Shown here: one piece after another, positions 1-64,000 of the stretch
How positions within the stretch are numbered: position 1 is the stretch's first letter
Layout of the letters: each line of letters begins with the position of its first letter
Origin: Malacoraja senta
Lineage: Eukaryota
Assembly: GCA_038087875.1 (NCBI GenBank)
Contig: CM075991.1
Coordinates: 3,720,001-3,784,000 of the forward strand
DNA length: 64,000 nucleotides
Direction: 5' to 3'
The notes under the pieces: model-generated
Databases searched by the model: none
Seen by the model: only the letters and a program-made list of their open reading frames with translations
What the model was told of the DNA's origin: nothing
Translations under genes and position numbers: made by a program

Positions 1-379
1 CATCGGAGTCCGGAGAGTATAAACTCCTTGAGGTGAACAGCATCCAAAGCTGCAGCTGTATTGAATTTTCTGCAGAATATTCAGTTGCGTTTGATGAAAT
101 ACCGATACTTTTTTCAGTATGCTTCCACTTGCTCCACGTCCTGCATTTTCTTTTAACAGCTAACTTCAGTTTATCTCTGTTTGATATGTCGATCAGAAAA
201 TATGTATCTCCGAATGGAGACACGAGGGCCTGCAGATGCTGGTTTACAAAAAAACTCAATTTGTTGGAATAACACATCGTGTCAGGCTCTGGAGAACATG
301 GATAGGTGACGTTTCAAATCGGCCCCCTTCTTCAAACTGATGCTGCCTGACCCGCTGGGTTACTGCAGCACTTTATGTC

Positions 380-1400
380 TGTATCTCTAAATGTTGTGAT
401 GAAAACATAGTAATCTATTAAGGTGATGAAAAATGTCTTCCACGTGTGAATTTTCAACCTGTCCAGATCAGGGCTTTGGTTGTTTTGTAATGTGGGCACA
501 GGAGCAGAGTGAATTAAAAAAAAAATGGCTAATTCACCTTGACAACGGCTGAATAGAATATTGAAGTGTGTCATTAGCTTTCTATAATTAATTAGTTATT
601 TTCTAATGTTTGCTATTTGAGTCCTTGTATAACAGTCGCTCAATTCCGTCGGCATAGGCTATATATTTGGATATTGTCGCCAAGATGAACACATTTAACT
701 TCCCATTCAGATTTTTGAAAACAGATATTTCGTCCACGGGAAATTTCTTCAGTCACAGATCAGTCCACCCGCAAGACTCGGGTCTTGTGTACTGCAATTC
801 AGAAATAGATTATTAATCTGGATTAATCAGACTATAGGGCGGTCACTTTTGGGGCAGATTACATCGGAGTCCAGAGAGTATAAACTCATTGAGGTGAACA
901 ACAGCATCCAAAGCTGCAGCTGTTGCTGACTGAAGCCGCACACAAATTCCTGTCGCTGATAGTGATCAGGCAGCTATTTTTATCCACCATGTCATACTGT
1001 GAACTGAGCATATTTATAAAATGTATTTAGCATTGTGTTGTTGGAAAGGTTTTATTAATTTTCTATCATTAAAAGTCACCCTGATGTAGAATGAACACTG
1101 TTAAAATTAACATAAATTTTGTCATTGAAAACTCACTTCGATGGATATTGACGCTGATATTTCCACACAGTGGTCAATGATCTTCAAATGCGTCACATTA
1201 TATATTCACGGAGTTTTCAGTTTGGCATTATACGTGTCCGGCTATTAACAGCAACACATTTATTTCTCGGGGCATTTTTGCATTCTCCATTCTGTTTAGG
1301 TGGAGAATCGCAGTTAGAGAGATGTAACAATTTTCTTTAAATTGCTTTTCACTTGCTCTATTTTGGTTAAAAGTTCACTGCAGTTCCGTAACAAATTTCG
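380..1400 (+). repeat. ~1-kb low-copy segment duplicated at 40530-41760 (partial further units at 1-60 and 41790-41980)
   Basis: Collinear blocks e.g. gatgaaaaatgtcttccacgtgtgaa, taatgtttgctatttgag, catcggagtcc.gaga.tataaact, tcggggcatttttgc. Confidence 0.9.
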
Positions 1401-3619
1401 CCTTGATATTTTATCTCCTACATATACCTCGTGTAAAATACATAATGAGGCAGTGAGACGTGCAAACAGAACCTTCGGCGGGGCCGCAGCTTCTGAGGAA
1501 AGTAAAACAGTCCACGTTGGGACTGATGTCCAGAATTCACCTCTGTTTTCTCTCTGTTGAGTGTTTCAGACTTTTACCTCTTTGTTTTGAAGGTTTATCT
1601 CATTTGATGCTTTATAGATAAATTCAGGCACATATTCAGCTGTTGTTTCTCCATTCCCGTCCACCTCATTATACAAATCAGAAAACAAAAGCAGGACATA
1701 TTCATCCGTGAATTATCGGCAGAAACTGGGCGCTGGCTAAATCAAACACCAACTTTTCTTCTGGTTTTGTCGTTAAGATAACATCACGTCATTGAATATT
1801 GTTGGAGCCTGTGTAATTAACACCACGTTGGCATCTAAGTAAATGTGTAGGAAGGAACTGCAGATTCTGGTTTAAACAAACAACATGGAAAGAGCCCTTG
1901 ACCACCGAGTCTAAGGCGAGCAGCAAACATCCAATTGCATCATTAATCCTATGTTATTTTTCCTCGTTCTCACCAACTCTCCGAAGATACTGCCACTCAT
2001 GCACATGAAGGAATATTTACAGTGGGTTAATGCCCGTTTTTGGAATGTAGAACAAAAACAGAACGCTCGGGGGAAACCCACACAGGCACAAGGAGAAAGT
2101 GCAAAATCCACACTGACAGCACCCGAGGTCGGCATTGAACTCGGGTCTATGACGCTACCTGCAGTGGCTCTACTGGTTGGAAGGAGCACGTTATCGGTAT
2201 TCTCTATTTAATTATACTACCGCTGCTTCCACCCAGTTGTAGCGATCTCGGTTCATTCCTTACACCGGTGCTGTATGACATGCTATTACACTTGCATCTT
2301 CCCTGTGACTGTGCGCGTTTGCCCGGGTGCTCGGGTTTCTTCGCGCATCCCAATGATTTGTTGCTAGGTAGTTTAATTACCTACTGTATATTATCTTGAG
2401 TAGAATGGTCAAACGGATGAAAGAAGGGTTGGTGGGCTCGAATGAAGGGAAATAAGGAGAGGGTAAATTAAATCAACGAGATTGTTGCACAGTGCTTGGT
2501 ATGGAGCCGATGGGCTGAATGGTCTCCTCCTTGTCCTTAGAAGTTTAGAATGGGAACTGTGTTTTATACATGATGTGTAATGGTACAGCTTCCGCGTGCA
2601 TTAAATACTTGCATTATCGTAATGCACGTCTGAGAAAATATGATCCTAATGATTCCCAAATTGTCAGATACGATTGTGCTGTTTATATTATTACTTCGTG
2701 AGATATAACGCTAAATTAATGAGGCTGTTGTTCATGCGATCAATTGTCCATTGCATTGTCCACGGGCTGAGTTTGTGCAATCGGTGAAAGGCATAGAATT
2801 GAATAACATTATCTAGATTCACAAATTGTAACGCGGGTTTGAAACTGTGAACGTAAATAGACTTTCCCCACTTCTTGAAAATCGGATAAAAGAAAATGGC
2901 AACTGGCGAGACAGTGTCTGTTCCTGGAGCCAAATCGATAACAGCACTCAGGTGTGGGAGCAAGTCGTGCCAACTTATTGCTGGACAACGCATGACACAA
3001 AGGAACCAACGTGTAACGTTGGAATATCATTCAAGCATTCTCCACAAGCAAATCTGAAAATAAATAGAGTCATAGTCGTAAATATTAGCATCGCCGCACC
3101 TGTATTAAGATACTGGAAAGTAGTATAGAAATCGGGGGCAGAATATCTTCAGTAGTCTGGGATCAGGTCATTTGTCCATCGTGTGGTAGATGGTGTTGAA
3201 CACAGAAAAATATCCTGCAAATCCATCGGAGGGAATATCATCGTAAAGTTTGTTGGAGGGGAAATCAAGGAATGGCTGTCCGCAGAAAATTAAAATGATC
3301 GAGTTTGGCACACGGGTCAGTTCACTTTGTATCGCCTGTGGGAAATAAAATTGAAATGAGAATCTGAACTCGTGACAGTATGAACCTCACAGACAGGAGC
3401 TATTTCAAGACTGTGTTTTTTTAACTGTCATATGTACCGAAAACTGAAAAAAATGAAAACATTTATTCTAGGGGAGTAGAAATGGGGTTATTCACTGTTA
3501 ATTGCATTATGAATTTTCCCATGCGAATTATCAGTTAGAGTGGCAACACAATGTATTTTCAAGGATACTTAAAAAGTGCCCGAACCTGATAGTTCACCTG
3601 AAGCGATAGGAGAGTTGTC

Positions 3620-4140
3620 GTGGCCCGACTGGCCTACTTTTCAAGTATATTGTTCCCTGTCGTTCCAAAGGGTCACCCTGGTGTAGGAAGGATGCCATTA
3701 AGATGGAAAGAATGCAGTGAAGATTTACGTGAACGTTTCCAGCACTTAAGGACCCGAGCTGCAGAGAGAGATTGGGCAAGCTAGGACTTTATTCCTTGGA
3801 GCGCAGGAGACCAAGGGGCGATGGAGGTGTATATAATCACGAGAGGAATTAATAAGGTTAATGCCACAGAGTATTTTAAACCAGGATAGAAGAAATTAAA
3901 ACAACAGAGGCTAAATGTTTAAGATGAGGGGAAAGATCCAGAGGGGCGTTTTTTCCACACACACAGGGTGGTGGGTATATGGAACAAGCTGCCAGGGGAG
4001 GCAGCTGGGGCAGGTATTTAAGGTATTTACTGCATTTAAAATTCATTGATCGGGTACAAGCATTGGAACGTTTTAGGGAGACATGGGCCAAAGGTGGGCA
4101 AATGGAACTTGCTTAGATGGGACAATCTGGTCGGCATGGA
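3620..4140 (+). mobile_element. CR1 LINE 3' fragment
   Basis: Degenerate RT C-terminus and FFxxRVVGIWNKLP-type region. Confidence 0.75.
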
Positions 4141-4559
4141 CCAAATTTACCACATCGGTAAATTGTATCCAGATCTCTGTAGATCTAACAATAAATGTAA
4201 TTGCAACAGAGACACGATACGATTTTCTGACTGCTGATATTTATTTACAGTAACATCTAAAAAAAGCAGGTGGGAAGGTGAAACAATTATCTGTAGCGGT
4301 TCGGAACGCTGCCTCTCAGGTTACATAGAAACATAGAAAATAGGTGCAGGAGTAGGCCATTCGGCCCTTCGAGCCTGCACTGCCATTCAATATGATCATG
4401 GCTGATCATCCAACTCAGTTACTGTCGGGACTTTTTCCGGTAATGGTTTCATTAATGAGATGCCCACCTCCCTCCCCATGGACCCATTTGCTCCCACATC
4501 CCAACCCCATCACTCCACCCGTCACACAGCCAAATCTCATTCTTTATTTCTCATTTCAG

Positions 4560-4592
4560 GCCGCCCCGGGGATTGTCAGGCGGACCCTTCAG
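4560..4592 (+). CDS. SRCR gene: putative short N-terminal linker exon (GRPGDCQADPS)
   Basis: tttctcatttcag acceptor, CAG|gtaacc donor, 33 nt, phase 1-1, in frame with SRCR1. Confidence 0.6.
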
Positions 4593-5099
4593 GTAACCTC
4601 GCTTAACTTTCACTGCGTTAAGAGTGCGGCTACTGAGACTGATTGTTACTGAAGGCCTTTAGTGCTACTTGCGAGGTGACTGCCGTCTAAAGACGGAGTG
4701 ACGATCAGTAATGTCCCTGAAGCGCGCAGTGTGGGGAATCGGCTCTGCTGACATGGTTCCCGGTTCCAAGCGTGTTCCCACTGCTCATCCCACTGTGGAG
4801 TCCCAGTCCGGATCTTTCACCTTTGGCGTCCAATTCCAGGAATGCCTTCACACCTCTAACACGTTTGGGTTCCATTGCCCGTCACATGAGCTTTGAGTAC
4901 AGCGGGGCACTGACCCGCGCAGCTCATCAGCCGCTCTCCCGAGAATAAAAACGAACCTGCAGCTGCCCTTGGAGACACAAGGAACTGTAGATGCTGGTTT
5001 ATAATAAAAAATCACAGTGCTGGAGTAACTCGGTTGGACAGGCAGCATCTCAGGAGAACATGTGTGGGTGTCCGCTGAGTTGCTCCAGCACTCTGTGTC

Positions 5100-5800
5100 C
5101 GCAGCTCACCCTGCCTGCTCGGGCGCCGCTTTCATCCCAAGAATGACCGGGTGATCCCGGTTCCCCGGACGGTTACCAGCTTACTGACTATTGTTGACAC
5201 TGTTAACAGTTCATTCGGGGTCTGCCGCTCCCGTTGATCATTCCGTGGTACATGTGGACTTTGAATGGTTGGAGCTAGGGGTGGCTGGGAGCGCGGTGTG
5301 CGGGGCGCCGACTGACCCGCGGATCAAACCGGCGGCAACGTTTGTTCTTCTATTTTCTGATTTTTGTTTTCAGAAAGCGTGAAGTTGAGGCTGGTGAACG
5401 GGGGCAGTCCATGCGCCGGGAGAGTGGAGGTTCACTACATGGGGAACTGGGGGACTGTGTATGGTGACGGCTGGGACCTGCAGGACGCGGCGGTGGTGTG
5501 TCGGGCGCTGGGCTGCGGCCCCGCGACGGGAGCCCCGGGCGGAGCTCACTTTGGACCGGGGTCCGGACCCATTGTGACGTTGGATGTTCAGTGCAGCGGG
5601 AGCGAGGCCGCTCTGCGGGAGTGTAGATCATGGGCATGGGGGGACTATGACAATCGCTTTTCACACTCCAACGATGCCGGCGTTATCTGCGAAGGTAAAG
5701 ATCAGCTTTTTCTCTCTTTGTTCCGCAGTTTGGTGATTTCCGGGATGCCCTGGGTGTAAATTACTCGGACTGACCGCCCGCGGCGAGTGGTGTGAAATTA
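5100..5800. promoter_or_regulatory. CpG/GC-rich island over SRCR1 exon
   Basis: Visibly high CpG density compared with the AT-rich surroundings and the other SRCR exons (not computed). Confidence 0.5.
5374..5694 (+). CDS. SRCR gene: SRCR domain 1 (6 Cys, lacks C2 and C7)
   Basis: LRLVNGGSPCAGRVEV...WGTVYGDGW...VVCRALGCG...DAGVICE; ttttcag / gtaaag; 321 nt. Confidence 0.95.
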
Positions 5801-6003
5801 AATCCAGTGTCTGTCGGTTTTATTCCTTTCCAATTGGAATCAAATTTCACTTCTGGATCTCACATTCTGGTTTTAATTAAACAAACACAACCGGGAGCAT
5901 TAAATACTCTCACCCGGTACAATGACGGGGCCAAGAAACAAGCGGCTGGAGGAACTGAGTTGGTGAAGCAGCAACTGTCGGGGACTGGTGGCAAGAGAGG
6001 AAT

Positions 6004-6602
6004 AGGGGGGTTGCACGTAAGGTCATCGGGTCAAAGGGCGTGACACACGGAGCAGCTCCATCCATGTGGAGGACATCCGTCACTTCCGGTATATGTTATT
6101 AATGCAAGAAACGTTTTCTTTGTGCATGTAAAAACCCACTTGAGAACCATGGGCGATTTAAAAATTTTACAGACAGATTTATCACTTCTGAAACTTTTTA
6201 GATACCAAAGGAATCAAGAAAAAACACAAATAATGCCTCACTGTTGATGAAATGCAGTGAGCAAACGCGATAATTCCCAATATTTTCAATCTTGATATCT
6301 GCACGGCCAATGTTCGCCAACCACTTTAGCTGTTGTTGTCCCTTCAGCTGTCGCTTCTCTCTACCATCATTTCTCCTCACATTTGGAACTCTGAAGTAGG
6401 ATAAATGTCTTTCACGGTTACCCCGATTTCCACAATTATTTACAGCGAAAAAACTGACCATTTCGGCGTTTTTTTAACAGGTAAGAAAGTACCCGTTTCG
6501 TGTGTTAAAAGTGAATGCCGTAGGCTGCCATGTCCTCCACATGGATGGAACTGCTCCATGCTTCACGCCCTTTGACCCGATGACCTTACATGAAACCCCC
6601 CT
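6004..6602 (-). mobile_element. Non-autonomous DNA transposon with ~75-bp TIRs, AT target duplication and THAP-domain remnant (ISL2EU/Harbinger-like)
   Basis: AT|AGGGGGG...CCCCCCT|AT; ORF 6198-6461 AVNNCGNR..FRVP..KWLANIGR..RVCSLHF. Confidence 0.8.
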
Positions 6603-7486
6603 ATTGTCAACACTCTCAGTCCTGCTGCAGGGGCTCGACCCCGAACGTCCACAGTTCCTCTCCCCCACAGATGCTGCTCGACCCGCTGAGATGCTCCAGC
6701 AGTTTTTTTTTTGCACCAAGTTCCATCATTTGCCGTCTCACGTCAATAGTGCTTTTTATTGTCAGATATATTAATTGATAACACAGTGAAATTATTTTCC
6801 TTACAAACAGTCCAGTGGAGTAATACCATACCCCCGATCCCCAATTAGCAAGTGTACAGGAATCATCTACTGAGCCACATGCAGGAGGAGCCAGGTTCTG
6901 GCGCCATGTTCAAAATCCAAGCTCTAGATCTAACGAGCGGTGCCTGTTCCAGGCAAGTCCCAGGCTGGCCTCCAGCCGCCTCCTTCCTTGGATGCCACGT
7001 CACTCTCTTAACCCGTCCTTTGTTGCCCAGGGTGCCTCCCGCAGCTGATCACGAGGGCGGGGTAAGCCAGACCCTGGTTCCCTCTCCGTTCCTCTCCAAC
7101 TGGCCTTGCTCCTCGCCCGGACATCACTGGCTCCATCCTCCCGGGCTCTGCTCTCCGGCAGACGAGCAGAGGCCAGCACAGCAGCTCCCCCCTTCCCGGT
7201 CAGCGGTCCCCTGTGTCCGACGAACGAGGCTAGATGCAGGAAAAATGTTCCCCATTTGGGGAAGTCCAGAACCAGGGGTCAAAGTTTAAGAAAAATGGGA
7301 AGGCCATTTGGGACTGTGATGAGGAAAAACGTTTTCACCCAAAGAGTTGTGAATCTGTGGAAATCTCTGCCACAGAAGGCAGTGGAGGTCAATTCACTGG
7401 ATGTTTTCAAGAGAGATTTAGCTCTTTGGGCTAACGAAATCAAGGGATATGGGTAAAAATCAGGAACGGGGTATAGATTTTAGATG

Positions 7487-7701
7487 TTTAAGAACGAATT
7501 GCAGATGCTGGAAATTCGAAGGTAGACAAAAGTGCTGGAGAATCTCAGCGGGTGCAGCAGCATCTATGGAGCGAAGGAAATAGGCAACGTTTCGGGCAGA
7601 AACACTTCAGAAGAATGGGGTTCGGCCCGAAACATTGCCTATTTCCTTCGCTCCATAGATGCTGCTGCACCCGCTGAGTTTCTCCAGCAGTTTTGTCTAC
7701 C
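7487..7701. mobile_element. Palindromic Penelope-derived insertion with 15-bp target duplication inside a CR1 3' end
   Basis: tatagattttagatg at 7472-7486 and 7702-7716; arms 7520-7600 and 7625-7702 are reverse complements. Confidence 0.8.
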
Positions 7702-8897
7702 TATAGATTTTAGATGATCAGCCATGATCATATTGAATGGCCAAACGACCATTTTCTCAGTTTCTATGTCTATGTTTCTATGAAAAGTCTGCAATGCGTT
7801 CAGGCTGTGTACCAAAATGAAGTGTCGCAGTCACAGAGGGAATGATTATGCTAGAGGAAATAGTTATGGTGCTGGATATGGAATCAGTAAATGAACTGCT
7901 TTCCCCTGATTGTTCTCAAACTTCCTGAGTATTATCAGAGTAGACCCATGAAAGCATCCCTGGACATTCCAGAATGCTGCCTTTTAGATGATAGAAAGAT
8001 GTTGAGGAGCCAACAGATAAACACAGTGAAGAAGTGAAGCTGTAATCACAAGAATGCAACAGATAAGAACCTAGACAGAACTACGAAGGACTATCCTCTC
8101 CCAATAGATAAGAAAACCTGCTTTTCAGCAGAATGTTTCAGCTTTGCTATTCTGACTACATTCTTGGCCATTTTTCCCCGTCATGCTCCCCAATATGTGA
8201 GCTCTCTGGTTAACCAAGTTATAATCTACTCATCTTCCTTATAATTCTCAAAATTCCCGACATCAATTCCCGACACAAAATGGAGAGGAGGCAGGAGAAG
8301 GAGCAAGGTGACCATGGTGGTGAGGGATGGGGGTCAAGATGTGTGGTCATCGGTGTCGGATGGGGACAAGGGAAAGGAGGAGATTGGGCAAAAATAACTT
8401 GAAATTGGGAAAATCAATGTTCACACCAGTGGGTACCCAATTCGGAGAGACTACAAGTTCACCACCGATTTTCCGGCACACTTCTTTCCAGAGCAGTTCT
8501 GGATTATCGTTTTGCCGGATCAACATATGTTACGGCCTTGGTGGGGGGGGAGGGGGGCGGGGGGGGGGGTCGAGGTATCGGAGGTCAGCTGTGGATATCG
8601 GCAATGGGAACGGATGTGCTGGATTTGGAGCATGTTCAGAGGAGATTTCAGACAATGTTTCCAACGATAACTGGGTTAACATATGATGAGGTTTACGGCA
8701 ATGGGCCTGTACTCGCTAGAGTTTAGAAGAATGAAGGGGACCTCATAGAAACTTACCAAATAGGAAAGGCCTGAGTAGAGTGAATGTGGAGAGGATTACC
8801 ACGCATGGGAGAGTCTAGGACCCGAGGCTACAGCCTCAGAAAAAAGGATGTACCTTTGGAAAGGGAAGAGGAAGAATCTCTTTCGTTACAGAGTGAT

Positions 8898-9991
8898 CAA
8901 TTCAATTCCAATTCAATTCAATTCAATTCAATTCAACTTTAATGTCATTGCACAAATACTGAGTATGGGTACAACGAAATGCAGTTTTGCGTCAGTCCGT
9001 AGTAGTAGTGCAATATAGAAATTTAAAAAAAAAGAGGATACAGAATAATCAAAAATACAGAATAATTAACAATGGGGACGGAGGGACCGGAGGAATCTAT
9101 CGGCGGGACTCCGAGTTCAGCAATGCGACGGTATAATTGTAGAAGCTGTTCCTCATCCTACTGGTACGAGACCTGAGGCTCCTGTACCGCCTCCCTGATG
9201 GGAGGAGGGCAAACAGTCCATGGTTGGGGTGGGAGGGGTCTTTAATGATCTTCCCAGCCCGTTTCGGACACCGTTTTCGGTGGAGGGCATCCATGGCAGG
9301 GAGCGGGGCACCGATGATGTGCTGCGCGGTTTTCACCACCCGTTGTAGTGCCTTCCTGTCCGCAACAGTGCAGCTGCTGTACCATACCGTGAAGCAGGTG
9401 GTCAGGATGCTCTCGATGGTACACCGGTAGAAGTTGGTCAGGATCTGGGGGGACAGGTGGGCTTTCGTGAGCCTCCTCAGGAAGTAAAGGCGCTGCTGTG
9501 CCTTTTTGATCAGCTTGGAGGAGTTGAGGGACCAGGACAAATCCTCCGAGATGTGTACCCCGAGGAATTTGTAGCTGGAGACGCGCTCCACCTCAGTCCC
9601 GTTTATATGGATGGGGGTATGTCTGCCCCCTCTGACCTTCCTGAAGTCGACAATAATTTCCTTCGTCTTCTTGGAGTTGAGGACGAGGTTATTGTTGGCA
9701 CACCAGGTTGTCAGGTGCTGGACCTCCTCTCTGTAGGCTGACTCATCGTTGTCACTGATCAGTCCTACCACCGTGGTGTCGTCAGCAAACTTAATGATGG
9801 CGTTGGATCCGTACTTAGGGATGCAGTCGTGGGTGAAGAGGGAGTAGAGAAGAGGGCTGAGCACACAGCCCTGTGGCACGCCGGTGTTCAGTGTTATAGT
9901 GGAGGAGGTGAGGTTGTTGACCCTAACAGACTGTGGTCTGTTGGTGAGGAAATCCAGTGTCCAGTTGCAGAGGGAGGTGGAGATGCCATGC
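8898..9991 (-). mobile_element. Rex1/Babar-type LINE, 5'-truncated, uninterrupted RT C-terminal ORF, (TTGAA)n tail; nested in a CR1 fragment
   Basis: [35 protein letters not shown]; (ttcaa)n at 8898-8937; CR1 sequence resumes on both sides. Confidence 0.92.
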
Positions 9992-10673
9992 CAATCTGCA
10001 GAATTCACTGCCACAGACGGCTGTGGAGGCCAAGTCAATGGATGAATGTAATTGTAATTGTCTTATAATTGTAAGGTGGGGATTGACAAATTCTTGTTTA
10101 ATAAGGGTGTCAGGGGTTATGAGGAGAAAGCAGGAGAAAGGGGTTGAGAGGGAAAGCTAGACCAGCCACGATTTAACGGTGAAGTAGACGTGGGCCGAAT
10201 GGTATATAGTTCTTTTTACTACAGTTTGTACTTAGAATTCGTTTAATGGGACCGGAGCAGACAGATACTCTGGGCCAGTTAACACCGTCTTGCTTGTGGA
10301 GTTTGTCAAGTTCTGCAGGACGGAATGTTCTATAAATAATAATTATTTTCGACGTGTTTAGGTTTAGGTTTATCATTGTGACGTTACTGAGGTAGAGTGA
10401 AAAGCTTTGTTTTGCATGCTATGCCAACAGATCAGAAACACAACGCATATTTATAATCAAATACAATATATAGTGCAAAGAGGAAGTTACAGAGAGCAGA
10501 ATATAGTACTCAGCATTTAAGTGCATCGTGATAGAGGAAGGAGAAGGGGAGCACAGATATTATTAGTAAGGGACTGATTTCAACGTCAGATTTGTGCTGA
10601 ACTTTCAGGGATGTTTTTATAAATTGTCCTCATTATTGTGGCTTTCATGACTATCTTTTATATTTTTTCTCAG

Positions 10674-10985
10674 ATCACAGAATGCCAAGATTGGTATCCA
10701 AAGATGATCAGTGTTCGGGAAGACTGGAAGTGCAGTATGGTGAAACCTGGGGAACCGTGTGTGACCAGGCCTGGGATATGGATGATGCCAATGTGGTGTG
10801 CAATCAGCTTCATTGTGGAGAAGCCGTGTCTGTTCCGAGAGGGGCTTATTTTGGAAAGGGGACTGGCATTGTACGGAACGATGTATTTGAATGTAAGGGT
10901 AAAGAGACAAGCCTATGGTACTGTCCGCGTTCTTTAGGAACTCTTCATTGCAACCACACGAGCGATGTCAGTGTGATCTGTTCTG
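10674..10985 (+). CDS. SRCR gene: SRCR domain 2
   Basis: PRLVSKDDQCSGRLEV...WGTVCDQAW...DVSVICS; tttctcag / gtgagt; 312 nt. Confidence 0.95.
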
Positions 10986-11566
10986 GTGAGTGCCAGCTTT
11001 GGAAAATAATTTTTAATAAACACTCATTATACTTGGAAGATAGGGATGAGATCTCGCCATTTACTTTTTATCAAAGAGTTATAAAATGCTGGAATATAAT
11101 TGAGCAGTGCACGACTTTGATGTGATATTGGCAAATGTTTTAACTGGCTAAAATAATTTGAATAATTTCTTACATTCCAACATTATTGATGGTTTACAAT
11201 GTGGAGTTCAGAAGGAGGAAATTAACAGATTTAGATGGTGATATCCATGCGAAGCAACAGCTATTGTCCCATGAATCCTAATCAAAAATTACTCTAGAGT
11301 AAAATATATAGAGTTGTTTATAAACAAATTTACTTCTTCACTGAAACCTTTGAGCATTTTGAGTGGAAAGACAGTTCACTGCAGGAAGGAAAACCATGGA
11401 CAGCTTTAGATGTAAATGATTACACATAGAAAAGTACAAGCAAGAATGCATGACGTTTAAAGGTAAATTTATCCCATGATTTACATTTTTTGTTAGGAAT
11501 GAATTTTTGGTCATATGATCCTATTATAAATGGGGTACCAATTGGTGCATTAGAAAATAGCAAAGT

Positions 11567-13971
11567 GGTAGTATTAATATATGAATTTAGAAATTCACTT
11601 GACTGAGATTTTAATTTTCTTAGAGTTGATGATCTATCCAAGTAAGCATCCAGTGTACATTTTAAGTCTCCACCGATAATTAAGTTATGTTGTGTACATT
11701 CCGGGATAGTGTTAAGTATTCTCTTAAACAGGGGGCTATCAAAATTTGGTCCATACACATTAAGGAGAGTTACTTTTTTTGAATATAACTCCCCTACTAA
11801 TACAATATATCTGCCTTCAATATCTTCTATCGTTGATATATGTTTAAAGTGTATACCTTTACGAATTAATATTGCAACCCCTCTAGATTTATGTGAGAAT
11901 GAAGAGTGATACGCTTTAGCAATCCATTTTGTTTTCAATCTATGTTGTGCTTCCTTTTTAAGATGTGTTTCCTGTGGAAATATTATATCTGCTTTGTGAC
12001 TTTAAATGAGCTAATACTTTACCTCTCTTGATTGGTTCATTAATTCCCTTAACATTCCAACTACAGAATTTAATTCCTTCGCCCCCAATTTTCCTATTAA
12101 CGTCTTGCATCTTGTGATTAAAGTGGTCTAGGTTAGAGCAGATGGCTCAGCACACTAAACCCTACCTTATACCCAAACATCAGGTAGATGAATTTTAAGT
12201 CTCGTCGGTTTTCCATCCGGACATATCTCCCTAAATAAAATATATAATTCCATTCCAAATACAAAATATAATATAACATAAGATAGAAAAGTAAAAAAAA
12301 GTTACATTAATAGCGTGTAAAGAGTAAAAAAAGAAGAAAACTACAACTATAATTAGTGCAGTTAGTGATAGCCACCCTAATGTGGCTAAGCATCTAAGGA
12401 CTTCCGTAGCCTTTGGTAAAAAAAAAAATGTTACTAGCTCCGTACTTTCCTTAGAAGGAAAGTTTCAATTACAATGAAAACAACTTATGGGGGGGGGATG
12501 GAATCAATAGTTATATTCCATAATTGAAATAATTATTAGTCTCCAATTGAAATGTTAGTTGCAAAAAATTAAAAAGAACACATTGTTAAAGAGTAAAATC
12601 AAAAAGATCAAAGAGAAAACTTCCTAAATTTGTATTAATAAATTACCTGAATCACACTATACTTATATTTCATACTTTTCATTAATTCAGAGTTGATCCA
12701 GTTAACAATAATTAGTATTGATTAGTATTCATGATTAGTAATAGTTGTTAGAAATTAGTAATAAAATGTAAATATTATATATTAGTAGCAATCTAATTGC
12801 CCAATTCTTATTGCAGATTTTGGACAGTTCTTAAGTATAATAGTTTAGAGTTCCATTTCTTCTCTGCAGGGTAACAATGTCCGATATCTTCAGGTGAATG
12901 TTGGGTGTAGTGTATTATTCAATCTTCGGTCTTATTCACGATGCTCTGGGCGAATTCAAGTGCTTCTGTGTGCTTGATGAAAAAATGTTCCTTCCGTTCG
13001 TAGGTTACTCTTAATGTTGCGGGATATAACAGTCCATATCTCAAATTGTTTATATTCTTAAGTATTCTTCTTGTTTCTGTAAACAGCGCTCTCTTCTTGG
13101 CGACTTCCACAGGATAATCTCTAAATATACTGATCTTGTCTCCTTCAAATTCGAGGTTTCTGCTTTGAACAATTATCTTCATCATATTATCCAAAACATG
13201 GTCATATTGCACCTTCACTATCAGTTGTCTTGGAGGGGCGCCCTCCCTTGGGCGACGTCTCGATACTCTGTGCGCTCGGGCAAGTAGTGGTGCTTGATCC
13301 AGATTCAAGACTTTTTTCAGTAGAGCTGCAGCAAATTCACGGGGGTCACGATTCCCCTCTCTGCCTTCCTGGACGCCCACAATTCTTAAATTTTGGCATC
13401 CCTGTCGTCCCTCCAAGTCAATACATTTTTCGGTTATTTGATGCAATAACTTTGATAGGCGTTTATTCTCGGCAATAAGTTTATCTGTAGTTTCCGTGCT
13501 CGCCTCAGCAATTTCCTCTAATTCCGTTACGACCTGTCGATGTTGATTTAATGTCTGGAGGATAGGTTCCAACTTAGAATGAAATCTAGATTCCATCGAA
13601 TTCAGTTTATCATTTACTTCTCCAATATTTTGTTTCAAATTTTCTTCCATATCTAACTTCCAATCTTCCAGAACTTCATGTACAGAAGCAGTAACTTCTT
13701 CTTTAATTTGTTCTTTAATTTCCTCTTTTAAAGAAGTCAAATCCTGTTTGAGACTTTTAAATTTTTTCATTATGTTAGAGATTTCCTGTTTGAGGAAGAT
13801 TTTTAACTCTTCCACTTCTGTCTTTTTCTTCTGTGAGATATCTTCTAGGGATGCTGTTAAAACTGAGGCCGAGGCTTCAGTTGGGCCTACCTCTTTTCCC
13901 TTGCCGGTTTTTCTCGCCTTGGGGGGGGGGGGGGGTATGTTGAGTCGACATGCTGCCGGTGTCGCACGCCT
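11567..13971 (-). mobile_element. L1-clade LINE, inverted 5' part: ORF1 (12919-~13951) and ORF2 endonuclease N-terminus (from 12110)
   Basis: ORF1 coiled coil + NLRIVGVQEG..RAHR..ISIFRDY..LLYPATLRV; EN SWNVKGIN, QETH, LNVYGPN, GGD; frameshifted. Confidence 0.92.
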
Positions 13972-15646
13972 GATGTTTGGAGAATTGAAAATCCATCTGG
14001 TCGAGAATACTCATTTTACTCACCAGTGCATAAAACTTACTCAAGGATAGACTACTTTTTAGTAGACTCTAAACTTATCCCATTTACCTATAACTCGCAA
14101 TATCATAATATTATAATATCAGATCATGCTCCACTAACATTTATGATTAAACTAAATGGAATGACCGAGACACAGTTGCAATGGAGACTTAACCCCCAAA
14201 TCTTAAAAGAAAAACTATGTAATGAATATCTCGTAAAACAGATTAATATGTCCTTTGAGGCTAATGATAGCCCTGGAATCTCTGCCTCCCTTTTTTGGGA
14301 AACATTTAAAGCATTTGTGCGAGGAGCATTAATCTCTTCGCAATCATTTCTTAACAAAGAGAATAGGGCTAAACGACAGACTTTGGAAACAGAAATAAGG
14401 CAATTAGACATAGAAAATGCAATAGCACCATCTATGGCAAAACACAATAAAATTGCAGTACTGAAATATAAGTTAAATAAGATATACTCAGACCAAGTTA
14501 TAAAACTATATCAACATACAAAACAATTAAACTTTGAATTTGGTGATAAACCACAAAAACTATTAGCACGTCAACTTCGTAAACTGGACGGGGAAAAAAC
14601 AATTTACAAAATTAGATCAGACAAGGGAGAAATATTAACACTGCCTAAAGATATTAATGATAGATTTTTACAATACTATCAAAAACTGTACTCATCTAAA
14701 ACGACAGAACAATCAGCAGGAATGGAAACATTTCTACAGAAATGTAACCTTACAGGTTTAGATCAGAAAGAGAGAGAATCACTAGATGCAGAAATTAAGG
14801 TAAAAGACATCGAAGAGTCAATTAGATCTTTAAAAAACGGAAAGGCCCCAGGTCCTGATGGTCTAAGCTCTGAATTTTATTAAAAAAATTATGATCTGAT
14901 TTCTCCACGCCTACAGACACTGTACAAATACGCTTACACTCAACAGAAACTCCCAGAAACTCTAAATTAATCTACAATCATACTTATACCAAAAATGGAT
15001 AAGGATCCTGAAGACCCAGGTTCATATAGAGCAATAGCTCTCTTAAATACTGATCAAAAAATATTAACCAAAATCCTATCTCATAGATTGAGCTTAGTGA
15101 TTAACAAATTAATACACCCCGACCAAACTGGTTTTATTCCAAAACGTTACTCATTTTATAATTTGAGAAGATTATTCAAATAGATTTCCTAATGTAATAA
15201 TAATAATAATGGATTTTATTTACGGGCGCCTTATACCGAGGTCTCAAGGACACCATACAGAGATTTATAGAAAACATATAATCAGAATTAAAAAAAAATA
15301 GGTTATAAAGACCAATACATAAATCAGGGACAGAATTCCTTCCAAAAACACAAAAAAAAAGAAAATCAGAAGCACAACTTGAGGAGAGAGCAGCAGCCTA
15401 GCAATTATATCGTTAGATGCTGAAAAAGCATTTGACCAGGTAGAATGGTCATATTTATTTTCGGTAATGGAAAAATTTCAACTTGGAGAGAAGTACTGTA
15501 CATGGATTAAACTGTTATACTCCAATCCAACAGCTAGAATACTAACAAACCAAATGTTATCAGTTAAATTTTATCTTTCTAGAGGTTGCAGACAAGGATG
15601 TTCTCTATCTCCACTATTATTTGCTCTTGCCATTGAACCATTAGCA
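13972..15646 (+). mobile_element. L1-clade LINE ORF2 continuation (end of EN to mid-RT), with stops, 3'-truncated
   Basis: [57 protein letters not shown]. Confidence 0.92.
15185..15398 (-). mobile_element. Short LINE 3'-end fragment with (TTA)n tail nested in the L1 RT
   Basis: Interrupts L1 ORF2 between NLRRLF and [12 protein letters not shown]; (taa)n run at its left end. Confidence 0.6.
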
Positions 15647-17147
15647 AATAAAAGTAAACCTTCTTAAATGCTGGAAAACCATGCGCCCACGCAAAACGAG
15701 CAAGTAATATAAAATATATTAGTGACGAAATAATACCAGAGAGGACAGTGAGCCTGAATATCTGAAAATTCCATGGATCCAAAGATCCACATCATACTAT
15801 AATTGAAGCAAAGGGCACGCTCGCAACAATATCCAACAACGTATAGTTTCTGCAATGGGTCTTGCAGATTGCAGCGTAGACATTCGGTATTCACTCTTTG
15901 ATAAGAGGAAGGATAGAGAAAACATGAACAGCCGATCTGTTCCGGCCTTGGACGAATGATGGTGTTAACAATAACATGTGCCATCTGAAGAACTGAAAAT
16001 AATAAGTAACGTCGGGTTGAATTGCTCAAAGTGAAGTCATGTTTGACTAATCCACTGAAACTATTTGTGAGTGTATCTCTCACGGCAGATAAAGAGGAAT
16101 TATCAGAAAATGTATTCTTATGATTCAGGAAGCGTTCATTTACGTCTTACAGGGGAGTTTGTTGAATAAGGTTAGAAGAAATGACATTGAAGATCACATA
16201 CCGATCAGCATCAAACAGACAGTTAACACGTTTACATATTCTGTTGTGCTGCAGCAATTAAGAATGTCATGGTTCTATCTGGGATATATTACAACAAAAC
16301 ACTCTTGACAAAGGGGAGGGGGAGGAATGAATGGGTCCAAACAGATTGGCAGGTTATGTCGAGAGGGTGTCATGGCAATCAATGTTTGAACGCCATCTAT
16401 TCACAAACTATATCAATGGGTGCATTGGGTTGCTGGGAAGGAGGGGGGCGGGGTGGTAGCTGCTGCTGTTAAGCGTAACATATTCAATATTGCTAATGCC
16501 ATGACGCAAGGTGTTGGCAGAAGGAACTGCAGATGCTGGTTTACAGTAAAATACACAAAATGCTGGAGTAACTCAGTGGGTCAGGCAGCATCTCTGGTGG
16601 AAATGGATAGGTGACGTCCCAGGTCTGGGCTCTTCAAGCTAAAGAAGGGTCCCGACCCAAAACGTTACATATCCGTGTTGTGCAGTGATGCTGCCTGATC
16701 GGCTGAGTGTCTTTCACATGCATTCGACAACACATCTATCTTCGGTATCAACCAGCATCTGCAGCTCCTTCTAAAACATACGGAAAAGCGAGTGGGCAAA
16801 AAATATGGCATATATGTAGTACTCTGTTGATAATGTAGGCTTCACTATTCGAGACCGTCAATTAGGTCGGGTGTACACTTTATTCTGGTGAACGCTCCAA
16901 AGCCGCAAGTATTCCAGATGAGATCTGAACTTATTTGGTCAGGACCTTAAACTAAATAATAGGAAACTGACGATCCCGACGTGCCGAGTTGAAGACCGTA
17001 ACCATTCACTGTGTGTATTGAAATATCACCACGCGTACACACTTGGGCGCTTAGAAAATGAGAAAAATAATCAAACAATTTCTAACTTTCATTATTTTTC
17101 TCTATTCTTATTGTGTATTTAACTGTCATTTTGTCCAAAAAAAACAG

Positions 17148-17462
17148 GGAACCATGGCCCACGACTGGTCGGTGGGAATGATAGATGCTCTGGCCGGGTG
17201 GAAGTTCTACATGGAGACGAGTGGGGGACAGTTTGCGATCAGTACTTTAGCTTGCTTGAAGCCGGCGTGGTCTGTGAACAACTACAGTGCGGTGCAGTGG
17301 CCGCAACTCCCGGAGTTACTCACTTTGGCCGAGGATCCGGCCCTGTGTGGAAGGAGAACTACCACTGTCAGGGGAACGAGTCTCGATTAGTTGATTGTCC
17401 AGTCTTACCCAGGGATCAGATGAGTTGTTCACACAGAAACGACGCCGGTCTCATCTGCTCAG
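17148..17462 (+). CDS. SRCR gene: SRCR domain 3
   Basis: PRLVGGNDRCSGRVEV...WGTVCDQYF...DAGLICS; aaaacag / gtgagt; 315 nt. Confidence 0.95.
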
Positions 17463-19078
17463 GTGAGTCACCAAATTTCCTTGAACTGAAAAACAGAGTT
17501 GCCCAGTCGTAGAGATGTTTACACTACGGTGACTCTTTTAACCATTGAAAACATCTGCCGTTTCCTGACGACAATCTTTATTTTCTTTTTAGAAGGATAC
17601 TTTCAAGAGAGAGCTAGATAGGGCTCTTAAAGATAGCGGAGTCCGAGGATATGGGGAGAAGGCATGAACGGGGTTCTGATTGGGGATGATCAGCCATGAT
17701 CACATTGAATGGCGGTGCTGGCTCGAAGGGCCGAATGGCCTACTCCTGCACCTATTGTCTGTTGTCTTCAGGTGCCGTCTTTCCCTTCCCCCACTGATAG
17801 GATACAGGGGGCAATTGTTATACAACGTTGTCATAAATCGATAGGCTGAATTTGAGTATGCAGTGCAGAATTCTGCAGTTTATTAAATTGTTTCTGTGGA
17901 TAGTAACTGAGAGGTTGTAGCGAGTAAACATAGTAAGGATAGTACGAAGGGTAATAACTGTTTATTAAGGAGAGAGAAGGATGGCGATTTGTACAGTCGG
18001 GTTCTAATTCTCGGTTCACTGGTACAATACACAGATATAAATACATTACACCTGCTGCAGAGAACTGAGATAGAGGCTGTAGGAAGAAGGCGATATGAAA
18101 TTTGATGTGGCTTAGTGGTTCTTTCAAGAGCCAGACGCTAAAAGCAGGAGTAACTCAGCGGGTCAGACAGCGTCAGAAAAGGAATAGGTGACGTTTCTGG
18201 TCGAGACCCTTCTTCAGTCATCTATTCCTTTTCACCAGAGATGCGATCTGACCCGCTGAGTTACTCCAGCTTTGTGTGTCTATCTTCGGTTTAAACCAGC
18301 ATCTGCAATATGGAATGAAAATGGAAAAAATATTTTTTCATGATAATAGACAATAGACAATAGTCAATAGGTGCAGGAGTAGGCCATTCAGCCGTTCGAG
18401 CCAGCACCGCCATTCAATGTGACCATGGCTGATCATCCCCAATCAGTACCCCGTTCCTGCCTTCTCCCCATATCCCCTTACTCCTCTGTCTTTAAGAGCC
18501 CTATCTAGCTCGATCTTGAAAGTATCCAGAGAACCGGCTTCCACCACCCTGTGAGGCAGAGAATTCCACAGACTCACAACTCTCTGTGAGAAAAAGTGTT
18601 TCCTCGTCTCTGTTCAAAATGGCTTACCCCTTTTTCTTAAACTGTGGCCCCTGGTTCTGGATATTGGAATGGTTCCATGAATGCATTAATTTACTAAAAG
18701 AGAACAAGGGTAAAGCGAGACTACAAAAGACCCTCGCCCACACGAGGAACAGGCGCTGGACTGGTCTCAGCATGCCTATTGCATTCAGTTTGATCAATGC
18801 ATGAGCTGGTGGTTATCATTTATTAGTCGTTCTTCAATAACCAGGTCATTCCTAGTTATTGGGCCCATTTCTCTTGGTGAGGCCCATAGGTTTATCGGCA
18901 TTATTTTGTGTAGAGGTAGACAGAATGTTTCTATGCAGTTTATCTGCCAATGTGACATGTGGACAATTGATGCAGAAAATAATCCTTAAAACCAATAGCT
19001 GACCAGGTAAATGTTGAGATGTCATGGAATATTTTGTCTTCGGTTTAATTGTTTAACCCAACATGTTTTGTATTATAG

Positions 19079-19393
19079 ATGAAATTTGGTCTCTGAGATT
19101 GATCAATGGAGACAGCCGCTGCGACGGCCGAGTGGAGGTTTACCACAATGGTAGATGGTGGAGAGTGCAGGATAGCGCCTGGAACATCAATGATTCCAAC
19201 GTGGTCTGCAGAGAGTTGGGCTGCGGCTCCGCCATATTCGCCTACAACTCCTCAAGGTACGGAGAGAGTGAGCTGCCCGTGTGGGTGAACAACGTTCAGT
19301 GTGAAGGAAACGAGTCGCAACTCCGTGGTTGCAGCACATTTACGCTGAATCAGACATCCAACGACAGCATCGGTGTTGGAGTCCTGTGCTCAG
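19079..19393 (+). CDS. SRCR gene: SRCR domain 4 (6 Cys, lacks C2 and C7)
   Basis: LRLINGDSRCDGRVEV...WWRVQDSAW...VGVLCS; tattatag / gtgaat; 315 nt. Confidence 0.95.
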
Positions 19394-19609
19394 GTGAATA
19401 TTGGCATAAAGATTCAAATTAGACATTGTAATGATTGTTAGTGACTCTGGAAATTTCGAGTTGTATTGGCATTTCTGCCATCTGGGTTTTCGACTTGTCA
19501 ATTGGGACAGCACGGAAAATCAAGAACGTTTTATTTATCCGTTCTGGTCAATCTAATCAAACGTCCGAAATAACATTTCTTAATTTACCGATTTAAATCG
19601 ATTGTCGAT

Positions 19610-19921
19610 AAATATTTATATTACACATCTGTATATAAATATATATATATGACACACCTGCATATAAATATATATATTACATACATGTATATAAATATAT
19701 ATATTACACACCTGTGTATCGATATATAAATTACACACCTGTATATAAATATATATATTAGACACCTGAGATCCCTTTAAGACTATGTTGGAGAATAATA
19801 CCTGAACAATATTCTAGGTGTATACACATACACACAGGCACACACACCCACACACCAACACACCAACACTATCTCACACACACCCACATATACACAAACG
19901 CACACTCATACACCAACACTA

Positions 19922-20019
<98 letters not shown>

Positions 20020-20105
20020 ACACACACACACCAACATCATCACACACACACACCAACATCATCACACACACAGGCACATTCGTACGCACACATAAGCACA
20101 CACAC
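19610..20105. repeat. AT-rich minisatellite followed by (CA)n microsatellite
   Basis: tattacacacctgtatataaatata units; pure (CA)n at ~19923-20015. Confidence 0.95.
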
Positions 20106-20169
20106 ATTTATTTATATGTTAGCCTGGAGAAAGTTATAATATCGTGTAAAGATACAGCATGGAGACAGG

Positions 20170-21323
20170 CCCTTAACTTCTTATCACAACGGCAGCAGAC
20201 AGTCAGGGGCAGTCGGACATCAAAAACCATCACCGTGAGCACTGGCTCACCCCAAGGCTGTGTCCTAAGCCCCCTGCTGTTTAGTCTGCTTACACATGAT
20301 TGTACTGCTAGACTCAATAACAACTATATCAACAAGTTCGCTGATGACACAACGGTGGTGGGTCTCATCAGCGACAATAATGAGTCGGCGTACAGGATGG
20401 AGGTGGAGCTGCTCACAGGATGGTGCAGATCCCACAACCTCACTCTTAATGTGGGAAAAACTAAGGAGCTGATGTTCGACTTCAGGAGGGCGGGAAAACA
20501 ACACCATACACCGCTGTATATTGATGGAACTGCTGTGGAGAGGGTCAGCAGTGTGAAGTTCCTAGGACTCCACCTGTCGGATGACCTGACCTCTATGACC
20601 AACACCACAGCATTGGTCAAAAGAGCCCAACTGCGACTCCACCCTCTCCGGAGACTTCGGAAATCAGGTCTCCCCACTGCCCATCTAAGAACCTTCTATA
20701 CGGGCACAATTGAAAGCATAACAACCTACGGCATCACTTCCTGGTTCGGGAGCTGCAAGGCTTACGAACAATATCAACTAAACAGGATAGAGAAGACCGC
20801 CAGCAGGATTATCGGTGCCCCACTCCCTTTCCTGCTGGATATATACAAGAAGAGGAGCATCAGTAGAGCCATCTCCATCATCCAGGACCCCTACCACATC
20901 ACATCTTTTCCATTCTGCCATCTGGGAAGAGGTACAGGAGCATCAGCTGCAAAACCAGCAGGATGCTCCTCAGCTTCTTCCCACAGGCAATAAGACTGAT
21001 TAACGGACTTTGTCCCCTCCCAAAACATCGCTCATCCACACATCCAACCGCGCCCATACTTTGACAGTTAGGCACCTGTCAAAGTAAAGCCACTGTGAAG
21101 CCACTGTCGATTAGAATGACTGTTTTTATTATATTGTAAATTTTTAGGCCTACTTTCTTTTTAAGAATGGTAATTTTAATTTGTTTTTAAAGCTCTATGT
21201 ATTATCCTTTTGTTTTTTACACTGAATGGAAACGGATTGAGCAACGTTTTTTCGTTTCCTCTGTGTATGCGAGTACTCAGTGAAATGATATTACAGAAAT
21301 ACTGAATACTGAATAATGAATAA
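20170..21323 (+). mobile_element. Second Rex1-type LINE fragment
   Basis: [27 protein letters not shown]; frameshift near 20900; (tactgaa)-like tail. Confidence 0.88.
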
Positions 21324-21929
21324 AGATACATCATGGAGACAGGGCCTTCGGCCCATCGAATCCACCCCGAAGACTGATTACTCATTGGTTCTATATTATC
21401 CCACTGTCTCATAAACTTCCTTGACACTGGGGGAATTTAACGGAGGCCATTTAACCTACAAACGCGCCAGCCTTTCGGATCTGGAAGAAACCCATGTGGT
21501 CAGGTGTGCAAACGTGTAATATCCACACAGACAGCACCTGAGGTCAGGATCAAACCGGAGTCTTGGGTAGTGTGAGGCCACAGCATTACCATTGTCTATT
21601 TTCTATTAAAACAAAATATATAGCAGGACTTTTGCAACATTCTCCACCCAGACCTGGGTGTAAAGTGGGAGGTAGTCCACGTATAGATATTGTCCACGTA
21701 TACTATGGGCCCTCTCCATTTCCAGTCGGCAGAAGAGACCAACAGGTCCAGGGAGCAGGCGATGGTGAGTGTGAGGGGCCGTGTGTGAGAGAAGTCTGGA
21801 CAAGAAACACTTCCATGTGGTGTGGAACAACACAGGGTACCTTTCCGAGGGATAGCATGGAAGGCGCGGCCGAACGTGAGATGATGGGTGTACATTACAA
21901 TTGTGTGATTAACCCCCATTGTTCAACAG

Positions 21930-22244
21930 ACCATGTCCAATTAAGGCTGTCTGGGGGTGGAAGTACATGTGCTGGACGAGTGGAGATTTATTACCATGGA
22001 TCTTGGGGAACAGTTTGTGATGACTCCTGGGATCTGGACGACGCTAATGTGGTCTGTGGGCAGCTAGGTTGCGGATATGCTGTGGAAGATAAAATTCCGG
22101 GATTCTGTGGACGAAGTAAAGGCCAAATTTGGTTGGATGAAGTAAGATGCTCGGGTAACGAATCATACCTCTGGAACTGTTCCTCCGCACCGTGGGGTCG
22201 GCACGATTGCAGTCATAAGGAAGATGTGACAGTGAAGTGTTCTG
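21930..22244 (+). CDS. SRCR gene: SRCR domain 5 (extra ninth Cys)
   Basis: LRLSGGGSTCAGRVEI...WGTVCDDSW...GFCG...DVTVKCS; caacag / gtaagg; 315 nt. Confidence 0.95.
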
Positions 22245-22798
22245 GTAAGGATACGTTCGGTCTGCTGATTTTCTGCAGCTTAGAGTGGGAACCTTCATTC
22301 CAGAGATGTATTCAATGATTTATCGCAAACAATGCGAGCATTGAATCTCGTTGATGGATTAGAGTCCTTTCTCTCAGTCTGCATAGGGTTTGTTCTACTC
22401 ACCAACACCAAACTACACCCACCCCCCTCCACGTATAGCCCTTCTCATTTCGCCCTCAGCAGTTGTCTGGTTTAACGGCATTTGTCCACATTTCCCAAAA
22501 TAGACTGACGAGGTGTTTATCGGCATTTTCGGCACAGGCATTGTGGATGGAAGGGCCTGTTCCTGTGGTATGAACGGGAGATATTCCCGTGTCACTCTTT
22601 ATTTTATAATCTTGCTTTAAGGATCGTGATTGTCAATTTTCATTTCGATTTTAAACAATCGAAAGTTAATTAAATGGAGTATATGCTTTCAGGTTCAGAT
22701 CTGTAGCAACTTCAACCAGCACTGAAACAAGATTGCACCGTTTGGGCGGAAATCGCCTTCCAAACATGGGAGGACACAAAGGGGCCTGACATCTAGGA

Positions 22799-23255
22799 CA
22801 GGGGTCGGCAACCTCCGGCCCGTAACCCGAAATCATCCGGCCCGCAGGCGTATTTGGTTTTCAATTAGTTTTCGCGACCTGGGTACTGCAGCCAGTCCCG
22901 GGGCACGGAGGCGACCTAGGAACTGCAGCCAGACCAGGGGCAAGCCAGCCGTCCTGTGCGCTGCAGCCAGAACTGCCAGCTGACCTGGGCGCGCAGACCA
23001 CATGGGAACTGCAGGTCCTTTGGCCCACCGTGTCCGCGCCGACCAGCAATCATCCTGTACACTAGCACCATCCGACACACTAGGGACAATTTACAATTTA
23101 CCGAAGCACTTTTAAAATACAAACCTGCACGTCTTTGGAGTGTGGGTCAGGGGAGCTGACCTGGGCGCTACATCTAGTCCCGGGGCACGCAGGCGACCAT
23201 GGCGCTACATCCAGATCTGGGGCAAGCGAGCCGTCCTGGGACTGGCTGTAGCGCT
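22799..23255. mobile_element. hAT-like MITE fragment with internal GC-rich sub-repeats
   Basis: CAGGGGTCGGCAAC terminus; second terminus not found. Confidence 0.45.
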
Positions 23256-23566
23256 CAGGTCACAAAACATGGGGGGGAGGGGGGATGTCTCCCACCTCTC
23301 AAAACATGGGGGGTGGTGGGAGACAGGTCCCCCGTCCTCCCATGAATTACCACACATATTTCCCTGCCCTCCACTTTCAGCGACTTGATAGAACAGCTGC
23401 CCTTACGATTTTTGTCTTCACCCAATCTGTTCCCAACTGCCAGTCTCTGTTGAGTTTTTCCAGCGACATCTGTTTTTGTTGAATCAGATCTTTCTCATGC
23501 GTCGTTCTTGCTATCTGCGGGATGGATACATTATGATGACCTGTGTGTCTCCTGTTCCCTTCACAG

Positions 23567-23890
23567 AACACAAAGAGATGCGCCTGGTGAACGGAGGCCG
23601 GCGGTGTGAAGGGAGAGTAGAAGTGTGGTACAACGGGACATGGGGAACAGTGTGCTCCGAGAAGCTATATGCAGATAAGGCGGCCGGGAAAGTGATCTGT
23701 AAACAATTAGAATGTGGACCCTTCGCATATATTGAACCTGACGTCAGGAAATATGGAAAAGGTTCTGGGCCCATATGGATGGATGAGATGAAATGTAGCT
23801 CGCACGAGTCAGCCCTTTGGCAGTGCCAATTTGACCCTTGGGGGCAACATAACTGTGACCACAGGGAGGATGCAGGCGTTTCATGTAAAG
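23567..23890 (+). CDS. SRCR gene: SRCR domain 6
   Basis: MRLVNGGRRCEGRVEV...WGTVCSEK...DAGVSCK; cttcacag / gtaaca; 324 nt. Confidence 0.95.
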
Positions 23891-23967
23891 GTAACACAGG
23901 AAAGTCAGCATACGATGGCAGATTAAACACGCGCGTAAATCCGTCAACATTTCACTGTTCTCAACAG

Positions 23968-24042
23968 ATGCTGAAATGCCGGAGACAACTCACGGAAAAG
24001 ACTGCGACGGAGGAAATGATTCTAAATCTCGCCGTTTACCAG
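23968..24042 (+). CDS. SRCR gene: inter-domain linker exon (DAEMPETTHGKDCDGGNDSKSRRLP) with GC donor
   Basis: ttctcaacag acceptor after a 77-nt intron; CAG|gcgagt donor; 75 nt, phase 1-1, open. Confidence 0.7.
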
Positions 24043-24687
24043 GCGAGTCATTCTACTACTTACGCCGTCAGCATGACGTCAACCCCTGATGTTTGATGAA
24101 TGAGTGATCAACTAAATAGCTGAGAACCCTCAACAACTTCTCTTTAGACTTCTCTCACGTTCTTCTCGTTAAACGTGTAGCCATGGGTCCTTGCATGGAT
24201 CCCAGCTAGGTCTGCCTTTTGATTCAAGTACTGTGAATAGTCCTTCTTCTAAACGTACACTGGCATCATTCCCCAAACTCATTGTTCGCTCCTTGGACAT
24301 AAAATATACCACCCACATACCCTTCCATTTCCCGCCTCCCCCACAACCCCATCCGTCCGTTTCCACCTTTATCCTTTCCTCTGGATTCATATTTCATCGT
24401 CGTCATTCCTTATATTACAACCCTTTGTCCTCTTTTCATATCTAACCTTTGTGCACCCATCTGTAAATGAACACCGCCACACCTGAATCCACCTATCACT
24501 TGCCTAGATTACATCCGCCTTCATCTCTGTTACAGCCTCTTCCCCACCCTCTTACTAGAATCAGTCTGAAGAGAGGTCCCGATCCGAAACGTCACCTGCA
24601 CACGTCATGCAGAGATGCTGTCTGACCCGTTGAGTTACTTCAGCACTCACGTATTTTTAACTGAGTATTTAATTTAATTTCACTTAG

Positions 24688-24999
24688 ATCTACAATTGCG
24701 GGTTGATGGCGGCAGCAACAAATGCTCCGGAAGGGTTGAAATATTATTCAATAACAGATGGGGAACGGTGTGTGATGACTCCTGGGATCTCGCCGATGCC
24801 AATGTCGTCTGCAGACAGTTGGGCTGTGGCTCTGCTCTTTGGACTCCAGGAGCGGCGACCATTGCCCCGCCCTCAGATGATATCTGGCTGGATGAAGTGA
24901 AATGCACGGGTAGTGAATCATTCCTGTCCCGTTGTCTGGCTTCACCGATCGGTCAACATGACTGTGATCACAAGGAAGATGTCTTTGTTACCTGTTCTG
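24688..24999 (+). CDS. SRCR gene: SRCR domain 7 (membrane-proximal)
   Basis: LRVDGGSNKCSGRVEI...WGTVCDDSW...DVFVTCS; cacttag / gtatgt; 312 nt. Confidence 0.95.
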
Positions 25000-25127
25000 G
25001 TATGTGTCGTTCGGCATATTCCCCGATCTCTACACCTCTTCAATTTCATAAGTAAAATATCGTTTTTTTAAATTGAAAATCTAAAGAGATGACGTTGCTA
25101 AAAACACTTATCAATGTCCACGTCCAG

Positions 25128-25157
25128 TTTTGATTCCCTCTGGCTCCAGCACTTCAG
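25128..25157 (+). CDS. SRCR gene: putative Ser/Pro/Thr stalk mini-exon (VLIPSGSSTS)
   Basis: cgtccag acceptor, CAG|gtattc donor, 30 nt, phase 1-1. Confidence 0.5.
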
Positions 25158-25316
25158 GTATTCGTTATTCATGCGATGTTGACCATTACACTTACACACT
25201 ATGCTGACTGTGCTGATATTCGCTTGCTACTGTTTGCTAATTGCTGAGAACATGATAGGTGGTTTTCAAATTGGCTGACTCAGTATGTGAAACAGGACTT
25301 GCAAAATTCTAAAAAA

Positions 25317-26145
25317 TCATAGAAACATAGAAGCATAGAAAATAGGTGCAGGAGGAGGCCATTCGGCCCTTCGAGCCAACACCGCCATTCATTATGATCA
25401 TGGCTGATCGTCCCCTATCCATAACCTGTGCCCGCCTTCTCCTCATATATTTTGACTCCACTAGCCCCTAGTGCTCTTTCTAACTATCTCTTAAATCCAT
25501 CCAGTGACTTGGCCTCCACTGCCCTCTGTGGCAGGGAATTCCATAAATTCACAACTCTCTGGGTGAAAACGTTTTTTCTCACCTCAGTCTTAAATTACCT
25601 CCCCTTTATTCTAAGACTGTGGCCCCTGGATCTGGACTCGCCCAACATTGGAAACATTTTTCCTGCATCTAACTTGTCCAGTCCTTTTATAATGTTATAT
25701 GTTTCTATAAGATCCCCCCTCGTCCTTCTAAACTCCAATAAATACAAGCCTGGTCTTTTCAATCTTTCCTCATATGACAGTCCCGCCATCCCAGGGATCA
25801 TCTCATCTATGCTGCACTGCCTCAATCACAAGGATGTCCTTCCTCAAATTAGGAGACCAAAACTGTACACAATACTCCAGATGTGGTCTCACCAGAGCCC
25901 TATACAACTGCAGAAGAACCTCTTTACTCCTATACTGAAATCCTCTTGTTATGAAGGCCAACATACCATTAGCTTTCTTCACTGCCTGCTGTACCTGTAA
26001 GCCAACTTTCAGTGACCGGTGTACAAGGACCCCCAGGTCTCGCTACACCTCCCCCTTACCTAACCTAACCCCATTGAGATAATAATCTGCCCCCTTGTTT
26101 TTTCCACCAAAGTGGATGACCTCATATTTATCTACATTATACTGC
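25317..26145 (-). mobile_element. CR1 (HER1-like) LINE 3' fragment
   Basis: IPGMAGLSYEERL..RGDLIETY..SRGHSLRIKG; (catagaaa)n tail. Confidence 0.88.
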
Positions 26146-26863
26146 TGTCCAGATGTCCAGCTCCAGACAAATATCTATTTGACAAGACAGGGTATTGGAC
26201 TCATTGCAGTATTTTCTCCTCAGGAAGTGTTGGTAATAGGAATCATATTGCGCTTTTCAGTGAGGATTACTGACCTTTGATTAACGGCTGTTAATTAACT
26301 GTTATTATGTGTAGGAACCAAGATAAGTTATAAAATGTGGAAGTATTTGTTTGTGAGTGTTCCTCTGTTTGGTGGCATGTCGAGTCAGTGAAAACAGTGC
26401 TTGCTCTTTCGCAAGATGTTGTCGAAAGGGTGTTCGGGCTTATGGGGCGATGGCAGGTGAATGGGTTTAAGAGGGAAAGATATCGGCCATGATTGGAGGG
26501 CGGAGTGGACTTGATGGGCCAAATGGTCTTATTCATCGAAGTCTGTGGCAAGCAGTGTGGATGCAGCGTGAATGCACATTATGCCTGAATACAATATTGA
26601 AGCTGTTGTCTGAATACAGAGCGTCACTAGTGAGGAACCAGGACATTCTAGTATATTTTCTATTTATCCCACTCCGCACAACACAATAGAGACTTGAGCG
26701 TTTTATTGTTTTCCGCTCAGCCATTCTTCTGGTGCAATGTATGACCGGATTTGGGGGAACATGTCTAGCAAAGCAAGATGCACAACCAGCGGTTAAAATT
26801 CATCAATTGTCCCAAGAAATGTTTTCAGTTTGGACCAACTGCTTCTGTTTCCCGTTTGTCCAG

Positions 26864-26995
26864 GTATTTCAATTTCAGAGTTGGGAAACAAGCCGCCCTC
26901 CGTGGCTGTTGTGGTTTGCACAACTCTCGGAATCCTCCTCATCGCTGAATTTGTCACACTGGTGATAATAACTCGGAGGCAATCAGCAAGAAGAG
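26864..26995 (+). CDS. SRCR gene: transmembrane exon
   Basis: PSVAVVVCTTLGILLIAEFVTLVII followed by basic stop-transfer TRRQSARR; tttgtccag / gtgagg; 132 nt. Confidence 0.9.
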
Positions 26996-27224
26996 GTGAG
27001 GTTCAACGTTACAGCGTTATTATTCCAGACAATATTTCATAGCGTGAAGAGACTTTCATTCGCTTTTCCATGTGCTCTTTTCTTTCTTGCATTTTGAGCA
27101 ATAAATGCAACTGTGTGGCATTGTGTAGGTATTCCAGGGTTCCTATTGGAAAGAGCAATTAGTCGTAATAGCATGGAATGTTACATTTGATTATTGTTTG
27201 GGTCCCCCATCAATTGTTCACTTA

Positions 27225-27670
27225 CATAGATACATAGAAAATAGGTGCAGGAGTAGGCCATTCGGCCCTTCGAGCCTGCACCGCCATTCAATATGATCAT
27301 GGCTGATCATCCAACTCAGTATCCCGTACCTGCCTTCTCTCCATACCCCCTGATCCCTTTAGCCACAAGGGCCACATCTAACTCCCTCTTAAATATAGCC
27401 AATGAACTGGCCTCAACTACCCTCTGTGGCAGAGAGTTCCAGAGATTCACCACTCTCTGTGTGAAAAAGTTTTTCCTCATCTCGGTCTTAAAGGATTTCC
27501 CCCTTATCCTTAAGCTGTGACCCCTTGTCCTGGACTTCCCCAACATCGGGAACAATCTTCCTGCATCTAGCCTGTCCAACCCCATAAGAATTTTGTACGT
27601 TTCTATAAGATCCCCTCTCAATCTCCTAAATTCTAGCGAGTATAAGCCAAGTCTATCCAGTCTTTCTTCA
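27225..27670 (-). mobile_element. CR1 LINE 3' fragment
   Basis: RGDLIETYKIL..TRGHSLRIRG..FFTQRVVNLWNSLP. Confidence 0.88.
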
Positions 27671-27671
27671 T

Positions 27672-27850
27672 AACTTGACTGTTATTCAACATACCATTGG
27701 GGTGGGAGATTGCAACCTTCACGTGGTCCGCCCTGTTTCGACGAATGCAATCAACCTGGCGTGCACAATCAAATAAGATCAAATAGAACAAGTTGTCCGA
27801 CAACTTTAGGCTGTGCACGCCATACGCAAGAAGAAGAAGAAGAAGAAGAA
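27672..27850 (+). mobile_element. Probable LINE 3' end with (GAA)n tail
   Basis: Discrete segment ending in (gaa)7, abutting the CR1 fragment. Confidence 0.45.
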
Positions 27851-28368
27851 CATTCCATTCAACATCCTGTTCAAATGCGCTGCTCAATCTCAAACATTCT
27901 GATTAGATTCTATCCACCACATCTCAAGCTTGCTCTTTCCTCACATTCTACTCTCCTGCAATACTTTATTCCCCATCTCCTTCCATTTATTTGATGCAAC
28001 ACAATCTGTCTTTTCCACTTCCTAAATTGCAAACCTGTGGAAATTTCAACTCATGATCACCCAGCGCCACTCTTGTACCATGCGTATATATTTGGGATTG
28101 CAATCAGGTTTTGAACGGCATTGTCCTGGCGGACAGAAATGAGGAATTGCTTCCTACTACTGCACACTAGCTGTGATCTTCTTGTTTATCGTAGAATTCG
28201 CTCATTTCTGCAAGAAGCCATTAGACCTCTAACGTAATTCTTCAATGGTAACGCTCATCAACCTTGAATATCATCAATTCATTATTTTTACATGTCATAC
28301 GCAAAGAACTAACTGTTAAATACAATGCCTGTAAATCCACAAGTTAACCCACACTCTCCTTTCAACAG

Positions 28369-28470
28369 GTGCAGAGATGAGAGGCAGGGGCTTTGGCTTT
28401 TACGAAGCAATTTATGAAGAGATTGACGATACTCTTCCTGGAAAGAATATCAGTCAGATGGATGATTCAA
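28369..28470 (+). CDS. SRCR gene: cytoplasmic exon 1 with FYEAIYEEID motif
   Basis: ctttcaacag acceptor; GAEMRGRGFGFYEAIYEEIDDTLPGKNISQMDDS; weak phase-1 donor A|gtgtgt. Confidence 0.85.
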
Positions 28471-30773
28471 GTGTGTATTTGCTCTCGACAGTCACTCTTC
28501 ATCGATAAATATCCCCTCCACTCCAATAACCGTATTAATGATCATTGAATAAAAGCAAAAACATTGTAACAGATAAATCGGACAAAAGCAAACTGTTGGA
28601 GCAACGCAGTGGGTCAGGCAGAATCTATGAAGGAAAATGCACAGATGACCGTTTGTGTTCGTATCCTTCTTCATGTCTGGAGTAGAGCGGAGATGGTTGA
28701 TTGAAAGTGGCGAGAGGAAATGCTGCGAGTTTCTGGTCGATGACAGGTGGATGTATGCCAGGAGGGGTGGAATTGTAGACAAATCAATTTGGGGAGGCGG
28801 AAGAAGAGTGGAGGTGCCCACAAAGGTTGGAGGTGATAGTAGGGAGGACAAGGAACTCCAGATTTTGGAATCTGATAAGAAAAAAAAGTCAACAACTGAA
28901 ATATAGAAACATTGGGAAGAATGGTGTGTAGGTGGGAAAAATGGGATGGAAATTGTGGACCCTGTGCAGATAGGGATAGGTTATGAACTGATGGAGATGA
29001 GGATAAGAAATGGGAAGCGAGGGACAGGTTCAGTGGAGAGAATGTTGTCTTTGAGTGAGCCAGGGTTGATTATCAGGACAATAGACAATAGACATTAGAC
29101 AATAGGAGCAGGAGTAGGCCATTCTGCCCTTCGAGCCAGCACCGCCATTCAATTTGATCATGGCTGATCATCCCCAATCAGTACCCTGTTCCTGCCTTCT
29201 CCTCATATCCCCCGACTCCGCTATTTTTAAGAGCCTTATCTAGCTCTCTCTCTTGAAAGCAAAGGAGAGAGAAGTGCGGTGACAATTGGAGAATTAAATA
29301 TTTACACAGTCGGAATGTCAGCGTTCCCTGAAGTGCTGTTCTTTCAGCTTGCATGTAAACTCAATCTGGCAAAGTAAGAGGTGGAGGACAGGGAGGATGA
29401 AATGGGAATGAGGAATGGAATAGAAATCCAGCTGTCCCTGGCGGACAGAATTTGGTTGACTCGTCTGCATTTGGCATCACGTAGGTAAAGGAGGGTACAT
29501 CGAGAGCATGGAATGGAATAATGGGGACTGACGTTTAGGCCCCTGAATGGAGATAAAGGAGCAGGTGTAATAATAGGTGTTGCATCACCTGTGGTTGGTG
29601 GGAGGAGAATGTTCAAGGTGGATGTGTGAAGATAGATCGAGTCAAGGAATCTGCACCATCCTGGAGTCAGCCTCAAATCCATGGCCAGGGTGCTTTTCCA
29701 AAAAAAGTGTGTTCAATGAAGCCGACAGATAGACATGATTAGATGGGGCCCATGAGATTGTCCATGGCTACTCATTTGATTTGTAGAACGCGAGAGCATC
29801 CAAAGAAGACAAGTTCCACCAGGCAGAGCACACTGTTAGCTGCACTGAAGTCGTTGGGTCTCTGCTCTGGGACGAAAGCAATCGTCCAGATTGTACATTT
29901 CAGCTCTGAGGTTAAATAATGGGACAAAATGAGTTGGGGAAAAAACTCCCATTAGCACAGTCCTGTTTATGGGATTAGGGTGGGGGATAGAAGCGTGCAG
30001 TGGAAACTTTGAGTCTATCAGTTTCGAGACTGTAGTGGGTTGATACCGGAAGCGATGAGCTCTGTGAAGGTTGGTGATAGATTTGCTTCTTCTCCACATC
30101 TGATAACTGACATGTTAATGATATTTACCGAATGCGCGTTTGTTTTGTTTTAATATGTGATCAATATTTCGAATGGAAACGAACAGATATCAGAAACTTT
30201 CCACACGGGAAGAATTGCTTTGACAGTGAGATAATCACCGCATCCATATAAATGTTCATATCTATAATGGATTTGCGGCATCTTTCAGTGTTTCTATTGC
30301 TCATTGAATGGGTGGGTGTTGTGTATGGATTAAAATAGCCAGCAGTTCAACCTTACTTTTTCCTTTGGCTCCAGCAACATTATCACAGTTATCTGAGTCG
30401 GATATCAATGAGATAAACAATTGAAGAGAACTTATTTACACATATAAATTGGTGTTAGAACAATACACACAGTGTCAGAAGGAGTCCGACCCGAAACGTC
30501 ACCTCTTCATGATCTCCAGGCGTGCTGCTTGACTCACTCGCATACTCCAGCACTTTGTGTCCTTTTTGTAAAATAGCATCTGCGGTTCTTCGTTTCTTGC
30601 ATTGGATCGTTCGTGGATCGCTACAGCTTACCTTCCTGTTGAACAGTATTGCACCATTCTGTCATATGTCATATCCGCGATACTGTCATTGGGACGATGA
30701 ATAATATGTGTCTTCTGCTCCAATACCCAATTTAGCCCGATGTCTAATAACTATCTCTGTCATTGACTTCTAG

Positions 30774-30884
30774 TCTCTGGGTCCATTGATTCCATGAATC
30801 AAATAGAATATTACACCAGCGACCCTCTAGGTTGTGCTCATCTAACAAGCGAACTCCCTGAAGGAACCTCCTCCAGTGTTCGAG
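30774..30884 (+). CDS. SRCR gene: cytoplasmic exon 2
   Basis: gacttctag acceptor; ISGSIDSMNQIEYYTSDPLGCAHLTSELPEGTSSSVR; GAG|gttggt; 111 nt. Confidence 0.75.
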
Positions 30885-31396
30885 GTTGGTGCATGTTTTG
30901 CTTTCCATTTTCTCCTATTTTAATTCAAGTTCGTAATCAGAAAATATCAAGGAAAAGGTGTCCGAGCATGTTCGCCGTGAAATGATAGAGAGGCGATCTC
31001 AAGTACTTGTAAGGGATTTCTATTTAAAACATCAACAATTTGTCTTTGAAGATAAACCTCTCGACCGCCAGCTGTGTAATTGAATGAAACATTCATTGTG
31101 TGTTTATATTCTCAATGGGGTAGGTCTTGAACTATAACACCAATGCGCCGGATTGGAGCAACGTTAAATAGTTCACAGGCCCAACACGTTCCTCTCTCCG
31201 TCCACATACCAATTACACAACAACATCTCAGTCTGAAGAAGGGGCTCGACTCCACAGGTCACCCATTACTTCTATCCAGAGATGCTGCCTGTCCCGCTGC
31301 GTTACTCCAATATTCTATGTTTATTTCACATCCCTTGCAGCTTACAAAACAATTTAGGTTTTCAGGAAGATCATTCCGGCTTATACTTCATTCTAG

Positions 31397-31528
31397 ATCT
31401 AGTTCCTGATGACCATGACGATCCTGAGAGTAAAGCCATTGACTGTCCGGGCTGTCAGTTCGCGATGGACGGTGGCGCCGATGACCATCTGATGCTAACA
31501 GTTGCCGGCGGTGACGTGGACATTGGTG
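31397..31528 (+). CDS. SRCR gene: cytoplasmic exon 3 (acidic); read-through would stop at 31554
   Basis: cttcattctag acceptor; DLVPDDHDDPESKAIDC...DVDIG; GTG|gtgagt phase-1 donor. Confidence 0.7.
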
Positions 31529-33039
31529 GTGAGTCAGTCTCTGACATGCCATAATCACCAATCCTCAGCAAAATATTCCACCGACTGCGTTGTTTTATAT
31601 TCACTTTCGTGCTTCAAATATTATTTGCTAAAAGAAAAGACATGTTCAGAGAAAGGTGCCCACGAACGGGTTTGTTCTTACTCGAACAACGAGTTATTCA
31701 CAACTGCAATGTGAACCATATGAATACAGTATCTAATTTGTCATGTTACATGTCGGCTTATTTCCCCCTTGAGACTGCGTTATCGTTATCAACCTGCACG
31801 GGATTGACGGTGGGGGGGGGGGGGGGGGAGCCTCCAACAGACTCCAGTTCTAGTCCCTGTTTACAAAAAAAATGAATTGTTGTACATAGAAACCGCACTG
31901 CTGGCTATTCTATTGCACCGTCGTCTCTCCGTCCAAATATGCCAGACACAATGCGGCGGAGTAAGTCAATCAACATCAATCAACATGGATGATTGACGGC
32001 TTAAGTTGAAAACCTTCTTCAGAATTCTCGGAGAGAGAACTGTGTTAGAGTCGGGAGAGTCTGGCAACTGATAGGTGGATACGGCCGAGGAATTTACAAC
32101 CCAACGGAATGAACGTTAAGTCTTCCATTTTATACACAACCCAACAACCCGCCCACCAAAACTGCACTCCCCCTTATCCCCCTCGCTTCCTTGTTCACCA
32201 CCCCGAATGCGCACCATTTTTTCCCCATTGTACCGTCCCATTTCCCTTCCCCATCACTTTCCATTCTATCACTTCACATTTCGCACCTTACAATATCTCA
32301 CAGCCATTTGCCTTTTTCCATCTCTTGCCTTGATCCGCCCATCTGTCGATCAAACAACCCCCACCTGTATCCACATATCACTTGCAGGATTTTGTCCCTC
32401 CCCCACCTCTTCGCCAGCTTTCTCCCCCTATTACAATTTGTCTGAAAAAGGGACCAACTCGAAACCTTCCCTATCCATGTGGTTTGTTGTTTGACCCTTT
32501 ATGTTTCTCCAACACTTTGGGTTTCATTCTGTACACCAGCACCTATAGTTCATTGTGTCTGCTCTATTCCACTGCTGCCGTTCTTTCATAATTGAATAAT
32601 CCTCGCCATGCAATGCCATCTCCCACAAACTGAAATTTTCCGGCTACCTGCTCTACAAACAGCAATGATGAACGCCACAGTCCCGGCCCTTGCAGCACCC
32701 ATTGGGTTTGATGGCTCTATTCCATATTTTACATCAGAGCCATGAAGACGGAAGAAAACAATATTTCATGCGTTTACTTTCACTGTCGTGGGGTATTTGT
32801 TCAATTTTGGGTGGACTGTGTTGAAATATCTGTGATGCTGATTCGAAATAACATTATTGGTGAGAAACTGCCACATGCATTTGTTGAAATACACAATTAC
32901 TTACACATTCCGTTGACTTTCTATTATGAAGTGATGTATCACTTTATTTTAACTACAATATCTAGTAATCGTATTCATACTTTCCGTGAGATTACATTAC
33001 ATTTATAATTAAGACGTTGAACTGAGTTAACAGAGACCA

Positions 33040-34210
33040 TATGATGTCACCAACTTGGTTTGGATGAGAATGTACAAGACATGATTAGTAAGTTTGAAGA
33101 TGAGAATAAAATGGGTGGTATCGTAGACAGTGAAAATGATAATGAAAGTAACAGCAACCTCTTGTTGAGCTGGTCTAGTTCATTGAGCACTGGCTAATTG
33201 AGTGTAATAGACAATATACAATAGACAATAAGTGCAGGAGTAGGACATTCGGCCCATCGAGCCAGCATCGCCATTCACTGTGATCATGGCTGATCATTCA
33301 CAGTCGGTACCCTGTTCCTGCCTTTTCACCATATACCCTGACTCTGCTATCTTAAAGAGCTCTATCTAACTCTCTCTTGAAAGGATCCAGGGAATTGGCC
33401 TCCACTGCCTTCATGGCAGAGAATTCTGTGGGGCGTGTTTTACGTGGGCGTGTTGCAGTTTCGGAAAGCAAACTTGGACAGTGCGCTCACAACAGATGAT
33501 GAGGCCCTGGGGCTCGTTGAAAGGCAGAGGGATCTAGAAATCCAGATACACAGTTCCCTAAAGGTGGTAGCACGGGTTGATAGTGTGGCAAAGAAGGCTT
33601 TTAGCACATTGGCTTTCATCGATCAAATTTTTTAGTGTTAAAGTGGGGTGTTATGTTACGTACATGACGTTGGCAAGGTTCCATTTGGGGTACTCTGTTC
33701 ACTTTTGGTCGCCCTGCTACACGAAGCATGTCATTAAGCTGAAAAGAGAGCAGAGATGATTTGCAAGGGTATTGCCAAGACTTGAGCGGCTGAGATATAG
33801 GGAATGGCTGGACAGAGTAGGACATTTTTCATTGGAGCGTAGGAGGCTGAGGGTTATCTAATAGAGGTGTATAAGATGATGAGGGGACCGGATAGGGCAA
33901 ATGTACAGTGCCTTTTTAGTCTAGAGGAGGGAAATCAAGAATTAGTATACATAGGTTTAAGGGGAGAGTGGTAGATTTAAGGTGACAGGGCAAACTTTTA
34001 TTTCAGATGGTTGACGATACGTGGAACGAGATGGAGATGGTTGAGACAGGCAATGTAATCGCTTCTAAACAATACTTGGACAGATACATGGGCAGGTTAG
34101 GTTAAATGGATATGAGCCAACGCGGGCAAGTGGGAGTAGCTTAGGTGGGCTCTTTGGTTGGATTTGACAAGTTGGGCAAAATGTCCTGTTTCAGGGCTGT
34201 ATGACTCCAT
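33040..34210 (+). mobile_element. Degenerate CR1 RT 3' region with nested inverted CR1 tail (33207-33425)
   Basis: ISKFEDENKMGG.., RDLEIQIHSSLKV, FWSPCY remnants. Confidence 0.8.
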
Positions 34211-34299
34211 GTCTCGAATATTACGAACATCTTTTTTTTATTCATGTTAAGTCTTGATTTTAGCTGGCCCAATAATATTTGCTTTGTTTTCCTTCCCAG

Positions 34300-34340
34300 A
34301 TGAATTTAGCATGATACCTTGTTTCCAAAGCCTGTCTTGA
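34300..34340 (+). CDS. SRCR gene: putative terminal coding exon (DEFSMIPCFQSLS*)
   Basis: strong ttttccttcccag acceptor, in frame at phase 1, TGA at 34338-34340, AATAAA ~270 nt downstream. Confidence 0.6.
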
Positions 34341-34606
34341 AATGATGGAAGTCGCTCGGCGTTTCATCAGACAGCACGTGCCGTTCATCCTTCCTGCAAG
34401 ATAGACAAGCAGATCTTCACAGCATTGATATCACTCGCCAACTTATCACAAGCCGAATCTTTAACTTGTTTTTAAACCACTTGGTTTGATTTTTTTTGCG
34501 CCAAACCTTGGAAGAAAACATGTATACACTGCTCTCTGGACAGGTGTCGAAAAACATATTTAATCGTCATTCTTCTTCTGGAAGAAAGATCTTTTTTTTC
34601 CTAATC

Positions 34607-34612
34607 AATAAA
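34607..34612 (+). terminator. Putative polyadenylation signal of SRCR gene
   Basis: AATAAA followed by T-rich sequence after the candidate last exon. Confidence 0.5.
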
Positions 34613-35194
34613 CGCATGTTAATTTGAATTTGTAAGCCTTTTTATACATTCCATGTAAATGCTTAAGATTGTGGAGGTTAAAATGAATGTTACTTTGTTC
34701 TTATCATGCTTTACCTTGCTTTGGTGTTCGCAATGAACTGTTTCAATCTCGCCTTGCTCAATGTAAGAATTGAACAAGCATAATAAATACTTCAGGTGGA
34801 ATTCAATATTAATGTGTTCATATTTTGTCCGAGCATACATACAAATGCCATAGACACTAAAACAAAGCACCACGTTGATTGCCCGTGGTCTCAAGAAGTG
34901 AGCTAAAGACACAGGCTAGACATTGCAGAACATAAGTCTCATTGTGAAACCTTAGTAATGAGCGGGAAAGATCCTTTCAAGACCAGGGTGATAAATGTAC
35001 ATTGGATAATGTCAGATTATACGATTCACTTGCCATATCGCGAAAGAATTTGCTAAATCCAATTCTCATCAGTACATAGAAATAGGTATCAAGAGGTAAT
35101 TGGGAAATCAAGAAATCGGTAGCCAAGTGGTCATACAGGGAGAGAAAACATAGTAAAATATGCCAAACTTATGTGTTCTGCAAACCTGCTGACT

Positions 35195-36045
35195 CCCACA
35201 GTAATCTATTCCACATTTCCTCTCACTACCACTTTCAAAGACTCTATCACCTGCTCGCAATTCCTCCGTCTCAGTCGCATCTGCTCCCAAGATGAGCTTT
35301 TCCATTCTAGGGCATCCGAGATGTCGTAATTGTCTACACCCTCCTCCCTCCCTCCTCGTGCTGTCATAGATGGATTCCTCATCGGCGTCTCCTTCGTAGT
35401 CCGTATTTCTGCTCCCGTCTCCTCTTCCTCCAGATGGAACCAGGTTAGAGTTCCCATGATTCTCACCTTTCTCCCCACCAGCCTCTGCAACCAACGCATC
35501 ATCAACATTTCCGTTCTCTTCCAATGCATTCTCACCACATTTACAGCGTCCCATTTCCACTCCTTTTTGCTGGTCGCAGAGATCTCTGCCTCCACATAAC
35601 CATATTCACACTCCCTTCCCACCCAAACTTGCCCCTCTCCAAGTTCCGCTGCAACCGCAGGTGATGCAATACCTGTGCCTATATCTCCTCGCTTGCCTTC
35701 ATCCAGGGACCCCATCAGTCCTCCCAGATGATACCGATGTTCAAGTGCACCTCCTCTAACTTCACCTACTGCATCTGGTGTTCTCGATCCCGCCTCCTGC
35801 ACATCAACTTTACCAAGCAGAGTCTCACCCACCGTTTACCGGACAACTGCTCTCAATCCTCCAAGGCCTACTGGATCTCCCGGTGGCTAACCATTTTTAC
35901 GTCCTTCACGTTCCCACATACACATTTCAGGCCTGGTCCTCCTCCATAGCCAGAATGAGGCGTCATGCAAACTGAAAGAACAACCCACAACTTGGGTAGT
36001 TTCCAACCCAGCGGTATGAACATTGAATTTTCCAATTTTAGGTAA
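35195..36045 (+). mobile_element. Penelope-like element 3' fragment (RT thumb/GIY-YIG region), degenerate
   Basis: SQFLRLSRICSQDE..VPMILTFLPTSL..FKCTSSNFTYCIWCSR; related fragments at ~37625-38070, ~61225-61485 and ~29280-29620 (-). Confidence 0.8.
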
Positions 36046-36829
36046 CTACCACTCCCTCTCCATTCTCCCCCACACCCCCGTTTCTCTGCCCTCTCACCTG
36101 TGCCTCAGCTGGACCATACTTCAATTTGATTCATTATATCAAATTAACATGTAGACAATGCTCTTTCGAGAGCCTTTGTTGATTATCCATTCACAGGACT
36201 ATCAGTGAGCAAATTCCAGAACATAGCATCCCTGGATGTGAAGAAAATCTCACCTCCCCTCTGGATTTTTTAGGAATCACCCCACATCTGTTTCTTCTGT
36301 TTGCTCAACTCCCACTGGGACCAGTTTCATGTTATCTCCATGAAAGTCCCCCCTAAAGGTGAATATCTCCCCACAAGTTTCTCACCATCTGTTGTCCTCA
36401 CCATCTGTTGTCTGTTGTTTGTGATCGTATGTTAGGCAAATCCATGTGAGGCTTAGATAGGGTGCAGCGTTCGATCCTTTTCCACAGTGCGGAAATGTCA
36501 AAGACTTAAGGACATAGTTTGAAGATGAGAGTGGCAATTTTTAAGGGAGGGGTATTTTTTTTACACGGAGGATAGTGTGCTTAGAATGGGCTGCCATATG
36601 TGTTGGTGGAGGCAAATATGATAGTGGCGGTTGTGCTTTATGGATAGGCACATGGATATGCGGGAAATGGTGGTATATGGGTTATGTGCAGGCAGATAAG
36701 AGTTTGGCCTGGCATCATGTTTTGGCACAGAACGTGTGGGTCAACTGGTCTGTTTTTGTGCTGCATTGTCCCATGTTTTTTGTGTTATGTTCGAAAAAGA
36801 ACTAGTTTACAATAGATTATACAAAAGAT

Positions 36830-37181
36830 AATAATAATAATAATAATGGATGGGATTTATATAGCGCCTTTCTAATACTCAAGGCGCTTTACATCGCATT
36901 ATTCATTCACTCCTCAGTCACACTCGGTGGTGGTGAGCTACTTCTGTAGCCACAGCTGCCCTGGGGCAGACTGACGGAAGCGTGGCTGCTAATTTGCGCC
37001 TACGGCCCCTCCGACCACCACCAATCACTCACACACATTCACACGCATTCACACGCAGGCAAAGGTGGGTGAAGTGTCTTGCCCAAGGACACAACGACAG
37101 TATGCACTCCAAGCGGGATTCGAACCGGCTACCTTCCGGTTGCCAGCCGAACACTTAGCCCATTGCGCCATCTGTCGTCCT
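36830..37181 (-). mobile_element. tRNA-derived CORE-type SINE with L2-like 3' tail, apparently full length
   Basis: A box TGGCGCAATGG, B box GGTTCGAATCC, core GTGTCCTTGGGCAAGACACTT, tail GTAAAGCGCCTTGAG..(ATT)n, flanking AAAGAT duplication. Confidence 0.85.
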
Positions 37182-38072
37182 AAAGATGAAATCTCATGAC
37201 ATTTAAAAGTCATTGATAAGTAATCAATTGGTTATCAATTGGCTCACCTTAATTCACCTTCTTGCTTGGTCCAAAACGTTTGAATGCCCTCGAGCGCCCT
37301 CTTCTGGTTGTGCCTTGTGGTGAAGTTACGAGGCAGTTACTGAAATTTGCGGATTGCCAATGTGATTACGGAAGACGATAGACGCGTATTTATGAGGTTC
37401 ACCTTTGCCTTCTGCAAGTTATATGTAGATTTTGCATGAGATGAATCCGAGGAATTCGTTGATCGTTTCTGGAAGTACTTTCATAGTGCAATTAATCGAA
37501 TAATACACGGTGCAAATAAAGACAGAAACATCTGCTTTCGCTAAATTGTACCCTGACTGTGTGACTTTGAGCAGACAGGCACCTCTGCTGATTATCTGTC
37601 CGTTATCTGATTATCTTCCTGCCAAGATTCTATCCCCAACTCCCAATTCCTCCCTCTACGTCGCATCAAACCCCAAAGTGATGTGTTCCATACCAGTATA
37701 TCTGAGATGTCCTCATTCTATAGGGAACGGGGGTTCCACTCTTCAATCATAGATGAGGCCCTCACACGGGTCATCTAGATATCCCGCAGCTGCGCTCTTG
37801 CTCTCCCTGGGGGAGTCGTAACAGGAACAGAGTTTCCCTAGTCCTCACCTTTCACTCCATCTACCGTCGCATACAGCACATAATCCTCCGACATTTGCGC
37901 CACCTCCAACAGGTTCCCACCAGTAGGCACATCTTCCCGTCTTCACCCCTTTCCGCCTTCTGCAGAGACGGTTCCCTCCGCAACTCCCTGGTTAACCCAT
38001 CCCTCCCCACCAAACCACCCATCGCCAGGTACTTTCCCCTGCAACCGCGGGGGATGCAACATATGTGCCTAT

Positions 38073-38475
38073 AGGGGGGGGGGGGTTGCACATAAGGTCA
38101 CCGGGTCAAAGGGCTTGACGCACGGAGCCGCTCAAATCATCTGGAGGTCAACACAGCTTCCGGTATATGTTGTTAATACACGAAACGCGTACATTCCTTC
38201 CTGTTACAAACCGCCAAAATTGTGAATTCTGCACTGTAAATAATTGTGGAAATCGGGGTAACCGTGAGAGACATTTATCCCACTTCATAATTCTAAAAGT
38301 GAAGAGAAATGAAGGTAAAGAGAAGTGAGAGCTCAAGGGACAACAACTGCTAAAGTGCTTGGCGAACATTGGCCGTGCAGATGTCGAGATTGAAAATATT
38401 GGGAATTATCGCGTTTGCTCACTGCATTTCATCAACAGTAAGGCATTATTAGTATTTTTCTTGCTTCCTTTGGTA
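38073..38475 (+). mobile_element. Truncated second copy of the THAP-carrying MITE
   Basis: Same TIR after AT; THAP remnant FCTVNNCGNR..RVCSLHF; right end missing. Confidence 0.8.
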
Positions 38476-39019
38476 AAGCGAGTAGGCAGAGAGTGGCAAT
38501 TTCCCATGAAATATTATGGGTAGTGTTGTGGTGGTTGACTGCACATGAGAAAGCAGCAGTAGTAATGTCTGAGACACTGAGTCCGGCACTGAGGCACAGC
38601 TGGTTTGGGTGTTCAGATGGGGCTACATTGATGGGAGATGGTGATAGTGACAGTAGACAATAGACAATAGGTACAGGAGTATGCCATTCGGCCCTTCGAG
38701 CCAGCACCACCATTCAATGTGATCATGGCTGATCATCCACAATCAGTACCCCGTTTCTGCCTTCTCCCCATATCCCCTGACTCCGCTATTGTTAAGTATC
38801 CAGCGTATCCGCTGTTGTTAAGTATCCAGAGAACCGGCTTCCACCGCCCTCTGAGGCAGAAAATTCCACACTCACAACTCTCTGTGTGAAAAAGTGTTTC
38901 CCCGTCTTCGTTCTAAAGGGCTTACCCCTTATTCTCAAACTGTGGCCCCTGATTCTGGACTCCCCCAACGTCTGGGACATGTTTCCTGCCTCCAGCGTGT
39001 CCAAACCCTTAATGATCTA

Positions 39020-40330
39020 GTGGAGTCTCGCGAGAAGATTCTGTGGTCGCAAATGGAGCCCAGGGTGTATTTTTGTTTCCTTGGTGCGAGAGTCCAGGAT
39101 ATCCCGCCGTGGTTGCAGAACATTCTTAGGGAGGATGGTGAGCAGCTCGAGGTGGTTGTAGTACCAGAAATACCAACGCCGTAAGTAGGAAGAAGACGGA
39201 AGTCCTGCAGAGTGAATATACGAGGATCAGGAATAAATTAAAAAGCAGGACTTTAATATTGGTAATATCGGGAGTATTCCCTGTGCCTCATGCTACTGAC
39301 TGGAATGTAAGGATAGTTCAGATGAAAGCGTTCTTGAGGAGTTGATGCAGGAGGTGTAGCCGGCCGATTCTAAATCATTGGGATACCTTGTTGAACCTGT
39401 AAGAGGCAAGGGTTTCACCTGGACTGTGCATGTGTGTGTGCGGGGGGTGCGGGGGGGGAGGTAGTGTGGAGGCGAGTGGAGTGGAATCAATATCCTGCGT
39501 GGGAGATTTCCTCGTGCTGTTCTGGAAGGGTTCTCCTCAATGCCAGGAGAAAGAACGGTGGTTTGCTATATATTTATCTCAATGCTATAGACTTAACAGG
39601 GAAAACCGATGAACCCAAGGCATGGTTGGCCTTAGGGACTGTGATATTATTTTCATCACAGAAATATGGCTGAGAGAAGGGCAAGACTGCCAGCTGAATA
39701 TTTCAATGTTGCGAAGCTACATGGGCGATAGAAGTGCAAGTAAGGGAAGACAGATGGGAGGGTTTGCCTTCTTGAAGAATGAGTGCATAACCACAGTACA
39801 CAGAGATACTATTCTGGGGTACCACGCAGAGAGGTACGTGGGCAGAACTTAGAAATAGGAAGGGAATTATCACATTGATAGGGCTGTATTATAGCCCCCC
39901 CTCCCCCTCGTCAGCGCGAACTGGAGGATCAGGTGTATAGGGAGATTTTAAGTTGCTGTAAAATAAAGGGTAACTTTAATGGGCGATTTTAACTTATCTT
40001 ATATTGACCGGGTCTCTCATGACTTAAAGGGGTTGGACGGGGTGTAAGTTATTAAATCTGTTCAAGAAAGTTTTCTTAATCAATATGTAGATGGTGTTAC
40101 TAGATGGGCGCAAAATTAGACTTCTTTGTGAAAAAAGTAGGACATGTGACTGAAATGTCAGTATGGAAGCACCTTGGAGCAGTGAGCATAACTTTTATTA
40201 ATGTTAAAGGTGTTATAGAGAAGGATATGACTGGTGCAAGGTAAAATCTGAAAATGGGGCAGCGCTGATTTTGGTGGCATGAAGCTGGGACCTACATGGG
40301 TGGATTGGGGTAATCTGTATACAACTAACG
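39020..40330 (+). mobile_element. Degenerate CR1 5' region (ORF1 esterase-like + ORF2 endonuclease)
   Basis: CFLGARVQDI..EGEQLEVVV; IYLNA..LTGKTDE; DIIFITEIWL; MGDFNL. Confidence 0.75.
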
Positions 40331-41069
40331 ATGGTAACACGTCTAGCCTACACAGACTAGGGATCATTCACAATTTTATATTGTGAATAAACCCAAGATC
40401 TCGGAGAAAACCCACGCAGTTCAGTTCACGGGCAGAACGTACAAACTCCGTACAGACAGCACCCGTCGTTGTAAGGCAGCAACTCTACAGCTGTGCCACC
40501 GTGCCGCCCCAGTTATTCCAGCACTTCGAGTATTTATCTCTAAATGTTGTAATAAAAATAGTGATCTGTAAAACCGATGAAAAATGTCTTCCACGTGTGA
40601 AAATTCCACCTGTCCAGATCAGGACTTAGTGTGTTTTTGTAATGAGAGCAACAAGAGCAGAGTGAATGAGAACCTATGCTCATTTAATTCTAAATTATAA
40701 AGGTAGAAATGGAATCTTGAAGTGTGCAATTTAGTTTCTAATATTGCATTAGTTATTTCCTAATGTTTGCTATTTGAGCCCCTGTGTAACTAGTTGAACA
40801 GTTCTGCCGGAACAGTCCATGCGTTGGGATAATTTTGCCCAGGTGATCACATATAACTTCCAATTTAGATTTTTGTCTAATAGAGTAAACGTGAAATTGC
40901 GTCCACCGGACAATCCATCACACATCAGCCCAGACAAGTCGCGGGTCTTGTGTGCTGCCATCCTCAATACATTATGAATCTGAATTTATCTGAGGTATGG
41001 CGGTGGCTGTTGGGACAGAGTACATCGGAGTCCGGAGATTATAAACTCTCAAGGGTGAACAGCATCCGA

Positions 41070-41141
41070 AGCTGCAGCTGTTGGTGACTGAAGCCGCGTA
41101 CAAATTCCTGTCGCTGATAGTGAGCAGTTGCAGCTTTTTTT
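41070..41141 (+). ncRNA. Candidate Pol III small hairpin RNA gene (paralogs at 912-981 and 48-92)
   Basis: TATAAA 30 nt upstream; 5' AGCTGCAGCTGTT pairs with 3' AGCAGTTGCAGCT; T7 run immediately after. Confidence 0.35.
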
Positions 41142-41986
41142 CGACATCATGTCAGACAGTGAACTGAGCAAATTTATCAAATGTATCATGTTGGAAAAGC
41201 TTTATAAATTTTACATCCTTAAATCACATCCTTATGTCGAATCAACACTGCTAAATTAAGTGTTTATTACACTTAAACACACACTCTCAGTTTAGTTACC
41301 CACTTACAGCGCGGAAACAGGCCATACGGCCCACCGACCAGCGATCCCCGGACACTGACTAGGGACAATGTACAATTATAGGGACAATCTACAATTATTT
41401 CAAGCCAATTAGATAGGATTGAACCCGGGTCCCTGGCGCTACAAGGCAGCAACTCTACCCTGTACCACTACGCCGCCCTTCGATGGCTATTGACACTGAT
41501 ATACACACACAGTGATGACGTTTAATTTGCTGCTGTTGATCTTCCAATGTGTGACATCATACATCAAATTGACTTTCCAGTTGGGCTGTACAAGTGTCCG
41601 GCGATAAGCTGCAATACATTTTTATCGGGGCATTTTTGCGTCTTCCTTTCTGTTTCTGAAGAGAATCGCAGTTCGTGAGATGTTGCATTTGTATTACATT
41701 TATTTTCACTTCCTCGAATCAGATAACTGTTCAGTGCAGAATTTCGTGACAAGTTACGGTTCAATGCTTCCCGGAATTCATTATTTATGTTTGAACGATT
41801 ACTGTTTGAGTCCTCGCTTAACCACTGGTGCAGACGGAACAGTTAATGTGTTTGGATGATTTTGCTAAGATTAGCACATTTCACTCCCCATTTAGATGTT
41901 TGTCAGTTAAACGTGAAATTGCATCCACTCAACACTGCAGCTTTCGCCAGGCACGGATCATTCTAAAGAGATTATTAATCCGTGCG

Positions 41987-42554
41987 CGGACGTGGCGCCG
42001 ACGGACGAGAGGCCGAAGCAAAGTTGAAGCCAAATAGCCGAATGGAAACGAAGCCGAAACGCCAAATAACTGAAAGCATACGAAGCCGAAACGCCAACGA
42101 ACCGAAAGGCTGCGTCGCCTAAGAGTACACTTACCGAATGGCCGCTCTGCCGAAGCGCCACCTAACCGAAAGGCTGCGTCGCCTGCAAGCCAACTAAGCA
42201 AATGCCGCTCTGCCGAAAAGTCAAATAATAGCTTGTGTTGGAAATGACCCCCACCCTCACGTCTCCACCGGCCAATGATGTGATGGACACGGGGGTCTGG
42301 CACAACCGCTGACAGGTCCCGCCCCCGGCGACATCATGTCTGTTATTTGACTTTTCGGCAGAGCGGCATTCGGTTAGTTGGCTTGTAGGCGAGTAGCCTT
42401 TCGGTTCGTTGGCGTTTCGGCTTCGTATGCTTTTGGTTCGTTGACGTTTCGGCTTCGTATGCTTTCGGTTATTTGGCGTTTCGGCTTCATTTCCATTCGG
42501 CTATTTGGCTTCAAATTCTTTGCTTCGGCTTCTCGTCCTTCGACGCCACGTCCG
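41987..42554. mobile_element. Foldback/MITE with ~240-bp inverted arms made of CCGAA sub-repeats
   Basis: cggacgtggcg..gccgaagcaaag mirrored by ctttgcttcggc..cgccacgtccg; no TSD seen. Confidence 0.8.
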
Positions 42555-43216
42555 GGTACCGTGAACCCTGACCCACTGGGATCTCCAATATGATCCAACA
42601 CAGCCCAGTGATTAGCCTCTGTTCTACCAACAGCAGGTGAGGGGTAAATATTGGCCAGTGTATAGGGGCAGATGCACATAATTCTGAGGAGATCCTTCAC
42701 TCCATCCGTGGAGTAGGTATAATGCTTCAGCTGGTGCTGCATAGGAGCACCCCTTAAGCTGGGGTTGGTCGGGGCATCAACCTGCACTACTCTCAGAAAC
42801 TTGCCCCGCCGAGGAGCAGTCGGGAAGCCTAGTGTGACCAGCTTTCGCGTAGCGCCATGGATATAATGTCCCTGCTCAGTGTCTGCTGTCGGCCGAGTCT
42901 TACTGTTAGATTCGAGAGTGAGAGAGAGTCAAATAGATTACCGTCTGTGTTCTGTGGCTGAAAGAAGCATGTGGATTCCGAAAGCTGAGCCCCGAGGAGC
43001 AGCAGAACGATGCACAGTAGGAGTTTCTGCGGTGAGAAAAGGAAAGAGAGAGAGACCTAGTCAGGCGACGTGGTCAAGTAACTAACACTGCAACATGTCC
43101 CTGTCACTGTCAATGTCACCTCGGAAGGCGGCTGTGCAGCGACTCAAAGGCGCGTTGGGTTGTTTATCGAAAACCAAGCAACAGTCAGGTGCACAAAGCT
43201 GATCCGTACGTACCAT
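42555..43216 (-). pseudogene. MSMB-like copy B, 5' half only (exon 1 ATG 43214-43216; exon 2 42942-43026)
   Basis: KLLLCIVLLLLGAQLSESTCFFQPQNTD with intact splice sites; homology to gene A intron 2 stops at the foldback element at 42554; no exon 3/4 found downstream. Confidence 0.8.
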
Positions 43217-45159
43217 GATCTCTGAACCAGACCGCTTCGCCCTAGTGAATGAGCGGACAGCCTCTGTCCCGCTGCCACCGCCTGCAGACTTCATTCTCCG
43301 CACTCGAGAATCTGCTTTCCAACCTTCGCTTACACTGCCTGTGTCCTATCCATTCAGAAAAGAGGTGGAGTTCCGCTGGTCCAACCTTTCACTTCACTGG
43401 TCTCCGCAACCAGCATATCATCCTTAAAGTCATAAAGCACCGAAGCTGAGCAAGCCTCAAAAAATGCCCTATCTACGCCAGTCCCACCTGCAAGTTTTTA
43501 GCCCAAGTCCGTTTAAACCATTTCTATCCATGGACCCGTCCAAATGTCTTTAATGCTATTGTGCGAACACCTCTCATCTCTCACTGTCCATCTGTAATTG
43601 CTGCTGCTACAAGCTGCGCTTTGTTCTGCCCCTCCCCTCTCCCAGTATCACACAATACCCACCATTACAATCAGTCTGAAGAAATGTCCCGACCTGAATC
43701 GTCACGTATAGTCATAGCGTCATACAATCACACAGCGCAAAAACAGGCTCTTCGACCTAACTTGCCCACACCGACGGACAACTCACTTCTAAACTATTCC
43801 CATCTGCCTGTTTTTGGCCCATATCCATGTGCCTCTCTAATTATTTCCGATGCGTTGGAATACTCGGTACCTCAGCTACCTCCTCTGGCAGCCTGTTCCG
43901 TACACCAACCAGGGTGAAAACGTTACCCCTTAGGTTCCTGTTAAATCTTTCCGTCTTCACCTTAAACCTATGTCCTCTGGTTCTCCATTCCTCTACTCTG
44001 GGCAAGAGAATCCGTGCGTCTATCCGATCAATTCCTCTCATGATGTTATACATCTAAGATCACCCCTCATCGTCTTGCGCCACAAGGAATAGACACACAG
44101 CCTGCTCAGTCTCTCCTAATAAATTCCATTCATTTCCACCAAACATTCCTCAGCTACCTACCCATCCGATCGAGATCCTGCTGCAATGTATTCCCTATCC
44201 ACGTTGTCCAAAGAGGCTTCCGGACCCATCGAGTTACTCCAGCACTCCTTTGTGAAGGTCTCTTTTTTGTCTTAAAAATTGCGTTGTAGTACGTGCATCA
44301 TCTACCTCCTCCGGTTGTACGTTCCATATACCCATCGCCCTCTTTCAGATTCCTATTAGATTCTCTCCTTAAACCTTTGCCCTCAGGACCTTGAAATCCA
44401 TACTTTGGGTAAAATCATCTGTGTATACATCCTATATACCTCCCTTAAGATTTTATCAGTAGTCTGCCCATCTAATCCCACCCTCCCCATTTGATCCTTG
44501 GCAGTTGTCACTACAAACTTAGAAAGTACAAAACTTGAAACTGCACCTCCTACCTCATCCCCGTTCACGGTTCTAAACAGCTCTTCTCGGGCGAGACGGA
44601 GACGCGCGAGCATCTCTCCCAATGCGGCGTGTTTGTTCATCGAATATCAACCAATATCACACAGGAACAGGCTTTCGGGCCACGATGGCTGTATTCAGTA
44701 ATTTTGCCCCTTCATATATCGCTGCTCTTCCTAATCAGTTTCTAATTTTACAATCGTGACCTTTCAAAATTGGAGCGAGTGTAGCCAACTAGACACACAA
44801 GCGTGTTCTGCCCTTCAATACCATCGATGTTAATTTGCTCCAGACAACATTTCGTCCTCTGGGCCAGATCCCGAGTTACCTTAATTCCGCAATCTTTCAA
44901 ACAATGTATATACTTCCTCTTTAAATAGCTCAAATGATCTGAATTCCATCATCCTCGAGGTAGTGAAATGGAAAGATTCGTCGCTCCCTACAAGAATAGT
45001 TCTACACACCTCAGCTTTAAATAGTTGGCTCTGATTCTGTTATTATCATCCTTCGGTTGCGATTGTCAGAAGGCACGTGACTAAGTTCCACGTAAAAGGC
45101 TGATACACAATATGGACGGTGCATTGTATATTAAGAGACGTACACTGCAGTGGAATAAA

Positions 45160-48100
45160 TATTTTACTTCGGAGTCACGTTTGTGACTACGTGAAGAAGA
45201 CCCGTCAGGGCGCATGCGCGTCATTACGTCGGTCGCATTGGCGCACAGACAGCGGGAGGACAGAGCTCCTCCCGATGTAAGTACTTTTAGGGCATTTTTA
45301 AAGAGTTTTAAAGCTCCAGCTAAGTCTGAAACTTGTCAGAAACTTAGCTGGAGTAAAATAAGTTCCTTGACTGTGGTGCTGTGCTCTGTGTTTTGTCACA
45401 GGCAGCACCACGGTGAAGACGATCAGGGGAGGATAGAGCTCCTCCTGTAGCAGGTACTTTTAAAGTACTTTTATAGTTTTAACGCTCCAGCTAAGTGGGA
45501 AGATTAGCTGGAGGGAAAGTTTATTTTGTGGTTCTCTGTGTTTTTTATTACAGGCAGCACCATGATGAAGACGACCAGGGGGAGGGCACCCGCAGGTAAA
45601 GCATAGGAGAGCCTCGGGAATGCGGTCTGTGAGAGGCTGCCTCGTACCCCTGCACAGTCCCCGACCGGGAGCGGGGCGACTTCAGACTGAGTGCTGAAAA
45701 GCACCAAAGCCAACGCCTGTCGGGCGTAAGGCACGGGGAAGTCTGGGAGGCCCTTGGACTCAACTGAGTCAGGCCACAACCAGCCTGTGCGGGGCTGGAG
45801 ACGTTTTTAAACGGTTCTCCCAAATGGAGCACCTCATCCAGAGGTTGCTCCAGAAACGCACACTCCGGGGAGGAGTCGTGTGGGCGGTAGGCTGCAGAAA
45901 GGCCACGCCAGCAGCACCTGGTAGAGGGCTGCTTAAAGCACCCTCATGCATGAGGTAAGTGCAGAGGGTCAGCTAAGGTCTGACCCCGACTCTGATTGAG
46001 ACTTGGAAATAGCGAAGAACGGCCGTTGTCAGAGGTCCTTTCTCTGGCAGCATGATTCGCTGTCCAGTCAGAGTATGGAGTGCCACTGGGAGAAGAGCGG
46101 GCCTCCAAGATAGGGTCAGCTCAGTTCTGACCCGATTCTGAAGGAGACTTTTTTGAATAGCGAAGAGAGGCCGTTGTCAGAGTTCCCATCTCTGGCAGTA
46201 CGATTCGCTGTCCAGTCAGAGTCTGGAAACACCAAGAGACGGGGTAACTGCGAGTTGCTGAAGGTGCCAGCAGTGAACCGGGTGATATGGAGCCAGATGG
46301 GCGTGGGCTTGCAGTGCCCAGGAGATGAAGCTGCAGAGAATCCTGAAATTACTTGGCTCGGGAATCACGGCATTCGCGAGAACAGTGGATGGAGGGCATG
46401 TGTGGGAGACACAGCAAGAGGTACTAGGGTTGCTTTGTAGCACCCATTTTTGAGATAAATTGTCTCAGGGAAAGTGCCATTCGGCCCACCATTAATTCCA
46501 AGGTTGCAGTATTTTTCCAGCCTAGCAACATACAGCCAGCAAACCTACTCTTCGGAGAGGACCTCGCCAAGAGTGTCAAGGACATGGACGGCGAGGCAAA
46601 GACGGTGGGCTTGATCAAGCCACCGGCAGTCGGCAACTTTTCAAAAGAAAGTACCCCTACAAACGAAGTGGGAACATGGTCATACATCCACCAGGTACCA
46701 AGGAGGTAGGTGGGCCTGGTTCTCAGGTGCACATATCAAATGTGACACAACTTAAACTGGGGTACATTACATCTGTTTCTGGGATGAATGGAAGCAAATT
46801 ACCTTAGCTCTGTTTATACAGAGTGTTATTCAAAGGTTTCGAATGAATTTCAATCCAAATTGTGATTTGCACATTCAGCATGTTCTTGGTAGAACTATTC
46901 AGTTTTCATTAACAGAACAGATGGATGTCCAGACTGCACTTGCAAGCTTATGTGATAAAGGTGTAATTATAAGTTTGTTCACCAACCCATCAATTTGTGT
47001 CTAATATTTTCCTAGGCCAAAAAAGGATGGGGGATGTAGTATAGACATTGTAAGATGGAATTGTCACTGCCAAGCAACTGGGCAAGAGGATGCTATATGG
47101 CGACTCTAGAGCTTAAAGATGCGCATTACTCAATGTCTGTTTAATTGCAGGATATTTGAAATTCATCTGGATGGATCAACTATGGCAACAAAATTGTTAA
47201 AACCTATAATAGGCATGCTGAAAGGCCAGGGTACAGGTGTTCATGGCTTATCTCGATGATATCTTGATTACAGGGGTATCCAAGAGAACAGCTGAAGTAA
47301 CAGGTGATAGTTGTTAAATCCAATTTTCAAAGATTGGGCATTAGCCATCCAGAGGAATCCAAATTAACACCTGACTATTTGGGTCACAATTGATTCAATT
47401 AAGTGACTCTGCCCAGGGAAAAAGGGTAGAGCTAATTGAGGCATTAAGGATACATTCGGGTCATTATAATAGACCTATGCAGTTATCAGTAAAGGCTATT
47501 TCTGATTTGCAATGGTGGATTCACCATGTGTCCAGAGGTTATAGCAAGGTAATGCTTGACCAGCCTTTCAGGATTTTGCAGATGAATGTCAGTGCACTCG
47601 GGTGAGGTGTCACGTATTCGAGTTTCAGCTGTGGAGGCAGATGGACTGAGCAAGAGGCATCGTTTCTGCAGACATGGGCAATTAACTATAAAGAGGCTAA
47701 TAGCTCTAACAAATGTAATCTGCATGTTCAGTTTCAGATTGACAATAATATGCAAGTGGCATATACATTAATGTGACAGGTTGGCTAATCACATTTGGGC
47801 TGGTGCATGGAAAAATATATTTCAGCTATTTATCTACCAGGTAGATTCTACATAGTAGCAGATGCCAAGTCACGAAAGTTCCATGACAACATAGATTGGA
47901 TGTTGAACCAGGAGGTGTTCAATAATATAGTACTTGTATATGAATGCCAGATATCGATTTGTTTTGCATCAAGGTTCAACCATCAGCAGCCTAAATAGGT
48001 TTCATGGAAACCAGACCAGGTGGCAGTTGCAATTGATACTTTGACGTTACATTGGGGTGGTATGTTTTATATATTTTCCTACCATTTTGCCCAATAGGTC

Positions 48101-49819
48101 GGAGTCTACAAGAAATCAAGCAGGATGCCGCTTTGAGGGTGCTTGTAATACCTAATTGGCCGAATCAAGCATGGTTCCCTTTGATGTTACAGTTAGGGAT
48201 CCAACCTCTTTTTGGTGGTTCCCAAGCGTAGGAAATGACAGGAGCATCCGCTTACAAGGGAAAGTCATCTGTTATGTGATTGTATTGACTTGTTAGTTTG
48301 CAGGTTTTAAGAAGGCCATACCTGAAGCAAGGACTGTCTGGGTGAACGGTGGACATGCTCACTGTAGCCTGGAGAAAGAGTACTCAAAAGGGGTATATTA
48401 CTTATGTAAAAAAATGGGAGCAATATTGTGTACAAAATAATATTGACTATAGTACTGCAGGTATTGTGGATATTTTAGAGTTCCTGTTGACATTCTACGA
48501 TGATGAGGGGCTCAGTTATAGCACCATTAATACAGCTTTAAGTGCTTTGTCATCGTATGGTTTTGATGGGGTCAGGAAAGATCCTATTGAGTTTCATCAT
48601 ATCATAGCTGGATTGATGAAAGGAATTTCAACTCTAAACTTCCTAAACCCAGGTATATGGCGATCTGGGATGTAAGTGTGTTCCTCAAGATTCTTCGACA
48701 GTAGGTTCCTGTCATGTCGCTGAATTTGCCAGACTAATCATGAAAGTGGTTATGCTCTTGGCATTGGTTCAGCATAGCAAGTGCAGATTTTGCAAAAACT
48801 TCTGCTAGACAGGATGGAAGTTGCGGAAGAGAATGTTATGTTATATAATTGCGTACTGCTTAAGCAGAGCAGGCCAGGTGTCACAGGTTTGTGAAAATTG
48901 TGTTTCAGCATAACCTACTGATCCATGTTTATGTGTAATGGCACATTTATTTTCATTATATTGAAGCTATAAAGACCTTAAGAAATGTGGAAACAGCATT
49001 GTTTATCAGTTACATGAAGCCACACAGGAGAGTATTAGTGCAGACTATCTCAAGGTGGTTTAAAGCAAATGTTGATTAAGGCAGGTATTAACACTGAAGT
49101 GTATATATCCTTTTTTCCACTAGTGCAGCAGCAACGTCGTCGGCTAGGACGATGGATGTTCACAGCGGCCATATTTTTATTGGTGCCGGGTGGTCAAATG
49201 AATTTTTTTTTTAATTAAAAAAAAAAAAAAAAAAAAATTAATTCGACCATCGGCCGATCGCCGATCGGAGAGAGGCTGTTTGCAAATTCATTAAGTCCTG
49301 TTTAGTTTCCTCTGGGATAGAGGGGTTACTGGTTGTTTTGATTATTCAAATCAATTGTTACTGCATGATATTCACATTTCATGTTTAACGCATTATTCAT
49401 TGTTTCTCATCGAAAGTCAATCAATGCAGTGAGAAGCCGGGATTTGGATCTGCGGCATAAAATCACAGATCTTTGAACCCTTCACGTAGTCACAAACGTG
49501 ACTCCGAAGTAAAATAGTAAGATTAAACGAGAACTTACCAAGTTTGAAGTTTGATCTTTATTTTATGACGGGTTACGTTGGTGATTACGTGCCCGCCACG
49601 CCCAACCCTCTCTCATAAAAAAGGTCATATGGTAGTTCTCATGTTGCTCATCTTAATATGTTACTTCAAATATTGTGTTATCTGTGATTTCATACCGCTG
49701 CTTTGAAGATTGACGCGCATGCGCCCTGACGGGACTTCTTCACGTAATCACCAACGTATCTCTTCATAAAATAAAGATCAAACTTCAAACTTGGTAAGTT
49801 CTCGTTTAATTTTACTATT
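45160..49819 (+). mobile_element. DIRS-type tyrosine-recombinase retrotransposon, full span but degenerate ORFs
   Basis: Left ITR 45160-45222; ICR 49480-49591 complementary to both ends; right ITR plus extension 49711-49819; RT remnants FLRPKKDGG and MAYLDDILI (~47245); methyltransferase-like FASRFNHQ..PNWPNQAWFP; YR N-terminus AWRKSTQKGY..GLSYSTINTALSALS (48349-48675). Confidence 0.93.
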
Positions 49820-50363
49820 CTTTATCACATTAACAATGGGTGACGTTTTGGGTCTGAAGAAGGGTCTAGAGCCGTAACGTCACCCATTCCTTCTCTCCAC
49901 AGATGCCGTCTGTCCCATTGAGTTCCTGCAGCGTTTTACATCTACCTTGGGACAATGCACTACCTCACACCATTCCAGCTTGGAAAAGATCTCCATTGTT
50001 AATGTGATAAACAATATTTAATCCACGACAGTGCATTTCTGAAAACCCTGTACAGGCAATCAGTAACTGGTATTACATGACATTTGGACGTGTCCATGGT
50101 TTCTAAAGATTTGGAGGGATATGGGCCATTGCAGGCAGATGGGACTAGCGCTGATGGGGCATGTTGGTCAGCATACAAGAGGACTCTGATAGGTGAGCAG
50201 CGAGAGGCAGTAGAGCGATGGCCAGTAGAAGATGACGGCAGAATAGGTTCTGTATATGTTTATTGTGATGCAAGAGCCATTACATTATTCTCAAGAGTCA
50301 ATGCTCCTGTATCCCATTGATGAATGTCTCCACGTTGAAAGGGAGCTGTCTGTTTATTCCAGC

Positions 50364-50493
50364 TCATTTCCCAACAACTCCATCTATTACACATTCGACA
50401 GCCCGGTCATTCTTCAAATTGACTTGAAACGAACAAGTATGAATATCGAAAGTTATCACACAATCTTCCGGGACACCAAGTGGCATAAAATAC
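50364..50493 (-). CDS. MSMB: MSMB-like gene A exon 4
   Basis: tattccccag acceptor; YFMPLGVPEDCVITFDIHTCSFQVNLKNDRAVECVIDGVVGK*; AATAAA on minus strand at 50259-50264. Confidence 0.92.
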
Positions 50494-51115
50494 CTGGGGA
50501 ATAGATCAGGGAAGCAATGATGAACAATTCGGAACATGTGTCTCAGCCCCAGGGACGTGGGTTCGACCCTGACCTCGGCTTCTGTGTGTGTGGAGTTTGT
50601 ACGTTCTCCCTGTGATTGCCTGGGTTATTTTCGTGGATGCTGAACTTTCCTCCCACATCCCAGAGTAAGGAACTTTTTCATACCCCGAGCGTACTGGTGG
50701 AGAACAATAGCTAGGTCCAACGACAATGCGGGTGGGATGATGCAGGATTAATGCATGGTCTGAGTAAGCGCTGTGAATCCTCCCTCTCTCTCTCCCTCTC
50801 CCTCTCCCTCGCCCTCTCCCTCTCCCTCTCCCTCCCTCCTTGTAGAATAATCCTAACCTCGTTTACTGTCCGCGTGGAGATCGCAATTGTTACCCCGCTA
50901 CAACGTACGTTTCATTCATGTGCCAGGACCGCACATTGGTGATGAATTTGCCAATGCAGTTTGTCCCGAGAGTTCAGGCGACTGAAGAATTCAAAACAAG
51001 GACACAAAGTACTGAAGCAACTCAGCGGGCCAGGCAGCACCTCTGGATTGTTCGAGTCGATCGCAGTCAGTGGACCCAGCCTGGGAGCGGCCGGAGATGC
51101 GGTCACTCGGACAAT

Positions 51116-52356
51116 ACATAATAGACAATAGACAATAGAAAGCAGGTGCAGGAGTAGGTCATTCTGCCCTTCTAGCCAGCACCGCCATTCATTGTAATCA
51201 TGGCTGATCATCCACAGTACCCCGTTCCTGCCTTCACCCCATATCTCTTGACTCCGCTAGCGTTAAGAGCTCTATCGAACTCTCTCATGAAAGCATCCAG
51301 TCAATTGGCCTCCATCTGAGGCAGAGAATTCCACAGATTCACAACTCTCTGGGTGAAAAAGTCGTTCCTCATTTCCGTTCTAAATTGTCTACCCCTTTAT
51401 GTTAAACCGGATTCCTGGTTCTGGACTCCCCCAACATCGGATACATGCCTCTAACGTGTCCAGTCCGTTAATAATCTTCCATGTTTCATTACGATTCCCT
51501 CTCATCCTTCTAAATTCCAGTGTATACAAGTCCAGTCGCTCCATTCTTTCAATAAATGACAGTCCAGCCATCCCGGGAATTAACCCCATGCATCCTGGGG
51601 GCATGAACATTGAATTTTCCCAATTTTGCTAGCCCTTGCTGTGTCCTCCCCTTCCTCAGCCCTCTGGTTGTCTCCTCCCATCCCTCAGCCCTCGGGCTCC
51701 TCCTCCGCCTTTTTCCTCTCTTCTCCCCACCCCTGAAGAAGGGTTTCGGCCCGAAACGTTCCCTATTTCCTTCGCTCCATAGATGCTGCTGCACCCGCCG
51801 AGTTTCTCCAGCATTTTTGTGTACCATTAACCTCATGAACCTACGCTGCACTCCCTGAATAGCAAGAATGTCCTTCCTCAGACTTGGAGACCAAAACTGC
51901 ACTCGATATTTTGTCACTAAGGCCCTGTACAACTGTAGAACGACGTCTTTGCTCCTCTACTCAACTCCTCTAGGTATGAAGCCCAACATGCCATTAGGTT
52001 TCTTCACTGCCTGCAGTACCTGCATGCTTACCTTCAGTGACTGGTGAACTGATGAACAAGGACACCCACATCTCGTTCTACTTCCCCTTTTCCTAACATG
52101 ACACTATTCAGATAATAACTTGCCTTCCCGTTTTTTTGGCAGCAAAGTGGATAAGCTAACATTTATCCACATCAAACTGCATCTGCCATGCATCTGCTCA
52201 CTCATCCAACCTGCAAGTCACCCTGCAACCTCAGAGCATCCTCGTCACTGTTCACACTGCCACCCAGCTTTGTGTCATCCGCAACTTTGCTAATGTTTCT
52301 ACCAATCCCCTCATCTATGTATATTGTAAATAGCTGCGGTCCCAGCACCGAGCCCG
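51116..52356 (-). mobile_element. CR1 LINE 3' portion inserted in MSMB-A intron 3, with nested Penelope fragment (~51585-51825)
   Basis: GSVLGPQLFTIYI..ISKVADDTKLGG..VQFWSP; absent at the homologous position of copy C. Confidence 0.88.
51733..51760 (+). ncRNA. Minimal type I hammerhead ribozyme motif in a Penelope-derived repeat
   Basis: CTGAAGA-A-GGGT(TTCG)GCCC-GAAAC-GTT; related copies at 18190-18217 (-), 24566-24593, ~30475, ~49855, ~53682. Confidence 0.6.
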
Positions 52357-52767
52357 AGAAGTCACTTGTCCATGTTCTCCAGAAATGCGGCCTGACCCAG
52401 TGCAATGAAGGCCCCGTGCCAGTGCAGTGTGATCCTTTGGTTTGCTTCGACTGCACTTTGAAGTCCTTCATTCAACCTCTTCCCTCCTTCTCCCCCTCCC
52501 TCCCTCACTCCCTCCCTCCGCCAAGCCTACCCCGCCGATACCCACACAGAACCATATCCCGGGCGAAGTTTCCCCGTGAATCGGGTTTGGTACAGAGATG
52601 GAGAGAGCCGGTGGCCGGGCCGTTCCGTCTCCTGTTGCCGTCAATTCCCAACCCATCGCCAGTCAAACGGCTCACACCACGGCATCGGCGATACCCCCTT
52701 GAGCCTGCGACGCCAGTTCAGCCGTCGGGGTCAGATCCTGTGAGCTAAACGGCGGATGATTACTTAC

Positions 52768-52885
52768 CGTTCGCAGCAATTATAGCCTCCTTGCGCACAC
52801 ACGCACTCCCAGCAGTTGGAGCTAAACCAACCTTCTCCGAATTCATGATAGGTTCCGTCATTTAGGTCAAAGCATACGCCCCTAC
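52768..52885 (-). CDS. MSMB: MSMB-like gene A exon 3
   Basis: GRGVCFDLNDGTYHEFGEGWFSSNCWECVCAQGGYNCCER; ccaacag / gtaagt; 118 nt. Confidence 0.93.
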
Positions 52886-54299
52886 CTGTTGGTGACAAAG
52901 ACAGCGGGTGGTCAATGTCCCGTCAAGGAGTGGAGTGACCCGAGAGGGTGGCGGGGTAGTGGTGTTGACTCAGTACAAACGCACCCTGGAAATGAGCCAT
53001 TCTGACCATTGGGAAGAGCCAGCGTCTGTCCACGTGTGTACTGACCCGGACCTGGCACTTGGCTGCACGGTCCCGTTTCACCCGGGTTCTGACAGCAGCG
53101 CCCGACCCAGCACCCAGCGCTCACTCCATATATTTTTTAAATTAAAAGGAACGTATTCAGCTATCTGCAGAAGTATTTATGCATGGAATTATACCAAAAC
53201 ACCCACCGCCATAACATCAATAGATCACAATAGCCACTGTCAATAGATCACAACCTACTATTAAATTACTATGTTACAATCCTGAGCCAGGAGACAGTCA
53301 GTCCCTCGAGGCGCCCATCATTCCTGGAACGCCTCCCTGGTGCTAGTGGACACATTTTTTTCCCAAGGGACATCTAGTCGCGGACCTAAGCTCGCCAAAG
53401 GTACAGTCAGTCGGCTCTGGTGGAATCCTCGTCTGCCTGGCGCCGTGAGCCGTGGCCAGGCCCAGTAACAAACCAACCAGATCCTCCGCTAATCTACCCA
53501 CTTCCCTCGGTACTGGGTGCACAAAGATCTGTATGGTGGGACTGAAGCGGAGCCATAAAGCAGGGAGCAGCTCATTCAAGTAGCTCGCTCCATAATTGTG
53601 TCAGAAGAAACTGCAGATACCTGTTTACACTGAAGATTGACATAAAATGGTGGAGTGACACTGCGGGTCAGGGGATCATGTCTGAAGAATGGTCTCGACC
53701 CGAATCGTCACCTATTCCTTTTCTGCAGAGATGCTGCCTGAGCCGCTGAGTTACACCAGCAATTTGTGTCTATCACGAAGGATTCGCCGCGCCCCTGGTT
53801 ACAGTGAGAACCCTGGCCCACTGGGATCTCCAATATCCATCTAGGCTGTGGGTGCCGGGACCAGTCAATGGTTTGGGATGAACCAGGCAAAATCCGTTTC
53901 GCGGCCAATGAGGTGTCGCCATTGTTGTAGGGAGCGTGGCTTCCATTGATTACACGGCATGATCCCACAGAGCACAGTGATGAGCCTCTGATGACCAGTT
54001 CTATCAACAGCAGTTGAGGGTCAAATATTGGTCAGTGTACAGGGGCAACTGCACTTCATTCTGAGGAGATCCTTCACTCCAACCGTGGAGAAGGTTTAGT
54101 GCCTCAGCTGAAGTGCGGCAGAGGAGCACGCTTTAAGCTGGGGATTGGTCGGGGCATCAACCTGCACCACCCTCAGGCTCCTGCCCGACCGAGGAGCAGG
54201 CGGGGAGCCAAGGGTGACCATCCATGGGAATAATTAGTCCCTGCTGTCGGCCGAGTCTCACTGTTGGATTCGAGAGAGAAATTTACATTGATAGATTAC

Positions 54300-54384
54300 C
54301 GACTGTGTTCTGTGGCTGAAAGAAGCAGGCGGATTCCGACAGCTGAGCCCCGAGAAGCAGCAGAGCGATGCACGGTAGGTGTTT
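54300..54384 (-). CDS. MSMB: MSMB-like gene A exon 2 (signal peptide + first Cys)
   Basis: tttctctccgcag acceptor; KHLPCIALLLLGAQLSESACFFQPQNTV; G|gtaatc; 85 nt. Confidence 0.9.
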
Positions 54385-54565
54385 CTGCGGAGAGAAAGGG
54401 AAAGAGAGAGAGACCTTGACAGGCGACGTGGTCAAGTAACTAACACTGGAACATGTCCCTGACACTGTCACCTCGGAAGGCGGCTGTGCAGCGACTCAAA
54501 GCCGCGTTGGGTTATTTATTGAAAACCAAGCAACAGTCAGGTGCACAAAGCTGATCCTTACGTAC

Positions 54566-54568
54566 CAT
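54566..54568 (-). CDS. MSMB: MSMB-like gene A exon 1 coding part (ATG only)
   Basis: gagatcATG|gtacgt on minus strand. Confidence 0.8.
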
Positions 54569-54999
54569 GATCTCCGAACCAGACCGATTCGCCCTCGTGA
54601 ATGAGCGGACAGCCTCTGTCCCGCTGCCACCGCCTGCAGACTTCATTCTCCGCACTCGAGAATCTGCTTTCCAAACTTCGCTTACACTGCCTGTGTCCTA
54701 TCCATTCAGAAAGGAGGTGGAGTTCCGCTGGTCCAACCTTCCACTTCACTGGTCTCCGCAACCAGCATATCATCCTTAAAGTCATAAAGCACCGAAGCTG
54801 AGCATGCCTCAAAAACATACTATCTCTACGCTAGTCCCACCTGCAAGTGTTTAGCCCAAGTACGTCTAAACCTTTCCTATCCACGGTCACGTCCAAATGT
54901 CTGTAATGCTATTGTGCGAACACCTCTCATGTCCCACTCTCTATCTGTAATTGCTGCTGCTACAAGTTACGCTTTGTTCTGCCCCCCTCCTCTTCCAGT

Positions 55000-55518
55000 G
55001 ACTGAGGGTAGGGGGGAAGAGAGGGAGGGAGAAGTGAGGGAAGGAATTGGAGAGGGAAGGAGCAGAGGGGAAAGAAGAGGGAGGGTGAACAGGGGGAGGG
55101 GGGAGAGTGCTGGGGGATGGGGGAGGGGAGGAAGAGGGATGACGAGGTAATGGAGGAGGGGAGGGGGGAAGAGGGAGGAGGGGAGGGATGGTGTGAGATG
55201 AGGAAGCAGAGGAGGGTTGGTGGAGGGTGGGGAGAAGGATGATGATGGAAGAGCGGAATAAGGGACTGAAGAATCGTTCAGGTTGATCTTATATCTTACC
55301 AGTTATTGCCATTTTGAACTTTAAAAACGTCGCAGTCGCGCTCCCACTTGCAGTTGGGCGGGATGGGGGGGGGGGGGTTGCCGTGACTCGCTTCACAACG
55401 GGGATCTCTGGCGTCACAACGGGAACCCGTCAGCCGCGCCTGTGCATTTGGGGGCTATGGGTCGGTGTTGGAATATTGCATTGCGGAACTGGCCCAACGG
55501 GTCCGCACCTGGTCTAGT
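55000..55518 (+). mobile_element. Putative non-autonomous Helitron-like element with GA-rich interior
   Basis: 3' GC-rich hairpin ggcccaacgggtcc followed by CTAG|T. Confidence 0.45.
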
Positions 55519-56129
55519 GTCCACTAAAGATATTAGATTCCTATCATGACCCTAGAGATACCTTTAGCTGCTCGTAATGGAGCAGTCCCCCTCATCCGTG
55601 GAATCAGCCCAATGAATCTCTTCTGGAGAAATCTCGTCCAAAGTCAGGATCTCCTTGAATAATGCAACCAAAACTCTGTACAATATTCCAGATATTATGT
55701 GCAATAGTTCATACACCTCCCCATTTCTAAGCTCCAACTTCCTTGGAAAATCTGCCAACATGCCGTTTATCTTTTTAAACAGTTGTTGTACTAACGTTTG
55801 GCAATTTATGGACGCAGGGATCCCACTCAATTTGGTCATCTGTCTATGATTTTAATTAAATGATTGCCTGCCATTGCATGCACCTGACCAAAAAATACAT
55901 AAGCTCACAATCCCCACATTAAGCTGCACTTGCCATTGTTTCGGCCGCTCACTCAACTCGCCTTAAGATAAACATGCAGGCCCAGCAGACAATTTTGGTG
56001 GGATATGGACCAAACGCAGGCACGTGGGGCAAGTGTGGCTGTAACATGTTAGCCGGTGTGGGAATGTTGGGCCGAATGGACTGTTTCCACACAATATCAC
56101 TATGACTCTAATTATAACGGCAGTTATAA

Positions 56130-56460
56130 GAGACCGAGGTCGATGAGCGACGTGGTCAAGTAACTAACGCTGCAACATGTACCTGTCACCGTCACCTTGG
56201 AGGGGGGGGGGGGTGGAATGTTCCCTGACTCAAAGCTTCGCTGATCTATCTACACAAGACCAAGCTGGCCCATTCATTTGTACCTTGATGTCTCAACCAG
56301 GCTGGTCACCGTCACTGTTTGCTCTGAGGGGGGGGGGATGTCCAGCGACAATCTCCGCCCGGATGGCAGCGCCTGCAGCCCTTTATTCTCCAGTCTCGAG
56401 AACGGGTCTCTCAACTTCACGGACACAAGCCGTTTCGCTGCATGTCTTCTATCTACTCGG
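56130..56460 (-). pseudogene. MSMB-like promoter/exon 1/intron 1 relic E (ATG appears as AAG at 56284-56286)
   Basis: Shares gcgacgtggtcaagtaactaac..caacatgt.cctgtcac and ttctcc...ctcgagaa blocks with genes A and B. Confidence 0.6.
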
Positions 56461-56568
56461 AACTGCGGTAACTTTCATCCCAATAGCGCCCACAACCAGC
56501 ACGTCATCATCTCCACCCCTGTCAGCTCCAACCGGATCTCTGCCCCTCTCCAACGCCACACCCTTCCC

Positions 56569-56602
<34 letters not shown>

Positions 56603-57360
56603 TTGTTGAATAAATCTGACCGCAGTTACTGTCTGTGTGGAGATTGCAATTTTCCTGCCACCACGTGAGTTTCCTCCGTGTGCTCTGACTACAAGGGTCT
56701 GCAGACTGGTGATGAATTTGCCATTGCAGTTTGCCTTGTGTTCAAAGCAGTTGAGAAAACTGACGGGAATGTTTGGAGACTTTTTTAAGACTGGTTGGGA
56801 ATTTTTTTTAAAGGATATAAAATGCTGGAGTGACTCTGCGGGTCAGGCAGCAGCTCTGTTGAGCAAGCGCAAGCGAATTACCGAGCTGGTTACAGTCGGT
56901 GGACCCGGCCTGAGAGCGGCCGGAGATGCGGTCACTCGGACGATGGGTCACATCTAGAAATGTCCACTTATATGTTCTCCAGAGATGCGGCCTGACCCAG
57001 CGCACTGATGGGCCCGTGCCGTGTGAATCTAAGGTTTGCTGCGACGCCTTTTACAGTCCTTCATGTAATCTCTTCCGTCCTACCCCCTGTCTTTCCCTCC
57101 CTCCCTACCTCCGCCAAGCCTTCCCCAATGATCACCACCCAGAATCAGATCCCGGCCGAAGCTTCCCCGTGTATCGGGATTTGGTACATTGATGTAGAGA
57201 GCCCGTGGTCAGGACCATTCCGTCTACTATGCGCGTCAATTCTCAACCCCTCGCCAATCCACAAGGCTCACACCCTGGCATCTGCGACGCCAACCCAACC
57301 CATGCGTGCAGGTTCAACCGTCGCGGTCAGATCCTGTGAGTTAAAAGGCGGATGACTTAC

Positions 57361-57478
57361 CGTTCGCAGCATTTATAACCCGTGCGCGCACACACGCACA
57401 GCCAGCAGTTAGTGTTCTTCCAATTTTCACCGAATTGATGAGTCGTTCCGTCGTTTGTGTCAACGCACGTGCCCTTAG
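57361..57478 (-). pseudogene. MSMB-like copy C, orphan exon 3 with flanking introns (~56600-58100)
   Basis: KGTCVDTNDGTTHQFGENWKNTNCWLCVCARTGYKCCER; ccgacag / gtaagt; exons 2 and 4 not found at the homologous positions. Confidence 0.85.
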
Positions 57479-58574
57479 CTGTCGGTGACAAAGACAGCGG
57501 GTGGTCAGTGTCCCTTCGGGGAGTGGAGTGACCCGGGGGAGGTGGCAGGATCGTGGTGTTGGCTCAATATCAACGCACCCTGGAAATGAGCCATTCAGAC
57601 CACTGGGAAGAGCCAGGGTCCGTCCAGGTGTGTACTGACCCGGACCTGGCACTTGGCTGCACGGCAGCGTTTCACCTTGGTTCCGAGAACGGCTCCCGGG
57701 TGAAACGGTACCGGGTAACATTAAATATACCCAGCTACGTACAGAAGTATCTATGCATACCTTGTTATGGAGGTCGGTAACAAAACACCGACCTCCATAT
57801 CATGAGACGGTCAAAGATCACAAACAGAAATCAAATTACGATGTTACAATCTTGATCCAGGTGACAGTCAGTCCCTCTCGGCTCCCAGCGGTCCTGGATC
57901 ACCTCTCTGGTGCCAGTGGGCACTGCGTGTTCTTTTTCAAGGGAACAGCCGGGCGCGGACGTTAGCTTGAAAAAGTGGCAGGCAATCGGCTCTGATGGAG
58001 ACTTCGTCTGCAGGACGCCGTGACCCGCACATGATTAGTTTTGCGCAAACCAACCAGATCCTCCTCTGATCTACCCACTCCCCTCCGCACGAGGTGCAGA
58101 CAGATTTTGGATTTAGTGTTGTGTGATGAACCGGATTTGGTAAGGGAACTCGAGGTAGAGTTCAAGAAGGGCAAGAGGCAGGAAAGGACACGCTAGAGCC
58201 AGGAAACACCTTCCCGATGTTGAGGGAGTCCGGAACCAGGAGACACAGTTTAAAAATAAGGGAAAACCCATTTAGAACGGAGATGAGGAAAAACCTTTTC
58301 ACACAGAATAGTTTTTCACGTTGCAATAGTCCCTGCTTCAACTACTACCTCTGGCAGCTTGTTCCATACACGCACCGTCCTTCGTGTGAAAGGGTTACCC
58401 ATCAGGTTTCTATCAAATCTTTCTCCCTTCACCTTCAACCGAGGTCCGCTGCTTCTCCATTCCCCCACTCTGGGCAAGATAATCCGTGCGTCTATGCGAT
58501 CTATTCTTCTCATGATTTTATCTATATTACTAAAAGTCTCATCTTAACCACTTCCTGTTGCTCTGTATATTGAT

Positions 58575-59927
58575 TTTAGAAAAAATGCTGCCACTTACGG
58601 CTGTGATCTTTGGCCATCTTACTCAGAGTCCCCCTCCGCTGCGCAGGACAAGAGGATTTTCCCATTGATGAAGAATAAAAGAGTTATTCGTGTTTAAAAA
58701 ATGTTGAGATTCTCTCTCCTGAAGGCCACGCCCCTTCCGGAGGGACTATAAAACCCGGAAGTGTGGAGGTGCCTCAGTTCTCTGCAAGATGGGGGAGCGA
58801 GTGGTCGCAATTCTCAGTCTGAGCTGTGAATAACACTGAACACATGTCTACTAAACTGTGAGTGGTTTTAATAACCTGTCAGTGCCCTTAATGTGGGTTG
58901 AAAATGTAGTTTGAAAGTGCTAAAGCTGTGTTGCCTTTGGTTTGAAAGTGCTAAAGCTGTGTTGCCTTTGGTTTGAAAGTGCTAAAGCTGTGTTGCCTTT
59001 GGTTTGAAAATGCTAAAGCTGTGTTGCCTTTGGTTTGAAAGTGCTGAAGCTGTGTTGCCTTTGGTTTGAAAGTGCTAAAGCTGTGTTGCCTTTGGTTTGA
59101 AAGTGCTAAAGCTGTGTTGCCTTTGGTTTGAAAGTGCTGAAGCTGTGATGCCTTTGAATTGAAAGTGCTGAAGCTGCGTTGCCCTTGGTTTGAAAGTGCT
59201 AAACTGCTTTAGTTTGAAAGTACTAAAGCTGCCTTGCATAATTAAAGCTGCCTTGCCTAATTAAAGCTGCCTTGCCTAATTAAAGCTGCCTTTGGCCATC
59301 TTACTCAGTCCCCCTCCGCTCATCAGGTGCCGAGGATTTTTCCCATCGATGAAAAATAAAAGAGTTATTAGTGTTTAAAAATTGTTGAGATTCTCTCTCC
59401 TGTCAATCACGCCATAAAGGCAACGCCCCTTCTGGTGGGAGGGGGGGGACTATAAAACACGGAAGTGTGGGCGTGGCTCAGTCTCTGCAAGATGGCGGAG
59501 GGAGAGGTCATGACTCGCTGTCTTTAGTGGCCTTGCACCCTGCTTGAAATAGTATGAAACTGCACTTGAATTTGGTGGCCTTGAACCCTGCTTGAAGTGG
59601 TATGAAACTGCACTTGAATTTGGTGGCCTTGCACCCTGCTTGAAATGGAATTTCAAGGAATAGCCGTGAGTCAACTGCCAGCCCACCAGCCGTGAGTGAG
59701 TGAGCTGCCAGCACAACAGGCTTGAGTGACTGAGCCGTCAGCCCAAGAATCCATTCGGACCACAATGTCCATACTAGCCATCTGGAAACCAGTCCCTTCA
59801 GCGCACAGCACCCATACTAGCGGTACAGAAAGACCCCCCACTGCACTGCCCACCAATATTGGAATTGGTGGAGAGGTGGAATATTGCGTTGGGGGACCAG
59901 CCCTCCCGTGTGATGCATAGTCTAGTA
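58575..59927 (+). mobile_element. Composite minisatellite-carrying element (Helitron-like end)
   Basis: ~200-bp direct repeat (58607-58800 / 59290-59505), three internal tandem arrays, ends tagtCTAG|T; splits sequence that is contiguous at ~44050. Confidence 0.45.
58910..59225. repeat. 31-bp minisatellite, ~10 copies; also 19-bp x4 (59224-59290) and 48-bp x2.5 (59527-59645)
   Basis: (taaagctgtgttgcctttggtttgaaagtgc)n directly adjacent, no spacers. Confidence 0.95.
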
Positions 59928-61065
59928 CACCACTATAAAATCACCCCCTCATCCTCCTGCGCTCCAAGGAATAGATTGCCAGCCAGCTCAAACTTTCCCA
60001 ATTAAATTGCATTAAATTCCATCAACCATTCCTCAGCCCACCTGGCCAACAGATCACGATCCTGCTGCAATTGTGCCTATCCATGTTTGTCAGAGATTCT
60101 ACCTGACCCATTGAGTTACTCCAGCAATTTGTCTCCTTTTTTTTGTCTTTTAAATGGCATTATGGCACCTGCATGAGCTACCTCCTCTGGCAGCTCTTTC
60201 CATATACCCGCCGACTTCTGGGAGAAAAAGATTCGTGTTAGATGTTGTCTCTCTTTCCTTAATACTTGATATTTCCTTATGTCCTTGAGACTTTCCTTAT
60301 GTACTTGATACTTCTTCTCTGGGTAAAATCCTCTGTGTATCCATCCTATTTCACTTATGATTGTATACACCTCTACACGTTCACGCGTCAGCCTCCTGTG
60401 CTCCAAATGCTACAGTCCTAGCCTGCCCCCCCCCCTCCCCTTATAGCTCAGGCCTTTGTGTCCCGCCAAAGTCCTTACGAAATTGTTCTGCTATCTTTCC
60501 AGCTTCATGACATCCTTCCTATGATCTAACGATGACCAAAACTGGACACAATACACCAAACGCGATCTCACTAAAGTGTTGTTGAACTGAAACGTAACAT
60601 CCTAACTTCTATACTCAATAACCTGAATGAAAAGTACAATAATTCGAAAACCCACGACGTTTAACCATCTACATTTGACGCCACTTTCAGGGTTTTGTGG
60701 ACCTGCATTCCTAGATTTATGTGCTTTTTCCTTCTCCACATCTGGCAGTTCCAAGGCCATCTCACCACCAACCACATCTTCCCACCCCATCGCCACCCCT
60801 TCCTGCTTCCCGCATGGCCAATTCCCTTCCTAACTCAGATCTCTGCTCATCTCGTCCCACTCTCCCCACCTGACCCCGGGCATCTTTCGTCACAAACTTT
60901 GAGAACGCATCACTTGAAACTGCACCTCTCCCTCATCAAAGTTCAGAGTCCTAAACAGGTCTTCTCACGTGCATCTCCCCCAACCTGGCGCGTTCATCCA
61001 TCTAGCATCGACCAATACCACACAGGAACAGGTTTTCGCCCAACAATGTCTGTGCTAAATTTGAT

Positions 61066-61215
61066 GCCTACCATGATCTCCCAATCAGGCCGCTTCTCCC
61101 CAGTGTCTGAGCGGGACCTCCTCCCCAATGGCACCGCCGGCAGCCTGTTATTCTTCGGCCTCGAGAACCGGACTTTCAACTTTAGCTTAAGATCCATGTG
61201 TCCTATCTACTCACA
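61066..61215 (-). pseudogene. MSMB-like promoter/exon 1 relic D (ATG 61072-61074)
   Basis: gagatcATG|gtaggc plus upstream similarity to exon 1/promoter of A and B; no exon 2 adjacent. Confidence 0.6.
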
Positions 61216-62397
61216 AGGTCGGCGGATTTCTGGTCCCACCTTTCAACCCAATAGCCCCCACAAGCAACACATCATCCTTGTCCACCTCTGCCAGTTCCAA
61301 CGGGATCTCACCCCCAGCCCAATCACCCACTCCCCTGCCCTTTCTGCTTTCCGCGGGGACCACACTCTTCCTGACTCACAAATCTGTTCATCCCCTCCAA
61401 CCCTCCCCTCCTGACACTTGGAACTTTCCTCTGCATACAGATACACTGCAATACTGAGACCCTGCCCCTCCTCACACATCAACATGTAGGGTCAAGACAG
61501 TCTTTTGCAGGTGGGGCATAATGGTCGGACGGGATAATGTTAAGGGACATATCGGTCCTGTTTCTCAGGCACAAATAGCGCCAGATGTCTGGAACCCGGT
61601 GCCAGGGGCAAGTGTTGGGATCAGCCTTGATTTTGTTTTTTTTAAGATGCTTTCGATGGGCGCGTGCGTATGCAGGAAATAGATGGATGTTGATCACATG
61701 TAGGCAGAAAGGATTGGATTATGAAGGCATCGTGTTTGGCACAGACATTGTGGGCCGAAAGCCAGTTCCTGTGTTGTATTGGTTGATGTTCCATGAACAA
61801 ACACGCAACGTTGGGAGAGATGCACGTGAGTCTCCGCCTCGCCTGAGAAGAGATGTTTTGGTTCCTGAACGGTGATTAGGGAGGAGGTGCAGTTTCAAGT
61901 TTTGCATTCTCTACGTTCATAGCGAGACGTGCCAGGAGGCAGATGGGGAGGGTGGCATCAGATGACCAGACTGTGATAAAATGATAAGGGGGGGTGAGAT
62001 AGGATGGATGCGCAAAGAATGTTACCCAAAGTAGGGATATGAAGAACCTGACGACATAGGTTTAAGGACACAGGGACGAAATCTAACAGGAACCTGAGTG
62101 TTAACCTTGTTACGACGAGGGCTGTGGGTACATGGAACGTGTTACCAGAGGAGGTAGTGATGCATGTAATATCACGTGATTTTTAAGGCAAACAAAAAGA
62201 CAAAGTGCTGGAGTAACTCAATGGATCGGAGAGCATCATTGGTTGATGGAAATTAATGTAATTTAATAGGATGTGGTTGAGCAGCCTGGGAGTCTATTCC
62301 TTAGGGCGCAGGAGGATGAGGGGGTGATCATATAGAGGTGTATAAAATCATGAGAGGATAGACGCAGGGATTCTCTTGCCCCAGGGTGGGGGAACAG

Positions 62398-63068
62398 AAA
62401 CATGGGAACATAGAAAATATGTGCAGGAGTCGGCCATTCGGCCCTTCGAGCCAGCAGCGCCATTCAACACGATCAAGGCTGATCACCAAAATTAGTAGCC
62501 CTTTCCTGCTTTCTCCCCATATCCCTTGATTCCGCTAGCCCTAAGACCTATATCTAACTCTCTTTAAAACATCCAGTGAATTGGCCTCCATTGCCTTCTG
62601 TGGCAGAGAATTCCACAGATTGACAACTCACTGGGTGAAAATGGTTTTCCTCATCTCAGCCCTAAATGCCATACCAATTATTCTTAAACTGTGACCCCTG
62701 GTTGTCGACTCCCCCAACATCGGGAACATTTTTCATGCATCTCGCCTGTCCAATACCTTTAGAATTTTATATGTTTCTAAAATATCCAATCTCATCCGTC
62801 TAACTTCCAGTGAATATAAGCGCAGTCGATCCATTATTTCATCACATGTCAGTCCCGCCATCCCGGGAATAACCTGGTGAAACGACGCTGCACTGCCTCA
62901 ATAGCAAGAATGTCCTTCCTCAAATTAGGAGACCCAAATTGCACACTCCAGATGTAGTCTCACCAGGACCCTGTACAACTGCAGTAGCACCTCATTGATC
63001 CTATACTCAAGTCCTCTCGTTATGAAGGCCAACGTGCCATTTGCTTTCTTCACAGCCTGCTCTACCTG
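62398..63068 (-). mobile_element. CR1 LINE 3' fragment
   Basis: Same family as 25317-26145; other short tails at 4325-4418, 17600-17765, 18345-18660, 29080-29260, 38650-39015. Confidence 0.85.
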
Positions 63069-63870
63069 GAGATGTTACATTAAATTCCTTCGTCTAAATC
63101 GTTAATACATATTGTAAAAAAATATATGGAGAACCAGAGGTCCAAGGTCAAGGGAGGAAAAGTTAATAGGAAACCGAGGGGTAACTTTTTCCATATAACG
63201 GGCCATGGGTGTATGGAACAAGCTGCCAGAGGAGGTAGCTGAGGTAGGGTCTATAGAAATATTTAGAAAACAATTAAACAGGTACATAGATATGGGGCAA
63301 ACACAGGCCGTTGGGACGAATGTAGATGTGACATTTTGATCGGTGGGGGCAAGTTGGGCCGAAAAGCCTGTTTTCACGCTGCATGACTGTATGATCATGA
63401 TCATGGGGACACTTCTTCAGACTGATTGGGGGGGGGGCAAAGAAAACTGGAAGTGGGAGGGGCAGAACAAAGCATAGCATGTAGCAGCAGTCATTACAGA
63501 TGGAGAGCATTGAGAGGTGTTCGCACAATACCATTACAGACATTTGGATGGGTCCAATGGTAGGAAAGGTTTAGACGGATATGGGTTAAACACTTGCTTG
63601 TGGAACTAGCATATATAAGGGATTTTTGGTGACATGTTCAGTTTCGGTGCTTTATGACATTAAGGATAATATGCTGTTTGCGGAGACCAGTGAAGTGAAA
63701 GGTTGGACCTGCGGAACTCCGCCTCTTTTCTGAATATATAGGACACAGGCAGCATAAACCGAGATTGGAACAAAGATTCTCGCGAGCGGAGAAGGAAGTC
63801 TGTAGGCGGTGCCAGCGACACCTATGCTGTCCGCGCAGACACTGGGGAGAGGCGGTCGGGTTAGGTGATC

Positions 63871-63873
63871 ATG
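63871..63873 (+). CDS. MSMB-like copy F exon 1 (ATG); the rest is expected beyond the window
   Basis: gtgatcATG|gtatgt; 63680-64000 is the reverse complement of the promoter/exon 1/intron 1 of copies A and B. Confidence 0.7.
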
Positions 63874-64000
63874 GTATGTACGGGTCAGCTTTGTGCATCT
63901 GACTGATGCTTAGTCCTCAATAATCAACACAGCGCAGCTTTGAGTCGCTGCACAGTCGCCTGCCGAGGTGGCCGTGACAGGGACATGTTGCAGTGTTATT

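Follow-up and report, generated by a model that had tools for sequence, protein, structure and literature searches.

A multi-copy skate receptor gene predicted to belong to the WC1/CD163c branch of the CD163 family

Gene structure at the locus

The window, by which we mean the whole 64,000-nucleotide stretch of Malacoraja senta DNA that was analysed, carries a gene predicted from sequence to have 15 exons on the + strand (2640-34340), read as one 965-aa frame with 0 internal stops. The product would comprise a leader, seven SRCR domains, a hinge, a transmembrane (TM) segment and a tail with a YEEI motif. All internal exons are of phase 1 and have lengths that are multiples of 3. The features are listed here together with the tree support discussed below.

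56-7200, + strand: 5' block (upstream DNA, exons 1-2 and SRCR1); matches a paralogue from the expanded subfamily at 92-97% identity, also across its introns
2640-2697, + strand: candidate exon 1, predicted hydrophobic leader (ATG, hydrophobic run, phase-1 GTGAG donor)
4560-4592, + strand: exon 2, end of the leader (33 nt, AG/GT; the peptide is the same in paralogues, other skates and sharks)
5374-5694, + strand: SRCR1, a-type, without Cys2/Cys7 (6 Cys; 53/67 bootstraps), the variable domain of the family
10674-10985, + strand: SRCR2, b/c-type (b, c or b+c in 54/67 bootstraps)
17148-17462, + strand: SRCR3, b/c-type (b, c or b+c in 54/67 bootstraps)
19079-19393, + strand: SRCR4, n-type, without Cys2/Cys7 (6 Cys; n in 59/67 bootstraps)
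21930-22244, + strand: SRCR5, d-type (d in 51/67 bootstraps), joined to SRCR6 in X1 and X4 contigs
23567-23890, + strand: SRCR6, e-type (e in 50/67 bootstraps; by profile score d, 126, exceeds e, 114)
23968-24042, + strand: hinge exon between SRCR6 and SRCR7 (75 nt, one Cys, GC-AG donor)
24688-24999, + strand: SRCR7, membrane-proximal, d' by position (d' clade SH 0.93; bootstraps d' 18/67, outgroup 29/67)
26864-26995, + strand: TM exon (an alternative in-frame acceptor 15 nt downstream is the one kept by paralogues)
28369-28470, + strand: tail exon 1, EAIYEEID (YEEI holds the second tyrosine of the tail)
30774-30884, + strand: tail exon 2, IEYYTSD (matches LPYYT/LQYYT of sheep, camel and turtle)
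31397-31528, + strand: tail exon 3, DDHDD (DDYDD in most paralogues)
34300-34340, + strand: last coding exon and stop (AATAAA at 34607)

Exactly seven SRCR exons are present in the window, all on the + strand and each above the Pfam PF00530 cut-off. The seven domains reported in an earlier note on this DNA are thus recovered, together with the hinge exon that it placed before the last domain and the TM segment and EAIYEEID tail, all within the open frame. The gene start is revised: position 4560, given as the start, opens exon 2, and the candidate leader exon lies upstream and is unchanged in all three paralogue units compared. Besides exon 1, the earlier note had missed the multi-copy array, the diversifying SRCR1 and the mosaic structure described below. 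The 75-nt hinge exon with its GC donor recurs in 25/26 paralogues, and its peptide is the same in the RefSeq models P0059 and P0130.

The splicing of the TM and tail exons to the SRCR exons, named in the earlier note as a check, is supported in part. A direct SRCR5-SRCR6 joint occurs in contigs of runs X1 and X4 (run type guessed to be RNA; from a related organism, 95-97% alike), and the TM-to-YEEI joint is taken from RefSeq models predicted automatically for two other skates. From depth arithmetic alone, we infer that one such X4 contig also carries the hinge and TM. None of the listed runs was recorded as RNA, and they bore no tissue or cell label. Four guessed-RNA runs were compared with 21800-27150, giving a table of joints dominated by repeats. 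Run X5 is probably DNA, and run X14 yielded short divergent pieces only.

DMBT1 was considered as an identity and rejected: the frame ends in the TM segment and tail without CUB or ZP domains, in agreement with the earlier note, which had seen neither, and the 12 ZP matches found genome-wide all lie on other contigs than the gene's. Among the synteny markers, FUOM and EMG1 gave no match and ECH had none on contigs C8 or C15, the latter carrying the analysed gene; the best 150 of the 608 C1-set matches likewise included none on C15. The sole neighbour found in the synteny comparison was an HTRA-like exon ~55 kb upstream of the gene; in human, HTRA1 adjoins DMBT1.

Domain types, tail and relatives

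The domain order is a-(b/c)-(b/c)-n-d-e-hinge-d', d' being assigned by position, with six of the seven domains typed in 50-59 of 67 FastTree bootstraps and SRCR2 and SRCR3 both b/c-like and not separable. Outgroups were proteins named DMBT1-like or SSC5D (gar, cod, birds, reptiles, brittle star), as distinct from verified human DMBT1, CD5 or CD6. In the FastTree SH tree all seven domains fall within CD163-family clades, and SRCR1 groups with the first domains of cattle, muntjac, birds and teleosts (SH 0.90); scored by profile, SRCR1 exceeds the DMBT1-like alternative by only a little (137 vs 130 bits). The per-domain phylogeny that the earlier note had proposed as a check therefore supports CD163-family types for six domains; SRCR7 joined the outgroup more often (29/67) than d' (18/67), and its profile scores are close (d' 142, d 141, DMBT1-like 137). 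Since mammalian SCART1 was absent among the named matches, n was typed on non-mammalian references (turtle, duck, amphibian, coelacanth and fish), labelled by position and tree.

Domain a is described as diagnostic of WC1 and n of CD163c, and a Y-(Q/E)-(D/C/E)-(I/L) tail motif as common to both, in PMC2906472 (Herzig 2010), which also reports chicken hybrid genes combining a with c-n-d-e-d'. We predict that the skate gene encodes a receptor that crosses the membrane once and belongs to the WC1/CD163c (SCART) branch of the CD163 family. It is not a strict WC1, because its n-type SRCR4 makes the layout a hybrid. Cys2/Cys7 are absent from domain a in cattle, muntjac, tarpon and sharks and present in duck, cowbird, turtle, eel and a cyprinid; the loss is patchy, and therefore may be convergent. 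A Cys-bearing linker occupies the e/d' position in cattle, buffalo, sheep, turtle and bichir; in the three ruminants this matches the hinge that the earlier note had attributed to WC1. An absence of the e-d' hinge from ruminant WC1, as suggested by an incomplete model (P0038), is rejected on these proteins. A single-sequence AlphaFold model of SRCR1 was of low confidence (pLDDT 44.8) and was left out of the argument; PDB searches returned generic SRCR matches only.

Against a profile built on five mammalian WC1-type tails, with about six juxtamembrane residues before the first tail exon, the skate tail scores 31.3 bits; shuffled sequences reach at most 6.7, and 0/500 attain the skate score. 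Three motifs (YEEI, YYT and a YDD-type motif, with H for Y in the third of the skate copy) are colinear with WC1-type tails. The profile score favours homology over convergence. The analysed copy lacks the DYDD tyrosine retained by most paralogues.

The closest named relatives are skate proteins: SRCR4 is 95% identical to P0059 of Amblyraja radiata, whose TM segment and tail match further proteins of Amblyraja and Leucoraja at 91-96% identity, so that the "probable cartilaginous fish" of the earlier note can be narrowed to a skate. Relatives sharing the TM and tail were found in sharks, rays, bichir, sturgeon, gar, teleosts, coelacanth, amphibians, turtles, birds, platypus, a marsupial and placentals. 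Among the 30 named representatives of 150 listed matches (190 at E<=0.001), and among the 120 listed of 608 in the TM+tail search, there was no lamprey, hagfish, chimaera or invertebrate; in both surveys the remaining matches are unnamed, and a jawed-vertebrate limit is not implied. RefSeq automated labels read 'WC1.1-like' on some shark and skate genes and 'DMBT1-like' on many shark members. Among the papers listed in our literature searches there was no study of WC1-type receptors in cartilaginous fish.

The domain types and their order, the e-hinge-d' linker and the three ordered tail motifs thus argue for common descent with WC1/CD163c, rather than with DMBT1 or by convergence. As the TM+tail relatives are spread across jawed vertebrates, the origin would lie at or before the jawed-vertebrate ancestor, and this evidence together sustains the ancient origin that the earlier note had weighed against convergence.

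A gene array with a variable first domain

Close paralogues numbered 26 by SRCR7 (at 83-86%) and 28 by SRCR1 (at 81-90%), and the assembly contains an array of about 27 copies, the analysed gene included. Tandem copies lie on single contigs (four on C685, three each on C173 and C5931, and five plus the analysed gene on C15), and many copies are on unplaced contigs. The copies are 94-99% identical in DNA, some pairs 99.9%. Seventeen of the 26 paralogues are free of defects in the examined exons; the other nine have a stop, a frameshift, a truncation or an exon missing from the DNA fetched. The similarity of the 5' block suggests that recombination has probably joined it to a different 3' body, which would make the gene a mosaic of two subfamilies.

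Variation is concentrated in SRCR1, with 23 distinct proteins among the 26 paralogues and a mean identity of 0.86, against 0.92-0.99 elsewhere. By counting methods, whose independence assumption is broken as copies undergo gene conversion and some may be haplotigs, pN/pS among paralogues is 3.2 for SRCR1, 0.2-0.9 for SRCR2-7 and 0.44 for the tail; a conservative minimum-change count for SRCR1 gives 85 nonsynonymous to 15 synonymous changes (ratio 1.9, P=0.009), differing from SRCR2-7 (Fisher P=1e-4), and the conservative ratios for SRCR3-5, SRCR7 and the tail are 0.16-0.5, leaving an excess of replacement in SRCR1 only. Five of the six positions equivalent to DMBT1 cation-site residues (PMC7043408) are among the 21 of 106 SRCR1 columns with at least three residues (P=0.001), which places the variation on the canonical ligand face of SRCR domains, on a mapping by sequence motif that was picked after the variation was seen. 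SRCR1 lacks the acidic cation cluster. In bovine WC1, domain 1 is likewise described as the most variable (PMC2681482).

Proposed function and its alternatives

Several known receptors resemble the skate gene. The chicken hybrid genes (PMC2906472) and turtle 'antigen WC1.1-like' proteins (e.g. P0161) have the same seven domains, with an N-terminal a-type, n-d-e-hinge-d' (the skate d', here and below, by position) and TM, the same sequence of YEEI, YYT and YDD-type motifs, and multiple copies. They differ in that turtle and duck domain 1 keeps the Cys2/Cys7 that skate SRCR1 lacks, skate domains 2-3 are both b/c-like, and the third skate motif has H for Y; the lineages separated about 450 My ago (PMC6238376). 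Ruminant WC1, a set of 13 genes for proteins that act as gamma-delta TCR co-receptors and in pattern recognition, shares a six-Cys, most variable a-type domain 1, e-hinge-d', YEE(L/I) at the second tail tyrosine and a gene array, but has either 6 or 11 domains, lacks n and carries an extra c/d linker. The two arrays expanded independently, and function and cell type are demonstrated in cattle and proposed for the skate. CD163c-alpha/SCART1-2 (m-l-b-c-n-d-e-d') shares an n without Cys2/Cys7, the d-e-d' end and Y-E-(D/E)-I; the skate gene, in contrast, starts with an a-type, has seven rather than eight domains and many copies. A separate eight-domain gene on C8 is a candidate for the SCART layout, which it would fit better than the analysed gene does. 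CD163A (M130) and DMBT1 have group B SRCR repeats in common with the skate gene, which lacks the h-i-j-k domains and YREM tail of the former and, unlike DMBT1, has no CUB/ZP, is not predicted to be secreted and has domains unlike one another.

We hypothesize, with slightly better than even confidence, that the gene encodes a WC1/CD163c-branch receptor from the ~27-copy array that works as cattle WC1 does. The variable outer SRCR1 would bind microbial surfaces, and a Src-family kinase would phosphorylate the conserved YEEI tail, so that signals from the antigen receptor grow stronger in some class of lymphocytes, gamma-delta T cells being the most likely one. Each copy may present a different binding surface over a near-constant stalk and tail, because the positions of the Cys2-Cys7 bond and the cation cluster that SRCR1 has lost vary among copies. 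Swapping of the 5' block from one subfamily to another, which the analysed gene likely exemplifies, would bring binding domains into new combinations with tails. The ligand class, kinase, co-receptor role and cell type are drawn by analogy with cod and with cattle WC1. Bacterial binding by WC1 and its signalling via tail tyrosines are described in PMC8356672, and in cod a CD163-like 'm130' gene, a homologue candidate whose subfamily membership is assumed, marks a putative gamma-delta T cluster (PMC9276791).

The same ancestry could instead have yielded a receptor for pattern recognition or scavenging on myeloid, B or epithelial cells, the T-cell role having been acquired later, in bony vertebrates. 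The cell type does not follow from belonging to the family, since CD163A, a macrophage receptor of the same family, is broadly expressed in cattle, in all tissues tested (PMC2906472), and any pathogen-binding receptor would fit diversifying selection on a ligand face. We nevertheless consider this rather unlikely: by profile the tail is WC1/CD163c-like and not CD163A-like, CD163A h-k alone was recovered in at most 1/67 bootstraps for any skate domain, and in cod the candidate homologue is a T-cell marker. It is improbable that the array and its variation are mostly non-functional, made up of recent segmental duplicates, haplotigs in part, decaying under relaxed selection. The unplaced contigs, the near-identical pairs and the nine defective or incomplete copies would suit such an origin, but the tandem copies on four contigs and the diversity of SRCR1 proteins do not, and decay would not yield ratios of 0.16-0.5 in SRCR3-5, SRCR7 and the tail with SRCR1 above 1. 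Least probable is convergence, in which a DMBT1/SSC5D-like gene independently gained a TM segment and tyrosine tail in cartilaginous fish; the SRCR7 bootstraps, the 'DMBT1-like' shark labels and the HTRA-like neighbour point that way, against six domains in type-specific clades in bony-vertebrate order, three colinear tail motifs scoring far above shuffles and a TM+tail family continuous through jawed vertebrates.

Returning to the WC1-like receptor, a broader model is offered tentatively, at less than even confidence: cartilaginous fish may possess a WC1-type germline repertoire of gamma-delta T cells, an ancestral co-receptor whose ~27 skate copies arose independently of those in ruminants, with positive selection on the face of domain a that corresponds to a fixed cation site in other SRCR proteins and with that domain reshuffled between tail subtypes by recombination; the single-copy SCART1-like gene would suggest that the WC1/SCART split is equally old. 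The published WC1/CD163c-like record reaches chicken and platypus, about 315 My, and array size is linked to gamma-delta-T-rich species (both PMC2906472). As a full-layout member with a homologous tail is present in skates and sharks, the receptor would go back to the common ancestor of living jawed vertebrates, as gamma-delta T cells themselves do. The close similarity of its copies marks the skate array as young, so that the trace of selection on the binding face can still be read, and some 20 SRCR1 residues can be named as candidates for ligand specificity. The gene is also a candidate marker for T-cell subsets of sharks and skates, and the model predicts that skates are rich in gamma-delta T cells.

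Exon structure and splicing

Six-frame reading of the window, checked with Pfam, revealed exactly seven SRCR exons on the + strand, the number claimed in the earlier note, and none beyond them. The hinge before the last domain, the TM and the tail claimed alongside also join: two leader exons, seven SRCR exons, the hinge, the TM and four tail exons form a single frame of 965 residues with 0 internal stops.

Features of the gene besides the SRCR exons
2640-2697, + strand, candidate exon 1 (leader), predicted from hydrophobicity, donor phase and identity in 3/3 paralogue units
23968-24042, + strand, hinge exon, with a GC donor
26864-26995, + strand, TM exon
34607, + strand, poly(A) signal

The same exons are joined in the RefSeq models of Amblyraja radiata and Leucoraja erinacea, automatically named 'DMBT1-like' or 'antigen WC1.1-like'. 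In contigs of two sequencing runs of a related organism, guessed to be RNA, domain 5 is joined straight to domain 6, and the non-repeat intron bins across this region are empty. One contig of run X4 covers domain 7 at depth 10.6. As the X4 bin depths over the hinge (4.46) and the TM (7.4 and 0.33) each equal 10.6 times the exon share, this contig probably carries the hinge and TM too.

The GC donor (24042/24043) is kept in 25/26 paralogues, while the divergent copy at 5.0 Mb of the same contig (C15) has GT; the GC form may favour skipping of the hinge exon. The TM exon has two in-frame acceptors, 26864 and 26879, and the expanded paralogues retain the downstream one only. Introns contain retroelement-like open frames and common repeats, with several minisatellites downstream (9100-10062, 11423-14880, 19818-20990, 25320-26145, 27220-27680, 58909-59746). 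A ~580-bp palindromic element at 41982-42559, whose long imperfect inverted arms are built of 32-bp repeats, looks like a non-autonomous DNA transposon.

Domain types and tail homology

The CD163-family domains were lettered by Herzig 2010 (PMC2906472), with a diagnostic of WC1 and n of CD163c; its account of mammals, platypus and chicken includes hybrid chicken genes that combine a with c-n-d-e-d', and reports a shared Y-(Q/E)-(D/C/E)-(I/L) motif. A per-domain phylogeny, as proposed in the earlier note, was built with FastTree from 213 domains, long repetitive proteins being thinned to selected domains and n being represented by non-mammalian sequences. Here, skate domains 1-7 grouped with a, b/c, b/c, n, d, a shark group at the e position, and d'. 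Over 67 bootstraps, domains 1-6 had as their nearest bony-vertebrate type a (53), b/c (54), b/c (54), n (59), d (51) and e (50); domain 7 fell with d' in 18 and with the outgroup in 29. Type profiles matched these assignments, with small margins, except for domain 6, where d scored above e. In cattle, buffalo and sheep WC1, e and d' are separated by a linker that contains Cys, which bears out the hinge position ascribed to WC1, and the proposed cartilaginous fish could be narrowed to a skate, domain 4 being 95% identical to an A. radiata protein. The Cys2/Cys7 pair is absent in skate domain 1 and in cattle and muntjac domain a; since it is kept in duck, cowbird, turtle, eel and cyprinid, its loss may have recurred.

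On a profile built from five mammalian tails, the skate tail scored 31.3 bits, a value reached by 0/500 shuffles (maximum 6.7), and three motifs, YEE(I/L), (L/I)xYYT and YDD, are colinear. A TM+tail profile search matched rays, sharks, bichir, sturgeon, gar, teleosts, coelacanth, amphibians, turtles, birds, platypus, wallaby, degu, camel and ruminants; the profile itself contained the tails of one skate and one shark, which makes those matches partly a product of its construction. The earlier note had left an ancient WC1-like architecture beside convergence. Domain types, colinear motifs and profile score favour the former, and homology with WC1/CD163c, rather than convergence, is the economical and very probable reading.

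A separate gene, met at one place in the searches, on contig C8 (~25,169,000-25,196,000, minus strand; L097-L099, L124, L126), encodes eight SRCR domains. They begin with a divergent N-terminal pair and continue with b/c, c, n, d, e and d'-like, followed by a probable TM and a tail with PVYEEID and a YDD motif. Its layout is like that of SCART1 (m-l-b-c-n-d-e-d'). An HTRA-like first exon (IGFBP + Kazal) lies ~55 kb upstream of the window gene (C15:3,666,800-3,667,300, minus strand; L139); its best PDB match is HTRA1, and its leader seems to shift frame twice. In human, HTRA1 adjoins DMBT1, and this neighbour hints at a shared paralogon. Of three synteny marker families, FUOM and EMG1 gave no match, and ECH gave none on C8 or C15.

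The paralogue array and variation in domain 1

Judged by domain 7, the genome contains 26 more copies at 83-86% and one broken copy at 76%; copies of domain 1 number 28, at 81-90%. Several contigs carry copies in tandem. Over the stretch between domain 2 and tail exon 3, 17/26 are without defect and 9/26 have a stop, frameshift, truncation or exon missing from the DNA examined; some of the latter may be assembly errors or haplotigs. Divergent members at C15:4,990,800-5,003,000 (clearly broken; tail YQHIYEEI), at 28 kb and 748 kb of C7, and on C3138 and C4538 represent older duplication layers. Some paralogues carry a ~63-bp tandem repeat near the second tail exon (L009, L010; self-matches).

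The window gene itself is mosaic. Positions 56-7200 are 92-97% identical to a paralogue, introns included; beyond 10.6 kb only exon neighbourhoods align (66-84%, repeats aside). Its domain 1 resembles in-genome paralogues (0.90) more than other skates (0.71-0.86); for domains 4-7 the reverse holds, with other skates at 0.86-0.97 and in-genome paralogues at 0.75-0.86. Promoter, leader and domain 1 were likely transferred between subfamilies, in one direction or the other. The third tail motif is DHDD in the window gene's subfamily versus DYDD in the expanded one, and two intact paralogues have YEES in place of YEEI; tails therefore differ in tyrosine content.

Mean identity among copies falls to 0.86 in domain 1, compared with 0.92-0.99 elsewhere. 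In tests that ignore gene conversion, pN/pS reaches 3.2 in domain 1, compared with 0.2-0.9 in domains 2-7 and 0.44 in the tail, and a conservative count of minimum changes yields 85 nonsynonymous and 15 synonymous ones in domain 1 (ratio 1.9, P=0.009), the corresponding figures for domains 2-7 being 112 and 66 (Fisher P=1e-4). The domain-1 comparison leaves out the window gene, one stop-bearing and one frameshifted copy; for other exons, broken or unretrieved ones were left out (n=20-26). In bovine WC1, too, it is domain 1 that varies most, as reported in PMC2681482.

DMBT1 SRCR8 is described as binding ligand via cations held by D1019, D1020, D1058, D1059, N1081 and E1086 (PMC7043408), which by motif spacing, a sequence mapping only, correspond to skate domain-1 columns 30, 31, 69, 70, 92/94 and 99. 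Three or more residues occur among copies in 21/106 columns, and these include 5/6 of the cation-site equivalents (hypergeometric P=0.001, for sites mapped by sequence and picked after the variation was known). Columns 29 and 95, the places of Cys2 and Cys7, are also variable.

Proposed function

In cattle, WC1 SRCR domains bind bacteria, and Src-family phosphorylation of tail tyrosines potentiates TCR signalling (PMC8356672); the phosphorylated tyrosine is the second of the tail, in YEEL (PMC2906472), and the skate YEEI tyrosine is likewise the second. In cod, a CD163-like gene, a candidate homologue, marks the putative gamma-delta T cluster (PMC9276791). These observations lead us to favour somewhat, taking ligand, kinase and cell type from cattle WC1 and cod, a lymphocyte pattern-recognition co-receptor, whose SRCR domains would bind microbes and whose phosphorylated YEEI tail would serve the co-receptor role, as in cattle WC1. 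The main rival, a receptor of non-T cells, is possible but rather unlikely.

This kind of receptor is already known, and automatic WC1.1-like labels exist for sharks and skates in databases; searches of the open literature turned up no work on these genes in cartilaginous fish (subscription papers, or supplements of shark genome and single-cell papers, could mention them). The window adds an array of recent origin, the restriction of selection to the ligand face of domain a, and the shuffling of domains.

Follow-up and report, generated by a model that had tools for sequence, protein, structure and literature searches.

Microseminoproteins of the PSP94 family (Pfam PF05825) are encoded by genes of a recognisable kind. 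MSMB and USM genes have four coding exons, with the start codon ending exon 1, and by the coordinates listed in the same source chicken MSMB3 has exons of 3, 85, 103 and 130 nt (PMC3268785). Opossum, anole, zebrafish and habu are published cases of lineage-specific MSMB or USMH arrays, one of them including a pseudogene. MSMB proper lies in synteny with FAM21C, ANUBL1 and ARID5B, and USMH/SSP genes with ARID5A/ELP3. In habu, the SSP genes form a lineage-specific tandem array in which one segment is inverted and fragments of transposons and of a pseudogene occur (PMC6609765), and the skate cluster reported here is alike. Among the literature matches listed for skate, shark, cartilaginous fish, birth-and-death and fish mucus there was no study of this cluster; most subscription papers lay outside that coverage.

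We analysed a window of 64,000 nucleotides of Malacoraja senta (contig CM075991.1; all positions below are those of the window), in which the initial annotation had placed six related loci, A to F. All six are genuine homologues, and gene A is a complete, intact microseminoprotein-type gene on the minus strand, with coding exons of 3, 85, 118 and 130 nt and GT-AG borders at all three introns. Its coding sequence of 336 nt contains a single stop codon, at its end. The coding part of exon 1 (54566-54568) is the ATG only, with a GT donor next to it and an A at -3; exon 2 (54300-54384) encodes the signal peptide and the first mature cysteine, exon 3 (52768-52885) the six cysteines of the N-terminal domain, and exon 4 (50364-50493, stop included) the three of the C-terminal domain. 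Candidate AATAAA poly(A) signals lie on the same strand at 50259-50264 and 50353-50358. As had been claimed, the gene escapes the open-reading-frame track: no stop-to-stop frame of at least 100 aa encodes it.

The product of 111 aa consists of a signal peptide and a 92-residue, 10-cysteine PSP94-family protein. The predicted signal peptide shows a hydrophobic core, with a Kyte-Doolittle mean of 2.91 over 9 residues, and carries small side chains at -3/-1 ahead of residue 20. Mature cysteines stand at positions 2, 15, 35, 38, 40, 47, 48, 61, 70 and 84; this spacing (12,19,2,1,6,0,12,8,13) is identical in 8 of the 17 chondrichthyan relatives checked, and its last eight gaps are matched in 16 of them. 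The mature protein is acidic, with a pI of 4.4 and a charge of about -7. Three RefSeq models carry a 27-residue N-terminal extension that is probably a prediction artefact; an upstream in-frame ATG is present in A and B, and there is none in D, E or F.

Gene A and its copies almost certainly form a PSP94-family array. Scored singly, exon 3 of A (E 0.0037, 18.2 bits) and of C (E 0.00099, 20.1 bits) both had PSP94 as their best Pfam match, below the PF05825 cut-off of 22 bits. The full-length little-skate (Leucoraja erinacea) orthologue XP_055518472.1, which is 79% identical to the gene A protein (22/27 residues in exon 2 and 31/42 in exon 4), exceeds this cut-off with 34.5 bits, and the joined gene A protein reached 100 bits on our own profile of 95 non-skate relatives, bearing out the family named in the initial annotation. 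Post-Met length and cysteine spacing of XP_055518472.1 equal those of gene A; gene A itself was not among the matches of the protein searches. The top six PDB matches of exon 3 are PSP94-family chains. Exon 4, searched alone, had no Pfam match and no PDB family match; it matches the profile of non-skate relatives with E 8e-8. Gene A has the ten mature cysteines of the family, in the pattern given in PMC3268785. An all-beta PSP94 fold was predicted (pLDDT 89) for the little-skate paralogue XP_055518467, modelled instead of gene A, and the five best Foldseek matches of this model all belong to the PSP94 family, human PSP94 being the best (E 6.4e-8). The placement of gene A is also supported by its exon phases and by a first exon that codes the ATG alone, both of which are as in the family.

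With its four coding exons and an exon 1 that ends in the ATG, gene A fits the MSMB/USM branch. MSMP (PSMP) shares the cysteine framework, and some skate copies are named 'prostate-associated microseminoprotein-like' in RefSeq; MSMP genes, however, have three coding exons and a last exon of 181-221 nt and are strongly conserved, whereas gene A has four, ends in one of 130 nt and lies in a variable array. MSMB/PSP94 genes (human, pig, chicken MSMB1-3, opossum MSMB1-14) have in common with the skate array the four coding exons, the ATG-only exon 1, the 130-nt exon 4, the ten cysteines, the fold and tandem duplication. Exon 4 of gene A fits MSMB proper (about 130 nt), and exon 3, at 118 nt, falls outside the 103-110 nt of MSMB and also differs from the 121-133 nt of USMH/SSP. 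The latter genes (anole USMH1-7, zebrafish usmh1-3, habu SSP1-5) likewise have four coding exons; in anole USMH, exon 3 (127-130 nt) is longer and exon 4 (106-115 nt) shorter than the 118 and 130 nt here. Exon 3 of gene A aligns with snake SSP-2 without gaps. The Cys2-Cys3 gap of 19 is that of SSP-2, compared with 18 in human and pig MSMB and less in chicken MSMB3, and is also the commonest among relatives (76 of the 153 with the pattern). Neither the MSMB flanking genes FAM21C and ANUBL1 nor the USMH flank ARID5A was seen in the window. The label 'MSMB' is too specific, as gene A may be orthologous either to MSMB or to USMH/SSP.

Copy B (42590-43646, minus strand) is a 5' half with promoter, ATG (43214-43216), exon 2 (42942-43026) and the start of intron 2, 87% identical to A over 1069 nt. 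Searches of the whole window by tblastn with 10 skate proteins and by profiles yielded no exon 3 or 4 for B, the sole extra exon 3 being that of C, and when exons 3 and 4 were aligned as DNA to 35000-42900 and 43500-50200, the scores did not exceed those of shuffled sequence. Copy C (56561-58105, minus strand) has an intact 118-nt exon 3 (57361-57478) with AG/GT borders and intron flanks; its exons 2 and 4 were not found in the window by tblastn, two profiles or local DNA alignment. Copy D (56129-56579, minus strand) retains promoter, exon 1 and intron 1 (191/279 positions shared with A; score 130, with shuffles reaching at most 42), its start codon lost through a change of ATG to AAG at 56284-56286. 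Copy E (61041-61351, minus strand) comprises promoter, exon 1 with ATG (61072-61074) and GT donor (176/235 identical to A, score 175 against 33 for shuffles). No exon 2 was detected for D or E by tblastn, two profiles and local DNA alignment. On the plus strand, copy F (63446-63998) shows promoter, ATG (63871-63873), GT donor and intron 1 (329/399 identical to A, score 513 against 31); it runs off the end of the window and could be complete past that edge.

E and C could be the remains of a single copy, since exon 1 of E and exon 3 of C stand in gene order, only repeats lie between them and exon 2 is missing there (exon-2 score 29, shuffle maximum 37). Beyond the poly(A) signal of gene A we found a further relic, G (50175-50234, minus strand), which preserves exon 2 from the signal peptide to the first cysteine (profile E 4.7e-5; 40/53 identical in DNA alignment, score 54, shuffle maximum 34). 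G was undetected by the profile of non-skate relatives (E 2.6), has no good acceptor and is interrupted by a repeat; in sequencing runs X3 and X7, paralogous contigs continue through it. With C and E possibly single and G added, the window holds 6 to 7 PSP94-family copies, one of them complete. The initial count of six separate loci is thus right as to homology but needs amending for C and E, for F, which may be whole, and for the overlooked G. A profile match at 41052-41201 (E 0.18) was rejected as an exon on inspection.

The distal promoter segment of gene A (54690-54776, plus strand) derives from a dispersed repeat and aligns to copies at 35414-35503 and 37830-37887; the same repeat is also present ahead of F and of E, and in weaker form ahead of D. 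It may be Penelope-like, though Pfam searches with two of its frames gave nothing to back this name. We rejected the idea that D and E are mere repeat copies, because the repeat explains the distal promoter alone (in A, from about 54690 upward) and the likeness to A goes on through exon 1 in E and intron 1 in D. Where B ends lies a palindromic, MITE-like element with long inverted arms (41982-42559), and between G and B a decayed tyrosine-recombinase retroelement (45160-49819, plus strand; terminal inverted repeats; PF13495, 27.1 bits at 48346-48672), presumably DIRS-like. The single neighbour identified within the window is an SRCR receptor gene (5391-28471, plus strand) transcribed toward the cluster; it comprises seven SRCR exons, one exon for the transmembrane segment (about 26865-26997) and one for a tail with a tyrosine motif. 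The innate-type receptor neighbour proposed earlier is therefore real, but nothing ties it functionally to the cluster.

RefSeq beta-microseminoprotein-like genes of L. erinacea, Rhinoraja longicauda and Amblyraja radiata (XP_032869730.1) likewise occur several per contig, as in the window array: a single Leucoraja contig carries seven microseminoprotein-like genes, and a single Rhinoraja contig four. The window holds mostly broken copies, whereas these relatives are known here as proteins only, among which pseudogenes are invisible. In the tree, 12 of the 13 skate sequences group together, and gene A pairs with XP_055518472 (99/95) within a skate clade of nine (98/95). The one skate sequence left out of the skate grouping is XP_078284829, and all 13 form one group in only 40% of the bootstrap trees. 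The tree supports a skate-lineage expansion of the PSP94 family, and the birth-and-death process suggested in the initial annotation is upheld. Exon-4 contigs from runs X1, X3 and X7 differ from gene A by 14 to 46 letters, so further copies exist beyond the window. One X1 contig covers gene A exon 3 with zero differences, and another, over 54622-54806, is 25 letters from A, the same count as copy F. A third, over 53984-54220, is probably another copy, since it shows 34 gapless differences against B's 31 with gaps, and it was not counted as proof of B.

SSPs evolve fast, whereas two small comparisons in the skate gave no acceleration: for exon 3 of A and C (38 codons) dN was 0.30 and dS 0.46, and for exon 2 of A and B (28 codons) dN was 0.085 and dS 0.153. 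Exon and intron differences (31/118 against 194/986, p = 0.12) likewise left accelerated evolution of the skate copies unsupported. Gene A is very probably expressed. No RNA sample was among those listed for 50235-50545. The four runs compared, of 11 listed (X1, X2, X3 and X7), cover introns, behave like DNA and are neutral on its expression; the 15 read joints listed, with 1218 more beyond the listing, all fall in repeats.

It is very unlikely that the partial copies are assembly artefacts of a repetitive array and not dead genes. Tandem arrays do assemble poorly, the seven annotated little-skate genes form such an array, no contig spans the whole stretch, and the points at which B, C, D and E break off (near 42590, 56570, 56130 and 61040) lie outside the part compared with contigs. 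The window, however, is without any N; divergence of the fragments from A is 13-32%, so that they are not redundant haplotigs; D has its start-codon change; contigs of the organisms coded B and E run through the junction of exon 4 and G; and X1 contigs match A and F, though X1 may be the source sample. The best explanation overall, which we hold with moderate confidence, is a skate tandem array of PSP94-family genes in which gene A encodes a secreted, CAP/CRISP-binding regulator. The window would be one end of this array of MSMB/USMH/SSP-type genes, in which a unit of promoter and four short exons was presumably copied by unequal crossing-over and the copies later broken by deletions and transposon insertions. 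The 3' half of B would have been lost at the palindromic element and exon 4 of C at a (CT)n tract; D would have lost both its start codon and its second exon. G may be an old relic travelling with the copied unit. The gene A protein would be secreted into seminal, oviducal, mucosal or plasma fluid and would bind a CAP/CRISP-family protein via its N-terminal strand, keeping the partner inactive as PSP94 and SSP-2 do; skate paralogues may differ in partner or tissue.

For the main role of gene A we lean slightly towards CAP/CRISP binding, because gene A retains an aromatic residue at position 4 of the mature protein. In mature PSP94, F4 is required for CRISP binding (PMC8857485); F stands at this position in gene A and in 8 of 17 relatives, the other nine being without it, so this single residue varies among paralogues. 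By analogy with human MSMB and chicken MSMB3, reported as fungicidal and antibacterial (PMC3320615, PMC8167871), gene A could instead be a direct antimicrobial in mucus, semen or egg jelly, and the SRCR receptor gene adjoins the cluster. We regard this as rather improbable for gene A. The active human peptide (residues 66-76) is cationic, with four K/R and two D/E, and its activity is tied to positive charge (PMC3320615), whereas the matching 11 residues of gene A hold no K/R and one D; mature A, at pI 4.4, also contrasts with the pI of 9.3 given for chicken MSMB3 (PMC8167871). The antifungal parallel drawn in the initial annotation is weakened by this charge. Some paralogues hold two or three K/R in the segment, so an antimicrobial role may suit those better.

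Skates lay encapsulated eggs, and the coats of marsupial eggs contain USM, as egg white does MSMB3; by this precedent gene A could serve, with no CRISP partner, in the structure or protection of the egg capsule, the egg jelly or the fluid in which sperm is stored. Such a role appears unlikely for gene A, which has a full exon 4, unlike marsupial USM, and relatives of which occur in the live-bearing Heptranchias, Narcine and Pristis. In favour of the role is the reproductive-tract specialisation seen in marsupials and birds, with zebrafish usmh ESTs largely from the reproductive tract (PMC3268785). It is quite doubtful that the skate genes make up a fast-turning branch of their own, at a locus beside SRCR genes and away from the MSMB and USMH sites, that radiated into several specialised egg-capsule or sperm-storage proteins and whose orphan exons are spare promoters. 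Orphan first exons such as that of E would then splice into exon 2 of A and add a second tissue pattern with the protein unchanged, an idea suggested by an exon 1 that encodes the start Met only.

The cluster is real but fairly ordinary, because the family multiplies and decays in many vertebrates and a matching cluster is annotated in other skates. It was 'hidden', as first described, from the open-reading-frame track, but three other skates have it annotated, and as early as 2011 an EST of the little skate was listed for the family. Although no new kind of system is revealed, correct models are now given for a short-exon gene that such tracks overlook. The expand-and-decay pattern of microseminoproteins in opossum, anole, habu, zebrafish and chicken reaches cartilaginous fish, a group for which the literature matches listed gave no paper on it, and the skate array, with live and dead copies adjacent, is a usable case for asking which partners the extra copies bind.

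Gene A, an intact four-exon gene of the PSP94 family, lies on the minus strand, with a first exon consisting of the ATG alone (54566-54568), exons 2 (54300-54384) and 3 (52768-52885), and a fourth exon (50364-50493) that holds the terminal stop codon; every intron has GT-AG borders. The 336-nt coding sequence has a single stop, at its end, and yields 111 residues: a 19-residue signal peptide and a 92-residue mature chain with 10 cysteines, a pI of 4.4, and no N-glycosylation site. The exon sizes given by the initial annotation (3, 85, 118, and 130 nt) are exact for this gene, which was also rightly said to escape the ORF track: no ORF of at least 100 aa in the window covers it. An upstream in-frame ATG would add 27 codons in A (54566-54646, minus strand) and in the fragment B (43214-43294, minus strand), an extension used in three RefSeq skate models; at this site an AATAA-like box stands in fragments D and E, and the edge-truncated copy F lacks an ATG.

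The top PDB hits of exon 3 of A were six PSP94-family chains, and in Pfam exon 3 of both A and fragment C matched PSP94 (PF05825) best, at 18.2 and 20.1 bits, just below the cut-off of 22; exons 2 and 4 of A, each searched alone, had no Pfam match. When exon 3 was used to look for homologues, the single protein retrieved was XP_055518472.1 of the little skate (Leucoraja erinacea), which is 79, 85, and 74% identical to exons 2, 3, and 4 and exceeds the Pfam cut-off (34.5 bits). With the joined A scoring 100 bits against a profile made from 95 relatives outside the skates, these results bear out the proposed PSP94-family assignment. The predicted structure of a little-skate paralogue, XP_055518467 (pLDDT 89), found its five best structural matches in human PSP94, chicken MSMB3, pig MSMB, and snake SSP-2. 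In MSMB and USM genes, unlike MSMP, the first exon is described as coding for the start Met alone, and the exon phases are those found in A (PMC3268785); A is not an MSMP. Between MSMB and USMH/SSP, for which the published criterion is synteny, the sequence evidence is split: exon 4 has MSMB length, exon 3 is intermediate in length, and the Cys2-Cys3 gap equals that of snake SSP-2.

Along minus-strand transcription the order is E, about 3 kb of repeats, C, D, A, G, a recombinase element, and B. E, 5' of C, retains the promoter and exon 1 with ATG and donor intact; C has an intact exon 3 with intron flanks and breaks off near 56570, at a (CT)n tract; D, between C and A, comprises the promoter, exon 1 without ATG, and intron 1. 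G (50175-50234) is an exon-2 relic, and B, with promoter and exons 1-2, breaks off at a palindromic element (41982-42559), which is MITE-like, each arm containing 32-nt internal repeats. F starts at 63871 on the plus strand and runs out of the window. The decayed, DIRS-like tyrosine-recombinase element between G and B (45160-49819) has an N-terminal-domain match, terminal inverted repeats, and many stops. The gap between E and C holds a repeat element (58608-59509 and 59523-59746) that contains a 31-nt unit repeated 9.5 times and more short arrays.

Alignments of all copies to A scored above their shuffles, most narrowly for G (54 vs 34), which the profile of non-skate relatives missed. A dispersed repeat is the source of the distal promoter in A, E, F, and weakly D; the common sequence runs on into exon 1 and intron 1, which rules out that D and E are mere repeat copies. 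E and C follow each other as parts of one gene would, and their identities to A are similar (75 and 80%), so they may be a single copy that lost exon 2. The window thus holds six or seven copies: the six loci first listed (A-F) are indeed homologues, but E and C, which may be one, were counted separately and G was overlooked.

The fragments and breakpoints suggest that the array grew by tandem duplication and lost copies by deletion and transposon insertion. B's break abuts a block (40512-41900) that is a 70-75% copy of the region upstream of the neighbouring SRCR gene (359-1400), an arrangement that would be consistent with a single deletion having taken away the 3' ends with which an SRCR copy and B faced each other; positions 1-59 also match 41023-41081, and no coding meaning was found for the block. 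Accelerated evolution, looked for in two short comparisons, was not found. The SRCR gene (5391-28471, plus strand) encodes a type I membrane receptor whose seven SRCR domains are group-B-like, and it also has a transmembrane exon and a tail bearing a tyrosine motif; further exons are probable near 31360-31540 and 34320. A single domain matched DMBT1 best in the PDB, and by architecture we take the gene to be CD163/WC1-like. Its introns hold LINE-type reverse-transcriptase and L1-like frames (9097-10062, minus strand; 11420-14883; 19818-20993, plus strand). The receptor gene reported beside the cluster is therefore real, but a functional tie between them is not supported.

Contigs from four public runs (X1, X2, X3, X7) aligned to 50150-54850 cover introns, and the runs behave as DNA. 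X1 contigs show zero letter differences from the window at 52369-53063, 53168-53466, and 53745-54127; another has 25 letter differences from A, as many as F has, and one with exon 4, differing from A at 22 letters, has no source within the window. X1 is possibly the source sample, so its matches are not independent. X3 and X7 derive from two other organisms; in each of them there were three different exon-4 contigs, some reaching through G, which indicates that G has long travelled with the duplicated unit. In RefSeq a 15.58-Mb Leucoraja contig carries seven of these genes, a 19.79-Mb Rhinoraja contig carries four, and Amblyraja has one, as counted from accessions and isoform labels, with one-contig placement inferred from equal length. 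Among the other cartilaginous fish, which were thinly sampled, sharks, rays, and chimaera also have relatives. The postulated lineage-specific expansion is supported by a tree of 32 rows, which groups 12 of 13 skate rows (93/90) and makes A sister to XP_055518472 (99/95); one Rhinoraja row is unplaced, and all skates form one group in 40% of bootstrap trees.

PSP94 is reported to bind CRISP2 and CRISP3, with sterol binding blocked, and snake SSP-2 to bind a venom CRISP; such binding requires F4 in the mature protein (PMC8857485), a residue that A retains. By analogy, A would on balance act as a CAP/CRISP binder in a secreted fluid, which we rank first, ahead of an egg-capsule or sperm-storage role. 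Direct antimicrobial action ranks third: a human MSMB peptide is fungicidal (PMC3320615) and chicken MSMB3 antibacterial (PMC8167871), but the human peptide (66-76) is cationic and MSMB3 has a pI of 9.3, whereas A is acidic and its corresponding segment lacks both K and R, which weakens the antifungal parallel drawn earlier. The retained F4, the acidity, and this segment underlie the ranking.

No paper on a cartilaginous-fish array was found among the literature matches listed, and a little-skate EST was listed under the family in 2011 (PMC3268785). Lineage-specific arrays are described from opossum (14), anole (7), Xenopus (4), zebrafish, and chicken (PMC3268785). The habu SSP array is reported to carry an inversion, transposon fragments, and a pseudogene (PMC6609765), much as the skate window has the opposite-strand F, a retroelement, and fragments. 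The cluster is real and was largely well described, but it is not hidden: the skate array is already annotated in RefSeq, and it follows mostly a known pattern.
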